Assembly: GCA_020428995.1 (NCBI GenBank)
Contig: JAGQLW010000017.1
Location: 1 to 33,514 of the forward strand
From: Candidatus Moraniibacteriota bacterium
Lineage (GTDB): Bacteria; Patescibacteriota; Minisyncoccia; Moranbacterales; GCA-2747515
Length of the DNA stretch: 33,514 nucleotides
Reading direction: 5' to 3'
Shown: positions 1 through 33,514 of the stretch, in pieces
Layout of the letters: the number at the start of each line of letters is the position of its first letter
Numbering within the stretch: the stretch's first letter is position 1
The notes under the pieces: model-generated
What the model was told of the DNA's origin: nothing
Databases searched by the model: none
The model's input: only the letters and a program-made list of their open reading frames with translations
Program-made: the position numbers and the translations under genes

Positions 1-139
1 GGACAGAAGTGGTTAGTTAAAACATTTTCTGGCAAATTTGGCTTGTTGTTCCGTACTCGTCTTGGCGGGGAAGGACGAGCTTGTTTGAAGTCTGATATGT
101 CGTTTTGCAGCGTTTGGCGAAGGATACAGCTTTTTTCAT

Positions 140-168
140 TTGACACAATACCTTTTGCGTGCTAGTAT
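140..168 (+). promoter_or_regulatory. sigma70-type promoter: TTGACA (140-145), 17-nt spacer, TGc-TAGTAT extended -10 (160-168)
   Basis: The -35 hexamer matches consensus exactly and the spacing is the optimal 17 nt. A TG dinucleotide sits 1 nt upstream of a 4/6 -10 hexamer. Confidence 0.5.
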
Positions 169-199
169 GGATATACAGTTTGATTGTGTTATGTGAGAT

Positions 200-231
200 G
201 GTGGCCATATGTGTTTGGTTGGCCATTTTTT
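200..231 (+). terminator. Intrinsic terminator-like hairpin with T-tract
   Basis: TGGCCA (202-207) pairs with TGGCCA (220-225) and can extend by G.T pairs. The loop is 12 nt and TTTTTT follows at 226-231. Confidence 0.4.
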
Positions 232-268
232 ATTAGTACTTTACTTTACAGAGCTGATATTTTTGGTT

Positions 269-391
269 CAGAGTTAATATTTTTGGCACAACTCTTCGTT
301 ATGCACCGCGGTACGCATTCGCTGTATGATATATACAGCTCATTGTGTTCCTCGTGCATGCTTTGATTTGCACTCAAAAATATACACTCTG
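269..391 (+). repeat. R-element copy R1 (long imperfect hairpin element)
   Basis: 5' arm CAGAGTTAATATTTTTGG (269-286) pairs with 3' arm CAAAAATATACACTCTG (375-391). Inner helix is ATGCAC/GTGCAT and the apical hairpin is GCTGTAT/ATACAGC. The 5' arm is tandemly duplicated at 249-266. Confidence 0.75.
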
Positions 392-394
392 ATA

Positions 395-502
395 AGAATA
401 AGAATCTGTGATTTTCATTCAAAACTAAAAATTCTGTAAATTTCTGTTCGTTTTTGACTAGGCATATGTTCTGAATTTTCGAATTCAAAAATATACGCTT
501 TG
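395..502 (+). repeat. Degenerate or partial R-element (R1b)
   Basis: Its 3' end TTCAAAAATATACGCTTTG (about 484-502) nearly repeats the R1 3' arm. AAATTTCTGTTCG resembles the 5' core. No good outer helix is present. Confidence 0.35.
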
Positions 503-595
503 TGTCAGTGGTTTGTTTTTCGGAAAGCATTTTTTGGGTTTGATAGTATTACATATTATAATGACAATAAACGTAACTTGATTGAAAAAAATTTT

Positions 596-2113
596 ATGGA
601 AAAGGATTTTTTGGCAGATTTTGCCAGTGCGATTGCGCAGATTGCCGAGGAAAAGGGGATTGAGCGTGGTCGTGTGATGGAGGTTGTTGAGGCAGCGTTG
701 GCTGCGGCGTATAAAAAAGAATATGGAAAGCGTGGACAGCACATTCGTGCTGAGTTTGACGATGTTTCAGGATCGGTGAAATTCTTCTTGCAAAAAGAAG
801 TTGTTGATGAGACCGTGCGTGAGTTTCCAACGGTTGTTGGAGAGGGTTTGCAAATGGCATCATTGAGCAGTGGAGAAGTTTCTATTTCCACAGCGGGTGC
901 TGATTTGCCTTCTGTTCCCGCACAACGTCCTCGTTTTGAAGATTCTGACGATTTTGATGATGGAGATGAAGACCGTTTGCAACGTTTCCACTGCGAACGA
1001 GATATTATTGTTGAAGATGCGCAGGAATTCAAAAAAGGTGCTGTTGTTGGTGACACTATTGAAATTGAGCTTCCACCTCACAGTGATTTTGGTCGTGTTG
1101 CAGCACAGACGGCAAAACAGGTGATTATTCAGCGTGTGCGTGAGGCGGAACGTGATGCTATGTTTGCTGAATACAAAGAAAAAGAAGGAGAGGTTCTTAA
1201 TGGAACGGTGCAACGTGTTGAAGGACGCACGGTGTTTGTTGATCTTGGAAAATCTGTTGGTGCGTTGTTGCCACCAGAACAAATTCCTGGTGAAAACTAT
1301 CGTGTTGGTCAGCGTGTGAAGGTTTTGCTTGCTTCTGTTGCATCTGATTCTCGTGGTCCTGGTATTGTGCTTTCTCGCACACATCCTGATTTTGTGCGTC
1401 GTTTGTTTGAGCTTGAAGTGCCGGAGATTTTTTCTGGAACTGTGCAAGTGAAATCCATTGCGCGCGAAGCGGGTTCTCGCACAAAAATTGCTGTTTTTTC
1501 TGAGGAACAAGGGGTGGATCCAATCGGTTCTTGTGTTGGTCAGAAAGGAACACGTGTGCAGGCAGTGATTGATGAACTTGGTGGTGAAAAAATTGATATT
1601 ATTGAATGGCGTGAGAATGTTGAGAAATTTATTGGTGCTGCGTTGTCTCCCGCAAAGGTTGCTTCTGTCACTCTTAATGAAGAGGAAAAACATGCTTCTG
1701 TGTTGGTGCCAGAAGATCAATTGTCGTTGGCGATTGGTCGACGTGGACAGAATGTGCGATTGGCATCTCGTTTGGTTGGGTGGCGTATTGATGTGTCTGC
1801 TTCTACGGCGGAAGATGCTGTTGAAGAGTCTTCCGAAGAGGGTGTTGAGGCAGATGCTTCTGAGAGTGGTGAAGTGTCTGCACTTTCTGAGGAAGAGAAG
1901 GCTGATGAGAATGTCATTTCTGAAAAGGTTGTTGAGGTAGATGCTCCAGCGCTTGATGATGATGTTGTTTCCGCTCTTTCTGATTCAGATGCTGTTGTGT
2001 CCAAAGATAATTTTGCTGATGAAGAAAAAGTTGCAGATGATTCTGTTGAGAAAGAAGTTGCAGATGGAAAGAAAAAGTCTTCCCCTGCTAAGGCTGTGGA
2101 AGAATCAGAATAG
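596..2113 (+). CDS. nusA: Transcription termination/antitermination factor NusA with an acidic low-complexity C-terminal tail
   Basis: The ORF 500..2113 translation shows an NusA N-terminal domain, an S1 region (GEVLNGTVQRVEGRTVFVDLG) and KH domains (GSCVGQKGTRVQAV, LAIGRRGQNVRLAS). I trimmed the start to the ATG at 596 (MEKDFLADF). Confidence 0.9.
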   Translation: MEKDFLADFASAIAQIAEEKGIERGRVMEVVEAALAAAYKKEYGKRGQHIRAEFDDVSGSVKFFLQKEVVDETVREFPTVVGEGLQMASLSSGEVSISTAGADLPSVPAQRPRFEDSDDFDDGDEDRLQRFHCERDIIVEDAQEFKKGAVVGDTIEIELPPHSDFGRVAAQTAKQVIIQRVREAERDAMFAEYKEKEGEVLNGTVQRVEGRTVFVDLGKSVGALLPPEQIPGENYRVGQRVKVLLASVASDSRGPGIVLSRTHPDFVRRLFELEVPEIFSGTVQVKSIAREAGSRTKIAVFSEEQGVDPIGSCVGQKGTRVQAVIDELGGEKIDIIEWRENVEKFIGAALSPAKVASVTLNEEEKHASVLVPEDQLSLAIGRRGQNVRLASRLVGWRIDVSASTAEDAVEESSEEGVEADASESGEVSALSEEEKADENVISEKVVEVDAPALDDDVVSALSDSDAVVSKDNFADEEKVADDSVEKEVADGKKKSSPAKAVEESE

Positions 2114-2147
2114 GTTTTGTTTTTAATTTTTTGATTTTTATCACATT

Positions 2148-2678
2148 ATGAATTTGTGGCATGACCTTTCTTCGGGAACAAAAAAGAGTATGAATGTTGT
2201 GATTGAGATTCCGCGTGGCTCGAAGAATAAATATGAAATTGATAAGGAGACGGGATTGATTCGATTGGATCGAGCAATGCGTTCTTCACAGGATTATCCT
2301 TTTGATTACGGTTTTGTTCCACGCACATTGTGGGACGATGGGGACGCGTTGGATGTGATTGTTTTGACGACATATCCTTTGTCGCCAGGGATTTTGGTCA
2401 ATGCTCGTCCTGTTGCTGTTGTGAAAATGATTGATTCAGGTGACAGTGATGACAAAATTATTGCTGTTCCGGAGCATGATCCTCGTTGGGATCGTGTGAA
2501 AGATTTGAAAGATCTTAACCCATATACTGTCAAAGAAATAAAACACTTCTTTGAAACGTATAAGTCTATTGATGGCAAGGTTGTTGAGATTAAAGGAGTT
2601 TCTGGTGTGAAGCAGGCGCGTGAGGCGTTTGATCGGTCGGTTGCTCTCTACAAGCAACAGGTTGTCGACCGCGGGTAA
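2148..2678 (+). CDS. ppa: Family I inorganic pyrophosphatase
   Basis: 176 aa. It carries VVIEIPRGSKNKYEIDKETG..LDR and DGDALDV motifs typical of soluble PPase. Confidence 0.9.
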   Translation: MNLWHDLSSGTKKSMNVVIEIPRGSKNKYEIDKETGLIRLDRAMRSSQDYPFDYGFVPRTLWDDGDALDVIVLTTYPLSPGILVNARPVAVVKMIDSGDSDDKIIAVPEHDPRWDRVKDLKDLNPYTVKEIKHFFETYKSIDGKVVEIKGVSGVKQAREAFDRSVALYKQQVVDRG

Positions 2679-2680
2679 AA

Positions 2681-2797
2681 GCTTTTGTTTTGGGCATAGC
2701 TCTTTGTCACACGTTCCGGGACGCACTCGCTGTATTTTTATATACAGCTCGTTTGCATTCCTCGCGTGTTTCGCGATCTGTACTCCAAAATGTTCGC
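2681..2797 (+). repeat. R-element copy R2
   Basis: It starts 3 nt after the ppa stop. Outer pairing is TGTTTTGGG/CTCCAAAATG with G.T wobbles, the inner helix is ACACG/CGTGT and the apical hairpin is GCTGTAT/ATACAGC. Confidence 0.65.
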
Positions 2798-2917
2798 TTT
2801 TATATTCTTAAAAGGTGATTCCTTTGAATTTGACTATCTTTTTGACGAGTATTGTTGTTGTTTGATCAATACTATTTAATTTGTGTGATTTATTGAATTT
2901 TAATTTTTGTAGTGCTT

Positions 2918-4213
2918 ATGAGTTTTTCTGTTTCGCAATTACCAAAGTCTGAGATTGAGATCGAAGCGCGTCTTTCGTGGGATGAGTGGAAGAAATATGT
3001 CGAACAGGTTTTGGTGCAACTTACTTCTGAAACAACTGTTCCTGGTTTTCGTAAGGGCAAGGTGCCTGTTGATGTGCTTGAAAAGCATGTTGGTTCTGAG
3101 CGTGTTGTGAGCGATGCTGTGTCACGTGCTATTGATGACATATATCGCGCATATGTTTTGGAGCAGAAAATTGTTCCTGTTGGTGAGCCATCCATTTCTG
3201 TTGATTCGGTTACGCGTGATGGTGAGCTTGTTTATCGTGTGAAGACCGCTGTTGTTCCGTCGGTTGTGATGACTGATTGGAGTCAGAAAGCAAAGGAAGT
3301 TAACAAAAAGTTTTTGGCAGAAGCTGATGCTCTCGTGGTTTCTGACAAGGACATCGATGATGCGCTTGGGAAGATTGCTGAGAGTCGCGCGGCACTTGTT
3401 ACTGTTGCACGTCCTGCAAAGACGGGGGATATTACCGTGATTGATTTTTCGCTTACCAAAGACGGTGTGATTGTGGAAAATGGTACAGGAAAAAATCATC
3501 CTCTTGTGTTGGGAAGCAATGCATTCATTCCTGGTTTTGAAGATGAAATGATTGGGCTTTCGGCAAATGATGTGAAAGAATTTGATATTACGTTTCCGAA
3601 GGAATACCATGCAAAGCACTTGGCGGATCAGACAGGACATTTTTCTGTGACTGTCTCTTTGGTTCAGGAGCGTCAAATTCCGGAGATCAATGATGAGTTC
3701 GCAAAGTCTTTGGGAAAGTTCTCTGATGTTTCGGCACTTCGCAAGCAAGTTTCTGAGAGTCTTCTTTTGGAAAAGAAAAATGGGCATACAGAGAAGCATC
3801 GCACGGCACTTATTGATTCTTTGGTTTCTTTGTCTTCGGCTGAGTTGCCAGAGATTATGGTGGAAAATGAATTGCACAAGATGGAGCATGAGTTTTCTGA
3901 ACAATTGTCTGGAAGTGGTGCAACACTTGATGATTATTTGGCGCAGTCAAACAAGAAGCGTGAAGACTTGTTGAAAGAATGGCGCTCTCATGCTGAGCGA
4001 CGTGTGTTGGCAGGATTGATTTTGGAAAAGGTTGCTGATGATCGTGGTGTGAATGTTTCCGCTGATGAAGTGGAGGCGCGAATGAATCAGACATTGGCGC
4101 AGTACAAGAATGTTAAAGATGTTGAAAAACAAATCGATTTGCAGTCTTTGTATGCGTATACAAAAATGATGATGACGCGTGAAGCGGCGCTGGAACATTT
4201 GCAAAAGATTTAG
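2918..4213 (+). CDS. tig: Trigger factor (ribosome-associated chaperone / PPIase)
   Basis: The N-terminal ribosome-binding signature PGFRKGKVP is present, with a central FKBP-like region and a helical C-terminus. The start is set at ATG 2918. Confidence 0.85.
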   Translation: MSFSVSQLPKSEIEIEARLSWDEWKKYVEQVLVQLTSETTVPGFRKGKVPVDVLEKHVGSERVVSDAVSRAIDDIYRAYVLEQKIVPVGEPSISVDSVTRDGELVYRVKTAVVPSVVMTDWSQKAKEVNKKFLAEADALVVSDKDIDDALGKIAESRAALVTVARPAKTGDITVIDFSLTKDGVIVENGTGKNHPLVLGSNAFIPGFEDEMIGLSANDVKEFDITFPKEYHAKHLADQTGHFSVTVSLVQERQIPEINDEFAKSLGKFSDVSALRKQVSESLLLEKKNGHTEKHRTALIDSLVSLSSAELPEIMVENELHKMEHEFSEQLSGSGATLDDYLAQSNKKREDLLKEWRSHAERRVLAGLILEKVADDRGVNVSADEVEARMNQTLAQYKNVKDVEKQIDLQSLYAYTKMMMTREAALEHLQKI

Positions 4214-4251
4214 ACATTTTTTGTTTTTGTTGATTTTTTATCTTTTTGTTT

Positions 4252-4839
4252 ATGAAAGAGCATAATCAGTATCTCATTCCAACAGTGATTGAGAAAACGC
4301 ATTATGGTGAGCGGGCATATGACATTTATTCTCGACTGCTCAAAGATCGTATCATTTTTATTGGTACGCCGATTGAGGATGGTATGGCAAATGCAATTAT
4401 TGCGCAGCTTTTGTTTTTGGAATCGCAAAATCCGGATGAGGATATCAAGATTTATATTAACTCTCCCGGTGGTGTTGTTTCTTCTGCGTTGGCGATCTAT
4501 GACACAATGCAATATGTGAAGCCTGACGTGCAGACGATTTGTGTTGGGTTGGCGGCGTCTGGAGCAGCACTCTTGTTGGGTGCTGGCGCCAAGGGTAAGC
4601 GCATGATTTTGCCAAATGGTGAAGTAATGATTCATCAAGTGATGGGTGGTGCGCAAGGGCAAGCATCAGACATTGATATTCACGCACGACACATTCTCAA
4701 CACGCGAGAGCGATTGAACAAAATTCTAGCAAAACATACAGGGCAAAAGCTTTCCAAAATCGAGAAAGATGTTGATCGGGATTATTTTATGAGTGCTGAG
4801 GAAGCCAAGGTCTATCGCATCGTCGATCGCATCATCTAG
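4252..4839 (+). CDS. clpP: ATP-dependent Clp protease proteolytic subunit ClpP
   Basis: Motifs [25 protein letters not shown] (catalytic Ser context), MIHQ (His) and [10 protein letters not shown] (Asp) are present. The start is set at ATG 4252. Confidence 0.92.
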
Positions 4840-4841
4840 AA

Positions 4842-4961
4842 TTTCTTTATTTTTGGCATATTTCTTCGTCAAGAATTCCGTTGCGCGCTCGCTGTATAAT
4901 CACATACAGCTTGCTGTGCTACTCATTCTTTCCTTGAACTATATCCAAAAAGTAAAAAAAT
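4842..4961 (+). repeat. R-element copy R3
   Basis: It starts 3 nt after the clpP stop. Core is TTTTGGCATATTTCTTCGTCAAGAAT, inner helix AAGAAT/ATTCTT, apical hairpin GCTGTAT/ATACAGC, and 3' end CCTTGAACTATATCCAAAAAG. Confidence 0.7.
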
Positions 4962-4997
4962 TCTACCATCGTATTATTTTTTTTATGGTGTTTCTCA

Positions 4998-5093
4998 GGT
5001 GTTTTTGTTGATGTCTTGCGCTATTCGCTCGACGTATGTTTATATACGTCTCGCTCCGATGCTCGATACTGCCTTGAATTTCATCCAAAAAGC
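4998..5093 (+). repeat. R-element copy R4 (degenerate)
   Basis: The 5' core is GTGTTTTTGTTGATGTCTTGCG, the apical hairpin is GACGTATG/TATACGTC, and the 3' core is GCCTTGAATTTCATCCAAAAAGC. The outer helix is weak. Confidence 0.5.
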
Positions 5094-5096
5094 AAA

Positions 5097-5228
5097 AGAA
5101 TTTTGGTTGATATATTTCTGTGGTGATTTTTTTCTCACTCGCTATATTTTTATATACAGCTTCCGCCAGTTCGGCTTGCATCGAGTTCTGAGTTGAAGCG
5201 GGTAAGACGGGCATTCAAAAAATAAAAG
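5097..5228 (+). repeat. R-element copy R5 (degenerate, carries an M2 sub-module insertion)
   Basis: The 5' core is TTTTGGTTGATATATTTCTGTGGTG and the apical hairpin ends in ATATACAGC. The inserted module is GCTTGCATCGAGTTCTGAGTTGAAGCGGGTAAG (about 5174-5206). The 3' end is ATTCAAAAAATAAAAG. Confidence 0.45.
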
Positions 5229-5297
5229 TCATTTATTGTTGGGGTATCTTTGGTAAAAAGATACGTTTTAAATCTGGAGTTTTTGCAAAAAAAACAT

Positions 5298-5306
5298 TGG
5301 TATAAT
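5298..5306 (+). promoter_or_regulatory. Extended -10 promoter element TGgTATAAT upstream of recO
   Basis: A perfect TATAAT (5301-5306) is preceded by TG at 5298-5299, about 50 nt upstream of the recO ATG. No well-spaced -35 is present. Confidence 0.45.
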
Positions 5307-5356
5307 TTTGTGCTGGTGTTTTTTTGTCTCGTTTTGCGATATGATAGTGGTTACCT

Positions 5357-6100
5357 ATGGAATATTCTTATCGTGCGATTGTTTTAGGCAAAAGAGACAT
5401 TGCAGACGTTGATCGTTTGTATACTTTTTATTCTTTGGAAGGTGGACTGCTTTGTGTTTCGGCTCGTGGTGTGCGCAAGGTGACGGCAAAACTTGCGGCC
5501 CATCTGGAGACATTTGTGGAAGCACATGTTTTGGTTGCGCGTCGGCGTGGATCAGGAACAATCATTTCTGCTGTGACGGAGAATGCTTATCCTGTCTTTC
5601 GCAGAGATGTTCTTGCTCTTGGAGAGTTGTTTTGGGTTGCTGATCAATTTTTGCGCATGGTGTCTTTTGATGATGTTGATGAACGGCTTTTTTTCTTATA
5701 TCGTTCTTTTTTGTCTACTGTGGAGGATATTTCTGCTCGTTCTGGTCTTTCTGAATCTCGGCGTGGAGATTTGTATCGACTTATATCGTTATCTTTTTTG
5801 TTTCACACATTGTCTCTTTTGGGGTACGATCTTTCTTTTTTGCGATGTGCCGTTTCAGGGAAAAGTCTTTCTTCATGTCAGTCGAGCTGTGTCTTTTCAC
5901 CTGCGCTTGGTGTTGTTGCTTGTGGGGAATATTCAGGTTCTTTTAGTGATGCTATTGTCGTCTCTGATAATACGATTAAGTTATTGCGTTTGTTTGCGAA
6001 TAACTCTTTTTCTTCTTTGATGAGACTTCATGTTGATCAACATGATCTGGCACAAGCACGTCGTGTCTATGATACTTTCTTTTTGTGGCATTTTTCTTGA
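5357..6100 (+). CDS. recO: DNA repair protein RecO
   Basis: The N-terminal OB-fold pattern is YRAIVLGKRDIADVDRLYTFYSLEGGLLCVSARGVRK. The C-terminus has a Cys-rich zinc-finger-like segment, CAVSGKSL..C..C...VVAC. Confidence 0.8.
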   Translation: MEYSYRAIVLGKRDIADVDRLYTFYSLEGGLLCVSARGVRKVTAKLAAHLETFVEAHVLVARRRGSGTIISAVTENAYPVFRRDVLALGELFWVADQFLRMVSFDDVDERLFFLYRSFLSTVEDISARSGLSESRRGDLYRLISLSFLFHTLSLLGYDLSFLRCAVSGKSLSSCQSSCVFSPALGVVACGEYSGSFSDAIVVSDNTIKLLRLFANNSFSSLMRLHVDQHDLAQARRVYDTFFLWHFS

Positions 6101-6105
6101 TTGTG

Positions 6106-6226
6106 AGGGCTTATGTGTTTGGCAAACTTCTTTGTCAAACGCTCTAGTGCTTGACGATGTATTTTTGAATACATTTTACTGTGCTCTTCGCGTTTTCCTT
6201 GAATTTTATTCAAACACATGAGCCCT
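6106..6226 (+). repeat. R-element copy R6
   Basis: It starts 6 nt after the recO stop. Outer helix AGGGCTTATGTGTTTG (6106-6121) pairs with CAAACACATGAGCCCT (6211-6226) with a single T.G. Inner helix is AAACGC/GCGTTT and the apical hairpin is ATGTATT/AATACAT. Confidence 0.85.
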
Positions 6227-6486
6227 AGATTCTTGGTATTTTCTAGGTGAAATTTGTATATCTGGATTTTACTAAAATATCCAGGTCTTAGAGATTTGGT
6301 ATTTATTTTTTAGTCTGACAACTATTATTTTTTTGTGTATTTCTTATTTTTTCTATTTCTCCATAGTCCTGCCTTGGATTTTCCTCAAAAACCAAATTCT
6401 TGGTATTTTACTTGATTTTTTTAAAATTTTGTTTTTTACCACACACATTTTTGTTATTTTGTTGTTATTTCGTATCTTTCTATTCG

Positions 6487-6495
6487 TGGTATAAT
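6487..6495 (+). promoter_or_regulatory. Extended -10 promoter element TGgTATAAT upstream of the repeat-domain protein gene
   Basis: TG at 6487-6488 is followed by TATAAT at 6490-6495, about 78 nt upstream of ATG 6573. Confidence 0.45.
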
Positions 6496-6572
6496 ACATT
6501 TGTTAATTTTTGACTTCATTGTTCCGTCCCAGATGTTTTTTTATTGGTTTTTTGGGTGGAATTTTTTTGCTT

Positions 6573-8507
6573 ATGGCTCTTCAAGATTTTCGTGACCAAT
6601 TGCAAAAACGTGATACAGATGTAACGCGTCCACGTCATGAGGGTAGTGATTATGACCCTTTGGCTCATGGTCGACAGGAACGCGCAGAAAAATTTGCTCG
6701 TAACCGATCTTTTTGGGAGCGTTCATTTTTTGGTTTGACTGATCGTCAACGCATGTTTTTGCGTCGTGGTTTGATTGTTTTGGGTGTTTTTTTGTGTATC
6801 TTTTTGATGGTTTGGGCAGTTGCATATGTGCGTGGTACTTTTTTTCGTGAAGCACGTGTTTCTGTTTTTGTTTCTGGTCCTGAAAATGTCGAGAGTGGTG
6901 CGCCCGTTGAGTTTGTGATTACGTATGAAAATGATAATCGTGCGAGTCTTGATGATGCTGTGTTGTTTTTGGAATATTCTGATAATTTTAGTCCTGATGT
7001 TTCGCGCATGTCGAATTTTCTTGTTGCTGGGCGTACGCGTGCTTCTGTGGACATTGGTTCTGTTGAAGCACATTCAAAAAAGAGCGTTTCTGTTTCTGGT
7101 ACTTTCTCTGGGCCAAAAGGACATGTTGCATCTTTTCGGGCAATGTTGGAATATTCTCCGGATAATGTCTCTTCCCGATTTTCTTCGGAGGTGCAAGTGA
7201 ATGTTTCATTAGACTCTTCTCCTCTTTCTTTTTCTGTTACTTCGCCGTTTGAAGTTGCTGATGGTGATGTTGTGGAATATCTTGTTCAATGGGAAAATCT
7301 TGGCGGGCGTCGTTTGGAAGATGTTCGTGTGCGTGCTGAATATCCCCAAGGTTTTGTTTTTGATGGATCTGATCCGCGAGTTTCTTTGTCTGATAATGTT
7401 TGGCAAATTGGTTCCGTTGATGCTGGTGACAGTGGAGTTATTTCTGTTCGTGGGCATCTTTATGCAGGAGATCAGAATGAAAAAGTGATTACGTTTTCTG
7501 CTGGTTCTTTTGATTCATCTGGTTCTTTTGTTTCTTTTGGTTCTGTTGAGGAACGCACACGATTGTTGCGATCTCCATTTGTTGTGACACATACCGTGAG
7601 TGGTTTGCGTGAGGGTGCTGTGACTCCTGGTCAGCAATTGCGATATGTTGTTAACTATCAAAACACTGGAGATGTTGGCTTGCGTGATGTTGTTGTATAT
7701 TTGGATGTTGATAATCCCGTTTTGGATTATGAAAAAGTTTCTTTTGAGCAAAAAGGAGCTTACGATGTTTCTCAGAATCGTTTTGTGTGGCGTGCTTCTT
7801 ATGTTCCTGAGTTGAATTTTGTTGCTCCGGGACAGAGTGGTTCTATTGCATTTGTTGTCCCTGTTTTGAGAGATTCTTATGTTCGACAGTCCACGGATCG
7901 CAATTTTTCTATTACTTCTGTGGCGTCGATTGATAGTCCGACGATTGATACACCGCTTGATCGTAATAAGGTTATTGCCAGTGATTTAGTTTCCATGAAG
8001 CTTAATACGGTTTTGGGTTTGGATGCATATCTTGTGTATCATGACGAACAATCTCCGAATACTGGACCGTTGCCTCCTGTTGTTGGACAAGAAACGACGT
8101 ATACTTTGCGTTTGTCTCTTTCCAATGCTTCCAATGATGTTCGAGATTCTCGCGTTTCTATTTTGTTGCCGGCTAATGTTTCATTTGTTGGTGGTGTGCG
8201 CCCAGAGGATGAATCTGTGCGCTTTAATGACCGTACAAATGAGATCGTTTGGGACACGGGTCGCTTGTCTGCTGGTCTTGGGTATGTCAGTGAATCACGT
8301 GATGTGAGTATGACTCTTGTCTTTCGTCCAAGTCCTGAGAATGTTGGTGAACCTGCTATTTTGGTTCGTAGTGTTACGGTTTCGGCTGTCGATCTTTTTA
8401 CTCAAGAAAATGTTTCTTCTGTTGTGGAGGATCGTACGACAGTGCTTTCTCGTGATCCCAAAACTGCTAATGGAGATTATTCTATTAAGCCTGCGCCTGA
8501 CAAATAA
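6573..8507 (+). CDS. Membrane-anchored protein with four tandem beta-rich repeat domains (DUF11/CARDB-like)
   Basis: After a charged N-terminal region there is one TM helix (GLIVLGVFLCIFLMVWAVAYV). A motif then recurs four times: VEFVITYENDNRASLDDAVLFLEY, VEYLVQWENLGGRRLEDVRVRAEY, LRYVVNYQNTGDVGLRDVVVYLDV, TTYTLRLSLSNASNDVRDSRVSILLP. Family assignment is by pattern only. Confidence 0.6.
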   Translation: MALQDFRDQLQKRDTDVTRPRHEGSDYDPLAHGRQERAEKFARNRSFWERSFFGLTDRQRMFLRRGLIVLGVFLCIFLMVWAVAYVRGTFFREARVSVFVSGPENVESGAPVEFVITYENDNRASLDDAVLFLEYSDNFSPDVSRMSNFLVAGRTRASVDIGSVEAHSKKSVSVSGTFSGPKGHVASFRAMLEYSPDNVSSRFSSEVQVNVSLDSSPLSFSVTSPFEVADGDVVEYLVQWENLGGRRLEDVRVRAEYPQGFVFDGSDPRVSLSDNVWQIGSVDAGDSGVISVRGHLYAGDQNEKVITFSAGSFDSSGSFVSFGSVEERTRLLRSPFVVTHTVSGLREGAVTPGQQLRYVVNYQNTGDVGLRDVVVYLDVDNPVLDYEKVSFEQKGAYDVSQNRFVWRASYVPELNFVAPGQSGSIAFVVPVLRDSYVRQSTDRNFSITSVASIDSPTIDTPLDRNKVIASDLVSMKLNTVLGLDAYLVYHDEQSPNTGPLPPVVGQETTYTLRLSLSNASNDVRDSRVSILLPANVSFVGGVRPEDESVRFNDRTNEIVWDTGRLSAGLGYVSESRDVSMTLVFRPSPENVGEPAILVRSVTVSAVDLFTQENVSSVVEDRTTVLSRDPKTANGDYSIKPAPDK

Positions 8508-8542
8508 AATTAAAATTTGTTCTTGCGTGTTTTTTTTGTAGA

Positions 8543-8580
8543 GGTGTCTCATCTTTTTGGTGAGACATCTTTTTGTTTTT
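8543..8580 (+). terminator. Rho-independent terminator
   Basis: A 9-bp stem GGTGTCTCA (8543-8551) / TGAGACATC (8561-8569) with one G.T is followed by TTTTTGTTTTT. Confidence 0.75.
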
Positions 8581-8586
8581 CAATAT

Positions 8587-8899
8587 AAGTAACTGTCTAA
8601 ATTCTCACCAATTTTGTTAAAAAATATTCTTGTCGGATAACACCTTATAATTTTGGCTGCTTGCTTGCCTCGCCTCGAGTTCCGAGTCGAAGCGGGCAAA
8701 ATATTCAGATCTCGTCAAAACTTGCTTGACGGTAGACAGGTATCTCGACCTGTTTTGCCGGCTTACCTCGGTTTGACGAGTCGAAGCTGTCAAGGCGGGT
8801 ATTTTTCCTCAATTTTCATTTTTTCTCCGCAAATGTACGGGGCGGGCGCTGGAAAATTCTGAAATTTATAGTTTGACATGAGAACTTAGATAGTTATTA
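8587..8899 (+). repeat. Expanded composite R-type element R7 (313 nt) with two M2 sub-modules
   Basis: 21-nt inverted arms AAGTAACTGTCTAAATTCTCA (8587-8607) and TGAGAACTTAGATAGTTATTA (8879-8899) pair at 17 of 21 positions Watson-Crick, with 2 G.T, 1 A.C and a terminal A.A. Inside are ATAATTTTGGCTGCTTGCTTG (core-like) and two copies of the CTCG..GAGTCGAAGC..GGG module (about 8660-8700 and 8757-8803). Small hairpins CGTCAA/TTGACG and ACAGGT/ACCTGT are also present. Confidence 0.6.
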
Positions 8900-8900
8900 A
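8873..8900 (+). promoter_or_regulatory. Candidate promoter TTGACA-16 nt-TATTAA upstream of tgt
   Basis: The -35 hexamer at 8873-8878 is perfect and the -10 TATTAA at 8895-8900 matches 4/6. It lies inside the 3' arm of R7, 100 nt upstream of ATG 9001. Confidence 0.3.
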
Positions 8901-9000
8901 GATTTGAATACTTTTTGTTTGTGCTAGAAAAGCGTTCTTGCGTTTATGGTTTTTTTTGCGTATCTTTGTTTTGGGAGATGTTTTTTCTTTTTTCTTTTTC

Positions 9001-10149
9001 ATGTTTTCTTTCAAACATTTTGATTCTTCACTTTTTCGACAAGGGTCTTTGACTGTGCCTCATGGTGAGATTCCAACACCATTTTTTATGCCTGATGCTA
9101 CACGCGCATCGATACGTGGTTTGTCTGTTGCTGACATTGAACGGACAGGTGTTTCGGCTATGGTTGTGAACACGTTTCATTTGTTCTTGCATCCAGGGAT
9201 GGAGATTGTTCGTGGTGCTGGAGGTGTTCATCGTTTCATGAATTGGTCAGGACCGCTTTTGTCTGACAGTGGGGGTTATCAAGTTTTTTCTTTGGTGCAC
9301 AAAAATTCACAAATGGGAACAATCACTGAGGAAGGTGTGCATTTTCGTTCTCCTGTTGATGGTTCGAAACATTTTTTGTCTCCTGAAAAAGCTATTGCAA
9401 TCCAGTTTGATCTTGGTGTGGATATGATGGTGTGTTTTGATGATCCTCCTCCGAATGGATATTCCAAGGAGCGTATTCGCGATGCAGTTGACAGAACGTT
9501 GCGATGGGCCGAACGTTGTCGTGTTGCTTATGATTATGAAGTGTCTGAACGGGGTTTGTCTTTGGAACAACGACCGTTGTTGTTTGGTGTTGTTCAGGGT
9601 GGGGAACATCTTGATTTGCGTCGATTTTGCGCGGAGCGTTTAACTGGTATTGGTTTTGATGGTTATGGTTTTGGCGCACGTCATGTTTCGGAGGAAGGTG
9701 ATTTTCTTTCTGAAGTATTGTCTGTTACGGCACAAGCACTTCCTGTTGAGTCGCCCCGTTTTGCCTTGGGAGTTGGTTCACCGTCTGATATTGTTCGTTG
9801 TGCTTCTTTTGGGTGGGACATGTTCGACTGTGTGATTCCAACACGTGAAGGACGGCATGGAAGGTTGTTTGTGTGGGAGAAAGATCCAAAGACTCTTTCT
9901 TGTTCAGATATTCTTTCTTCTCTTGATGATTTTTTCTCCACGTTTACTGTTGTGCGCAGTTCCTTTCGTGATGACTTTTCTCGTGTCGATTCATTTTGTG
10001 ATTGCATGCTTTGCACAAATCATTCTCGTTCATATCTTCGACATTTGCTTCGTGTTGGTGAGCCACTTGGTGCGCGATTGGCGTCAGAACATAATCTCAC
10101 TTTTTATTCTCAGTTGATGCGTGTTTTGCGTAATGATTCACAAGTTTGA
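9001..10149 (+). CDS. tgt: Queuine tRNA-ribosyltransferase (tRNA-guanine transglycosylase)
   Basis: Motifs TPFFMPDAT, LSDSGGYQVFSL, the zinc site CDCMLCTNHSRSYLRHL and EHNLTFY are present. The start is set at ATG 9001. Confidence 0.88.
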   Translation: MFSFKHFDSSLFRQGSLTVPHGEIPTPFFMPDATRASIRGLSVADIERTGVSAMVVNTFHLFLHPGMEIVRGAGGVHRFMNWSGPLLSDSGGYQVFSLVHKNSQMGTITEEGVHFRSPVDGSKHFLSPEKAIAIQFDLGVDMMVCFDDPPPNGYSKERIRDAVDRTLRWAERCRVAYDYEVSERGLSLEQRPLLFGVVQGGEHLDLRRFCAERLTGIGFDGYGFGARHVSEEGDFLSEVLSVTAQALPVESPRFALGVGSPSDIVRCASFGWDMFDCVIPTREGRHGRLFVWEKDPKTLSCSDILSSLDDFFSTFTVVRSSFRDDFSRVDSFCDCMLCTNHSRSYLRHLLRVGEPLGARLASEHNLTFYSQLMRVLRNDSQV

Positions 10150-10305
10150 GGTGAATAATAAGATTTTTGCAGAAAAAATATTTTTTTGTTTAAAATTTAA
10201 TGATTTTGTAATTTGTAATTATTTCTTAGGATTGGTTCTAGTATTTGTGTTTTGTGGTATTGTGATTATAGGGAGCGTTTTTCAATTATTTGATTTGTAT
10301 TGTTT

Positions 10306-11031
10306 ATGATGACTTTTTTTGATCAATTTTCTGATGTGCTGAGTGTTCTTTCTTTGCGGGATGATGGCCCGATGAATTTGACTCATGCATCTGGGCAAGA
10401 GAATCGTAACCGTTTTTTTTCTTCTTGCCACATTTCTCCCGAGCGTGTTTTTTCTGCAGGGCTTGTTCATGGAAACAGTGTTAGTGTTGTTGGGGAGTCT
10501 TCTCCTCAGAACATTGATCGCATGGATGCTTTGGTGACACGGTTACCGGAGCATTATTTATCAATCACTGTTGCAGATTGTTATCCGGTATTTTTTTATG
10601 CTCCATCTTCGCGGATTGTTGGCATTGCGCATGCTGGTTGGCGGGGTGTTGTTTCTGAGGTTATTTTGCGTACTTTTGATCAGATGGTTGCTTTGGGTGC
10701 TGATGTTTTTGATATTCATGTTGCAATTGGACCAGGTATTTCACAACCGAACTATATTTTTGAACATAAGACATGTGTTGTTTCTTTTGGGAGATACTGT
10801 CGTGATCATTATTTTGTTCCTGTGAAGGATCGTCCGGGGTATATGTATTTGAATTTGCAAAAGATTATTCTTGATCAGTGTACTGAGGCGGGTGTATCTA
10901 TGGATCATGTTGATGGTACTCTTATGTGTACGTTTGCTGATCCAGATCGATTTTTTTCTGCTCGACGTGATTCTGAGGAAGAAACTTCTGATGACCGTAT
11001 GATTGCGCTGATTGGTTTGCGTAAATCTTGA
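10306..11031 (+). CDS. pgeF: YfiH/PgeF-family (laccase-domain, DUF152) protein
   Basis: It carries DALVT, the signature ADCYPVFFY....IVGIAHAGWRGV and C-terminal FFSARRD. The start is set at ATG 10306. Confidence 0.8.
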   Translation: MMTFFDQFSDVLSVLSLRDDGPMNLTHASGQENRNRFFSSCHISPERVFSAGLVHGNSVSVVGESSPQNIDRMDALVTRLPEHYLSITVADCYPVFFYAPSSRIVGIAHAGWRGVVSEVILRTFDQMVALGADVFDIHVAIGPGISQPNYIFEHKTCVVSFGRYCRDHYFVPVKDRPGYMYLNLQKIILDQCTEAGVSMDHVDGTLMCTFADPDRFFSARRDSEEETSDDRMIALIGLRKS

Positions 11032-11110
11032 CTTTTTTTCTCTTTTAGTTGATTCTTTAGGATATTGATTGTGCGTCTCTTTGTGTTTTTATTTGATTAT
11101 CTTTTGTTCT

Positions 11111-12475
11111 ATGAGTGAGTCACTTTCTTCTTTGGATGTTGTTGTTTCGTTGGCTAAACGTCGTGGTTTTGTTTATCCCGCGTGTGAGATTTATGGGGGG
11201 TTTGCTAATGCGTATAGTTTTGGTCCGTATGGTGTTGAGTTGCGTAATAATATTAAAAAATTGTGGTGGAAGATGTTTGTGAATGATCGTTCTGATATTG
11301 TTGGAATGGACGGTCCGATTCTTTTGCATTCTCGTTTGTGGGAGGCGTCAGGGCACACCACTGGTTTTAATGATGCAATGGTTGACTGTAAGAAATGCAA
11401 GAAGCGTTTTCGTGCTGACCATTTGGTTGAGGAAGCTACGGGTAAGGACATGGAAGGAGATTTTCCTGCAATGAATGAGGCTCTTCGATTGATTCCGTGT
11501 TCGTCGTGTGGTGCAAATGATTGGACCGACGCACGGCAGTTTAACATGATGTTTCACACGTCAATGAATGGTTTTTCTGGTGATGTGTTTTTGCGTCCAG
11601 AGACTGCTGGTGCTATCTTTGTTGATTTTAAAAATATTGTTGATTCGATGCGGGTGCGCGTACCTTTTGGTGTTGCACAGATTGGAAAGGCGTTTCGTAA
11701 TGAGATTGTTGCGGGGAATTTTATTTTTCGTTTGCGTGAGTTTGAACAAATGGAGATTGAATATTTCATTCGTCCAGAGGAAAAGTGGGAGGAATTGTTT
11801 GAACAATGGCTTGTTCTGCAGGAACGTTTTGCAGTTTCTCTGGGAGCTTCTACTGATTCCATTCGTCGTTATGAACATCCAAAAGAAAAATTGTCTCATT
11901 ATTCAAAAAAGACGATTGATATTGAGTATAAATTTCCGTTTGGTTTCAAAGAGTTGTTTGGTTTGGCATGTCGTGGTGACTTTGATCTTTCCAGTCATGC
12001 GGCTGCTTCTGGTGTTGATTTGTCATTTCGTGATCCTGAGACAGGACAGTCGTATGTTCCTCATGTCTTGGAGCCTACTTTTGGTTTAGATCGATCTTTG
12101 TTGGTGACTTTGTGTGCGGCGTATCATGAAGAACAGTTGGAAAAAGGTTCTCGTATTGTCATGAAGTTTCCTTTTGCGCTGGCTCCTGTGAAAGTTGCTG
12201 TGTTTCCGCTTTTGAAAAACAAGCCAGAGCTTGTTGCTAAGGCGCGTGAAATTTTTGACATGCTCAAGACTTCTTTTGTGTGCGAGTTTGATGACAATGG
12301 TAATGTTGGAAAGCGGTATCGTCGTCAGGATGAGATTGGCACACCGTTTTGTGTGACAGTTGATTTTGATTCATTTTCTGATGGTGCTGTGACTGTTCGT
12401 GATCGTGACACAATGGTGCAGGAACGTGTTAGTGTTTCTGAGCTTTCTTCCTACCTTTCTTCTCGTCTCGGGTAA
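11111..12475 (+). CDS. glyQS: Glycine--tRNA ligase (homodimeric alpha2 type)
   Basis: Motifs RRGFVYPACEIYGGFANAYSFGPYGVELRNNIK, FLRPETAGAIFVDF, FRNEI....FIFRLREFEQMEIEYF and a C-terminal anticodon-binding domain (VAVFPL) are present. The start is set at ATG 11111. Confidence 0.92.
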   Translation: MSESLSSLDVVVSLAKRRGFVYPACEIYGGFANAYSFGPYGVELRNNIKKLWWKMFVNDRSDIVGMDGPILLHSRLWEASGHTTGFNDAMVDCKKCKKRFRADHLVEEATGKDMEGDFPAMNEALRLIPCSSCGANDWTDARQFNMMFHTSMNGFSGDVFLRPETAGAIFVDFKNIVDSMRVRVPFGVAQIGKAFRNEIVAGNFIFRLREFEQMEIEYFIRPEEKWEELFEQWLVLQERFAVSLGASTDSIRRYEHPKEKLSHYSKKTIDIEYKFPFGFKELFGLACRGDFDLSSHAAASGVDLSFRDPETGQSYVPHVLEPTFGLDRSLLVTLCAAYHEEQLEKGSRIVMKFPFALAPVKVAVFPLLKNKPELVAKAREIFDMLKTSFVCEFDDNGNVGKRYRRQDEIGTPFCVTVDFDSFSDGAVTVRDRDTMVQERVSVSELSSYLSSRLG

Positions 12476-12480
12476 ATTGT

Positions 12481-12604
12481 CTGGAACTTAAGTGTTTGAC
12501 AAACTCCTGTGTCAAACACTCCAGTGCTCGACGGTGTATATTTATATACACCTTACTCCGCCCTTCGTGTTTTTCTTGGATTTTATTCAAACGTTGAAGT
12601 TCTG
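12481..12604 (+). repeat. R-element copy R8
   Basis: It starts 6 nt after the glyQS stop. Outer arms are 12481-12499 and 12587-12604, with several G.T pairs. A local 10-bp hairpin GTGTTTGACA (12492-12501) / TGTCAAACAC (12510-12519) is possible. Inner helix is AAACAC/GTGTTT and the apical hairpin is GGTGTATA (12533-12540) / TATACACC (12545-12552). Confidence 0.85.
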
Positions 12605-12657
12605 TTGGTTTTGTTTTTTGGAAGAGTTTTCTTTGTATAACTTTATGATTTTTTCTT

Positions 12658-14061
12658 ATGAAATTTTCTGTTGTTTCTTCTGTCTCTGGTGTGGAAAAAG
12701 ATGCATGTACCGTTCGTCTTGTTGCGCCTTCAGAGGTGGAACGTTTTGTTGAGGCAGATGGTGTTTGTTTTCTTGAAATTCCTTTTGATGTTGCAAAGGT
12801 TGCACGACGTCGAAGTGTGTTGTTGTTTCGTCGCATTGTTTCGTTGGCGAAGAAATATCATCTTGAAAATCTTATTCTTGCTTGGGATGAGGTTTATTTT
12901 TCCTCTCTAAGTATTTCTGTTGCTGATTACGCTGAGATGGTTGGTGTTGCAATGGAAATGGCACATTATGAGTTTCGTCGTTTCCGCACTGTCCCTAAAG
13001 AGGGTTGGAAAGATGTGAAAAATGTTTCCGTTGTTGTCTCTGATTCTTCGGTTGTCCGTGCTGTTCGTTTTGGTTTAGGTCGATCAAAACAGATTGCATT
13101 GTGGGTGAATCGTTGCAGAGATTTTGCTAATACCCCTGGTGCTGACATGACACCGCGTTCTTTTGTTAGCACTGTTTCAAAGTTGGTTAAGAATACGTCA
13201 ATTCGTATGACGGTTCTTGATGAAAAAAAGATTTCTCAACTTAAGATGGGGGGTGTGCTTGGTGTTTCCAAAGGCTCTGTTGAACCGCCACGTTTTTTGA
13301 TTCTTGAGTATTCTGGTGGAAAAAAAACTGATGCGCCAATTGTGTTGGTGGGTAAGGGAGTGACGTTTGATACTGGTGGAATTGATGTGAAGCCCTATCC
13401 TTACGCATTGGATATGAACATGGATATGTCTGGTGGTGCTGCGGTTGTTTCAACTTTGTTTGTTGCGCATGATTTGAAGGTGAAGAAGAATATTGTTGTT
13501 TTGGTTCCTCTTGTGGAAAACATGATGTCGGGATCTGCTTTTCGCCCTGGCGACATTTTGACGGCGATGGATGGGACGACTATGGAAGTGCGTAATACGG
13601 ATGCTGAAGGGCGTTTGATTTTGGCAGACGCACTTTGTTATGCGCGCCGGTGGAAACCACAGCTCGTTATTGATGTTGCAACACTTACAGGAGCTGCGTT
13701 GGGTGCGTTGGGTGAACGTGCCAGTGCTGTGTTTACACAGGATGATTTGCTTGCTCAAAAAATGTTTGATTGTGGTGAGTCCAGTGGAGACTACGTGTGG
13801 CGACTTCCTTTGTGGGAGGAACATGGCGCGGACATTAAGGGTGTCTTTGGAGACATTGCTAATTTGCGTACTGTTGGTAGTGACCGGTATGCTGGTGCTA
13901 GTTCTGCTGCTGCATTTTTGCATCATTTTGCAAAGGATTTTTCTTTGTGGGTGCATGTGGACATGGCACCACGCATGACATCTGTTCATGATGAGTTTCT
14001 GGCAAAAGGTGCTGCGGGTGCGCCTGTGCGCTTGTTGCTTCGATTGTTGGAGACAATTTGA
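12658..14061 (+). CDS. pepA: Leucyl aminopeptidase (M17 family)
   Basis: It carries VGKGVTFDTGGIDVKP, MDMSGGAAV and the M17 signature NTDAEGRLILADAL. Confidence 0.9.
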   Translation: MKFSVVSSVSGVEKDACTVRLVAPSEVERFVEADGVCFLEIPFDVAKVARRRSVLLFRRIVSLAKKYHLENLILAWDEVYFSSLSISVADYAEMVGVAMEMAHYEFRRFRTVPKEGWKDVKNVSVVVSDSSVVRAVRFGLGRSKQIALWVNRCRDFANTPGADMTPRSFVSTVSKLVKNTSIRMTVLDEKKISQLKMGGVLGVSKGSVEPPRFLILEYSGGKKTDAPIVLVGKGVTFDTGGIDVKPYPYALDMNMDMSGGAAVVSTLFVAHDLKVKKNIVVLVPLVENMMSGSAFRPGDILTAMDGTTMEVRNTDAEGRLILADALCYARRWKPQLVIDVATLTGAALGALGERASAVFTQDDLLAQKMFDCGESSGDYVWRLPLWEEHGADIKGVFGDIANLRTVGSDRYAGASSAAAFLHHFAKDFSLWVHVDMAPRMTSVHDEFLAKGAAGAPVRLLLRLLETI

Positions 14062-14075
14062 TTTGTTTTTCTCAT

Positions 14076-14110
14076 AAACACGGTCTGAAAGGGCTGTGTT
14101 TTTTTGTTTT
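14076..14110 (+). terminator. Rho-independent terminator
   Basis: Stem AACACGG (14077-14083) / CTGTGTT (14094-14100) has a 10-nt loop and is followed by TTTTTTTGTTTT. Confidence 0.6.
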
Positions 14111-14247
14111 GTGTTGGGTTTGTGTTTTTTATTTTTTTAGTGGTTTTTCTTTGAAGAGTCTCTTTTTGTTTGCATATTTGGCTTTCTGGCAATATACTGC
14201 TTCAGAGGAGGAAAATCTTTTTTAAATGACTATATTCAGGCTTTTTT

Positions 14248-15519
14248 ATGCAGTATAAAATTCACACATTGAAGAATGGTTTGCGTGTTATCTTTGCACC
14301 AATGAAAGACACACAAACAGCAACAGTTTTGATTTTGGTTGGGACGGGGTCGCGTTATGAGACGAAAAAAACCAATGGTTTGGCGCATTTTTTGGAACAC
14401 ATGTTTTTTAAGGGAACACAGAAACGTCCAACCACATTGGCTATTGCTGAGGAATTGGATGCTGTTGGCGGAGAGTATAATGCATATACGAGCAAGGATC
14501 ACACTGGTTATTGGGCAAAAGTTGATTCCAAACATGTTGGTGTTGCATTGGATGTTGTGAGTGATATTTTTCTTAATGCCAAAATTGAGCAGAAAGAAAT
14601 TAATCGTGAACGTGGTCCGATTTTGCAGGAATTGAACATGTATGAAGATATGCCGATTCGCCATATTGGAGATTTGTTTGAGCTATTATTGTTTGGAGAT
14701 CATCCTCTTGGGCGGGAAATTCTTGGTACGCGTGAGAATATTAATGGTGTGATGCGTAAGGATTTTATTGATTATCTTGATCAATATTATGTTGCGTCAA
14801 ACACGGTTGTTGCTGTTTCGGGGAATTTTTCTCAGAAGGATGTTTTGAAAAAAATTACTCAAGATTTTGTAGACATGCGTGTTGGTGAAAAACCGTCGTT
14901 TGTTTCGTATGATTCTGATTATGTTCCTTCTTCGCCTGTTTATGTGCAAGACAAAAAGACTGACCAGACACAGTTGATGGTTGGTGTTGGGGCATATGGT
15001 TTTCGTAGTAAAAATCGTTATGCACTGGCTGTTTTGTCTGCTATTTTGGGTGGTGGAATGAGTAGTCGATTGTTTATTGCTGTTCGTGAACGACGTGGAT
15101 TGGCATATAATGTGCGCACAATGACAGAGGCGTATGCTGATGCCGGATGTCTTGTGACACAGGCAGGTGTTGAGCATGATAATGTGGAGGAGGCGTTGAA
15201 GATTATTTTGCGTGAGTATCGTCGTACTCGACGAGAAAAAGTTCTACGCAAGGAACTTTCCAAGGCAAAAGATTTTCTCAAAGGGCGTCTTGTGTTGGGT
15301 TTGGAGTCTTCTGACGAGGTTGCAACATTTTTTGCTGAGCAAGAAGTTGTTAAAGGGAAAATCACTCCGCTTTCTGAGCACTTGGAAAATATTGATAAGG
15401 TGCGCGCGGCTGATGTGCATCGTGTTGCCAATGAGATTTTTCAGACGGATCGTCTGCGTTTGGCAATCATTGGTCCACATGGTGATGGTCAGCAATTGCG
15501 TGGTTTGTTGAAGGTATAG
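14248..15519 (+). CDS. M16-family (insulinase/pitrilysin-like) zinc peptidase
   Basis: It carries the inverted zinc motif HFLEHMFFKGT (HxxEH) and is 423 aa, typical of M16B. Confidence 0.85.
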   Translation: MQYKIHTLKNGLRVIFAPMKDTQTATVLILVGTGSRYETKKTNGLAHFLEHMFFKGTQKRPTTLAIAEELDAVGGEYNAYTSKDHTGYWAKVDSKHVGVALDVVSDIFLNAKIEQKEINRERGPILQELNMYEDMPIRHIGDLFELLLFGDHPLGREILGTRENINGVMRKDFIDYLDQYYVASNTVVAVSGNFSQKDVLKKITQDFVDMRVGEKPSFVSYDSDYVPSSPVYVQDKKTDQTQLMVGVGAYGFRSKNRYALAVLSAILGGGMSSRLFIAVRERRGLAYNVRTMTEAYADAGCLVTQAGVEHDNVEEALKIILREYRRTRREKVLRKELSKAKDFLKGRLVLGLESSDEVATFFAEQEVVKGKITPLSEHLENIDKVRAADVHRVANEIFQTDRLRLAIIGPHGDGQQLRGLLKV

Positions 15520-15540
15520 ATTTTTTAAGTACTGTTTCTT

Positions 15541-16536
15541 ATGACAAGACAATTTGATCTTTCTATGGGGACGGTGTGGCGAATTTTTTTCATTATTGCG
15601 GTTATTGGGATTTTGTATGTTTTGCGTTCAGTGATTGCACTTTTTTGTATCGCATTTGTGATTTCTTCGGCGTGTGGTCCTGCTGTTTTGTGGATGCATA
15701 ATCGTCGTGTGCCACGACCACTTGCTGTTGGTGTTATCTACATTGTTTTTGCTTCCATTTTGGGACTTCTTTTTTCTTTTGTTGTGCCGTCTGTCGCAGA
15801 ACAAGTGTCTTCTTTTTCTCGTACAATTTCAGGAGATGCCTCTGCTGTTTCTCCCATTGTTGGTGTTTCGCCGCAGGAGATTCGACAGATTGTGCAGTCT
15901 TTTGGTGAGGCGTTGTCCTCTTCTTTTGGGGACATTCTTTCCAAAACGGTTGGTGTTTTTCAAGGATTGGTTGGGCTGATGGCTGTTGTGTCAATGTCTT
16001 TTTACTTGTCGCTTGATCCTGATGGTTTGCGACGTTTCCTTATTTCCATAACCCCAAAACGTTATCAAGATTATGTTGTTTCCTTGGCAACACGCATTCA
16101 ACAACAAATTGGTAAATGGATGTTGGGGCAATTGTTTGTGATGGTTCTTGTTGGTGTGTTGTATTATATTGTTCTGTCTCTTTTGGGGGTGCCGTACGCT
16201 CTTGTCTTGGCAATAATTGGTGGGCTTGTTGAGATTATTCCGTACATTGGTCCTGTTGTTGCTGGAGTTCCGGCTGTGTTGTTGGCATTTTTTATGGTGT
16301 CGCCGTGGACGTCTGTGATTGTCTTAGTCTCTTATATTTTGATTCAACAGGTTGAAAATCATGTGATCATCCCACAGATTATGCGTCGCGCGGTCGGACT
16401 TAATCCTTTGGTTGTCATTCTTTCTTTGTTGGTGGGTGCACAGCTTGGAGGTGTGTTGGGTATTTTACTCGCTGTCCCTGTGGCGACTGCTTTGAATGTG
16501 TTTCTACGTGATGTGTTTGATAAGAAAATGCCGTAG
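15541..16536 (+). CDS. AI-2E family transporter (PerM/UPF0118 permease)
   Basis: 331 aa and polytopic. It carries the characteristic IPYIGPV segment and a C-terminal VENHVIIPQIM segment. Confidence 0.75.
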   Translation: MTRQFDLSMGTVWRIFFIIAVIGILYVLRSVIALFCIAFVISSACGPAVLWMHNRRVPRPLAVGVIYIVFASILGLLFSFVVPSVAEQVSSFSRTISGDASAVSPIVGVSPQEIRQIVQSFGEALSSSFGDILSKTVGVFQGLVGLMAVVSMSFYLSLDPDGLRRFLISITPKRYQDYVVSLATRIQQQIGKWMLGQLFVMVLVGVLYYIVLSLLGVPYALVLAIIGGLVEIIPYIGPVVAGVPAVLLAFFMVSPWTSVIVLVSYILIQQVENHVIIPQIMRRAVGLNPLVVILSLLVGAQLGGVLGILLAVPVATALNVFLRDVFDKKMP

Positions 16537-16540
16537 TTCT

Positions 16541-16660
16541 AGGAATTATGCGTTTGGCACATTTCTTCGTTAAAATTTCGAAAAATCGACACAATATTAT
16601 ACATATTCCTTACTCTTTTTCTCGATTTTGCCTTGAACTGTACTCAAACGTATAATTCCC
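16541..16660 (+). repeat. R-element copy R9
   Basis: It starts 5 nt after the permease stop and ends 7 nt before the rsmI ATG. Outer helix is AGGAATTATGCGTTTG (16541-16556) / CAAACGTATAATTCC (16645-16659) with one G.T. It is a near-twin of R11 in the core (GGCACATTTCT..GTTAAAAT.TCGAAAAATCGAC). Confidence 0.85.
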
Positions 16661-16667
16661 TAATTTT

Positions 16668-17345
16668 ATGAATGATTCTTTTGGACAATTGTTTGTTGTT
16701 GCTACACCGATTGGAAATCTTTCAGATATGACTGTGCGTGGTTTGGAGACGCTTCGCAGTGTTGGTCTGATTGCGTGTGAAGATACGCGCGTAACAAAAA
16801 AGCTTCTTCGTCATTTTGAGATTGATGTTCCGACTGTATCGCTTCATCAACATTCTGATGATCGAAAAATTCAGAGTATTATTAATCGATTGTGTGAGGG
16901 AGGTGATGTCGCATATGTTACGGATGCTGGTACGCCTGGTGTGAGTGATCCGGGGAATCGTCTTGTGAGTGCGTGTGTTTCTTCGGGTATTCGTGTTGTG
17001 CCGATTCCTGGTGTTTCTGCTGTATTGGCTATTGTTTCAGTGTGTGGCGCGGATCTTCAGCGTTTTTTGTTTTTGTCATATCCTCCGCACAAGAAAGGGA
17101 GAGAAACTTTTTTTTCACGTGTTTGTGAAAGTGAGGTGCCTATTATATATTTTGATAGTGTTCATCGTGTTGTGAAGAATTTGGTTTTGTTATCTCAAAA
17201 AAAACCGGAGGCGCAGATCGTTCTTGGGCGTGAGCTTACGAAAATGCATGAGGAAATTGTGCGGGGTCGTGTTGATGAGGTGATTGCTTATTTTTCTGAA
17301 CATCCTGATCGTCTCAAAGGAGAGTTTGTTGTTGTGGTTTTGTAA
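16668..17345 (+). CDS. rsmI: 16S rRNA (cytidine1402-2'-O)-methyltransferase RsmI
   Basis: It carries LFVVATPIGNLSDMTVRGLETL....IACEDTRVTKKLL and GTPGVSDPG, and is 225 aa. Confidence 0.88.
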   Translation: MNDSFGQLFVVATPIGNLSDMTVRGLETLRSVGLIACEDTRVTKKLLRHFEIDVPTVSLHQHSDDRKIQSIINRLCEGGDVAYVTDAGTPGVSDPGNRLVSACVSSGIRVVPIPGVSAVLAIVSVCGADLQRFLFLSYPPHKKGRETFFSRVCESEVPIIYFDSVHRVVKNLVLLSQKKPEAQIVLGRELTKMHEEIVRGRVDEVIAYFSEHPDRLKGEFVVVVL

Positions 17346-17441
17346 TTTTTGAATATATTTTTGTTGTGTTTGTGTCGGATGCTTTTGCGTGGTAATGTTT
17401 TTTATTGTAAGTTTGATTGATTTTTTTATTTCTTTTGATTC

Positions 17442-18869
17442 ATGAAGAATTTTTATATTACAACAACTTTGCCGTATGTGAATTCTAGTCCTCATATTGG
17501 TTTTGCGTCGGAAATTGTTCAAGCGGATGTGTTGGCACGGTTTCATCGTTTGTATGGAGATGAAGTTGTTTTCAATACGGGGACTGATGAGCATGGTCAG
17601 AAAATTTTTCAAGTGGCTCAAGAAACTGGTGAGGATCCACAGGTATATTGTGACCGTTTTGCTGGGCAGTTTTTTGCACTTAAGGAGATGCTTAATTTGT
17701 CGTATACGCACTTTATTCGTACGACAGATGCTCATCATATGAAAGCAGCGCAGGAAATGTGGCGACGGTGTGATGCTCGTGGGGATATCTATAAAAAAAA
17801 TTATCGAGTGAAGTATTGTGTTGGGTGTGAGTTGGAGAAGACTGATTCCGAACTTGTGAATGGTCGTTGTCCGTTGCATCCAAATCGTGATTTGGAACTG
17901 ATTGAAGAAGAGAATTATTTTTTTCGCTTTTCCAAGTATCAAAAACCGCTTTTGGATTTGTATGAAAAATATCCGGACTTTGTTGTGCCGGAAAAACGTT
18001 TCAATGAGATTAAACGGTTTGTTGAAGGTGGTTTGGAAGATTTTTCCGTGTCGCGTTTGAAATCCAAAATGCCCTGGGGTGTTCCTGTTCCGGGTGATGA
18101 GAAACATGTGATGTATGTGTGGTTTGATGCACTTACAAATTATATTTCTACTCTTGGGTGGCCGGAGGATGAGAAAAATTTTGTCGATTTTTGGGGAAGT
18201 GTTCCAGAGCCAAACGCAATTCAAATTGCCGGCAAAGATAATTTGCGACAGCAAAGTGCGATGTGGCAGGCAATGCTTTTGTCTGCGGATCTTCCCTCAA
18301 GTCGTCAGATTTTCATTAATGGATTTATTACAGTTGATGGGCAGAAGATGAGCAAATCACTTGGTAATGTGATTGTGCCACAAGAAATGGTTGAGAAGTT
18401 TGGAGTGGATGGTGCGCGGTATTTACTTCTCACGATGGGTGCCTTTGGGGAAGACAATGATTTGACGTGGGAGCGGATGACGGAGAGGTATAATGCTGAT
18501 TTGGCAAATGGCTTGGGGAATCTTTTGTCCAGAGTTGTGACACTTGCAGGAGATTTGCCGTTTGATTTTGGTAAAATTACTTTTCCTGTTGATGATTCTT
18601 GGGATCGGATGATTTCTCATATGGATTATGGTCCGCTTCTTGGAATAGTCTGGATGACTGTTCGTGAGGCGAACCGTTTTGTTGATGAACAAAAGCCGTG
18701 GGAGCTCAAAAAGACTGATGCAGAGAAATTTGAGAGTGTGATGCGAAAATTGTTAGGCGATCTTTTTGAGGTTGCACATCTTCTAGAATCATTTTTGCCA
18801 CAGACGTCGGAGAAGATGAAACGTGCTTTGGAGACGCGAGAGAAGATTGCTTTGTTTGAAAGAGTTTGA
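17442..18869 (+). CDS. metG: Methionine--tRNA ligase (short form, no C-terminal tRNA-binding domain)
   Basis: A class I N-terminus reads ITTTLPYVNSSPHIGF (HIGH position reads HIGF). One knuckle CVGC...CPLH and KMSKS (GQKMSKSLGN) are present. Confidence 0.9.
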   Translation: MKNFYITTTLPYVNSSPHIGFASEIVQADVLARFHRLYGDEVVFNTGTDEHGQKIFQVAQETGEDPQVYCDRFAGQFFALKEMLNLSYTHFIRTTDAHHMKAAQEMWRRCDARGDIYKKNYRVKYCVGCELEKTDSELVNGRCPLHPNRDLELIEEENYFFRFSKYQKPLLDLYEKYPDFVVPEKRFNEIKRFVEGGLEDFSVSRLKSKMPWGVPVPGDEKHVMYVWFDALTNYISTLGWPEDEKNFVDFWGSVPEPNAIQIAGKDNLRQQSAMWQAMLLSADLPSSRQIFINGFITVDGQKMSKSLGNVIVPQEMVEKFGVDGARYLLLTMGAFGEDNDLTWERMTERYNADLANGLGNLLSRVVTLAGDLPFDFGKITFPVDDSWDRMISHMDYGPLLGIVWMTVREANRFVDEQKPWELKKTDAEKFESVMRKLLGDLFEVAHLLESFLPQTSEKMKRALETREKIALFERV

Positions 18870-18874
18870 GACTT

Positions 18875-19765
18875 ATGTTGATTGATACACACTGCCATTT
18901 GCATGATGGGAAGTATGACGCTGATCGCGAGGCAGTGCTTTTGCGAGCGCGTGAGTCTGGCGTTGAAAGGGTTGTGACGGTTGGAACGAGCGTGCGTGAA
19001 TCAGAGCAAGCTGTTTTTTGTGCCGAGAAACATGATAGTGTTTTTGCGACTGTTGGGCTTCATCCACATGTGTTTAATGGTGGTGCTTTTCGTGATTCTG
19101 AATGGGAGGAGGATTTGGGGTACTATGCTCAGGATGGTGAATCTGTTGTTTCTGAAGAGGTTAGAAGAGATGCGCTTGGCAAGTCTTTGTTGTCGTTGGA
19201 GAAGTTGATTGAATCGTCCTCTGAACATGTTGTTGCGGTTGGTGAAATTGGATTGGATTATTTTTCACACGATCCGAAGCGCGTCATTGATGAGGGTCAG
19301 CGGTTGTGGCAGCGAGAGGGTTTTTTGTCTCAGGTGAAGTTGGCGCAGAAGCATGATCTGCCTGTTGTTGTTCATTGTCGCGATGCCTATGATGATTTGC
19401 TTCATCTTTTCTCTTCTGGAGAAATTTCACGTTCTGAGCGTGTTGTGATTCATTGTCACATGGCGTCAGTGGAGCAGGCGAAACAGTTTTTGGATTCAGG
19501 AGTGTTTTTTTCGTTTACCGGAAATGTAACGTATAGCAAGCGGGATGATGACGAGATGAGTCGTGTCTTGCGTTTGGTTCCGCTTGAGCGTATGATGGTT
19601 GAAACTGATGGACCGTTTTTGACGCCTGTTCCACTTCGTGGACAGAGAAATGAACCGGCGTATGTGAGACATGTTGCCGAGCATATTTCGCGTGTTAAAA
19701 ACGTTCCTGTTGGTGATGTTGAGGCCGTGACAACGAAGAATGCACAGCAGTTTTTTGGAATATAA
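18875..19765 (+). CDS. tatD: TatD-family metal-dependent DNase/hydrolase
   Basis: It carries MLIDTHCHL, GEIGLDY, VVHCRDA and ETDGPFLTP. The start is set at ATG 18875, 6 nt after the metG stop. Confidence 0.88.
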   Translation: MLIDTHCHLHDGKYDADREAVLLRARESGVERVVTVGTSVRESEQAVFCAEKHDSVFATVGLHPHVFNGGAFRDSEWEEDLGYYAQDGESVVSEEVRRDALGKSLLSLEKLIESSSEHVVAVGEIGLDYFSHDPKRVIDEGQRLWQREGFLSQVKLAQKHDLPVVVHCRDAYDDLLHLFSSGEISRSERVVIHCHMASVEQAKQFLDSGVFFSFTGNVTYSKRDDDEMSRVLRLVPLERMMVETDGPFLTPVPLRGQRNEPAYVRHVAEHISRVKNVPVGDVEAVTTKNAQQFFGI

Positions 19766-19939
19766 GACCTACATGTTTGACAAACTTCTTTGTCGAACGC
19801 TCCAGTGCTCAACTTTTCGCTCGCGAGTGACGGGTCTCACCGGTGTATGTCTATATACACCTTGTTGTGCTCTTCGCGTTCTTCCTCGCCTCTATTCGAG
19901 TCGAAGCGGGTCGAATTTTATCCAAACGTGAAAGTCTTA
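19763..19939 (+). repeat. R-element copy R10 (177 nt, two internal insertions)
   Basis: The 5' arm TAAGACCTACATGTTTG (19763-19779) begins with the tatD TAA stop itself. The 3' arm is CAAACGTGAAAGTCTTA (19923-19939). The core is near-identical to R13 but has extra segments at about 19813-19838 and about 19888-19912 (M2-like TTCGAGTCGAAGCGGGTC). Confidence 0.8.
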
Positions 19940-19958
19940 GAATGTCGAAGTCTTTGAT

Positions 19959-19990
19959 AAAAAAAGCAGTCTTTCTGATTGAAAAGACCG
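19959..19990 (-). terminator. Intrinsic terminator for the minus-strand gene block
   Basis: On the minus strand the stem GTCTTT/AAAGAC (19969-19974 / 19983-19988) is followed by T7, the complement of the A-run at 19959-19965. It lies just downstream of the phosphatase gene end. Confidence 0.45.
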
Positions 19991-20007
19991 TCTTGAGAGT
20001 TGATTTT

Positions 20008-20720
20008 TTATTTTAAAGCGTCCACGGGTATACTTTTTTGTGAAAGTTTGTGTCCTGTGGAATCTGCTTCATAGCATACAATGCCGCAGTTTTGAGGGTT
20101 TGGACACGATATAGCGGTTTCATATGTCCATTCCTCTAATAAAAAGCGGATGTGCCACCGTGTGCGAATATAAAAACTCTTTTGTTGGCACATAGGCGTA
20201 ATATTACGTCGTGCCAGAAAATTCGTAGGCGCACAGCGACGTCTGCGAGACTTTCTCCGCCCGGTGGGCGAGCAAAAAAGGGCCTTTTTGTGTGGAAGTG
20301 TTCTTCAACGAATGGAAAAAAGTGGTTTGCTTCACTGTGTGTCATGTCATATATGAAACCTGGATCTCGTTCACGAAGGAGGAAATCCTGTGCTGTTTTG
20401 GTTTCTTGAAGTTCGTCATGACCATATGAAGAGAGCATTGCATCTATTGTCTGTGTCACCCGTTTATAACCAGAGTGGAAAATGAAATTGGGTATACCGA
20501 ATAGAGAATGAAATGGGGGGCTTATGCGGTGTGCGTGCTTTACTCCTTCGTCAGACAAAGAAATATTGTGATCCGGTGTGCCACGATAACGACCGCGTGA
20601 TTCTTCATCGGGAAAGTAAACAGATCCATTTTTAGTGGCGTTACGTACTGATTCTGCGTGGCGGATTAGTACAAGTAGTTTTGGTGTTGGGGAATTATCA
20701 AATATCGTGTCAACAATCAT
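20008..20720 (-). pseudogene. Histidine phosphatase superfamily (phosphoglycerate-mutase-like) gene, frameshifted near the C-terminus
   Basis: The N-terminal catalytic motif LVLIRHAES is present. The reading frame ends at ..FAHGGTSAFY*, whereas the overlapping ORF 20008..20193 continues in another frame with ..IRFLLEEWTYETAI...NCGIVCYE. That is the expected continuation after the HGG motif. Confidence 0.55.
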
Positions 20721-20775
20721 TGATGCGCACTTTTTTGTTTTGCTGAAAGTGGAATAAAGAGAACTAAGATCGATT

Positions 20776-21664
20776 TTATAGAGATATTGGAGAAAAATCA
20801 ATAATTATTGTTCCAGTGACGTGCAGACAACGGATTGTTGGGAAAAGTTTTTTTTGTGCGGTTTTTGCATGATCAATATTTTCAAAAATACCAATCATTG
20901 TTGATCCAGATCCTGTCATAAAGGATGCGCATGCGCCAGATTGGATTAGTCTAGATTTGATTTGTTTTAATTCTGGATACAGGGTGAATATGTGATTCTC
21001 AAAGTCATTGTGAAGGTGTTGGTATGTTATTGGTTTGTTTTGGTTTAATGTTTCGATTAGTTTTTTTGTAAGAAATACGTTTTGTCCTATTGTTTTATAA
21101 TTTATTGATGAGTATGCGTCTTTTGTGGAGACGCCGAAAAGGGGAAAAATAATTAAGAAGACGAAGCGTGTGTTTGTGTGAATCTTGAATATATCCATAC
21201 CGGCTTCGGAGTCAAACGCGGTTCCGCCATAAAAAAAAATATGGAACATCCATGCCGACCTGTCGTCCGAGAGATTTGATCTCATTTGGTGAAAGAGGAG
21301 TGTTGTAATAATTATAAAGGAGTTTCAAAACTGTCGCCGCATTGGATGAGCCTCCTGCAAGACCTCCTTCAGTAGGTATGTTCTTTTCAATATGAATGTG
21401 TATTGGTTTGGAAGTATTGTATTTCTTTCTAAAAATATCAATAGCTTTTATACAAGTATTTTTGTCATCTGTTGGTATTCGAGGGTCCGAGCAGGTGAGG
21501 GAGTCTTGATCGCTTTGTGTCAGATGTATGATGTCATACAGATCTATCATGTGTTTTATGATGCCCATTTCGTGGTATCCAGAATGTGGACTGTTGGTGA
21601 TCTTACGGATGATATCTGGGGAAAGCGTGATTCGTGCGTATGACTTTTCTTTAATTGTTTTCAT
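20776..21664 (-). pseudogene. ispE: 4-diphosphocytidyl-2-C-methyl-D-erythritol kinase (IspE), split by a frameshift in a T9 run
   Basis: The N-terminal ORF 21212..21664 carries the GHMP motif PTEGGLAGGSSNAA and ends ..GMDVPYFFLWRNRV*. The C-terminal ORF 20776..21285 reads ..FFYGGTAFDSEAG... and carries TGSGSTMIGIF. The two frames join at the homopolymer at 21231-21239. Confidence 0.75.
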
Positions 21665-21782
21665 GGCCGTATGAGATCATGCAAATAACAGAAATACCTT
21701 CACCTTTTCCACTTTTCCACATGCGGTGAGACCGTCACCGCTGGTTGCTGTATGCCGATCAATTTTTCTGAGAGATTGAGTA

Positions 21783-22937
21783 TTAGTGCGATATTTTTTT
21801 TATTTGTACGAATGATTTTTCGAGTTTTGGTCGTTTTGCTTCAATTGAAATCGACACATTGTTTATAGTGATATTTTTCTTTCTGAAGATATCTTTGACG
21901 TGTTTTACGTATCGCGTGCTATCGTTGATTCCTTGTTGATTCATTTCTGTGGCGTATACGCCGAGTGATCCTGTGCCACAGGCACTGCCGAGAGTATTGC
22001 ATAGTGCATGAAGAACAGCGTCACCATCTGATTCTCCGTCTAGGATTATTTCGTCTGAAAAAACCAGGCCGCCCAGAATTAGCCCTTTTTTTTGTTTTGC
22101 TGAAACGGTGGGAGTCCTGACCAATTGCAACGTATGTCGTGTGTTCTTTTTAATTAAAGTCTGAAAAATGATTAAATCTTCGGGGGTAGTGACTTTGAGG
22201 TTATCATAAGATCCTGGTGAGACACTAACATTAACACCAGTATTTTCAAGTAATGACATGTTATCGGTCCCAACGAATTTTTCTTTGATAGCTTTTTGAT
22301 GACACTCCAAGAAGGTTTGTTTGGAGGCGATTTGTGGTGTTTGAATGTGCCACAAGTTTTCACGTGGCATTGTGCTTGTTACTTACATCTTTTTATCTGT
22401 TTGTTTTATGGTGTCTTTTACTGGAACTGCTAGGGTTACACCCTCATTTTCTTTTAATGTTGATAAGGCGTTGTTGATGTCTTTTGGGTGTACGAAGGGT
22501 TGTGCGCCATCGTGGATCATGACAATGCCGTCGTTGGCTGCGTGTACACCAGTATACGAAGATTTTTGACGTGTGTCACCTCCTGTGAGTATATGGCGTA
22601 CTTTGGTGAAGGAGTGTTTTTGTACTAGATTGTGGAAAGTTTTTTGATCGTTTTTGTTTACAGTATACGAAGATTTTTGACGTGTGTCACCTCCTGTGAG
22701 TATATGGCGTACTTTGGTGAAGGAGTGTTTTTGTACTAGATTGTGGAAAGTTTTTTGATCGTTTTTGTTTACTACGAGTATGATGTTGTTAACATACTTG
22801 CGTTGTTCAAAGATGTTAATGGTGTAGTATATGAGTGGTTTTTTAAAGCTGTACAGTAGTTTGTTGTAGTCAAGACCCATTCGTGCGCCAGCGCCTGCAC
22901 ATAGAATTATGGCTGTTATGTGTTCATATGATTTCAT
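21783..22937 (-). pseudogene. ispDF: Fused IspD/IspF (MEP cytidylyltransferase / MEcPP synthase-like) gene, interrupted by an in-frame TAA and carrying a 111-bp tandem duplication
   Basis: The IspD N-terminus reads ITAIILCAGAGARMG. The frame reads ..VPVKDTIKQTDKKM-TAA-VTSTMPRENLWHIQTPQ.., continuous apart from the stop at 22383-22385. The C-terminal part is IspF-like (LILGG....ESDGDAVLHAL) but lacks expected metal ligands and ends early. Confidence 0.65.
22551..22772. repeat. Perfect 111-bp tandem duplication (2 units) inside ispD
   Basis: Unit 22551-22661 is repeated identically at 22662-22772. This duplicates 37 codons in frame (VNKNDQKTFHNLVQKHSFTKVRHILTGGDTRQKSSYT twice). Confidence 0.95.
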
Positions 22938-22971
22938 GGGAAAAAATTTCTCACCATATTTTATGATTTAT

Positions 22972-22998
22972 TTGACCTGTATATTCTAGAAGTATAAA
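22972..22998 (+). promoter_or_regulatory. Candidate promoter TTGACC-15 nt-TATAAA ahead of the hypothetical gene and ATPase operon
   Basis: The -35-like hexamer is at 22972-22977 and the -10-like hexamer at 22993-22998. The spacer is short, so the call is weak. Confidence 0.25.
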
Positions 22999-23157
22999 AC
23001 AAAAGGCGTGACAATTGAAATGTAACTTTTTTGAGTGTTTTTTTGGAGTGGCGTGGCTTTGCCTTGCACTTTGCTTTGTTTGGGTTTATTCTGTTTTTGT
23101 CCGTAGTTCTTTGGAGTATAGAATTTTTTGTCTACACTTTCGTGGGAGGTGGTGTTA

Positions 23158-23510
23158 TGAGTGCTGATGTGGTTTATGATCGGAGGCCTATTTCTGATCT
23201 TGGTGAATCCGTCCGGCGCACGATTATTGATCGTGCGTGTGAATGGGTGATCCGTCATTGTTATGGTGGGCATCTCCCGTCGCATGTTTCTGTTTCTCAT
23301 GTTTTTTTGGATGAGAGTTATGGTTTGCGTGAATATGAGGCTGCTTCGCGTGATATTCTCTTCGTGTTCGCTGTTTTTAATAGTGCTCTTTATTCCGTTC
23401 GTGTGATTCATGGTTTTGGGTGTCCTTGGGATGATTCCTCGTTTTCTGTCAAAAAGGTTGGCGCATCGTTTCAGGTGTCTGATTCTGTTAATGACGATGT
23501 TCCTGCGTGA
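23158..23510 (+). CDS. Hypothetical protein (117 aa)
   Basis: The ATG at 23158 is preceded by GGAGG (23146-23150) at 7-nt spacing. Codon and amino-acid composition match the other + strand genes. I recognise no family motif. Confidence 0.5.
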
Positions 23511-23586
23511 TTTTTTTTCAATGTTGCCAAGTGTAAAAAACGGTGCTATGATTAGTACCGTTTTCATTTACTTATTTTTTTTTCTT

Positions 23587-23898
23587 ATGGGGACAGATCT
23601 TGATGAAATTATTGTTGCAGAGAAAGAAGCGCAAAAAATTGTTGATGAGGCACGTGAGAAGGCTCGTTCTTTGACAGAGGGGGTACGTTCTTATTATGAG
23701 CAAGTATCTCAAAAGAATTTGTCTGAGTTGCGCTTGGATCGCGAACGTGTTTTTTCTGAGCAAGATAAAAAATTGTCTGATGAGAAGGAGGCTGTGATTT
23801 CTCAGTGGAACAGTCGACAAAAGGTGATTGTTGACGGTGCAAATAATCGTCGTGCTGACGCGCTTTCTGCGTCAATGCGTGTTTTTTTTAATGAATAG
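23587..23898 (+). CDS. V/A-type ATPase small coiled-coil peripheral-stalk subunit (G/H-like)
   Basis: 103 aa, highly charged and helical (IIVAEKEAQKIVDEAREKARSL...). It lies immediately upstream of subunit I, as ahaH/atpG does in A/V operons. The start is set at ATG 23587. Confidence 0.5.
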   Translation: MGTDLDEIIVAEKEAQKIVDEAREKARSLTEGVRSYYEQVSQKNLSELRLDRERVFSEQDKKLSDEKEAVISQWNSRQKVIVDGANNRRADALSASMRVFFNE

Positions 23899-23916
23899 TT
23901 TTGATTTTGTTGCCCT

Positions 23917-25875
23917 ATGATGCTGGACATGCAAAAAATTCGTCTTCTTGTACACCACGATGCTTCTTTGCGAGTGATGTCTGTTGTGCAGAAATTGGGT
24001 TTTGTTGAATTGACTCGTGTTGACAACAAGGAACTTTCTCGTCGACAGAAGAGTGATTTTGATTTGAATCATGAAAGTGCATTATTAGATTTTGCTGTTG
24101 CATTTCTCACTCCTTTTTTTCAGCCATCTGACAAGGTGCAGTACATGCTTACTGGTGGACGATTTATTACGACACACAAAAATATTTCTCAATTATGGGA
24201 GAAGTTTGATTACTCATCTGTTTTGTCTTCGGTTGAGAAATTGCAATCTTCTTTTTACAAAAACAGTGCAAGTCAAAAAGATGTGGAGGCGAAAAGGAAA
24301 CAACTTTTGCCATGGGTTGGGTATCCTGGTTTGCTTGATGTTCCTCGTCAGACGCGACTGACACGCACTGTTTTTTTGCTTGCTTCTTCAGCACGATCTG
24401 TTTCTGGCAATCAGGATTTTGCAAAAATGTTGCTCCAGATTCTTTCTTCTTCTGGATGTGTGTTTCATTTTGTTCGTGTGAGCCCTAGTGCTGTTGTTGT
24501 GACGTTTCTGTCTGGTGACGCGTCTGTTTTTGAAAAGTTTTTTTCTGATTCTGTTTTTGATATTGTCGACCTTCCTGTTGTTTCATCTTCTGTTTCAGAG
24601 GCTCTTTTGTCTTGTGACCGTGATTTGCAACAATTGATTCGTGAAAGGTCTTCTCTTGAAAAAGAGGTTCGCTTGTTGGCGCGCAATCTTCCACAACTAC
24701 AAGCACTTAGTGACGACGTATACTGGAAGAAGTCTTGTCACAATGTTATATCGGGATCGTGGGCAACACATTCGGTTGATGTCTTTGAAGGGTGGATTCC
24801 TGTGTCTGCGCGTGATGCTTTTGTAAAGGCTTTGAAGCGTGTAACGCCGTATTTTTCTTTGGAGAATATCGCTCCAGATGATGAAGAGCAACCCCCTGTT
24901 GAGATTGTGAATACAAAAGCGGTTTTGCCTTTTGAGTCGGTGACTCGTTTGTATGGTTTGCCTGGAAGTAAGGATTTGGATCCCACTCCGTATCTTGTCG
25001 GTTTTTTTCTCATTTTTTTTGGTTTGTGTTTGACTGATGTGATCTATGGTATCGTACTCAGTACCATTACTGGGTATGTTTTGTGGAGGTACACTGTTTC
25101 AAAGGAAACGAAAGCGTTGTTATCAGTTGTGTTTCTGGGAGGTATTGCGTCGTTTTTCATTGGTCTATTTTTTGGTGGTTATGCTGGAATTGATATGGCT
25201 TCTATGCCGTCATCTTTACAATTTCTCCAATTGTTTGATCCTGTAAAGGATCCAATAGCTGTTTTTCTGCTAGCACTCAGTTTTGGTGTTGTGCATATTT
25301 TGACTGGATTGGTTTTGGGTATTATGCGTCAGGCACAACAAGGTCTTCTTGTGGATGGTCTTTTGTCTCATGGCTCATGGATTGTTGTTCTTCTTTCATT
25401 GGTTTATTTTGCTTTGGAGCAGGCAGGTATTTTTGGTTTAGCTATTGGTGGATCGTTGGTGATTGGAGCGTTTGTTTTTTTAGTGTTGGCTCAGGGACAT
25501 CGAGAGAAGACTGTTGTTAAAAAAGTACTTACTGGTTTGGTGAGTCTGTATGATAGTGTGGGGTATTTTTCAGATTTGCTGTCGTATTCTCGTCTAATGG
25601 CGCTTGGACTAGCAACGAGTGCATTGGCGTTTGCGATGAATTTGGTTGCCGAATTGGTGTCTGGTGTTCCGTATGTTGGAAACGTAATTGCTGTCTTAGT
25701 GTTGATTGTTGGGCATACGTTTAATATTGCATTGAATACTCTTGGAGCGTTTATTCATAGCGCGCGGTTGCAGTTTGTGGAGTTTTTCGGCAAATTTATT
25801 ATTGATAGTGGGCGTGTTTTTGCCCCTTTTCATCGAGAGGAGCGTCATGTGATTATTCGTGATGATGTTTCTTAG
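23917..25875 (+). CDS. atpI: V/A-type ATPase subunit I (a-subunit, stator/proton channel)
   Basis: 652 aa. It has a soluble N-terminal half and a polytopic C-terminal half with the conserved Arg context LLSYSRLMALGLA. Confidence 0.85.
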   Translation: MMLDMQKIRLLVHHDASLRVMSVVQKLGFVELTRVDNKELSRRQKSDFDLNHESALLDFAVAFLTPFFQPSDKVQYMLTGGRFITTHKNISQLWEKFDYSSVLSSVEKLQSSFYKNSASQKDVEAKRKQLLPWVGYPGLLDVPRQTRLTRTVFLLASSARSVSGNQDFAKMLLQILSSSGCVFHFVRVSPSAVVVTFLSGDASVFEKFFSDSVFDIVDLPVVSSSVSEALLSCDRDLQQLIRERSSLEKEVRLLARNLPQLQALSDDVYWKKSCHNVISGSWATHSVDVFEGWIPVSARDAFVKALKRVTPYFSLENIAPDDEEQPPVEIVNTKAVLPFESVTRLYGLPGSKDLDPTPYLVGFFLIFFGLCLTDVIYGIVLSTITGYVLWRYTVSKETKALLSVVFLGGIASFFIGLFFGGYAGIDMASMPSSLQFLQLFDPVKDPIAVFLLALSFGVVHILTGLVLGIMRQAQQGLLVDGLLSHGSWIVVLLSLVYFALEQAGIFGLAIGGSLVIGAFVFLVLAQGHREKTVVKKVLTGLVSLYDSVGYFSDLLSYSRLMALGLATSALAFAMNLVAELVSGVPYVGNVIAVLVLIVGHTFNIALNTLGAFIHSARLQFVEFFGKFIIDSGRVFAPFHREERHVIIRDDVS

Positions 25876-26117
25876 GGTTGTGTTTTGGTGTTTTTTTATC
25901 TTTCTTTTGAGTCGGGAAAGGTGCGAAAACATTGAAGCGGAACAATGTTTCTGACGCTTCTCGTTTATTGATTTAAATAATGTGTAATTAAGTAATTGTT
26001 TGCGGGTATGTGCATTTTGTATGACTTGAGAGATGCTGGTAAAAATTTTTTATTTTTTACCTATTTATTTATCTTATTGAGTTGTATCTCTAATGAACAT
26101 ATTTCGTATATTATGTT

Positions 26118-26600
26118 ATGACGGATGTATTTACGGTAGGTCTTGTGTTTGCGGGTGCTGGCATTGCAGCGTCTATGACGTTTGTAGGTAGTGCAATTGG
26201 TATGGGTATTGCTGGTCAGGCTGGTGCTGGTGTTGCGTCTGAGAAGCCACAACTGTTTGGTAAAATCCTTGTCCTTCAGGTGCTTCCTGGTTCTCAGGGG
26301 ATTTATGGTCTTGTTGTTGCTGTGTTGATTCTGGTCACTGCCGGTGTGATTGGTGGTGGGGAGGGAACTTCTGTCTTGACTTTGTCTCAAGGATTTCAGT
26401 ATTTTCTTTCTGGGTTTCCTATTGGTTTTGCAGGATTGGTTTCTGCGAAACTTCAGGGAATGGTTTCTGCCGCAGGTATTGCCATGATTGCTAAAGATGA
26501 GTCGCTTGCAGGTCGCGCAACAACACTTGCTGTTATGGTTGAGACGTGGGCGTTGTTTGGTCTTTTGGTGAGTGTGTTGTTGGTACTTTTTGCTGCGTAA
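26118..26600 (+). CDS. atpK: V/A-type ATPase subunit K (duplicated 4-TM proteolipid c-subunit)
   Basis: 160 aa with four hydrophobic helices and Gly-rich TM1 and TM3. The LPGSQGIYG (TM2), SAKLQG (TM3) and MVETWALFG (TM4) motifs are present. The only membrane carboxylate is Glu142. Confidence 0.88.
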   Translation: MTDVFTVGLVFAGAGIAASMTFVGSAIGMGIAGQAGAGVASEKPQLFGKILVLQVLPGSQGIYGLVVAVLILVTAGVIGGGEGTSVLTLSQGFQYFLSGFPIGFAGLVSAKLQGMVSAAGIAMIAKDESLAGRATTLAVMVETWALFGLLVSVLLVLFAA

Positions 26601-26622
26601 TTTTCTGTTTCGTAGAAAGCAG

Positions 26623-26744
26623 CAGGACTTACGTGTTTGGCACATTTCTGTGTTAAAATCTCGAAAAATCGACGCAATATTGTATATATTCCTTACGATT
26701 TTTCTCAATTTTGCCTTGAACTGTACTCAAACACGTAAGTCCTG
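26623..26744 (+). repeat. R-element copy R11 (between atpK and atpE)
   Basis: A perfect 17-bp outer helix joins CAGGACTTACGTGTTTG (26623-26639) and CAAACACGTAAGTCCTG (26728-26744). Inner pairings are ACATTTC/GAACTGT and GAAAAATCG/CGATTTTTC, and the apical hairpin is AATAT/ATATT. Confidence 0.9.
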
Positions 26745-26804
26745 AAACCTGAAGGATGTGTGTTGGACACAAGTCTTAATTTTCTGTTTTGTTAATGTTA
26801 ATTT

Positions 26805-27374
26805 ATGGCTCTTAAGGATATTACTGAAAAAATTCTTTCTGATGCTCGTTTGGAAGCTCAAAAGATTGTTGATTCCTCAACGGTTTTTGTTGAAGAGGAA
26901 CATAAGCGTGTTGATGCGCGTGTGTCTGTTGAGGAGAGTGATTATCGATCTGAGACAGAGCATATGTTGGCAGACCGTCGCACGGTTTTTTTTTCTCGCT
27001 TACAACAAGAACTTCAGTTGGATTTGCAGACAAAAAAGCGGGCAATTGTTGAGGGTGTTTTTGCAGATTTGCGCTCCTCACTTTTGGAAAAGGCATCGTC
27101 AGATTATGCTTTGTGGTGTCGTTCTTGTTTGCGTTCTTACGATGGTGAAAATAGTGTGAGCATGGTTGTTCCGGTTGGCATGTCTGCTGTTGCTCGGGAT
27201 GTTGTTAAAGAACTCGGTAAAAATTTTTCTGTTGTTGAACGCAACGATGTTGTGACTGGATTTGTTCTTGAGGGGGAGAATTTTGTTGGGGATTTTTCTG
27301 TTGAGCGTTTGCTGGATGAGCGTCGCAAAGAAGTGGAGGTTGTTGTTGCTGGTGTTTTGTTTGAGAATGATTAG
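26805..27374 (+). CDS. atpE: V/A-type ATPase subunit E (peripheral stalk)
   Basis: 189 aa. It has an N-terminal long helix (ITEKILSDARLEAQKIVD) and a globular C-terminus. Its operon position is after K. Confidence 0.75.
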   Translation: MALKDITEKILSDARLEAQKIVDSSTVFVEEEHKRVDARVSVEESDYRSETEHMLADRRTVFFSRLQQELQLDLQTKKRAIVEGVFADLRSSLLEKASSDYALWCRSCLRSYDGENSVSMVVPVGMSAVARDVVKELGKNFSVVERNDVVTGFVLEGENFVGDFSVERLLDERRKEVEVVVAGVLFEND

Positions 27375-27403
27375 TAAATTATGTTTCTCTTGTTGCTGTT
27401 ATT

Positions 27404-28393
27404 ATGACAACTGAGTTTGACTTACAATATACGTATTCTGCTAGTCGTGCGAAGGCTCTTGAGTCTGAGCTTTTGAATGAGAACCAACTCGAACGTTTGG
27501 TTGGTGCAAAGGACATGTCAGAAATTACTATGGTACTTCAGGATACTTTTCTGTCTGATTTATTGCCGTCTGGTGGTGCATCTGTTTTTGATCTCTCACA
27601 TCTTTTGCGTAAGAGTTTGTCTCGTGCAAAGCAAACGATTTCTTCTATTGCTCCTGATCCTGCAATCTTGGATGTCTTGTGGTTGCGATATGATTATTAT
27701 AATCTCAAGACGATTGTGAAGGGGAGAAGGGCAGGTCTTTCAGACGAGGAAATTATTGAACGATGTTTTTTTGCTGCAAAGTATGATCCGCGAGTTCTTT
27801 TAGATTATGCATCTACTGGTCGTTTGGGGAATTTGCACAAAGAAATGTCTGTAGCGTATGAGAAGGCATTAGAGTCTTTGACGGTTTATGGTATTGATGT
27901 TTTGATGAATCGTGGTTACTTTATTCATGTTCGCAAGTGTGCTGTTGTCATTGATAATGAATTTGTGAGTGACTATGTTGCTTTTTTGACGGATTTCTTC
28001 AATCTTCAAGCACAACTTCGTCTTGTTACTTTGCGTCACTTAACTGTTCCGGAAGCATTCATCCAGGGTGGTCGGTTTACTCCTTCTGATCTTGATTCGG
28101 TTGAGAAGATTTATGCGGCTTTTGAGACGTTTGGTGATGCATTTTTGTGGACTGAGGCGATTGCACGTCATCGTGATCGTGGGGAATACCTTTTGCTTCA
28201 GAAGGTTATGGATGATTATGAGTTGAAGTTTGTTCAGGAGCATGGTCGTAGTATTTTTTCTTTTGTTCCATTGTTTGCTTTTTTCATTGCGCGTCGGAAT
28301 AATCTTCAGATCGTTCGTACTATTGTGACAGCAAAGCAGGCTGGTATGGATGAACGGGATTTGCGTGTCATGTTACGTCGTCTTTATGCATAA
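27404..28393 (+). CDS. atpC: V/A-type ATPase subunit C (d-subunit, central socket)
   Basis: 329 aa and all-helical. It begins ..YTYSASRAKALESELL, typical of AtpC. Its operon position is between E and F. Confidence 0.75.
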   Translation: MTTEFDLQYTYSASRAKALESELLNENQLERLVGAKDMSEITMVLQDTFLSDLLPSGGASVFDLSHLLRKSLSRAKQTISSIAPDPAILDVLWLRYDYYNLKTIVKGRRAGLSDEEIIERCFFAAKYDPRVLLDYASTGRLGNLHKEMSVAYEKALESLTVYGIDVLMNRGYFIHVRKCAVVIDNEFVSDYVAFLTDFFNLQAQLRLVTLRHLTVPEAFIQGGRFTPSDLDSVEKIYAAFETFGDAFLWTEAIARHRDRGEYLLLQKVMDDYELKFVQEHGRSIFSFVPLFAFFIARRNNLQIVRTIVTAKQAGMDERDLRVMLRRLYA

Positions 28394-28410
28394 AACCGTA
28401 AAAATATTTT

Positions 28411-28758
28411 ATGTCTAATCGTGTTGCTATTATTGGTCCTCAAGATGTTGTGTCGGGTTTTTCTGCTGTTGGTGTGATTGCGTTTGTTGCTAACACCAGT
28501 GCTGATGTGATGCGTCTGTTGGAGGAATTTTCTCGTTCATTTGAGTCTTCCTTGGATTCAGAGATCGACCGTTACCCCGTTGTGATTGTTATGGAGGAGT
28601 TGCTTAAGGATATTCCTCAGGATGAGTATGCTCGTGTTACGCGACATGTCTTGCCAGCTGTGGTTGCCTTACCGGGTTTGTCTGGTTCATCTGGATATAC
28701 GTCGGAACGACTTCGAGCATTGGCTCAGAGGGCTGTTGGTATTGACATTTTCTCCTAG
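28411..28758 (+). CDS. atpF: V/A-type ATPase subunit F
   Basis: 115 aa with the N-terminal motif VAIIGPQDVVSGFSAVGV. It lies immediately upstream of A. Confidence 0.8.
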   Translation: MSNRVAIIGPQDVVSGFSAVGVIAFVANTSADVMRLLEEFSRSFESSLDSEIDRYPVVIVMEELLKDIPQDEYARVTRHVLPAVVALPGLSGSSGYTSERLRALAQRAVGIDIFS

Positions 28759-28760
28759 TG

Positions 28761-28884
28761 TCAGGAATAACGTGTTTGGCGCATTTCTTTGTTAAGAGCT
28801 GTGGTGCTCGACATCGTATATAACATACAGTTTACTTCGCTCCTCGCTCTTGCCTCGAACTGCACTCAAACACGTTATTTCTGA
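28761..28884 (+). repeat. R-element copy R12 (between atpF and atpA)
   Basis: It starts 3 nt after the atpF stop. Outer helix TCAGGAATAACGTGTTTG (28761-28778) pairs with CAAACACGTTATTTCTGA (28867-28884) with one G.T. Inner helices are GCATTTC/GAACTGC and AAGAGC/GCTCTT. Confidence 0.88.
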
Positions 28885-28963
28885 AAGTATTTAGATTTTA
28901 TATGTTTTGCTGATGATGTCTTTTTGACTTATTTATAATTACTTATTTTTTTGGATTTCTCTT

Positions 28964-30739
28964 ATGGATACGAATGTACAAATAGGCACAATTGTACGTG
29001 TCACAGGACCTCTGGTTAAGGCATCTGGTATGCATAATGCAAAGATGTATGAGCTTGTTAAAGTCTCAAGCGAAAAATTGCTTGGTGAAATTGTTGAACT
29101 TAATGGAGATATTGCTTCCATTCAGGTTTATGAAGATACTGCTGGTGTGCGTCCAGGAGATATTGTTGAACGAACAGGTGAGACGATGAGTGCTGAGTTA
29201 GGACCCGGTCTTTTGGAATCTTTTTATGATGGTGTTCAGCGTCCACTTAAGGTCATTCAGGAAAAATCAGATAGTTATTTTATTGCACGTGGTATTGAAG
29301 CGCCTGGTTTGGACCGGGAACGAAAGTGGGATTTTGTCTCCCGCGCGAAAGAAGGTGATGTTGTTTCCGGAGGGGATGTTTTGGGTGTTGTTCAGGAGAC
29401 AACATTGATTGAACATCGTGTCATGGTTCCTCCATATGTGTCTGGTCGGGTTGGGAAAATTTCTTCTGGATCATTTACTGTTTTGGATATTGTCGCTGAG
29501 ATTGTTTCTGAAGATGGTCAGACACATAAAATTTCTTTGATGCAACGTTGGCCGATCCGACGTCCGCGACCTTCACAGGGAAAACAATTTCCCAAGACGC
29601 CACTTGTTACGGGTATGCGTATTCTTGATACTTTGTTTCCTGTTGCCAAGGGAGGTGCAGCAGCAATTCCTGGTGCTTTTGGTACAGGGAAATCAGTGAC
29701 TCAGCAATCTTTGGCAAAATACTGTGATGCACAGGTTATTGTCTATATTGGCTGTGGTGAACGTGGTAATGAAATGACAGAAGCTGTGACGGAATTTCCT
29801 GAGTTGATTGATCCAAACTCTGGGGAACCTCTTATGAAGCGCACAATTTTGATTGCAAATACGTCGAACATGCCTGTTGCTGCTCGTGAAGCATCTGTGT
29901 ACACAGGAATTACAATCGCTGAATATTATCGTGACATGGGATATAGTGTCGCATTGATGGCTGACTCGACATCTCGTTGGGCAGAAGCAATGCGTGAAAT
30001 GTCTGGTCGACTTGAAGAAATGCCAGGCGAGGAAGGTTACCCTGCGTATTTGGCCTCGCGTACGGCTGAGTTTTATGAACGTGCTGGTGTTGTGACATGT
30101 TTGGGTGCTGACAAGCGTTCAGGTGCTTTGACTGTTGTTGGTGCTGTGTCTCCTGCTGGTGGAGATCTTTCCGAGCCAGTTTCACAGGCAACACTTCGTG
30201 TGACAAAAGTGTTTTGGGGGCTTGATGCTTCGCTTGCGTATAAGAAACACTTCCCATCGATTAACTGGCTTACTTCGTATTCTTTGTATACAGATAACTT
30301 TGGTGAATATTGGGCAAATAAGATTGCTGAGGATTTTTCTTTATTGCGTACATTGGCCATGGATTTGCTTCAGCAGGAAGCCAAGTTGTTGGAAATTGTG
30401 CGTCTTGTTGGGCAAGAGGCGTTGTCAAACTCAGAGAAGCTTGTCTTGGAAGTGTCCCGCATGCTTCGAGAAGACTTTTTGTTTCAGAATGCTTTTGATC
30501 CAGGAGATGCTTACACTTCTCCACAGAAGCAGTATGGTATTTTGAAATCAATCTTGACGATTTATCTTTCTGGAAAGGATGTTGTTTCTTCTGAGGATTT
30601 TGATTTTTTACAGCTTCGAAGTTTGTCTTGTGTAAAAGATGTTTCAACGCTTAAGACTTTTTCTGGGGATGATCTTGATGGACAATATGATGAGTATCAA
30701 AAACGAGCTGTGAAAGAATTGTCTGGACTTGCTCACTAG
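28964..30739 (+). CDS. atpA: V/A-type ATPase catalytic subunit A
   Basis: 591 aa. It carries the Walker A motif GAFGTGKSV, the A-subunit-specific non-homologous insertion after the N-terminal barrel, and GERGNEM and SRWAEA motifs. Confidence 0.95.
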   Translation: MDTNVQIGTIVRVTGPLVKASGMHNAKMYELVKVSSEKLLGEIVELNGDIASIQVYEDTAGVRPGDIVERTGETMSAELGPGLLESFYDGVQRPLKVIQEKSDSYFIARGIEAPGLDRERKWDFVSRAKEGDVVSGGDVLGVVQETTLIEHRVMVPPYVSGRVGKISSGSFTVLDIVAEIVSEDGQTHKISLMQRWPIRRPRPSQGKQFPKTPLVTGMRILDTLFPVAKGGAAAIPGAFGTGKSVTQQSLAKYCDAQVIVYIGCGERGNEMTEAVTEFPELIDPNSGEPLMKRTILIANTSNMPVAAREASVYTGITIAEYYRDMGYSVALMADSTSRWAEAMREMSGRLEEMPGEEGYPAYLASRTAEFYERAGVVTCLGADKRSGALTVVGAVSPAGGDLSEPVSQATLRVTKVFWGLDASLAYKKHFPSINWLTSYSLYTDNFGEYWANKIAEDFSLLRTLAMDLLQQEAKLLEIVRLVGQEALSNSEKLVLEVSRMLREDFLFQNAFDPGDAYTSPQKQYGILKSILTIYLSGKDVVSSEDFDFLQLRSLSCVKDVSTLKTFSGDDLDGQYDEYQKRAVKELSGLAH

Positions 30740-30837
30740 ATCTTAATTGTTAATGAAATTATAAATTGTAGCAGATCATTTGTGTTTTCCTTGTGTTTTC
30801 CTTGGTTGTGCAAATGGTGTCTTGCGTATCATATTTT

Positions 30838-32217
30838 ATGAAAGAGTATAAAACAGTACAATCAATTTCCGGCCCCCTTGTTGTTGTGGAGGGTGTTTCT
30901 GGTGTTGCTTATGATGAACTTGTTGAGGTTTTGGTTCCTGGTGAAAAGGCGCCACGACTTGGGAAGGTTCTTGATGTGTCGTCTGATCGTGCTGTTGTGC
31001 AGATGTTTGAACCAACATCTGGCACACAGACAGCTGATACGCGCGCACGTTTTACAGGTCAAGCGCTTAAGATCGGTGTTTCTACGGATTTGTTGGGGCG
31101 TATTTTTAATGGTAAGGGGGATCCAATTGATAATGGTCCTGCTATTATTCCTGAGAAACATCTTGATATTAGTGGCGCACCAATTAATCCATGGAGTCGT
31201 CAGTATCCGAATGATTTTATTCAAACGGGTGTTTCATCATTAGATGTCATGAACACGCTTGTGCGTGGTCAGAAGTTGCCAATTTTTTCTGGTGCAGGAT
31301 TGCCTCACTTAAAACTGATGGCGCAAATTGCGCGACAGGCGAAGGTAGCTAGTCAGTCTGGTGATGAATCTGGTTTCGCTATTGTTCTTGCCACACTTGG
31401 ATTGCCGTTTGAAGAAGCAGAATATTTGCGTCATTCACTTGAAGAGTCTGGTGCTTTGGAGCGGGCAGTGGTTTTTTTGAACACAGCTGCTGATCCTGTT
31501 GTTGAGCGTATTGCTACACCGCGTATGGCGTTGACCGTCGCGGAGTATCTTGCGTTTGAAAAGGGAAAACACGTTTTGGTTATCCTTGGTGACATGACAA
31601 ACTATTGTGAGGCTCTTCGTGAAGTCTCTGGTGCTCGTAAAGAAGTTCCTGGTCGTCGTGGTTTTCCAGGGTATATGTATACTGACCTTTCGACAATTTA
31701 TGAACGAGCAGGGCGGTTGAAAGGGTGTGAGGGAACGATTACGCAAATTCCGATTCTTACCATGCCCGATGATGACAAGACTCATCCAGTTCCAGATCTT
31801 ACGGGGTATATTACTGAAGGGCAGTTTATTATTTCTCGTGAGTTGTTCAAAAAAGGCGTGACGCCACCGGTTGACGTGCAGGGTTCGTTGTCGCGTCTTG
31901 CGGGTTCTGTTCAGGGGAAGCGTACTAGAGAAGACCATGCGCAAGTGAAAGATCAGTTGTTTGCGTCATATGCTTTGGGGCGTGATGCACGTGAGTTGGC
32001 TGTTGTGTTGGGTGAATCTTCTTTGGATGAAGTTGATTTGGCACACATTGCGTTTTCTGATGCGTTTGAGCGAGAATTTATTTCGCAAGATGAGTCAGTG
32101 GATCGATCATTGGAAGAATCTTTGGATTTGGGGTGGAAGCTTTTGGCGATGTTGCCACAGTCTGCTCTTAAGCGCGTGAAAGCTGAAATGATTGAGAAGT
32201 ATCTTCCTAAGAAGTAG
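30838..32217 (+). CDS. atpB: V/A-type ATPase non-catalytic subunit B
   Basis: It begins [19 protein letters not shown] and carries [24 protein letters not shown]. The start is set at ATG 30838, because the track ORF begins at an upstream GTG. Confidence 0.93.
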
Positions 32218-32220
32218 CTG

Positions 32221-32345
32221 TCAGAACTGACGTTTTTGGTAAACTTCTTTGTCGAACGCTCCAGTGCTCACCGGTGTATGTTTGCATACACCTTGTTGCG
32301 CCCTTCGTGTTCTTCTCGAATTTTATCCAAACACATCAGTTTTGA
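32221..32345 (+). repeat. R-element copy R13 (between atpB and atpD)
   Basis: It starts 4 nt after the atpB stop. Outer arms are TCAGAACTGACGTTTTTGG (32221-32239) and CCAAACACATCAGTTTTGA (32327-32345). Inner helix is GAACGC/GTGTTC and the apical hairpin is GGTGTATG/CATACACC. Confidence 0.85.
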
Positions 32346-32388
32346 AATTGTTTGATCTCATTTTGTTTTATTAATTATTTTTTGTGAT

Positions 32389-33012
32389 ATGTCTTTGAAA
32401 GTTAGTCCAACACGAATCAATCTTTTGAATTTGCGTAAAGAACTGCGTGTCGCTGAACGCGGGTATAAGCTTTTGAAAGATAAGCGTGATGGTTTGATGA
32501 AAAAGTTTATGTCCGTTACTCGTGAGGCACGACTGCTTCGTCAAGATGTTGAGAAGCGTCTTGGTAGTGCTTTTTCTAGTTATGTGCGTGCTTCGGCGAT
32601 GATTCCAAAACCGGTGATGGATAATGCTTTTTTGTTGCCAAATGCTAATGTTTCTCTTGAAGTTTCTACAAAAAGTGTTATGTCTGTTGCAATTCCTCAG
32701 TTTACAGTTTCCAAGGAAGGCGTTGCTTTTTCGTATGGTTTTTTGGAAACGACAGGTGATCTTGATGTTGCCGTGGCGGCTTTTGATGATGTCTTTGTTG
32801 ACGTTGTTCGATTGGCAGAATTGGAAAAAACGGTTGAAAGATTGGCAATTGAGATTGAAAAAACACGTCGTCGCGTGAGTGCTTTGGAATATGTGCGTAT
32901 TCCGAGTTTGGCGCAGACTATTCGTGTGATTGGGATGCAGTTGGAAGAGCGTGCACGTGATGCTGTTGTGGCAACGATGCGTGTCAAAGCAATGATTGAA
33001 GCGAAAGGATAG
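32389..33012 (+). CDS. atpD: V/A-type ATPase subunit D (central rotor stalk)
   Basis: 207 aa. It carries VSPTRINLLNLRKELRVAERGYKLLKDKRDGL and the C-terminal helix TRRRVSALE. Confidence 0.9.
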   Translation: MSLKVSPTRINLLNLRKELRVAERGYKLLKDKRDGLMKKFMSVTREARLLRQDVEKRLGSAFSSYVRASAMIPKPVMDNAFLLPNANVSLEVSTKSVMSVAIPQFTVSKEGVAFSYGFLETTGDLDVAVAAFDDVFVDVVRLAELEKTVERLAIEIEKTRRRVSALEYVRIPSLAQTIRVIGMQLEERARDAVVATMRVKAMIEAKG

Positions 33013-33034
33013 AGTTTTTGTCGGGTTTTTGTTT

Positions 33035-33072
33035 AAAAATAGAGGCATCTATAGATGCCTCTATTTTTTTTG
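33035..33072 (+). terminator. Rho-independent terminator closing the ATPase operon
   Basis: An 11-bp perfect stem ATAGAGGCATC (33039-33049) / GATGCCTCTAT (33054-33064) has loop TATA. It is flanked by an A-run upstream and T8 downstream. Confidence 0.85.
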
Positions 33073-33140
33073 TTTAGGATGTGTTTTTTTGTGGTATACT
33101 GGACATATCTTTTATACATGATTTTAAGTTTTGTTTTTTC

Positions 33141-33514
33141 ATGTCTTTTTTTGTAAAAACTTTTCTTTTGCGTACAGTATTGTTTGTCAGTATTGTTTTT
33201 GGCGTGTCTTTTTCTTCTTCTGTTTTTGCTGCTTCTTGCACAATCAGTCCAGTTGATTTAGGCGGAGGATCATATCGCATGGATTATACAATCGATTGGT
33301 CGGGCGAGACGTATACTTTAATGGAAATTTCTGGAGCGGGTAGTCAGCCGTATATTTCAAAAACAGGTTCAACGCAGTCAGGGAATTTTACGCATACACC
33401 AACAATAACAACAACATACCAACTTACTCCATATACTGGTTTTAGTCCTGGGTATTTACCGCTATGTGAAGCAACCGTTACCATAACAGCGTGTACATGG
33501 AATGGATCAACATC
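33141..33514 (+). CDS. Secreted or surface protein, N-terminal fragment (runs off the window)
   Basis: The frame is open from ATG 33141 to the window end and is absent from the ORF track because it has no stop. It has a signal-peptide-like N-terminus, MSFFVKTFLLRTVLFVSIVFGVSFSSSVFA-AS, followed by a Thr/Ser/Gly-rich mature region. Confidence 0.55.
   Translation, partial: MSFFVKTFLLRTVLFVSIVFGVSFSSSVFAASCTISPVDLGGGSYRMDYTIDWSGETYTLMEISGAGSQPYISKTGSTQSGNFTHTPTITTTYQLTPYTGFSPGYLPLCEATVTITACTWNGST

Follow-up and report, generated by a model that had tools for sequence, protein, structure and literature searches.

A family of about 123-bp foldback elements in Patescibacteria, probably undescribed MITEs, enriched directly behind stop codons

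The window, meaning the whole 33,514-nt stretch that was analysed, is a 'Candidatus Moranbacteria' contig in which a short element recurs beside housekeeping genes and inside an operon (nusA, ppa, clpP, recO, V-ATPase). A first-pass annotation had claimed at least 13 co-oriented copies of about 120 nt. A covariance model was built from nine of these claimed copies and applied, with filters off, to the entire window. The scan recovers nine full-length copies at 101-130 bits and 11 copies in total, or 12 when one weak match is counted (Table 1); the remaining listed copies are not supported. All copies lie on the + strand, in agreement with the claimed co-orientation, and matches on the minus strand are low-scoring shadows of the same loci. 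The adjacency to stop codons is likewise borne out, with distances of -3 to +6 nt in eight copies and of 22 nt after ntpK.

Table 1. Copies and fragments of the element in the window, with upstream genes and stop codons
Feature	Coordinates	Strand	Context (Pfam)	Relation to upstream stop codon	Match
Full copy	269..391	+	upstream of nusA; no called CDS before copy		113.7 bits
Two extra tandem copies of the 3' terminal ~25 nt	412-436 and 478-502 (412..502)	+	direct-repeat family D15		
Full copy	2677..2801	+	ppa upstream (Pyrophosphatase)	stop 2676-2678, last 2 nt shared; distance -2	101.4 bits
Full copy	4839..4963	+	clpP upstream (CLP_protease)	stop 4837-4839, its last base is the first of the copy; distance -1	113.7 bits
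Degenerate copy	4978..5102	+	15 nt past copy 4839..4963		38.4 bits, E 1.5e-7
Candidate third, badly decayed copy	5114..5187	+			partial, 12.6 bits, E 0.44
Full copy	6105..6227	+	recO upstream (RecO_N, RecO_C)	stop 6098-6100; begins 4 nt beyond	129.5 bits
Solo 3'-end fragment, weak	6370..6401	+			nhmmer, 3'-end profile, E 0.42
Full copy	12482..12604	+	class II aminoacyl-tRNA synthetase gene upstream (tRNA-synt_2b, HGTP_anticodon)	stop 12473-12475; begins 6 nt beyond	124.9 bits
Full copy	16540..16661	+	AI-2E family transporter gene upstream (AI-2E_transport)	stop 16534-16536; begins 3 nt beyond	106.8 bits
Expanded copy, 177 nt, two internal insertions (alignment)	19763..19939	+	tatD upstream (TatD_DNase)	stop TAA is the first three bases of the copy	local, 19777-19899, 32.7 bits
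Full copy	26623..26744	+	V-type ATPase operon; after ntpK, subunit K (proteolipid) (ATP-synt_C)	begins 22 nt beyond	118.6 bits
Full copy	28762..28883	+	V-type ATPase operon; after subunit F, ahead of subunit A (ATP-synt_F, ATP-synt_ab)	3 nt past	126 bits
Full copy	32222..32344	+	V-type ATPase operon; after subunit B, ahead of subunit D (Pfam for B and D)	4 nt past	120.3 bits

Among the loci that dropped out, 8587-8899 had been taken for an expanded copy; it gives no model match even at E<=10 and is a distinct foldback, bounded by 21-nt inverted ends of its own. The supposed copy at 5097-5228 is reduced to the weak partial match at 5114-5187, directly 3' of which, at 5190-5201, lies the small repeat motif GAGTTGAAGCGG. 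The fragments proposed at 395-502 and 6371-6395 are weakly backed as three repeats of the 3' terminus: in the first, nhmmer matches 409-435 at E 2 and the model matches 458-502 at 9.2 bits (E 3.1). A motif, GAGTCGAAGCGG, is nested in the expanded copy at 19898, and a contig of another assembly (L004) terminates within the copy at 4839-4963. The copy at 6105-6227 is flanked by gattgt and gattct, which look like a decayed duplication.

The rod-shaped fold and its helix covariation, both part of the first description, stand. Each window copy folds well against shuffles (z -3.8 to -8.3), including copy 269-391 at -41.9 kcal/mol (z -5.6), and the window copies alone show compensatory changes at 27 of 39 consensus pairs. 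Paired cells amount to 93.7%, compared with 70.6% in shuffles, and double-change cells to 436, compared with 128. Two copies behind atpE (L013 and L079; 85% identical), which look like the same insertion site in two species, differ by three compensated pair changes in one helix. Pairing of the hairpin is maintained through compensatory changes. The family had not been recognised at first, and the whole window has no Rfam match at gathering score; a 2.4-kb stretch with two copies draws just a chance-level snoRNA match at E<=5, and searches of Rfam, phage, plasmid and IMG/VR collections return no match.

Outside the window, the covariance model finds ~146 further copies in 78 other MAGs, mostly Patescibacteria. 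Genomes differ widely in copy number, and the insertion sites show no conservation: ~84 different gene families lie upstream of 94 copies. One MAG holds a burst of nine copies, mostly ~95-100% identical over the element. Independent assemblies of one population carry the same sequences, as do the 78 other genomes, which argues against a chance or assembly artefact. Factor-independent transcription terminators would account for stable hairpins at gene ends, but the 3' flank profile has no T-tract, as first noted, and a terminator scan picks 8540-8572 and 14076-14101, neither of them an element. Termination would moreover be polar at the three copies that lie within the V-ATPase operon. Terminators or an artefact are thus both highly improbable as explanations.

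The element is short (about 123 bp), non-coding, multi-copy and dispersed, as expected of a MITE. Its conserved inverted termini are TAGGACTTACGCGTTTG...CAAACGCGTAAGTCCTA, within consensus ends of TAGGACTTACGCGTTTGG...CCAAACGCGTAAGTCCTA that form the terminal inverted repeats common to the family. At least 120 metagenome stretches carry the exact 18-nt terminus, and 79 of these loci together contain only 33 model matches. The same termini also bound elements of 101-202 nt with unrelated interiors, one of them flanked by a perfect TATAT duplication, which suggests a single, itself putative, end-recognising transposase. Solo ends and long-range end pairs are remnants, or two separate copies flanking housekeeping genes.

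Perfect 5-bp direct repeats flank 11 of 149 copies (chance expectation 0.4) and one-mismatch repeats flank five more (chance expectation 4.1), mostly at copies with consensus termini. No target-site duplication is recognisable in ~90% of copies, most having lost it, which weighs against a MITE. The duplicated 5-mers vary (ATAAC, ATTTA, TTAAG, AATCG and others); A+T-rich 5-bp targets are duplicated when copies insert. Close relatives differ in the presence or absence of the element: at a single locus, L044 carries a copy between lysS and the next gene (CTP_transf_like), with an ACA/ACATA repeat at the junction, and the site is empty, with a 31-37-nt spacer, in L123 (95% LysRS identity) and in L124-L127 (84%). 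L123 holds a copy at another site. The first-pass annotation had set a MITE with a cognate transposase against its own structured-RNA view; termini, duplications and the empty site largely point to a MITE, and the transposase is the part not found. No transposase or autonomous element was present in 116 genome loci and about 80 metagenome loci, and no recurrent transposase-like neighbour was seen on inspection of neighbour protein clusters. The outer stem varies in sequence and keeps its complementarity, which requires in-situ selection or templated palindrome correction; such variation is not expected of a transposase-binding end. With a probability of about 0.75, the element is a family of foldback MITEs (non-autonomous DNA transposons) widespread in Patescibacteria, best read as previously undescribed and ERIC/Correia-like in kind.

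Known bacterial MITEs are 100-200 bp long and have TA termini, target-site duplications and end-to-end stem-loops (Delihas review, PMC2229807). ERIC shares with the present element an imperfect palindrome of about 125 bp that forms a single long stem-loop by pairing of its 5' and 3' ends, TA termini, a target-site duplication and an intergenic, co-transcribed location (PMC2229807). The resemblance is architectural only; ERIC differs in sequence and phylum, its terminal repeats are 7 bp long, and it duplicates a TA dinucleotide, in contrast to 5 bp here. Correia/NEMIS elements of Neisseria are also short MITEs, with ~24-bp terminal inverted repeats, TA termini and target-site duplications, and their transcripts form hairpins proposed to be RNase III targets that modulate neighbouring genes (PMC2229807). 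Only the ends pair in Correia elements, which carry IHF and promoter motifs, whereas the whole of the present element is a covarying rod. RUP of Streptococcus pneumoniae and the Tn3-derived TIMEs are comparable as non-autonomous elements trans-mobilised via common terminal repeats, but no cognate IS was found in the present case. Tn3-family elements generate 5-bp duplications, and their ends (GGGG...) are unlike the present termini. An IS200/IS605-derived PATE, which would have subterminal hairpins and a fixed one-sided target of 4-5 nt and would leave no duplication, was rejected on the variable and duplicated flanking 5-mers.

Among surviving copies, positions flush behind a stop codon are strongly over-represented, and it is one particular strand that enters the mRNA. 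Stop-adjacent copies are sense in 92 cases and antisense in 6, so that the earlier statement that none is inverted holds as a strong bias and not as an absolute rule (~6 of 98 antisense elsewhere). Of 108 copies, 70 start within -3 to +4 nt of the stop-codon end. Flush positions, in the opening tenth of the spacer, account for 79% of sense copies in co-directional spacers, and roughly one copy in four has no sense stop codon ahead. Neither the 15:1 orientation bias nor the flush position follows from transposition by itself, and to our knowledge neither has been reported for ERIC. Both would suit an element whose main nature is that of a structured RNA, read from the mRNA strand and acting in cis: a hairpin in 3'-UTRs or between cistrons that shields transcripts, directs their processing or contacts the terminating ribosome, with duplication-driven spread secondary. 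Consistent with such an RNA are the three copies between cistrons of one operon, the compensatory changes at the apparent common site behind atpE, and independent copies recurring behind rpsJ, rpsG, rpsO, rplB, efp and pilB. ERIC sets a precedent in its ribosome-dependent and orientation-dependent effect, the latter exerted on upstream mRNA (Delihas review, PMC2229807). REP/BIME sequences of E. coli are likewise intergenic palindromes at gene 3' ends, where they stabilise upstream mRNA. According to Liang, Rudd and Deutscher in 2015, a REP hairpin close to the stop codon (within 15 nt) reportedly stalls the terminating ribosome, which is the mechanism that the first-pass annotation had proposed. 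REPs differ in being 20-40 nt long, with GTAG or CGTC heads, RAYT linkage and no duplication; REP/BIME with RAYT was rejected for the present element, which is 123 nt long with 5-bp duplications, neither head and no recurring neighbour protein.

Against a primarily cis-acting RNA stand the absence of an Rfam match, the varying copy number, the non-conserved insertion sites and the copies of the burst MAG, whose distance from stop codons is 150-190 nt. Copies that are young, with the duplication intact, are also found in other contexts: their bias is weaker (4 sense, 2 antisense and 5 other) than that of the rest (93, 4 and 41; Fisher p about 0.04-0.05), an age trend that rests on 11-16 copies. 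The wobble pairs weigh on the same side. An excess of G.T over A.C in the window (11 to 3) had been offered as evidence for a + strand RNA, but it is predicted by the strong G+T strand bias of the window, as was suspected at the time, and family-wide the argument is reversed. In the model alignment the mRNA strand has 244 A:C against 119 G:U, in every skew quartile, and the strand complementary to the mRNA has 120 G:U against 28 A:C across 45 genomes, and still 62 against 25 once two family-wide columns are left out (p=9e-5). The transcribed strand therefore lacks the tolerance of G:U and avoidance of A:C that mark a transcribed-strand RNA. The complementary strand is also the better folder in 145 of 153 copies, by about 10 kcal/mol, so that wobble and folding both disfavour the structured RNA first placed on the + strand. 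A cis-acting RNA as the primary nature of the element is accordingly rather unlikely, and could hold in part, as exaptation of a MITE.

The wobble asymmetry towards the non-mRNA strand does not follow from the MITE reading. It is what a single-stranded DNA constraint would produce, in which the strand complementary to the coding strand must fold, whether in transposition or as a strong hairpin unstable on the lagging-strand template, and orientation reflects replication direction. DNA energy parameters likewise favour the complementary strand (-25.3 versus -21.0 kcal/mol; stronger in 152 of 153 copies), but much of the energy asymmetry is inherited from the consensus through the two family-wide G:U columns, so that the copies do not count as independent evidence. 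By strand, 94 elements lie on the G-rich one and 15 on the other. Lagging-strand genes precede 3 of 77 stop-adjacent copies although 15% of genes lie there (p=0.004), a deficit that may be partly due to the ORF and codon-usage heuristic used for gene calling, which under-calls genes on the C-rich strand and over-extends starts. Where gene and replication proxies conflict, however, orientation follows the gene (11 to 3 for the minority or lagging strand, and 3 to 0 at loci where skew is strong), which also favours a cis-acting RNA. Among copies on the G-rich strand, 71 follow leading-strand genes and none is antisense behind a lagging-strand gene (p=1.6e-5), and in L064 two copies 3 kb apart face opposite ways, both sense to their respective genes. 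Element orientation tracks the gene more than the replication strand. The 5-bp duplications point moreover to double-strand DDE-type insertion and not to single-strand HUH transposition, and a single-stranded DNA constraint as the main explanation is improbable. Integron attC sites, for which an orientation set by replication direction has been proposed, are also imperfect palindromes directly after ORFs, with structure conserved more than sequence and a folding strand complementary to the coding strand. Their core polarity is reversed (5'-RYYYAAC...GTTRRRY-3', against 5'-GTTTG...CAAAC-3' here), and attC was rejected on this polarity, the 5-bp duplications and the neighbours, which are housekeeping genes and the interior of an operon and not cassettes; no integrase is seen.

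If the element is a MITE, insertion would be roughly orientation-neutral and would prefer the ends of genes, at A/T-rich sites that often contain TAA. Selection at the level of the host would then purge copies that disturb promoters or ribosome-binding sites, and also those whose transcript would carry the other strand, which is purine-rich, has many GGAG/AAGGA-like motifs and folds into a hairpin stronger by about 10 kcal/mol. Retained copies would be co-transcribed as 3'-UTR or intercistronic hairpins, for instance after V-ATPase subunits K, F and B, and by analogy with ERIC and Correia may affect mRNA decay, processing or the terminating ribosome. Selection or exaptation at gene 3' ends is a possibility that these placements suggest. 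A stronger version, in which the MITE has been domesticated in streamlined Patescibacteria genomes as a post-stop module with an RNA-level, termination-coupled job and a single-stranded mobility constraint besides, is unlikely. If it were true, the 15:1 sense bias and the flush position would reflect an RNA-level role coupled to translation termination, such as operon punctuation or differential stability in the V-ATPase operon, or a cleavage site whose exposure the ribosome controls, a mechanism proposed for ERIC. The opposite-strand wobble would then be the trace of another constraint, imposed separately by a single-stranded stage of mobility.

Nine of the copies claimed in the first-pass annotation were aligned, a consensus was derived with RNAalifold and the resulting covariance model was used to scan the window with filters off. 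The scan recovers all nine at 101–130 bits. The claimed co-orientation holds in the window, where all copies lie on the + strand and the only minus-strand matches mirror these palindromic loci at low scores. The consensus is a single rod of 39 pairs, 27 of which carry compensatory changes as the claim of helix covariation had it, and every copy is more stable than shuffled sequence (z −3.8 to −8.3). Adjacency to stop codons is likewise borne out, with a stop-to-element distance of −3 to +6 nt in eight copies and of 22 nt after ntpK. A degenerate copy is also detected, as is a local match inside one claimed expanded copy. The core of the earlier observation is confirmed and its periphery is not: another claimed copy yields just a very weak match, and two claimed fragments are weakly supported. 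The longest claimed 'expanded copy' is undetected by the family model and looks like a different foldback with inverted ends of its own, directly 3′ of a good intrinsic terminator.

Positions of features in the window and of the copy pair in locus L199, outside the window
Position	Strand	Feature	Detail
about 395-502		Claimed fragment
4978-5102	+	Degenerate copy	38 bits
5097-5228		Claimed copy, decayed	Very weak match at 5114-5187
5190-5201	+	GAGTYGAAGCKG repeat	Within 5097-5228
6371-6395		Claimed fragment
8540-8572		Intrinsic terminator
8587-8899		Separate foldback, ~313 nt	21-nt inverted ends TAAGTAACTGTCTAAATTCTCA / TGAGAACTTAGATAGTTATTA
8684-8695	+	GAGTYGAAGCKG repeat	Within 8587-8899
8778-8789	+	GAGTYGAAGCKG repeat	Within 8587-8899
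16540-16661	+	Copy
16628-16656		Sigma-70-like promoter, in 3′ arm of copy 16540-16661	TTGCCT, 17 nt, TATAAT
16668		rsmI-like gene
19763-19939	+	Claimed expanded copy	Local match, 33 bits
19898-19909	+	GAGTYGAAGCKG repeat	Within 19763-19939
20136-23567	-	Short gene block
20776-21664	-	ispE-like gene	ORFs 21212-21664 and 20776-21285
22383-22937	-	ispD-like ORF
22550-22771	-	111-nt tandem duplication	Within ORF 22383-22937
L199 4515-4637		Copy	Inverted relative to the next
L199 9160-9282		Copy

Genes were called with our own ORF and codon-usage caller; greedy longest-ORF calling is wrong for ntpK and ntpD. The window is an entire contig of 33,514 nt that carries the public label 'Candidatus Moranbacteria'. 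According to Pfam, the first + strand block of the window includes nusA, ppa, tig, clpP, recO, a class II aminoacyl-tRNA synthetase, an AI-2E transporter, tatD and others. The + strand 3′ of the minus-strand block holds a V-type ATPase operon with the gene order I-K-E-C-F-A-B-D. The + strand is strongly G- and T-rich over the full length of the window, with a GC skew of +0.12 to +0.34 and a negative AT skew that include the minus-strand block (profile 17000–26500). Because the skew persists across minus-strand genes, the bias is a property of the DNA strand (replication) and not of coding, and the minus-strand genes consequently deviate in codon usage and are overlooked by a codon-trained caller. 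No close relative of the window was found, the nearest V-ATPase B being 75% identical.

Several neighbouring features were recorded as well. In a minus-strand ORF that is ispD-like by eye, a perfect (100% identical) tandem duplication creates an in-frame 37-residue repeat, with NKNDQKTFHNLVQKHSFTKVRHILTGGDTRQKSSYT twice in the protein; either the duplication happened very recently or the assembly created it. An ispE-like gene seemingly occupies two overlapping ORFs, which, from the translations, could reflect a frameshift or a pseudogene. The 3′ arm of one copy contains by chance a good sigma-70-like promoter (10/12 matches) that is directed at the rsmI-like gene downstream and is absent from the consensus element. 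A second small repeat, GAGTYGAAGCKG, with a unit of ~35–45 nt (e.g. CCTCGAGTTCCGAGTCGAAGCGGGCAA), occurs four times on the + strand of the window, versus 0.68 expected.

Beyond the window, at least 116 stretches of one-genome-per-species bacterial assemblies match a pattern made of the two conserved cores with a gap between them, and in these the model then detects at least 146 copies in at least 78 genomes among the matches listed, many of them scoring like the window copies. The hosts are mostly labelled Patescibacteria (Kaiser-, Morani-, Magasanik-, Kerfeld-, Yanofsky-, Taylor-, Campbell-, Nomura-, Vogel-, Lloyd- and Yonathbacteria, and Paceibacterota). Rfam gives no match at gathering score for the whole window, nor at E≤5 for two copies. 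A consensus copy has no blastn match in phage and plasmid collections, the pattern scan of IMG/VR is without a match, and a full-text literature search returned no description linking Patescibacteria or CPR with MITEs, REPs or intergenic repeats. The family is real and abundant, and apparently undescribed.

Some host labels require care. Binning or labelling has probably gone wrong for the contig of locus L044 (DYDB01000007.1, given as Micavibrio sp.), judging by its LysRS, whose closest named homologues are from Parcubacteria (84%) and Moraniibacteriota (76%). Several co-assembled MAGs labelled 'Bdellovibrionales', 'Gammaproteobacteria' or 'Saccharibacteria' may carry names that deserve no more trust. 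The MAG JAZRWH01, labelled Myxococcota, looks genuinely different from Patescibacteria in its gene content (Ser/Thr kinase, PP2C, giant Cys-rich proteins and 45% G+C). Its nine copies (L008, L019, L070, L083, L092–L094, L097 and L115), mostly ~95–100% identical over the element, sit among other short repeats in 400–500-nt mosaic clusters, frequently at the ends of contigs, at 150–190 nt from stop codons; they may reflect a recent transfer into another phylum and a burst there. Contigs of independent assemblies often terminate within a copy (L004, at window ~4957; L101; L038; L055; L175), which indicates that the repeats fragment assemblies of these genomes.

The family is best explained, with a probability of about 0.75, as a mobile foldback element, that is, a bacterial MITE with conserved ends and 5-bp duplications. 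Its terminal inverted-repeat sequence is TAGGACTTACGCGTTTG, and many copies across lineages start with TAGGACTTACGCGTTTGG and end with CCAAACGCGTAAGTCCTA. Perfect 5-bp duplications flank 11 of 149 copies among the matches listed, compared with 0.4 from random pairing (ATAAC, ATTTA, TATTT, TAAAA, TTAAG, AATCG, ACTAT, GAAAA, AAACT, AAAAT and GATTA), and are found mostly at copies with consensus termini; 5-nt repeats with one mismatch flank 5 further copies, versus 4.1 from random pairing. In L044, the element fills a site between lysS and a cytidylyltransferase gene that is an empty 31–37-nt spacer in L123 (95% identical LysRS) and in two 84% relatives (L124–L127). The lysS junction in this comparison carries an ACA/ACATA repeat, and L123 has a copy at another site. 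Insertion sites are unconserved, with 94 copies behind ~84 gene families among the matches listed, and copies that recur behind one gene family are usually unrelated to each other. These MITE hallmarks, together with variable copy number and unconserved sites, argue against a dedicated RNA device as the primary nature of the element.

The ends of the element extend further than the family itself. An exact 18-nt terminus is present in at least 120 metagenome stretches, many of them from the Hainich groundwater wells, and the model gives just 33 matches in 79 of these loci. The remaining loci hold elements of 101–202 nt with identical ends and unrelated interiors, one of them with a perfect TATAT duplication. 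Shared ends on unrelated interiors fit several MITE families mobilised by one transposase, and in metagenomes, from groundwater among other sources, the 17–18-nt ends mark an entire superfamily of short elements.

No transposase-like protein was found among ~875 clustered ORFs from 116 loci, the top clusters being housekeeping by inspection rather than by Pfam, and no autonomous partner was found around copies or solo ends in the 116 genome loci and the metagenome loci with termini. Candidate ends of an autonomous element were rejected in turn: solo 5′ and 3′ ends detected with nhmmer are remnants or copies cut by contig ends, and a single end in L185 adjoins other repeats with no transposase. 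Two ends 4.7 kb apart in L199 belong to separate copies flanking miaA and thrS and not to one large element. These inverted copies surround a 4.5-kb segment with miaA, thrS and two small ORFs, potentially the layout of a composite transposon. The protein P0002 (locus L122, a 704-aa V-ATPase B homologue) was considered as a read-through fusion across the element and is an unrelated protein from an unrelated metagenome, in which ~245 residues of its own sequence are duplicated internally. The classes attC, REP/RAYT, IS200/IS605 PATE and intrinsic terminator are each ruled out on features. The readings of the copies as terminators, or as products of chance or assembly, are both excluded and are assigned a negligible probability.

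All placement counts cover copies among the matches listed. A same-strand gene lies upstream of 108 copies. Measured from the end of its stop codon, 70 of these copies start at −3 to +4 nt and 89 at −20 to +7 nt. At the modal distance of −3, the element's own TAG or TAA acts as the stop codon; its first three bases are the gene's stop codon in 22 copies, and the reading frame extends a few bases into the element in ~14. Copies ≤20 nt from any stop codon are sense in 92 cases and antisense in 6, and 79% of sense copies in co-directional spacers lie within the first tenth of the spacer. The family is preferentially retained behind stop codons in one orientation, and these statistics lend a dedicated RNA device some plausibility as part of the truth, through exaptation. 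Distances on the start side are unreliable because maximal ORFs restart just past the element's stop codons, and antisense copies that appear to abut start codons are an artefact of maximal ORF extension past those codons.

A constraint on single-stranded DNA, or on replication stability, would fit the strand asymmetry and the bias toward the G-rich strand. Stop-adjacent copies follow lagging-strand genes in 3 of 77 cases, although that strand carries 15% of the genes (p=0.004), a deficit that may be inflated, since the caller under-calls lagging-strand genes. This replication-side signal is weaker than the gene-side signal, and such a constraint misfits the cases in which the gene and replication proxies conflict. 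Beside minority-strand genes, with the locus-majority strand as the replication proxy, 11 copies are sense versus 3 antisense. With GC skew as the proxy, 71 G-rich-strand copies follow leading-strand genes and none lies antisense after a lagging-strand gene (p=1.6e-5). Two copies 3 kb apart in L064 point in opposite directions, and each is sense to the gene beside it. The constraint also misfits the 5-bp duplications, and we regard it as quite improbable. The orientation bias is weaker among copies with intact duplications (4 sense, 2 antisense, 5 other) than among the rest (93, 4 and 41; Fisher p ~0.04–0.05). This weaker bias and the distances from stop codons in JAZRWH01 suggest, and do not prove, that the bias in orientation and position accumulates after insertion.

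From counts of G.T and A.C pairs, the first-pass annotation had read the structure as + strand RNA, and the family-wide counts are opposite. On the mRNA strand of the model-based alignment, A:C cells (244) outnumber G:T cells (119), and they do so in every quartile of local strand skew. When both orientations are folded, the complementary strand forms the more stable structure in 145 of 153 copies (mean gap 9.6 kcal/mol; 76 of 78 genomes), although a good part of the gap comes from the consensus, so per-copy counts are not independent; DNA energy parameters likewise favour this strand in 152 of 153. When 45 complementary-strand sequences, one from each genome, are aligned independently, the consensus fold improves to −49.7 kcal/mol and 32 of its 40 pairs are compensated. 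In this alignment, 93.7% of cells are paired versus 70.6% when shuffled and 34–42% with partners slid. Its G:U and A:C counts on the complementary strand are 120 and 28, or 62 and 25 without two columns of family-wide G:U (p=9e-5). Counts at variable positions also favour this strand, contrary to the local mutational skew. The complementary strand has purine-rich internal loops with GGAG/AAGGA-like runs, and the mRNA strand has their pyrimidine-rich complements. We conclude that the wobble pairs offer no evidence of a functional mRNA-strand fold and that there is a preference for the opposite strand. The wobble data count further against a dedicated RNA device as the primary nature, which is unlikely, with partial truth possible as exaptation.

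The hairpin is kept by compensatory change, as in the copies after atpE in two species, apparently the same insertion, which differ by three compensated pairs. Such compensation could come from selection on structure or, alternatively, from templated correction of quasi-palindromes during replication, a possible source of compensatory changes. For a mobile foldback element, we infer that insertion would prefer A/T-rich pentamers, often with TAA at gene ends. Selection would then purge insertions that, in the downstream portion of a short spacer, harm a promoter or ribosome-binding site, as well as copies that would bring the stronger, purine-rich strand of the hairpin into the transcript. The surviving copies would be co-transcribed as 3′-UTR or intercistronic hairpins. 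ERIC and Correia, both short bacterial MITEs, offer the closest precedents, with reports of orientation-dependent effects on the stability of mRNA and on RNase III processing (Delihas review, PMC2229807). The present family is in the mould of ERIC, Correia and RUP, all bacterial MITEs, and is of a known kind rather than the new structured RNA that had been assumed.

Patescibacteria genomes are among the most streamlined known and are thought to be poor in mobile elements, and yet a single repeat family makes up ~4% of this contig. The repeats break assemblies, with contigs of the same population ending within copies, and they affect annotation where the element supplies the stop codon or prolongs the reading frame of the upstream gene. 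Their presence or absence differs between close relatives, and the elements thus mark recent mobility. Of continuing interest are the breadth of the family in Patescibacteria, its extreme stop-flush and sense-biased retention and the wobble signature on the non-transcribed strand. If the bias reflects selection at the RNA level, the copies would constitute hundreds of natural experiments on a hairpin directly behind a stop codon and possibly an easy way into the study of how uncultured bacteria regulate their operons.

Follow-up and report, generated by a model that had tools for sequence, protein, structure and literature searches.

Gene content of the window

The window analyzed in this work is an entire 33.5-kb contig (33,514 nucleotides) from a MAG that is deposited at NCBI under the label Candidatus Moranbacteria (CPR/Patescibacteria) and whose locus tags carry the prefix KC736. 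The earlier note had described the sole minus-strand gene block as a cluster of disrupted genes, and this description was borne out: the only Pfam-supported minus-strand genes, with matches to His_Phos_1, IspE and IspD plus YgbB, all lie within positions 20008-22937. The GHMP_kinases_N and GHMP_kinases_C matches fall on two ispE ORFs, and those to IspD and YgbB on two ispDF ORFs. Five further long minus-strand ORFs in the window had no Pfam match. The block and its borders comprise the following features.

22938..23030, no strand: spacer that separates the ispDF start from the first plus-strand ORF on the V-ATPase side (ORF layout)
21677..22937, minus strand: ispDF pseudogene, fused IspD cytidylyltransferase and IspF cyclodiphosphate synthase (Pfam, homologue alignment)
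20776..21664, minus strand: ispE pseudogene (CDP-ME kinase, GHMP family), split into ORFs of 150 aa and 169 aa (Pfam)
20008..20720, minus strand: histidine phosphatase (phosphoglycerate-mutase family) pseudogene (Pfam His_Phos_1)
19967..19990, minus strand: terminator-like stem-loop with a T run behind it, 18 nt past the phosphatase stop (pattern scan, consensus match only)

The ispDF, ispE and histidine phosphatase genes form one co-oriented operon (22937..20008, minus strand), which is head-on to the remaining, otherwise fully co-oriented genes. The stem-loop at 19967..19990 is likely the end of this operon. From the ORF layout, a divergent promoter region is presumed in the spacer 22938..23030, in which a pattern scan yielded no strong promoter match. 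Neither Rfam families nor tRNAs were found in the window, and its other long intergenic gaps contained no Pfam-recognisable gene remnants.

Clean read-through of every plus-strand gene was confirmed, since all 24 appear as undisrupted ORFs. Near full-length Pfam matches were obtained for 21 of the 24; the match was partial only for subunit I and weak only for the subunit G-like gene, and the 189-aa ORF at 26805-27374 had no Pfam match. As stop codons, the plus-strand genes use TAA (7), TAG (12) and TGA (5). Since all three terminate plus-strand genes, the standard code applies; an alternative code with TAA reassigned does not agree with the 7 of 24 plus-strand genes that end in TAA.

Lesions in ispDF

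The ispDF gene contains one TAA codon and four frame changes.

22383..22385, minus strand: in-frame nonsense codon (TAA) that separates KQTDKKM from VTSTMPRENLW within the IspD domain (three-frame read)
22132..22145, minus strand: frame change from -3 to -2 in the IspD/IspF linker, no homopolymer (alignment, three-frame read)
22086..22093, minus strand (plus-strand T8): frame change from -2 to -3 at a sense-strand A8 run, one A too many compared to an in-frame A7
21794..21801, minus strand (plus-strand T8): frame change from -3 to -2 at a sense-strand A8 run, one A too few
21746..21760, minus strand: frame change from -2 to -1 ahead of the IspF C-terminus (TATSGDGLTACGK...), no homopolymer (homologue segments)

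After conceptual repair, both domains were recognisable over their full length: the translation scored 189.9 bits against the IspD profile (PF01128; positions 1-219 of 221) and 103.2 bits against the IspF/YgbB profile (PF02542; positions 3-148 of 155), and the intact homologues P0121 and P0122 aligned with it end to end (46% and 41% identity). No single uninterrupted frame covers both domains. The closest known systems are bifunctional IspDF enzymes such as that of Campylobacter jejuni (PDB 1W55/1W57) and the clade of CPR, DPANN and FCB MEP enzymes (PMC6107057, PMC8204110). As in these, IspD and IspF are encoded here in this order in one gene, with ispE following as on the contigs L096 and L097, and after repair the alignment spans the entire sequence; the difference is that the gene is interrupted.

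The in-frame TAA reported earlier was located at 22383-22385, where the alignment shows a residue that is variable among homologues. The frame change in the linker puts the invariant Asp/His motif of IspF outside the frame continuing from IspD. This N-terminal motif, VAIGQDSHRFS, is encoded at 22131-22090 in frame -2, a stretch matched by VGxGQDSHRFS segments of homologues with E values of about 1e-5, and the frame as it stands reads LVRTPTV in its place. The metal-binding Asp-x-His motif of IspF is invariant in 98 of 98 homologues; here GQDSH is located between two frameshifts, out of frame with the rest of the domain, and the IspF core is encoded in frame -3. Because of the frame change at A8 21794-21801, the frame as it stands ends at a premature stop (21783-21785). 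Beyond it, a homologue segment (K..LSKIL.LE..IGI) matches 21801-21751 in frame -2, and C-terminal homologue segments match 21745-21686 in frame -1 (E 3e-5 to 2e-3).

IspF had been described as truncated and degenerate, and this description has to be replaced by one of four frameshifts. Truncation was rejected, as both ends that seemed absent were found in other frames. Decay of catalytic residues was likewise rejected, since alignments with the closest homologues show that the odd residues are traits of the subfamily. The residues first taken as decay were His42 to Glu, the loss of GDIG and ATTTE to ATSGD in IspF, HDxARP to HDGAQP in IspD, and Lys to Arg in N-terminal IspE. In the closest IspDF subfamily, replacement of His42 by N or E, loss of GDIG and TSGD/E instead of ATTTE are native, and the "degenerate" IspF residues are mostly traits of the CPR/DPANN IspDF subfamily. 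At the positions that we take to be the equivalents of E. coli IspF His42 and IspD Arg109, both of which are N here, this subfamily departs from the canonical enzymes.

Lesions in ispE and the phosphatase gene

One frame change was found in each of the two downstream genes.

21231..21239, minus strand (plus-strand A9): sense-strand T9 run with a +1 insertion compared to an in-frame T8 (tblastn frame switch)
about 20140-20160, minus strand: frame change in the phosphatase gene, near HGGT and a T5 run at around 20145 (profile match of joined frames)

Repaired IspE is 49% identical to intact IspE across 92% of the length and agrees at 64 of the 71 columns that are conserved to at least 95%. Both GHMP domains (N and C) are present, as are the ATP-binding GGLAGGSSNAA and MTGSGST motifs, which match conserved columns; the reading frame is interrupted. 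In tblastn, homologues match frame -1 as far as about 21230 and frame -2 from 21237 onwards. This switch at 21230-21237, with one T too many, verifies the frameshift that had been proposed for the T9 run. It is the sole lesion in a gene that is otherwise well conserved, and some IspE product could be made despite it. An identical 150-aa N-terminal IspE product is encoded on four other contigs, which are gap-free across the T9 run.

For the phosphatase, joining both frames brought the match to His_Phos_1 from 55.5 up to 68.8 bits and its coverage from positions 1-150 to 1-188 of 194, showing that the frame does change where a frameshift had been suspected (about 20146-20160). The sequence contains LIRHAES, but a second frame supplies positions 150-188 of the profile; a catalytic RHG/RHA motif together with the full fold of PF00300 (branch 1) is not present in one frame. 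The NCBI annotation gives a 194-aa product for this gene.

The lesions are reproducible and confined to the block

In total, the operon contains seven lesions, six frameshifts and one nonsense codon. Across them, the comparison contigs (L006-L009, L094, L095 and L183; BioSample labels SAMN08389173, -174 and -175) match the window without gaps at 99.9-100% identity. Each of the seven is base-identical in two or more independent short-read contigs, with three BioSamples overall. The confirming contigs were produced by two or more further assembly pipelines; all belong to a single study and probably to a single population. The TAA at 22383-22385 is shared by L094, L095 and L183, the A8 run at 22086-22093 is identical in L008, L009, L095 and L183, that at 21794-21801 in L006-L009 and L095, and the region of the phosphatase frame change in L006 and L007. 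The population thus does carry these disabling lesions in its DNA. Between samples, one A-to-T (Ala to Thr) polymorphism was observed. A literature search with the sample and run accessions found no mention of them.

L095 was considered as an alternative arrangement, with ispDF beside a response regulator. It was rejected: since the GC content rises to 50-62% past the junction, this SPIRE scaffold was judged to be chimeric beyond position 21644.

All seven lesions fall within 2.9 kb of 28.4 kb coding DNA, for which our own arithmetic gives a chance of about 1e-7. The 25.5 kb of plus-strand coding DNA are free of lesions, although they contain 11 runs of at least 8 nt, two T9 runs among them. 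Runs of this length are out of frame in 3 of 4 cases in the block, compared to 0 of 11 in the plus-strand genes (Fisher p = 0.009). The earlier note had argued that at least four independent defects speak against random sequencing error. The defects are indeed real and confined to the block, but the independence of their targets was overstated: all three genes belong to a single operon and share its orientation, and therefore one loss of selection explains all lesions.

A 111-bp duplication in the deposited assembly

22550-22660 and 22661-22771, minus strand: perfect tandem repeat within IspD, 2 x 111 bp, 37 codons, in frame (repeat search, TRF)

The perfect duplication noted before is present in the window; on the plus strand, one unit ends in ...GATCGTTTTTGTTTA and the next begins with CAGTATACGAAG.... 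However, the contigs L094 and L183, which belong to two other assemblies, contain exactly one copy with identical flanks, and because the duplication is absent from these two independent assemblies we do not count it as a lesion. The 184-aa product that contains it is found in the NCBI record only, with no such IspD product on record among other assemblies, and an exact 24-mer of the repeat unit gave 0 matches in JGI metagenomes. The junction shows a 2-nt microhomology (GT), which is compatible with an artefact and a real allele alike. The duplication is probably an artefact of the deposited assembly, or else a minor allele. It resembles tandem duplications made by assembly or contig merging in being an exact head-to-tail two-copy repeat that occurs in only one assembly of the population. 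It would differ from them if it were a real minority allele that the other assemblers had collapsed. The most eye-catching feature of the locus is not reproducible, which calls for caution with features seen in a MAG.

Constraint and strand adaptation

IspDF deviates from its homologues at 10 of 68 conserved columns (homologue mean 1.8) and IspE at 7 of 71 (homologue mean 0.9), and the YgbB score is 103 bits compared to 141-147 bits in intact homologues. These values suggest a modest but visible relaxation of constraint in the block, part of which could reflect the position of the window as outgroup to the homologues.

On the sense strand of the block, GC skew is +0.05, -0.35 and -0.42 at codon positions 1, 2 and 3; at third positions of the plus-strand genes, GC skew is +0.56 and AT skew -0.48. 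The codon-position structure has been kept, and third positions show adaptation to the minus strand, which points to a block of long residence and recent decay. The full-length alignments after repair and the subfamily-typical residues likewise indicate recent decay. No intact orthologue in a close relative was found in the databases searched, where the best matches had 49% (IspE) and 46% (IspDF) identity. The density of runs of at least 8 nt is 1.4 per kb within the block and 0.43 per kb in the plus-strand genes.

Synteny and relationships

The two nearest relatives, as judged by TatD, keep the gene order M16-AI2E-rsmI-metG-tatD, which is followed by an F-type ATP synthase operon in place of the MEP block plus the V-type operon. 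MEP genes are absent from this locus in both. In a MetG-based comparison with GTDB species genomes (best MetG match 64% identity), 0 of 80 loci had MEP, phosphatase or V-ATPase genes near metG-tatD, and 0 of 80 related V-ATPase loci from metagenomes carry MEP, phosphatase or tatD genes. The closest homologues of IspDF lie on archaeal-looking (DPANN-like) contigs. IspE is closest to sequences from Patescibacteria and Fibrobacterota (47-49%) and only 25-32% identical to the IspE proteins that adjoin the closest IspDFs.

Discussion

From the lesions, their reproducibility, the homology of each frame piece, the standard code and the intact neighbours, all of them observed directly, we conclude that the ispDF-ispE-phosphatase operon was, with high probability, under long purifying selection in its present orientation and became pseudogenised recently. 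Once selection on the MEP steps had been lost, indels would have accumulated, six in all. Four of these are located in A/T runs (T9, A8, A8 and T5), which makes replication slippage their likely cause, and one nonsense substitution would have been added. The enzymes of the third, fourth and fifth MEP steps would then no longer be producible, the decay probably being recent, and the organism would now depend on a partner for isoprenoid precursors or products. These data fit the earlier proposal for this locus, that a reduced genome relying on a partner is losing the function of its MEP pathway. [quoted passage not shown]

That the genes are intact in the cells and were broken only by consensus errors in the MAG is extremely improbable. 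Such errors could be suspected because four of the six frameshifts are in A/T runs, because the MAG contig carries the 111-bp duplication that other assemblies lack, and because another scaffold over the locus is itself chimeric. Yet all other lesions are identical in contigs from at least two further pipelines with three BioSample labels, the TAA and two frameshifts lie outside homopolymers, and all 11 plus-strand runs of at least 8 nt are in frame. Real lesions might still be bypassed by non-standard decoding, with slippage at A/T runs or ribosomal frameshifting and read-through of the TAA keeping the genes expressed. Frameshifted functional genes of the insect endosymbionts Buchnera and Blochmannia do yield full-length products by slippage, about 30% of the transcripts being in frame (PMC3017870; review PMC5009743). 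Their pattern, a single indel in a long homopolymer within an otherwise intact gene, is seen here in ispE only, with its one insertion in a 9-nt T tract and good conservation, and not in ispDF or the phosphatase gene. In ispDF, the A8 runs host two of the IspF shifts, but a full-length product would require the frame to be shifted four times, forwards as well as backwards and twice at non-repetitive sites, in addition to read-through of a TAA codon that is a normal stop in seven genes; the joint yield would be negligible. All three stops being in normal use, the earlier suggestion of non-standard decoding is not supported for the operon, and we consider it very unlikely. Recoding could rescue ispE at most, where transcriptional slippage at the T9 run may do so partially, and a rescued IspE alone would be insufficient to restore the pathway.

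The pseudogenes could also be cargo that was never needed, transferred together with a V/A-type ATPase operon that replaced the F-type operon, and decayed since. The F-type operon that follows the shared M16-AI2E-rsmI-metG-tatD order in the nearest relatives, which lack MEP genes there, would agree with such a transfer, as would the DPANN-like contigs that carry the closest IspDF homologues and the single clade in which the literature places the MEP enzymes of CPR, DPANN and FCB (PMC6107057, PMC8204110). However, the minus-strand-adapted third positions, the kept codon structure and the subfamily residues point to long purifying selection at this place, IspE has its nearest relatives in Patescibacteria and Fibrobacterota and not in the IspE genes beside the closest IspDFs, and MEP, phosphatase and tatD genes are missing from all 80 related V-ATPase loci. 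Hitchhiking is therefore an unlikely origin. A more general idea, which we regard as rather doubtful, is that loss depends on orientation: head-on genes in CPR genomes of extreme strand bias, with their A-rich sense strand, would accumulate long A/T runs and be purged preferentially via slippage frameshifts. If true, it would help to explain the near-total co-orientation of genes as well as the patchy loss of pathways like MEP, and the block would be an example caught in the act.

Gene erosion that leaves unitary pseudogenes is found in reduced symbiont genomes such as those of Blochmannia, Buchnera and Mycobacterium leprae. As in these, homology to functional genes is retained, the neighbours are intact, and disabling indels, many of them in A/T homopolymers, cluster with a stop codon in one dispensable pathway. 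The host is different, a free-living-sized episymbiont lineage (CPR, Moranbacteria), and to our knowledge pseudogenes have rarely been reported in CPR. A further difference lies in the deposited annotation, in which the pieces are given as ordinary CDSs: IspD, IspF and a phosphoglycerate-mutase-family protein are entered as normal genes in the NCBI record, and automated metabolic reconstruction would therefore credit the genome with steps that it cannot perform.

Taken together, the locus is a clear but ordinary case of probable pathway loss in a dependent microbe, which overturns nothing and should hold little surprise for a specialist. The block provides direct and reproducible evidence for the decay of MEP genes, and so probably for ongoing pathway loss, in a CPR bacterium, and it fits the view that the sparse distribution of the MEP pathway in CPR results at least partly from loss and from dependence on partners for isoprenoid precursors.

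The minus-strand operon carries seven lesions

Family-supported minus-strand ORFs of the window are confined to 20008-22937. This block was read in all three frames and searched by tblastn with intact homologues, which yielded a map of seven lesions.

Genes, hairpin and lesions of the block
22937..21677, minus, ispDF, a fused gene
21664..20776, minus, ispE, next in the co-oriented string after ispDF
20720..20008, minus, branch-1 histidine phosphatase, last gene of the string
19990-19967, minus, terminator-like hairpin after the phosphatase gene
22383-22385, minus, lesion 1, TAA in IspD (substitution)
about 22132-22145, minus, lesion 2, frame -3 to -2, outside homopolymers
22086-22093, minus, lesion 3, frame -2 to -3, A8 on the sense strand
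21794-21801, minus, lesion 4, frame -3 to -2, A8 on the sense strand
about 21746-21760, minus, lesion 5, frame -2 to -1, outside homopolymers
21231-21239, minus, lesion 6, +1 insertion in ispE, T9 on the sense strand
about 20140-20160, minus, lesion 7, frame change in the phosphatase gene, close to a T5 run

The IspF domain, which an earlier note on this DNA had taken to be truncated, is complete but frameshifted four times according to the three-frame read and tblastn. Its metal-binding motif GQDSH, invariant in 98/98 homologues, is coded solely in the frame that runs from lesion 2 to lesion 3. Once the frames are joined, IspD scores 189.9 bits (profile positions 1-219 of 221) and YgbB 103.2 bits (3-148 of 155), while coverage of the His_Phos_1 profile grows from 1-150 to 1-188 of 194. 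The repaired IspE shows 49% identity to intact proteins across 92% of its length.

Ten window proteins, looked up as exact sequences, place the window as one complete contig of 33,514 bp in an NCBI MAG, Candidatus Moranbacteria bacterium, annotated with locus tags KC736_015xx and proteins from about MCA9364550 to MCA9364568. Four of these proteins come from the block, all as ordinary CDSs without a pseudogene mark.

NCBI protein records from the block
MCA9364560, IspD CDS, 184 aa
MCA9364559, IspF CDS, 195 aa
MCA9364558, hypothetical protein CDS, 150 aa
MCA9364556, phosphoglycerate mutase family CDS, 194 aa

In other assemblies, the ispD piece lost out at gene calling to spurious ORFs on the plus strand.

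The lesions are present in other assemblies

Look-ups of exact products showed that this organism had been assembled elsewhere too: contigs L006-L009, L094, L095 and L183 are labelled with BioSamples SAMN08389173, -174 and -175 and named in two assembly styles. Their overlaps with the window are 99.9-100% identical with zero gaps, and for all seven lesions two or more of these contigs span the site. A single SNP, C/T at 20868, distinguishes the samples and changes an Ala of ispE to Thr. L095 (SPIRE scaffold WANG18-1_SAMN08389175_METAG-scaffold_33027) is chimeric at 748-2053: its sequence follows the window at 100% identity as far as 21644 and continues into DNA of 50-62% GC coding for a response regulator.

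The chance that seven random lesions in 28.4 kb of coding DNA would all hit the 2.9-kb block is about 1e-7. Furthermore, all 11 homopolymers of at least 8 nt in plus-strand genes, two of them T9, are in frame, whereas three of the four in the block are out of frame (Fisher p = 0.009). Random sequencing error, against which the earlier note had argued, is therefore ruled out, and the lesions are shared by the other assemblies. Runs of this length are denser in the block (1.4 per kb) than in the plus-strand genes (0.43 per kb).

The lesions are thus real and more numerous than previously noted, with one exception. At 22550-22771 a 111-bp unit is perfectly repeated in tandem (2 x 111 bp), which is the sole large tandem repeat of the contig. 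This duplication had been counted among the lesions, but L094 and L183, which belong to different assemblies, have the unit exactly once, between identical flanks. The 184-aa product with its repeated 37 residues is on record from NCBI alone and absent among the other assemblies, and IspD with one copy aligns to solved IspD structures without a gap. For these reasons the duplication is probably artefactual and confined to the deposited assembly; at best it is a minor allele.

The plus-strand genes are apparently undisrupted

Every intact gene of the window lies on the plus strand, and together these genes make up an ordinary housekeeping set.

Plus-strand genes
Genes upstream of the block, plus: nusA, ppa, tig, clpP, recO, DUF11 protein, tgt, pgeF, class II aaRS
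Further genes upstream of the block, plus: pepA, M16 peptidase, AI-2E transporter, rsmI, metG, tatD
V/A-type ATPase operon beyond the block, plus: subunits G-like, I, K, possibly E, C, F, A, B, D

All 24 plus-strand genes are apparently undisrupted ORFs, 21 of them with a near full-length Pfam match; among the exceptions, subunit I matches partially and the G-like subunit weakly, and a 189-aa ORF (26805-27374, plus) has no Pfam match. MetG reaches a best identity of 64% in GTDB species genomes, with top matches in Moraniibacteriota and other Patescibacteria. Strand asymmetry is extreme over the whole contig (GC skew +0.12 to +0.34, AT skew -0.08 to -0.38), reaching +0.56 and -0.48, respectively, at third codon positions of the plus-strand genes. 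Strong GC skew was also seen on other Patescibacteria contigs (L092 -0.35, L012 +0.24, L010 +0.18).

An ORF of 155-159 aa (23031-23510, plus) separates the block from the V-ATPase operon and has an N-terminal hydrophobic stretch; it matches no Pfam family, and its gene call is present in two assemblies. The 517-nt clpP-recO spacer (4840-5356) contains neither clpX nor any recognisable remnant. An intergenic repeat of about 110-125 nt occurs in three spacers (16541-16649, 26623-26744 and 28762-28886), with 89% identity between two copies and terminal inverted repeats of about 17 nt, CAGGAATTACGTGTTTG ... CAAACACGTAATTCCTG. It has no Rfam match and appears MITE- or REP-like.

The genes were probably disabled recently

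The genes are less decayed than a first look suggests. Four differences from solved enzymes were considered as catalytic decay and rejected, being common to the closest intact IspDF proteins: Glu in place of IspF His42, the missing GDIG of IspF, IspF ATTTE changed to ATSGD, and IspD HDxARP changed to HDGAQP. The His42 position corresponds to the third zinc ligand of canonical IspF; of the top 30 homologues, 27 have N there and the remaining three D, E or K. The Arg position of the HDxARP motif is likewise N in 27/30. The CPR/DPANN-type IspDF subfamily thus natively lacks both residues, and members are found inside complete MEP clusters (contig L097), which is why its mechanism may differ from that of the E. 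coli enzymes. In IspE, an Arg close to the N-terminus is 98% conserved within its own subfamily.

Changes at conserved columns amount to 10/68 in IspDF (homologue mean 1.8) and 7/71 in IspE (mean 0.9), the latter mostly conservative, and YgbB scores about 40 bits under intact relatives; the excess is modest. Sense-strand GC skew of the block is +0.05, -0.35 and -0.42 at codon positions 1, 2 and 3. Codon-position structure thus persists, and at third positions the genes show adaptation to the minus strand of this skewed genome. This structure and the few conserved-column changes indicate that the genes were probably long held by selection in their present orientation and disabled recently.

Non-standard decoding is not supported

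The earlier note had offered non-standard decoding as a way in which the block genes could remain expressed. Plus-strand genes end in TAG (12), TAA (7) and TGA (5), and the code is therefore standard. In Blochmannia and Buchnera, genes with a single frameshift are rescued by transcriptional slippage at long A/T runs (PMC3017870; PMC5009743), and ispE, with one +1 insertion in a T9 run, shows the same pattern. Unlike those genes, however, IspDF would take read-through of the TAA as well as four shifts, which go in both directions and of which two lie at non-repetitive sites. Slippage cannot rescue the IspD and IspF steps of the pathway, and the proposal is not supported.

Relatives of the block and the ATPase junction

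The protein collection searched contains no close intact orthologue of the block genes. The best matches of IspE are from Fibrobacterota and Patescibacteria (47-49%), and those of IspDF are fused proteins on two archaeal-looking contigs, L096 and L097 (46% and 41% identity); judged by closest homologues, the block is a mosaic. On L096, ispDF-ispE-bacA-uppS lie close to an RpoL-like gene, and L097 has a complete MEP set amid archaeal-type ribosomal protein genes. The window IspE (20776-21664) is 25-32% identical to the IspE proteins encoded there (L096 1139-1981, L097 11500-12372). An intact ispH-ispF-ispE-dxr-ispD cluster is present in one Patescibacteria MAG. [quoted passage not shown]

Judged by TatD, contigs L100 (10001-18869) and L101 (6044-12005) are the nearest relatives, at 50-52% identity, and both keep the order M16-AI2E-rsmI-metG-tatD. 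Past tatD their junction is occupied by an operon for an F-type ATP synthase, atpI-B-E-F-H-A-G-D-C, with no MEP or phosphatase genes; the window has the minus-strand block and a V/A-type operon there (19766-33514), and no F-type operon. The window's lineage has therefore undergone a specific rearrangement here, and it looks like an in situ replacement of ATP synthase type in these Moranbacteria. That the block arrived together with the V/A-type operon would be speculation, and against it, none of 80 related metagenome V-ATPase loci is linked to MEP genes.

Interpretation

The best-supported reading, which we consider quite probable, is that one operon was recently pseudogenised. A first inactivating event, or an MEP route no longer needed in a partner-dependent cell, would have lifted selection from all three genes together, and most of the damage would have come through indels, many at A/T runs. 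The lesions would cluster in three genes because one operon lost selection at once. That the sole disrupted block is also the sole minus-strand block may be a coincidence, the block being one transcription unit; as an idea rather than a finding, head-on genes could be more fragile and more dispensable in so skewed a genome. The lesions are ordinary in kind. Caution is warranted with the public annotation, which presents fragments of the block as functional IspD and IspF. The main value of the block is that it documents a CPR genome in which gene decay is under way.

Follow-up and report, generated by a model that had tools for sequence, protein, structure and literature searches.

Why are the V/A-ATPase genes of a Candidatus Moraniibacteriota bacterium separated, at three of their eight junctions, by long hairpin-forming elements? 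A preliminary description of the contig analysed here (JAGQLW010000017.1, assembly GCA_020428995.1; its 33,514 nucleotides are hereafter the window) placed such elements at the K|E, F|A and B|D junctions of what appeared to be a single operon and proposed that they partition the transcript according to the different stoichiometries of the ATPase subunits. The question is thus whether these elements are a feature of the ATPase operon or members of something more general.

The ATPase cluster and its hairpin elements

The V/A-ATPase cluster occupies positions 23410–33012 of the plus strand and was delineated from Pfam matches and the gene order recovered by tblastn in relatives. Pfam identifies the genes for subunits I (23917–25875), K (26118–26600), C (27404–28393), F (28411–28758), A (28964–30739), B (30793–32217) and D (32389–33012), all on the plus strand, as are an H/G-like gene with a weak Pfam match at 23410 (or ~23605)–23898 and the gene for E (26805–27374), which has no Pfam match and was assigned from its position and from tblastn matches at the K–C position of relatives. 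These assignments bear out the previously proposed division into H,I,K / E,C,F / A,B / D. An archaeal origin with TATA-box promoters, prompted by the gene order H-I-K-E-C-F-A-B-D, was rejected, as genes for NusA, trigger factor, ClpP, RecO and Tgt are present in the window.

Two covariance models, R1, built from the window copies, and R2, built independently from metagenome copies alone, both recover well-formed elements of ~122 nt at the three junctions (R1, 117–126 bits, E = 1e-28 to 6e-31; R2, 101–114 bits), all mutually homologous and all on the plus strand. The K|E copy (26622–26744; R1 116.7 bits, R2 101.5 bits) starts 21 nt past the atpK stop codon and ends 60 nt ahead of the atpE ATG; the F|A copy (28761–28884; 125.8 and 113.6 bits) starts 2 nt past the atpF TAG and ends 79 nt ahead of the atpA ATG; and the B|D copy (32221–32345; 120.5 and 101.9 bits) starts 3 nt past the atpB TAG and ends 43 nt ahead of the atpD ATG. 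The R1 matches themselves span 26622–26743, 28761–28882 and 32221–32343. Each copy is predicted to form one long imperfect hairpin with a free energy of −44 to −45 kcal/mol (−43.9 for K|E), with z-scores of −7.3 (K|E), −4.7 (F|A) and −6.3 (B|D), and none of 200 shuffled sequences was as stable.

A covariance search of the whole window showed that these elements belong to a hairpin repeat family of ~123 nt per copy, with 9 full and 2–3 decayed copies, or ~1 copy per 3 kb, all on the plus strand, where scores exceed those on the minus strand by ~70–90 bits. Outside the ATPase cluster, full copies are located upstream of nusA (268–390/392; R1 113.7 bits, fold z −6.3), after ppa (2676–2800, with the ppa TAA within the basal stem), after clpP (4838–4962, with the clpP TAG within the stem), after recO (6104–6226; R1 134.4 bits), after proS (12481–12603; R1 125.2 bits) and after an AI-2E transporter gene (16539–16660; 89% identical to the K|E copy). 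The copy after clpP opens a cluster (4838–5225) that also includes a decayed copy (4977–5101) and a possible partial copy (~5114–5187 or beyond), and a decayed copy with internal insertions follows tatD, between convergent genes (19767–19935); decayed, nested and tandem copies are all seen within the window. The coordinates of the preliminary description omit the copies beginning at 268, 2676, 4838, 6104, 12481 and 16539.

A search of the whole window against Rfam 15 gave no match at E ≤ 1, no known RNA families or tRNA-like genes were found in the window, and in the literature on CPR, Parcubacteria and Moranbacteria we found no description of the repeat.

Conserved core, variable outer stem and covariation

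A strict sequence pattern retrieved at least 120 metagenome loci, and the model then gave 94 matches in 80 of those. The repeat occurs in Parcubacteria (Moranbacteria, Campbellbacteria), and just 1 match was found among 2.9 million viral contigs. Across the 94 metagenome copies, which range from 23 to 56% GC, 89.9% of the alignment cells are paired, double-sided changes occur in 36 of the 38 pairs, and the covariation score is 0.62, compared to 0.18 for shuffled and 0.06–0.11 for slid alignments. Pairing is nearly all Watson-Crick (~3000 pairs vs. 64 G·U and 126 A·C, one position set aside); at the remaining position, G·U (42 cases), G-C (38) and A-U (11) replace one another, an exchange confined to the sense strand. 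As an indicator of the strand that folds, these counts show no overall G·U excess, with one position favouring the sense strand.

The conserved core, ~100 nt from TTTGG to CCAAA, contains asymmetric internal loops with fixed motifs, TTCTTYGT in the 5′ arm and CCTYGAAY in the 3′ arm, and a GTA...TAC apex, and the loop motifs are retained over the entire 23–56% GC range of the genomes. Around the core, an outer stem of 10–13 bp closes the hairpin; its termini read T-Y-A-G-R...Y-C-T-R-A, and its sequence is variable and fast-changing and is self-complementary in every copy. Cores of copies at unrelated loci are 93–95% identical and the flanks of 90–95% identical copies match at the random level; paralogous copies have near-identical cores, yet their self-complementary outer stems are unlike each other. 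Four apparently orthologous copies at nusG|rplK maintain pairing across 12 compensatory pair changes. REP-like hairpins inside each arm receive no support from covariation where the TTTGG box changes.

The repeat was also compared with integron attC sites, which carry the core pair 5′ RYYYAAC...GTTRRRY 3′ at the hairpin base and are found by cassette genes and an integrase. This candidate was rejected: the boxes here, 5′ GTTTGG...CCAAAC 3′, have the reverse polarity, pairing extends beyond them, and the neighbours are housekeeping genes.

Anchoring to stop codons and strand bias

Of 49 copies preceded by a gene in the same orientation, 44 start close to its stop codon, which is located at −13 to +5 nt relative to the start of the element; such tight anchoring is confined to the 5′ end of the element. 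Between co-directional genes, 33 sense and 5 antisense contexts were observed, and the genes that precede the elements have unrelated housekeeping functions (tuf, nusG, rplK, gyrB, rpoC, clpB, efp, mraY, lepA). In the window, an element follows 10 of the ~24 co-directional gene ends. The sense bias and the stop codon anchoring fit an expression-linked constraint. The Shine-Dalgarno sequence is absent from every gene in the window, so that junctions with and without an element are not distinguishable by this feature.

In 45 of 56 loci, the element lies on the strand richer in G, a figure to be read with the reservation that replication and transcription orientation are confounded when GC skew is set against the coding strand and that ORF calling is unreliable in skewed genomes. 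This strand preference would be expected if the repeat were a single-strand DNA hairpin or a cruciform recognised by an HUH/Y1-type transposase (RAYT, IS200/IS605-like) or by another DNA-binding factor, its orientation following the replication strand and its link to genes being secondary. The nearly pure Watson-Crick covariation lacking a G·T excess, the turnover of copies between relatives (see below) and the left end at a short conserved xTAG/TAA, resembling IS200/IS605 targets and the GTAG tag of REP, are all compatible with this explanation. However, copies with TCAG as their own end, 2–3 nt past the stop codon, are anchored as well, a REP is far shorter and simpler than the element, and a crude search (an HUH...Y..NP regular expression) detected no such transposase in 1513 ORFs from 545 kb of element-bearing loci, the genomes being incomplete. 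The confounding of replication strand and gene strand also counts against it, and we regard this DNA-level explanation as unlikely.

Transcription signals around the elements

The only strong canonical terminator in the ATPase cluster is the one after atpD (33035–33068, plus strand; a 15-bp stem followed by a T-run), in agreement with the preliminary description. The best sigma-70-type promoter match above the cluster, a consensus match only, lies at 23524–23552 on the plus strand (TTGCCA-17-TATGAT with a TG extension), and the spacers after the three ATPase elements contain no extended −10 match comparable to it. Canonical terminators mark other gene ends in the window, at 8540, 14076 and 33035 on the plus strand and at 19990 on the minus strand, and the elements and these terminators sit at different gene ends. 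No U-tract was found 3′ of the elements, where the flanks are A-rich or mixed, and the terminator scan never matched a whole element, only the apex hairpins of two copies (321–339 and 19842–19861). No conserved promoter was found within the element, only idiosyncratic matches such as TTGCCT-17-TATAAT in the copy at 16539. The gap between the element and the following ATG in other genomes often measures only 3–20 nt, so that transcription must read through the element. Thus, there is indirect support for a single transcription unit within which the ATPase elements appear to lie and would be co-transcribed.

The same data bear on the alternative that the elements are unconventional terminators, lacking a U-tract or dependent on a factor, each followed by its own promoter, which would divide the cluster into four transcription units. 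The complementary distribution of elements and canonical terminators would agree with such a function, as would the extra AT-rich spacer of 43–120 nt at element-bearing junctions in the window, the strong TGGTATAAT boxes that follow the clpP and recO copies, and the occurrence of elements at nusG|rplK and tuf|rpsJ, which are classical operon boundaries. Nevertheless, the three ATPase spacers are devoid of a good promoter match, the copy at 16539–16660 lies 8 nt before the ATG of an rsmI-like gene, with gaps often of the short length noted above elsewhere, and a plain hairpin terminator has no need of a conserved asymmetric core. We consider unconventional termination very unlikely, and ordinary Rho-independent termination was rejected, the elements lacking the combination of a GC-rich hairpin and a U-tract directly after it. 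The earlier statement that the elements are not simple terminators is, accordingly, indirectly supported by the missing U-tract, the ordinary hairpin-plus-U structures at other gene ends and the short gaps to the next ATG.

Junction occupancy and subunit stoichiometry

Occupancy is 3 of 8 junctions in the ATPase operon and 7 of 16 elsewhere in the window (Fisher p = 1). The copy numbers of the subunits are 1 for I, ~10 for K, 2–3 for E and 1 each for C and F. Subunits of differing copy number flank 6 of the 8 junctions, and three randomly chosen junctions all separate unequal subunits in 20 of the 56 possible placements. The partition itself groups I (1) with K (~10) and E (2–3) with C and F (1 each).

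Contigs L001–L005 are 100% identical to the window and contain the F|A copy unchanged; among relatives outside the same strain, the next-best AtpA is 73% identical. In 80 related CPR V/A-ATPase operons (1.39 Mb), no element was found. The junctions are compact in the closest of these operons, with spacers of 1–15 nt at K|E, 8–44 nt at F|A and 1–24 nt at B|D (98 nt in L009), compared to 204, 205 and 171 nt, respectively, in the window. Retention of the elements at the same ATPase junctions in related genomes, which the preliminary description had offered as a check, was thus found in none of the 80 operons. Given occupancy at the window-wide rate, groups of mixed copy number and related operons free of the element, neither the proposed placement for differential stoichiometry nor an ATPase-specific reading of the elements is supported.

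Gain and loss of copies were observed between close relatives. Among Moranbacteria, the nusG|rplK element is present in L096, L100, L123, L206, L210 and L212; L214 lacks it, has a copy after rplK and retains what remains of a hairpin between nusG and rplK; and L207, L208 and L209 are wholly without the element. An extra copy in L206 is missing in L210. Presence/absence at orthologous sites was recorded at nusG|rplK, at the rplK end and in the secE 5′ region (L096, L206–L210, L212, L214). With regard to target-site duplication, one filled/empty pair suggests AAAACTAG / AAAACTTAG, and nothing clear was seen around the window copies. The preliminary description had held that elements at random junctions in close relatives would indicate neutral insertion and refute its proposal; occupancy that varies in this way was observed at nusG–rplK, which is a different locus from the ATPase cluster.

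In a generalised form of the earlier proposal, the elements would be host-selected intercistronic RNA elements, acting as barriers to 3′ exonucleases or as RNase III/E processing sites, and would split polycistronic mRNAs into segments that differ in stability or translation, thereby tuning subunit ratios in the ATPase operon. Much of the structural and positional evidence would suit RNA-level selection: the predominance of sense contexts and the 5′ anchoring at stop codons, the compensatory changes that preserve pairing in apparently orthologous copies, the conserved asymmetric internal loops, the position that exchanges G·U, G-C and A-U on the sense strand, and the read-through needed where the next ATG is near. 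In the operon itself, A and B stay together and D is apart, and REP, ERIC and Correia elements provide precedents. It is set against this explanation that placement in the operon is indistinguishable from the window-wide rate or from random junction choice, that the I+K and E+C+F groups mix stoichiometries, that the element is missing from related operons, whose junctions are compact, that occupancy varies between close relatives and that, outside the one position, G·U pairs are no more common than A·C pairs, unlike the usual outcome of RNA-level selection. On balance, we regard this generalised proposal as unlikely.

Comparison with known palindromic repeats

ERIC/IRU elements of Enterobacteria and Yersinia (~127 bp) resemble the present repeat in length, in forming an imperfect palindrome along their entire extent, in occurring within intergenic regions that are transcribed and at the 3′ ends of genes, and in copy numbers that differ widely among lineages with a sequence conserved across genera. 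At gene 3′ ends, ERIC alters mRNA decay, and it can affect decay of the upstream mRNA (PMC10969869). The two families differ in that there is no sequence similarity between them and the host here belongs to another phylum (CPR), that the present repeat shows a strong sense bias, 5′ stop codon anchoring and an outer stem that varies around a conserved core, and that the TA duplication of ERIC is not seen.

Correia/NEMIS elements of Neisseria are likewise dense MITE-like palindromes that are co-transcribed with their neighbours, form hairpins cleaved by RNase III (PMC10969869) and differ in presence or absence between strains. The present repeat showed none of their invariant 26-bp terminal repeats, TA duplication, IHF site or internal promoters, nor does it share their predominant location upstream of genes.

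REP elements stabilise upstream mRNA segments. REP/BIME/REPIN elements, which are mobilised by RAYT, resemble the present repeat in their location downstream of ORFs, between co-directional or convergent genes, and in long vertical persistence alongside duplication. The terminal (G/T)TAG of REP often provides the TAG stop codon, and head-to-head dimers form larger hairpins (PMC3733652). In place of two REPs of 20–40 bp, however, the present unit has ~123 nt with a complex conserved core, and its T-Y-A-G-R termini are paired instead of forming a free GTAG/CGTC tag or tail; arm-internal hairpins are unsupported by covariation, and the crude search gave no RAYT. Its length, its paired termini and the unsupported arm-internal pairing set the repeat apart from a REP/REPIN unit proper.

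The RNase III sites of phage T7 are irregular sense intercistronic hairpins with an asymmetric internal loop, and cleavage leaves a protective 3′ hairpin. They are much shorter and are not a dispersed mobile family; the parallel is one of possible mode of action.

Discussion

We favour, with a probability of about 0.55, the explanation that the three ATPase elements are ordinary members of a dispersed mobile-type hairpin repeat of the ERIC/Correia/REPIN kind, the effect of which, if any, is generic. Three features typical of MITEs were observed: many dispersed copies with unrelated flanks, an imperfect palindrome spanning the whole element, albeit with the outermost 10–13 bp differing between copies, and presence/absence at orthologous sites. 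Under this explanation, copies would duplicate to new sites and vanish again over short evolutionary times, and nearly all of those that last would be sense copies whose 5′ end coincides with the upstream stop codon or lies only a few bases from it. The ATPase copies would then have been inserted into an operon that was originally compact; RNA polymerase would pass through them, and they would form stable intercistronic hairpins. Any effect on the stability or processing of the segments would be a generic by-product of the family and not a stoichiometry design; if the element has any activity, it is probably that of a generic hairpin at the cistron 3′ end.

Several properties sit uneasily with a purely selfish repeat. 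The compensatory changes at orthologous sites and the conserved loops suggest selection at each site and thus a host function that a purely selfish element does not need, and the differing outer stems on like cores, the 5′-only anchoring and the strong sense bias are unexplained by standard transposition. In a more speculative and rather improbable scenario, the repeat is a host-maintained module of "mRNA punctuation" in Parcubacteria: a conserved protein or RNase would bind the core, and the terminating ribosome would unzip the outer stem, which begins at the stop codon, and free its 3′ arm just upstream of the next start, coupling translation termination to cistron-specific processing, protection or re-initiation in operons generally. 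Such a module would spread by duplication and be kept by selection on individual sites.

The repeat is best read as a new family among palindromic repeats of the type represented by ERIC, Correia and REPIN. The "punctuation" of the ATPase operon should not be taken as a stoichiometry mechanism until transcript data are at hand. In CPR bacteria, the genomes of which are tiny and compact and which do not grow in pure culture, almost nothing is known of gene regulation; against this background, a repeat that is dense, widespread, strongly covarying, located on stop codons and absent from Rfam is either an unrecorded mobile repeat that shapes operon architecture or a general signal for cistron 3′ ends. 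Either way, the repeat breaks assemblies, contigs of the same strain being 3–6 kb in length, and its annotation should precede any inference of operons from such genomes.

The repeat and its genomic context

The three sequences that the preliminary description placed at gene junctions of the V/A-ATPase cluster (23410-33012) proved to be homologous to one another and as well formed as had been claimed: each forms a single, long and imperfect hairpin (−44 to −45 kcal/mol; fold z-scores −7.3, −4.7 and −6.3; no shuffled sequence folds as well). They are not alone. When the window was searched for repeats and scanned with a covariance model of nine of its copies, full copies were identified with starts at 268, 2676, 4838, 6104, 12481, 16539, 26622, 28761 and 32221, together with decayed copies at 4977-5101 and, with insertions, 19767-19935, and perhaps another at 5114-5187, all on the forward strand. 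The element model scores approximately 70-90 bits lower on the reverse strand, and the element thus has a definite polarity. On the 3' side of clpP (4838-5225), three copies (an intact, a decayed and a partial one) form a tandem that resembles the clustered or nested repeats of other bacteria.

In this 33.5-kb contig of a candidate phyla radiation (CPR) bacterium, listed at NCBI as Candidatus Moranbacteria bacterium, the forward strand carries nearly all genes, and the GC skew over positions 1-33514 is uniform and very strong (+0.12 to +0.34, with negative AT skew), resulting in long spurious antisense ORFs. ATPase subunits I, K, C, F, A, B and D were confirmed with Pfam; H/G gave a weak Pfam match, and E, with no Pfam match, was assigned via its position and tblastn matches in relatives. 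The other genes are housekeeping ones (nusA, ppa, tig, clpP, recO, tgt, proS, pepA, metG and tatD). No gene in the window has a recognisable Shine-Dalgarno sequence, the regions upstream of start codons being T-rich; extended −10 boxes (TGGTATAAT or TGGTATACT) are found at 5298, 6487 and 33092. The N-terminal domain of NusA (500-2113; 505 aa in the NCBI gene call vs. a 537-aa ORF) matches a 119-position profile over residues 40-219, which implies a large insertion. The MEP-pathway genes (20776-22937, reverse strand) seem to be broken up: ispE is represented by two overlapping ORFs, for its N- and C-domains (21212-21664 and 20776-21285), and ispD/ispF is split at 22370/22383. These fragments could be pseudogenes or assembly errors. 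The ispD-like ORF (22383-22937) contains a perfect, in-frame 111-nt tandem duplication (37 codons; 22550-22771).

Elements in the ATPase operon

Among 80 related CPR ATPase loci (1.39 Mb), no element was detected by either model. The K-E spacer is 204 nt here vs. 1-15 nt in the closest relatives, the F-A spacer 205 nt vs. 8-44 nt, and the B-D spacer 171 nt vs. 1-24 nt (98 nt in one relative, L009). Given these compact, element-free junctions, the operon was ancestrally compact, and each of the three elements was added, together with its spacer, in this lineage. The non-coding I-K spacer (25876-26117; 242 nt) has no element and is long in related CPR operons too (median ~99 nt, maximum 403 nt).

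It had also been proposed that element placement is tuned to subunit stoichiometry, which is not borne out. The V/A-ATPase comprises A3B3, D, F, C/d, E2-3, G2-3, I/a and about 10-12 K/c; by this stoichiometry, six of the eight junctions divide subunits that differ in copy number, and a random choice of three junctions would include only such junctions in 20 of the 56 possible cases. Occupancy in the operon (3/8) does not differ from that elsewhere in the window (7/16; Fisher p = 1), and the resulting partition puts I and K in one group and E, C and F in another. Thus, there is no evidence of design in the placement.

The canonical terminator after the cluster was confirmed by a hairpin and U-tract scan (33035-33068, forward strand); three other clean terminators of this kind (8540 and 14076, forward; 19990, reverse) lie at element-free gene ends elsewhere in the window. 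The elements have no U-tract, and canonical terminators are used elsewhere in the genome, in agreement with the original view that the elements are not simple terminators. For the cluster, a good promoter match was obtained only at 23524-23552. Strong boxes of the TGGTATAAT type precede recO and the DUF11 gene and follow atpD, and none follows the three ATPase elements. Elsewhere the next start codon is often 3-20 nt past an element. Together, these features, judged by consensus matches, make read-through with an intercistronic hairpin likely in the ATPase operon.

Structure and position of the element across the family

A strict two-box pattern matched six window copies and at least 120 listed metagenome loci, from groundwater, lakes and other sites; 80 of these loci were kept, and the covariance model gave 94 matches in them (GC 23-56%). 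In the 94-copy alignment, pairing extends to 89.9% of cells, double-sided changes occur in 36 of 38 pairs, and the covariation score is 0.62, compared with 0.18 after shuffling and 0.06-0.11 when partners are slid. The loop motifs TTCTTYGT and CCTYGAAY and the GTA...TAC apex are retained in copies outside the pattern selection. Some copies carry an extra GC-rich mini-hairpin within the 5' or 3' arm (e.g. CCCGCCAAAGGCGGG, CCTGCCGGCAGGCAGG) and reach ~143 nt (metagenome loci L165, 2527-2668; L214, 9277-9419; L206, 9526-9668). Flanking proteins assign element-bearing loci to Moranbacteria (NusG) and Campbellbacteria (EF-Tu, EF-P). Among 2.9 million viral contigs there was only one pattern match, in IMG/VR (L216, 5427-5524); this contig could be either a CPR fragment wrongly classed as viral or a copy-bearing phage.

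Outside one position, at the edge of the TTTGG box, G.T and T.G pairs (64) are no commoner than A.C and C.A pairs (126, or 97 with one apex pair left out), beside ~3000 Watson-Crick pairs; this absence of a G.T excess is unusual for a structure under RNA-only selection. At the TTTGG-box edge, the sense strand has G.T in 42 copies, G-C in 38 and A-T in 11, the reverse never being seen, which fits sense-strand folding, as RNA or single-stranded DNA alike.

For 44 of the 49 copies that have a co-oriented gene upstream, the stop codon falls between −13 and +5 nt relative to the element start; the mode, −4 to −5, places it within the basal stem (consensus ends TTAGGACTT...AAGTCCTAA). Distances from the 3' end vary widely, both to the next start (3-394 nt) and to a convergent stop (0-300 nt). 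Between co-directional genes, the element is in sense orientation 33 times and antisense 5 times. The stop codons at elements are TAG (28), TAA (24) and TGA (7), and the upstream genes are unrelated (tuf, nusG, rplK, gyrB, rpoC, clpB, efp, mraY, lepA, lexA-like).

Gain, loss and decay

Copies at unrelated loci share ~100-nt cores with 93-95% identity, whereas their 10-13-bp outer stems are quite different yet each self-complementary. Six related Moranbacteria (L096, L100, L123, L206, L210 and L212; NusG identity to L096 84-96%) carry an element between nusG and rplK, and a comparison of four of their copies showed double-sided changes in 12 of 36 pairs, with pairing kept. The gap at the same junction in L214 (8690-8790; 86% identity) is without the element and contains a shorter hairpin centred on TTTCTTCGAAA, probably what an internal deletion left of the element. 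Immediately 3' of the rplK stop codon, L214 carries a copy that is missing from the others; the filled site reads ...AAAACTAG-element-AAAACTTAG... and the empty site in L212 ...GAGAAATAG..., a pair that could reflect an 8-9-nt duplication including the stop codon. In the secE leader, L206 carries an additional copy and L210 only a 9-bp hairpin. The two loci (L206 9440-9530; L210 2250-2330) have in common, upstream of secE, a conserved TTGACA-17-TATAAT promoter and, after it, a small AGCCGAAAGGCT hairpin with a T-run, possibly acting as a leader or attenuator. No copy was seen across 16-20 kb in Moranbacteria that are more distant (NusG identity 75-81%). These patterns of presence, absence and remnants indicate that the family is gained, lost and decayed over short timescales, and that single copies can persist with pairing kept.

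Identity of the family

The element matched nothing in Rfam and is therefore no known Rfam family; the definitions tested for a REP doublet, an intrinsic terminator and an attC site each exclude it. The best-supported reading is a new family within a known kind, the palindromic intergenic repeats (ERIC, Correia, REP/BIME/REPIN). Like the element, GTAG-tagged REPs are situated 3' of ORFs, for which they often supply the TAG stop codon (PMC3733652). Correia and ERIC elements are co-transcribed and change mRNA processing or decay (PMC10969869). The palindromic-repeat reading leaves unexplained the stop anchoring at the 5' end only, the strong sense bias, the differing yet paired outer stems on near-identical cores, and the Watson-Crick-only pairing. 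Because of these features two further readings are kept, namely that the element may be a ribosome-coupled cistron-end module maintained by selection for a host function, and that it may transpose as single-stranded DNA.
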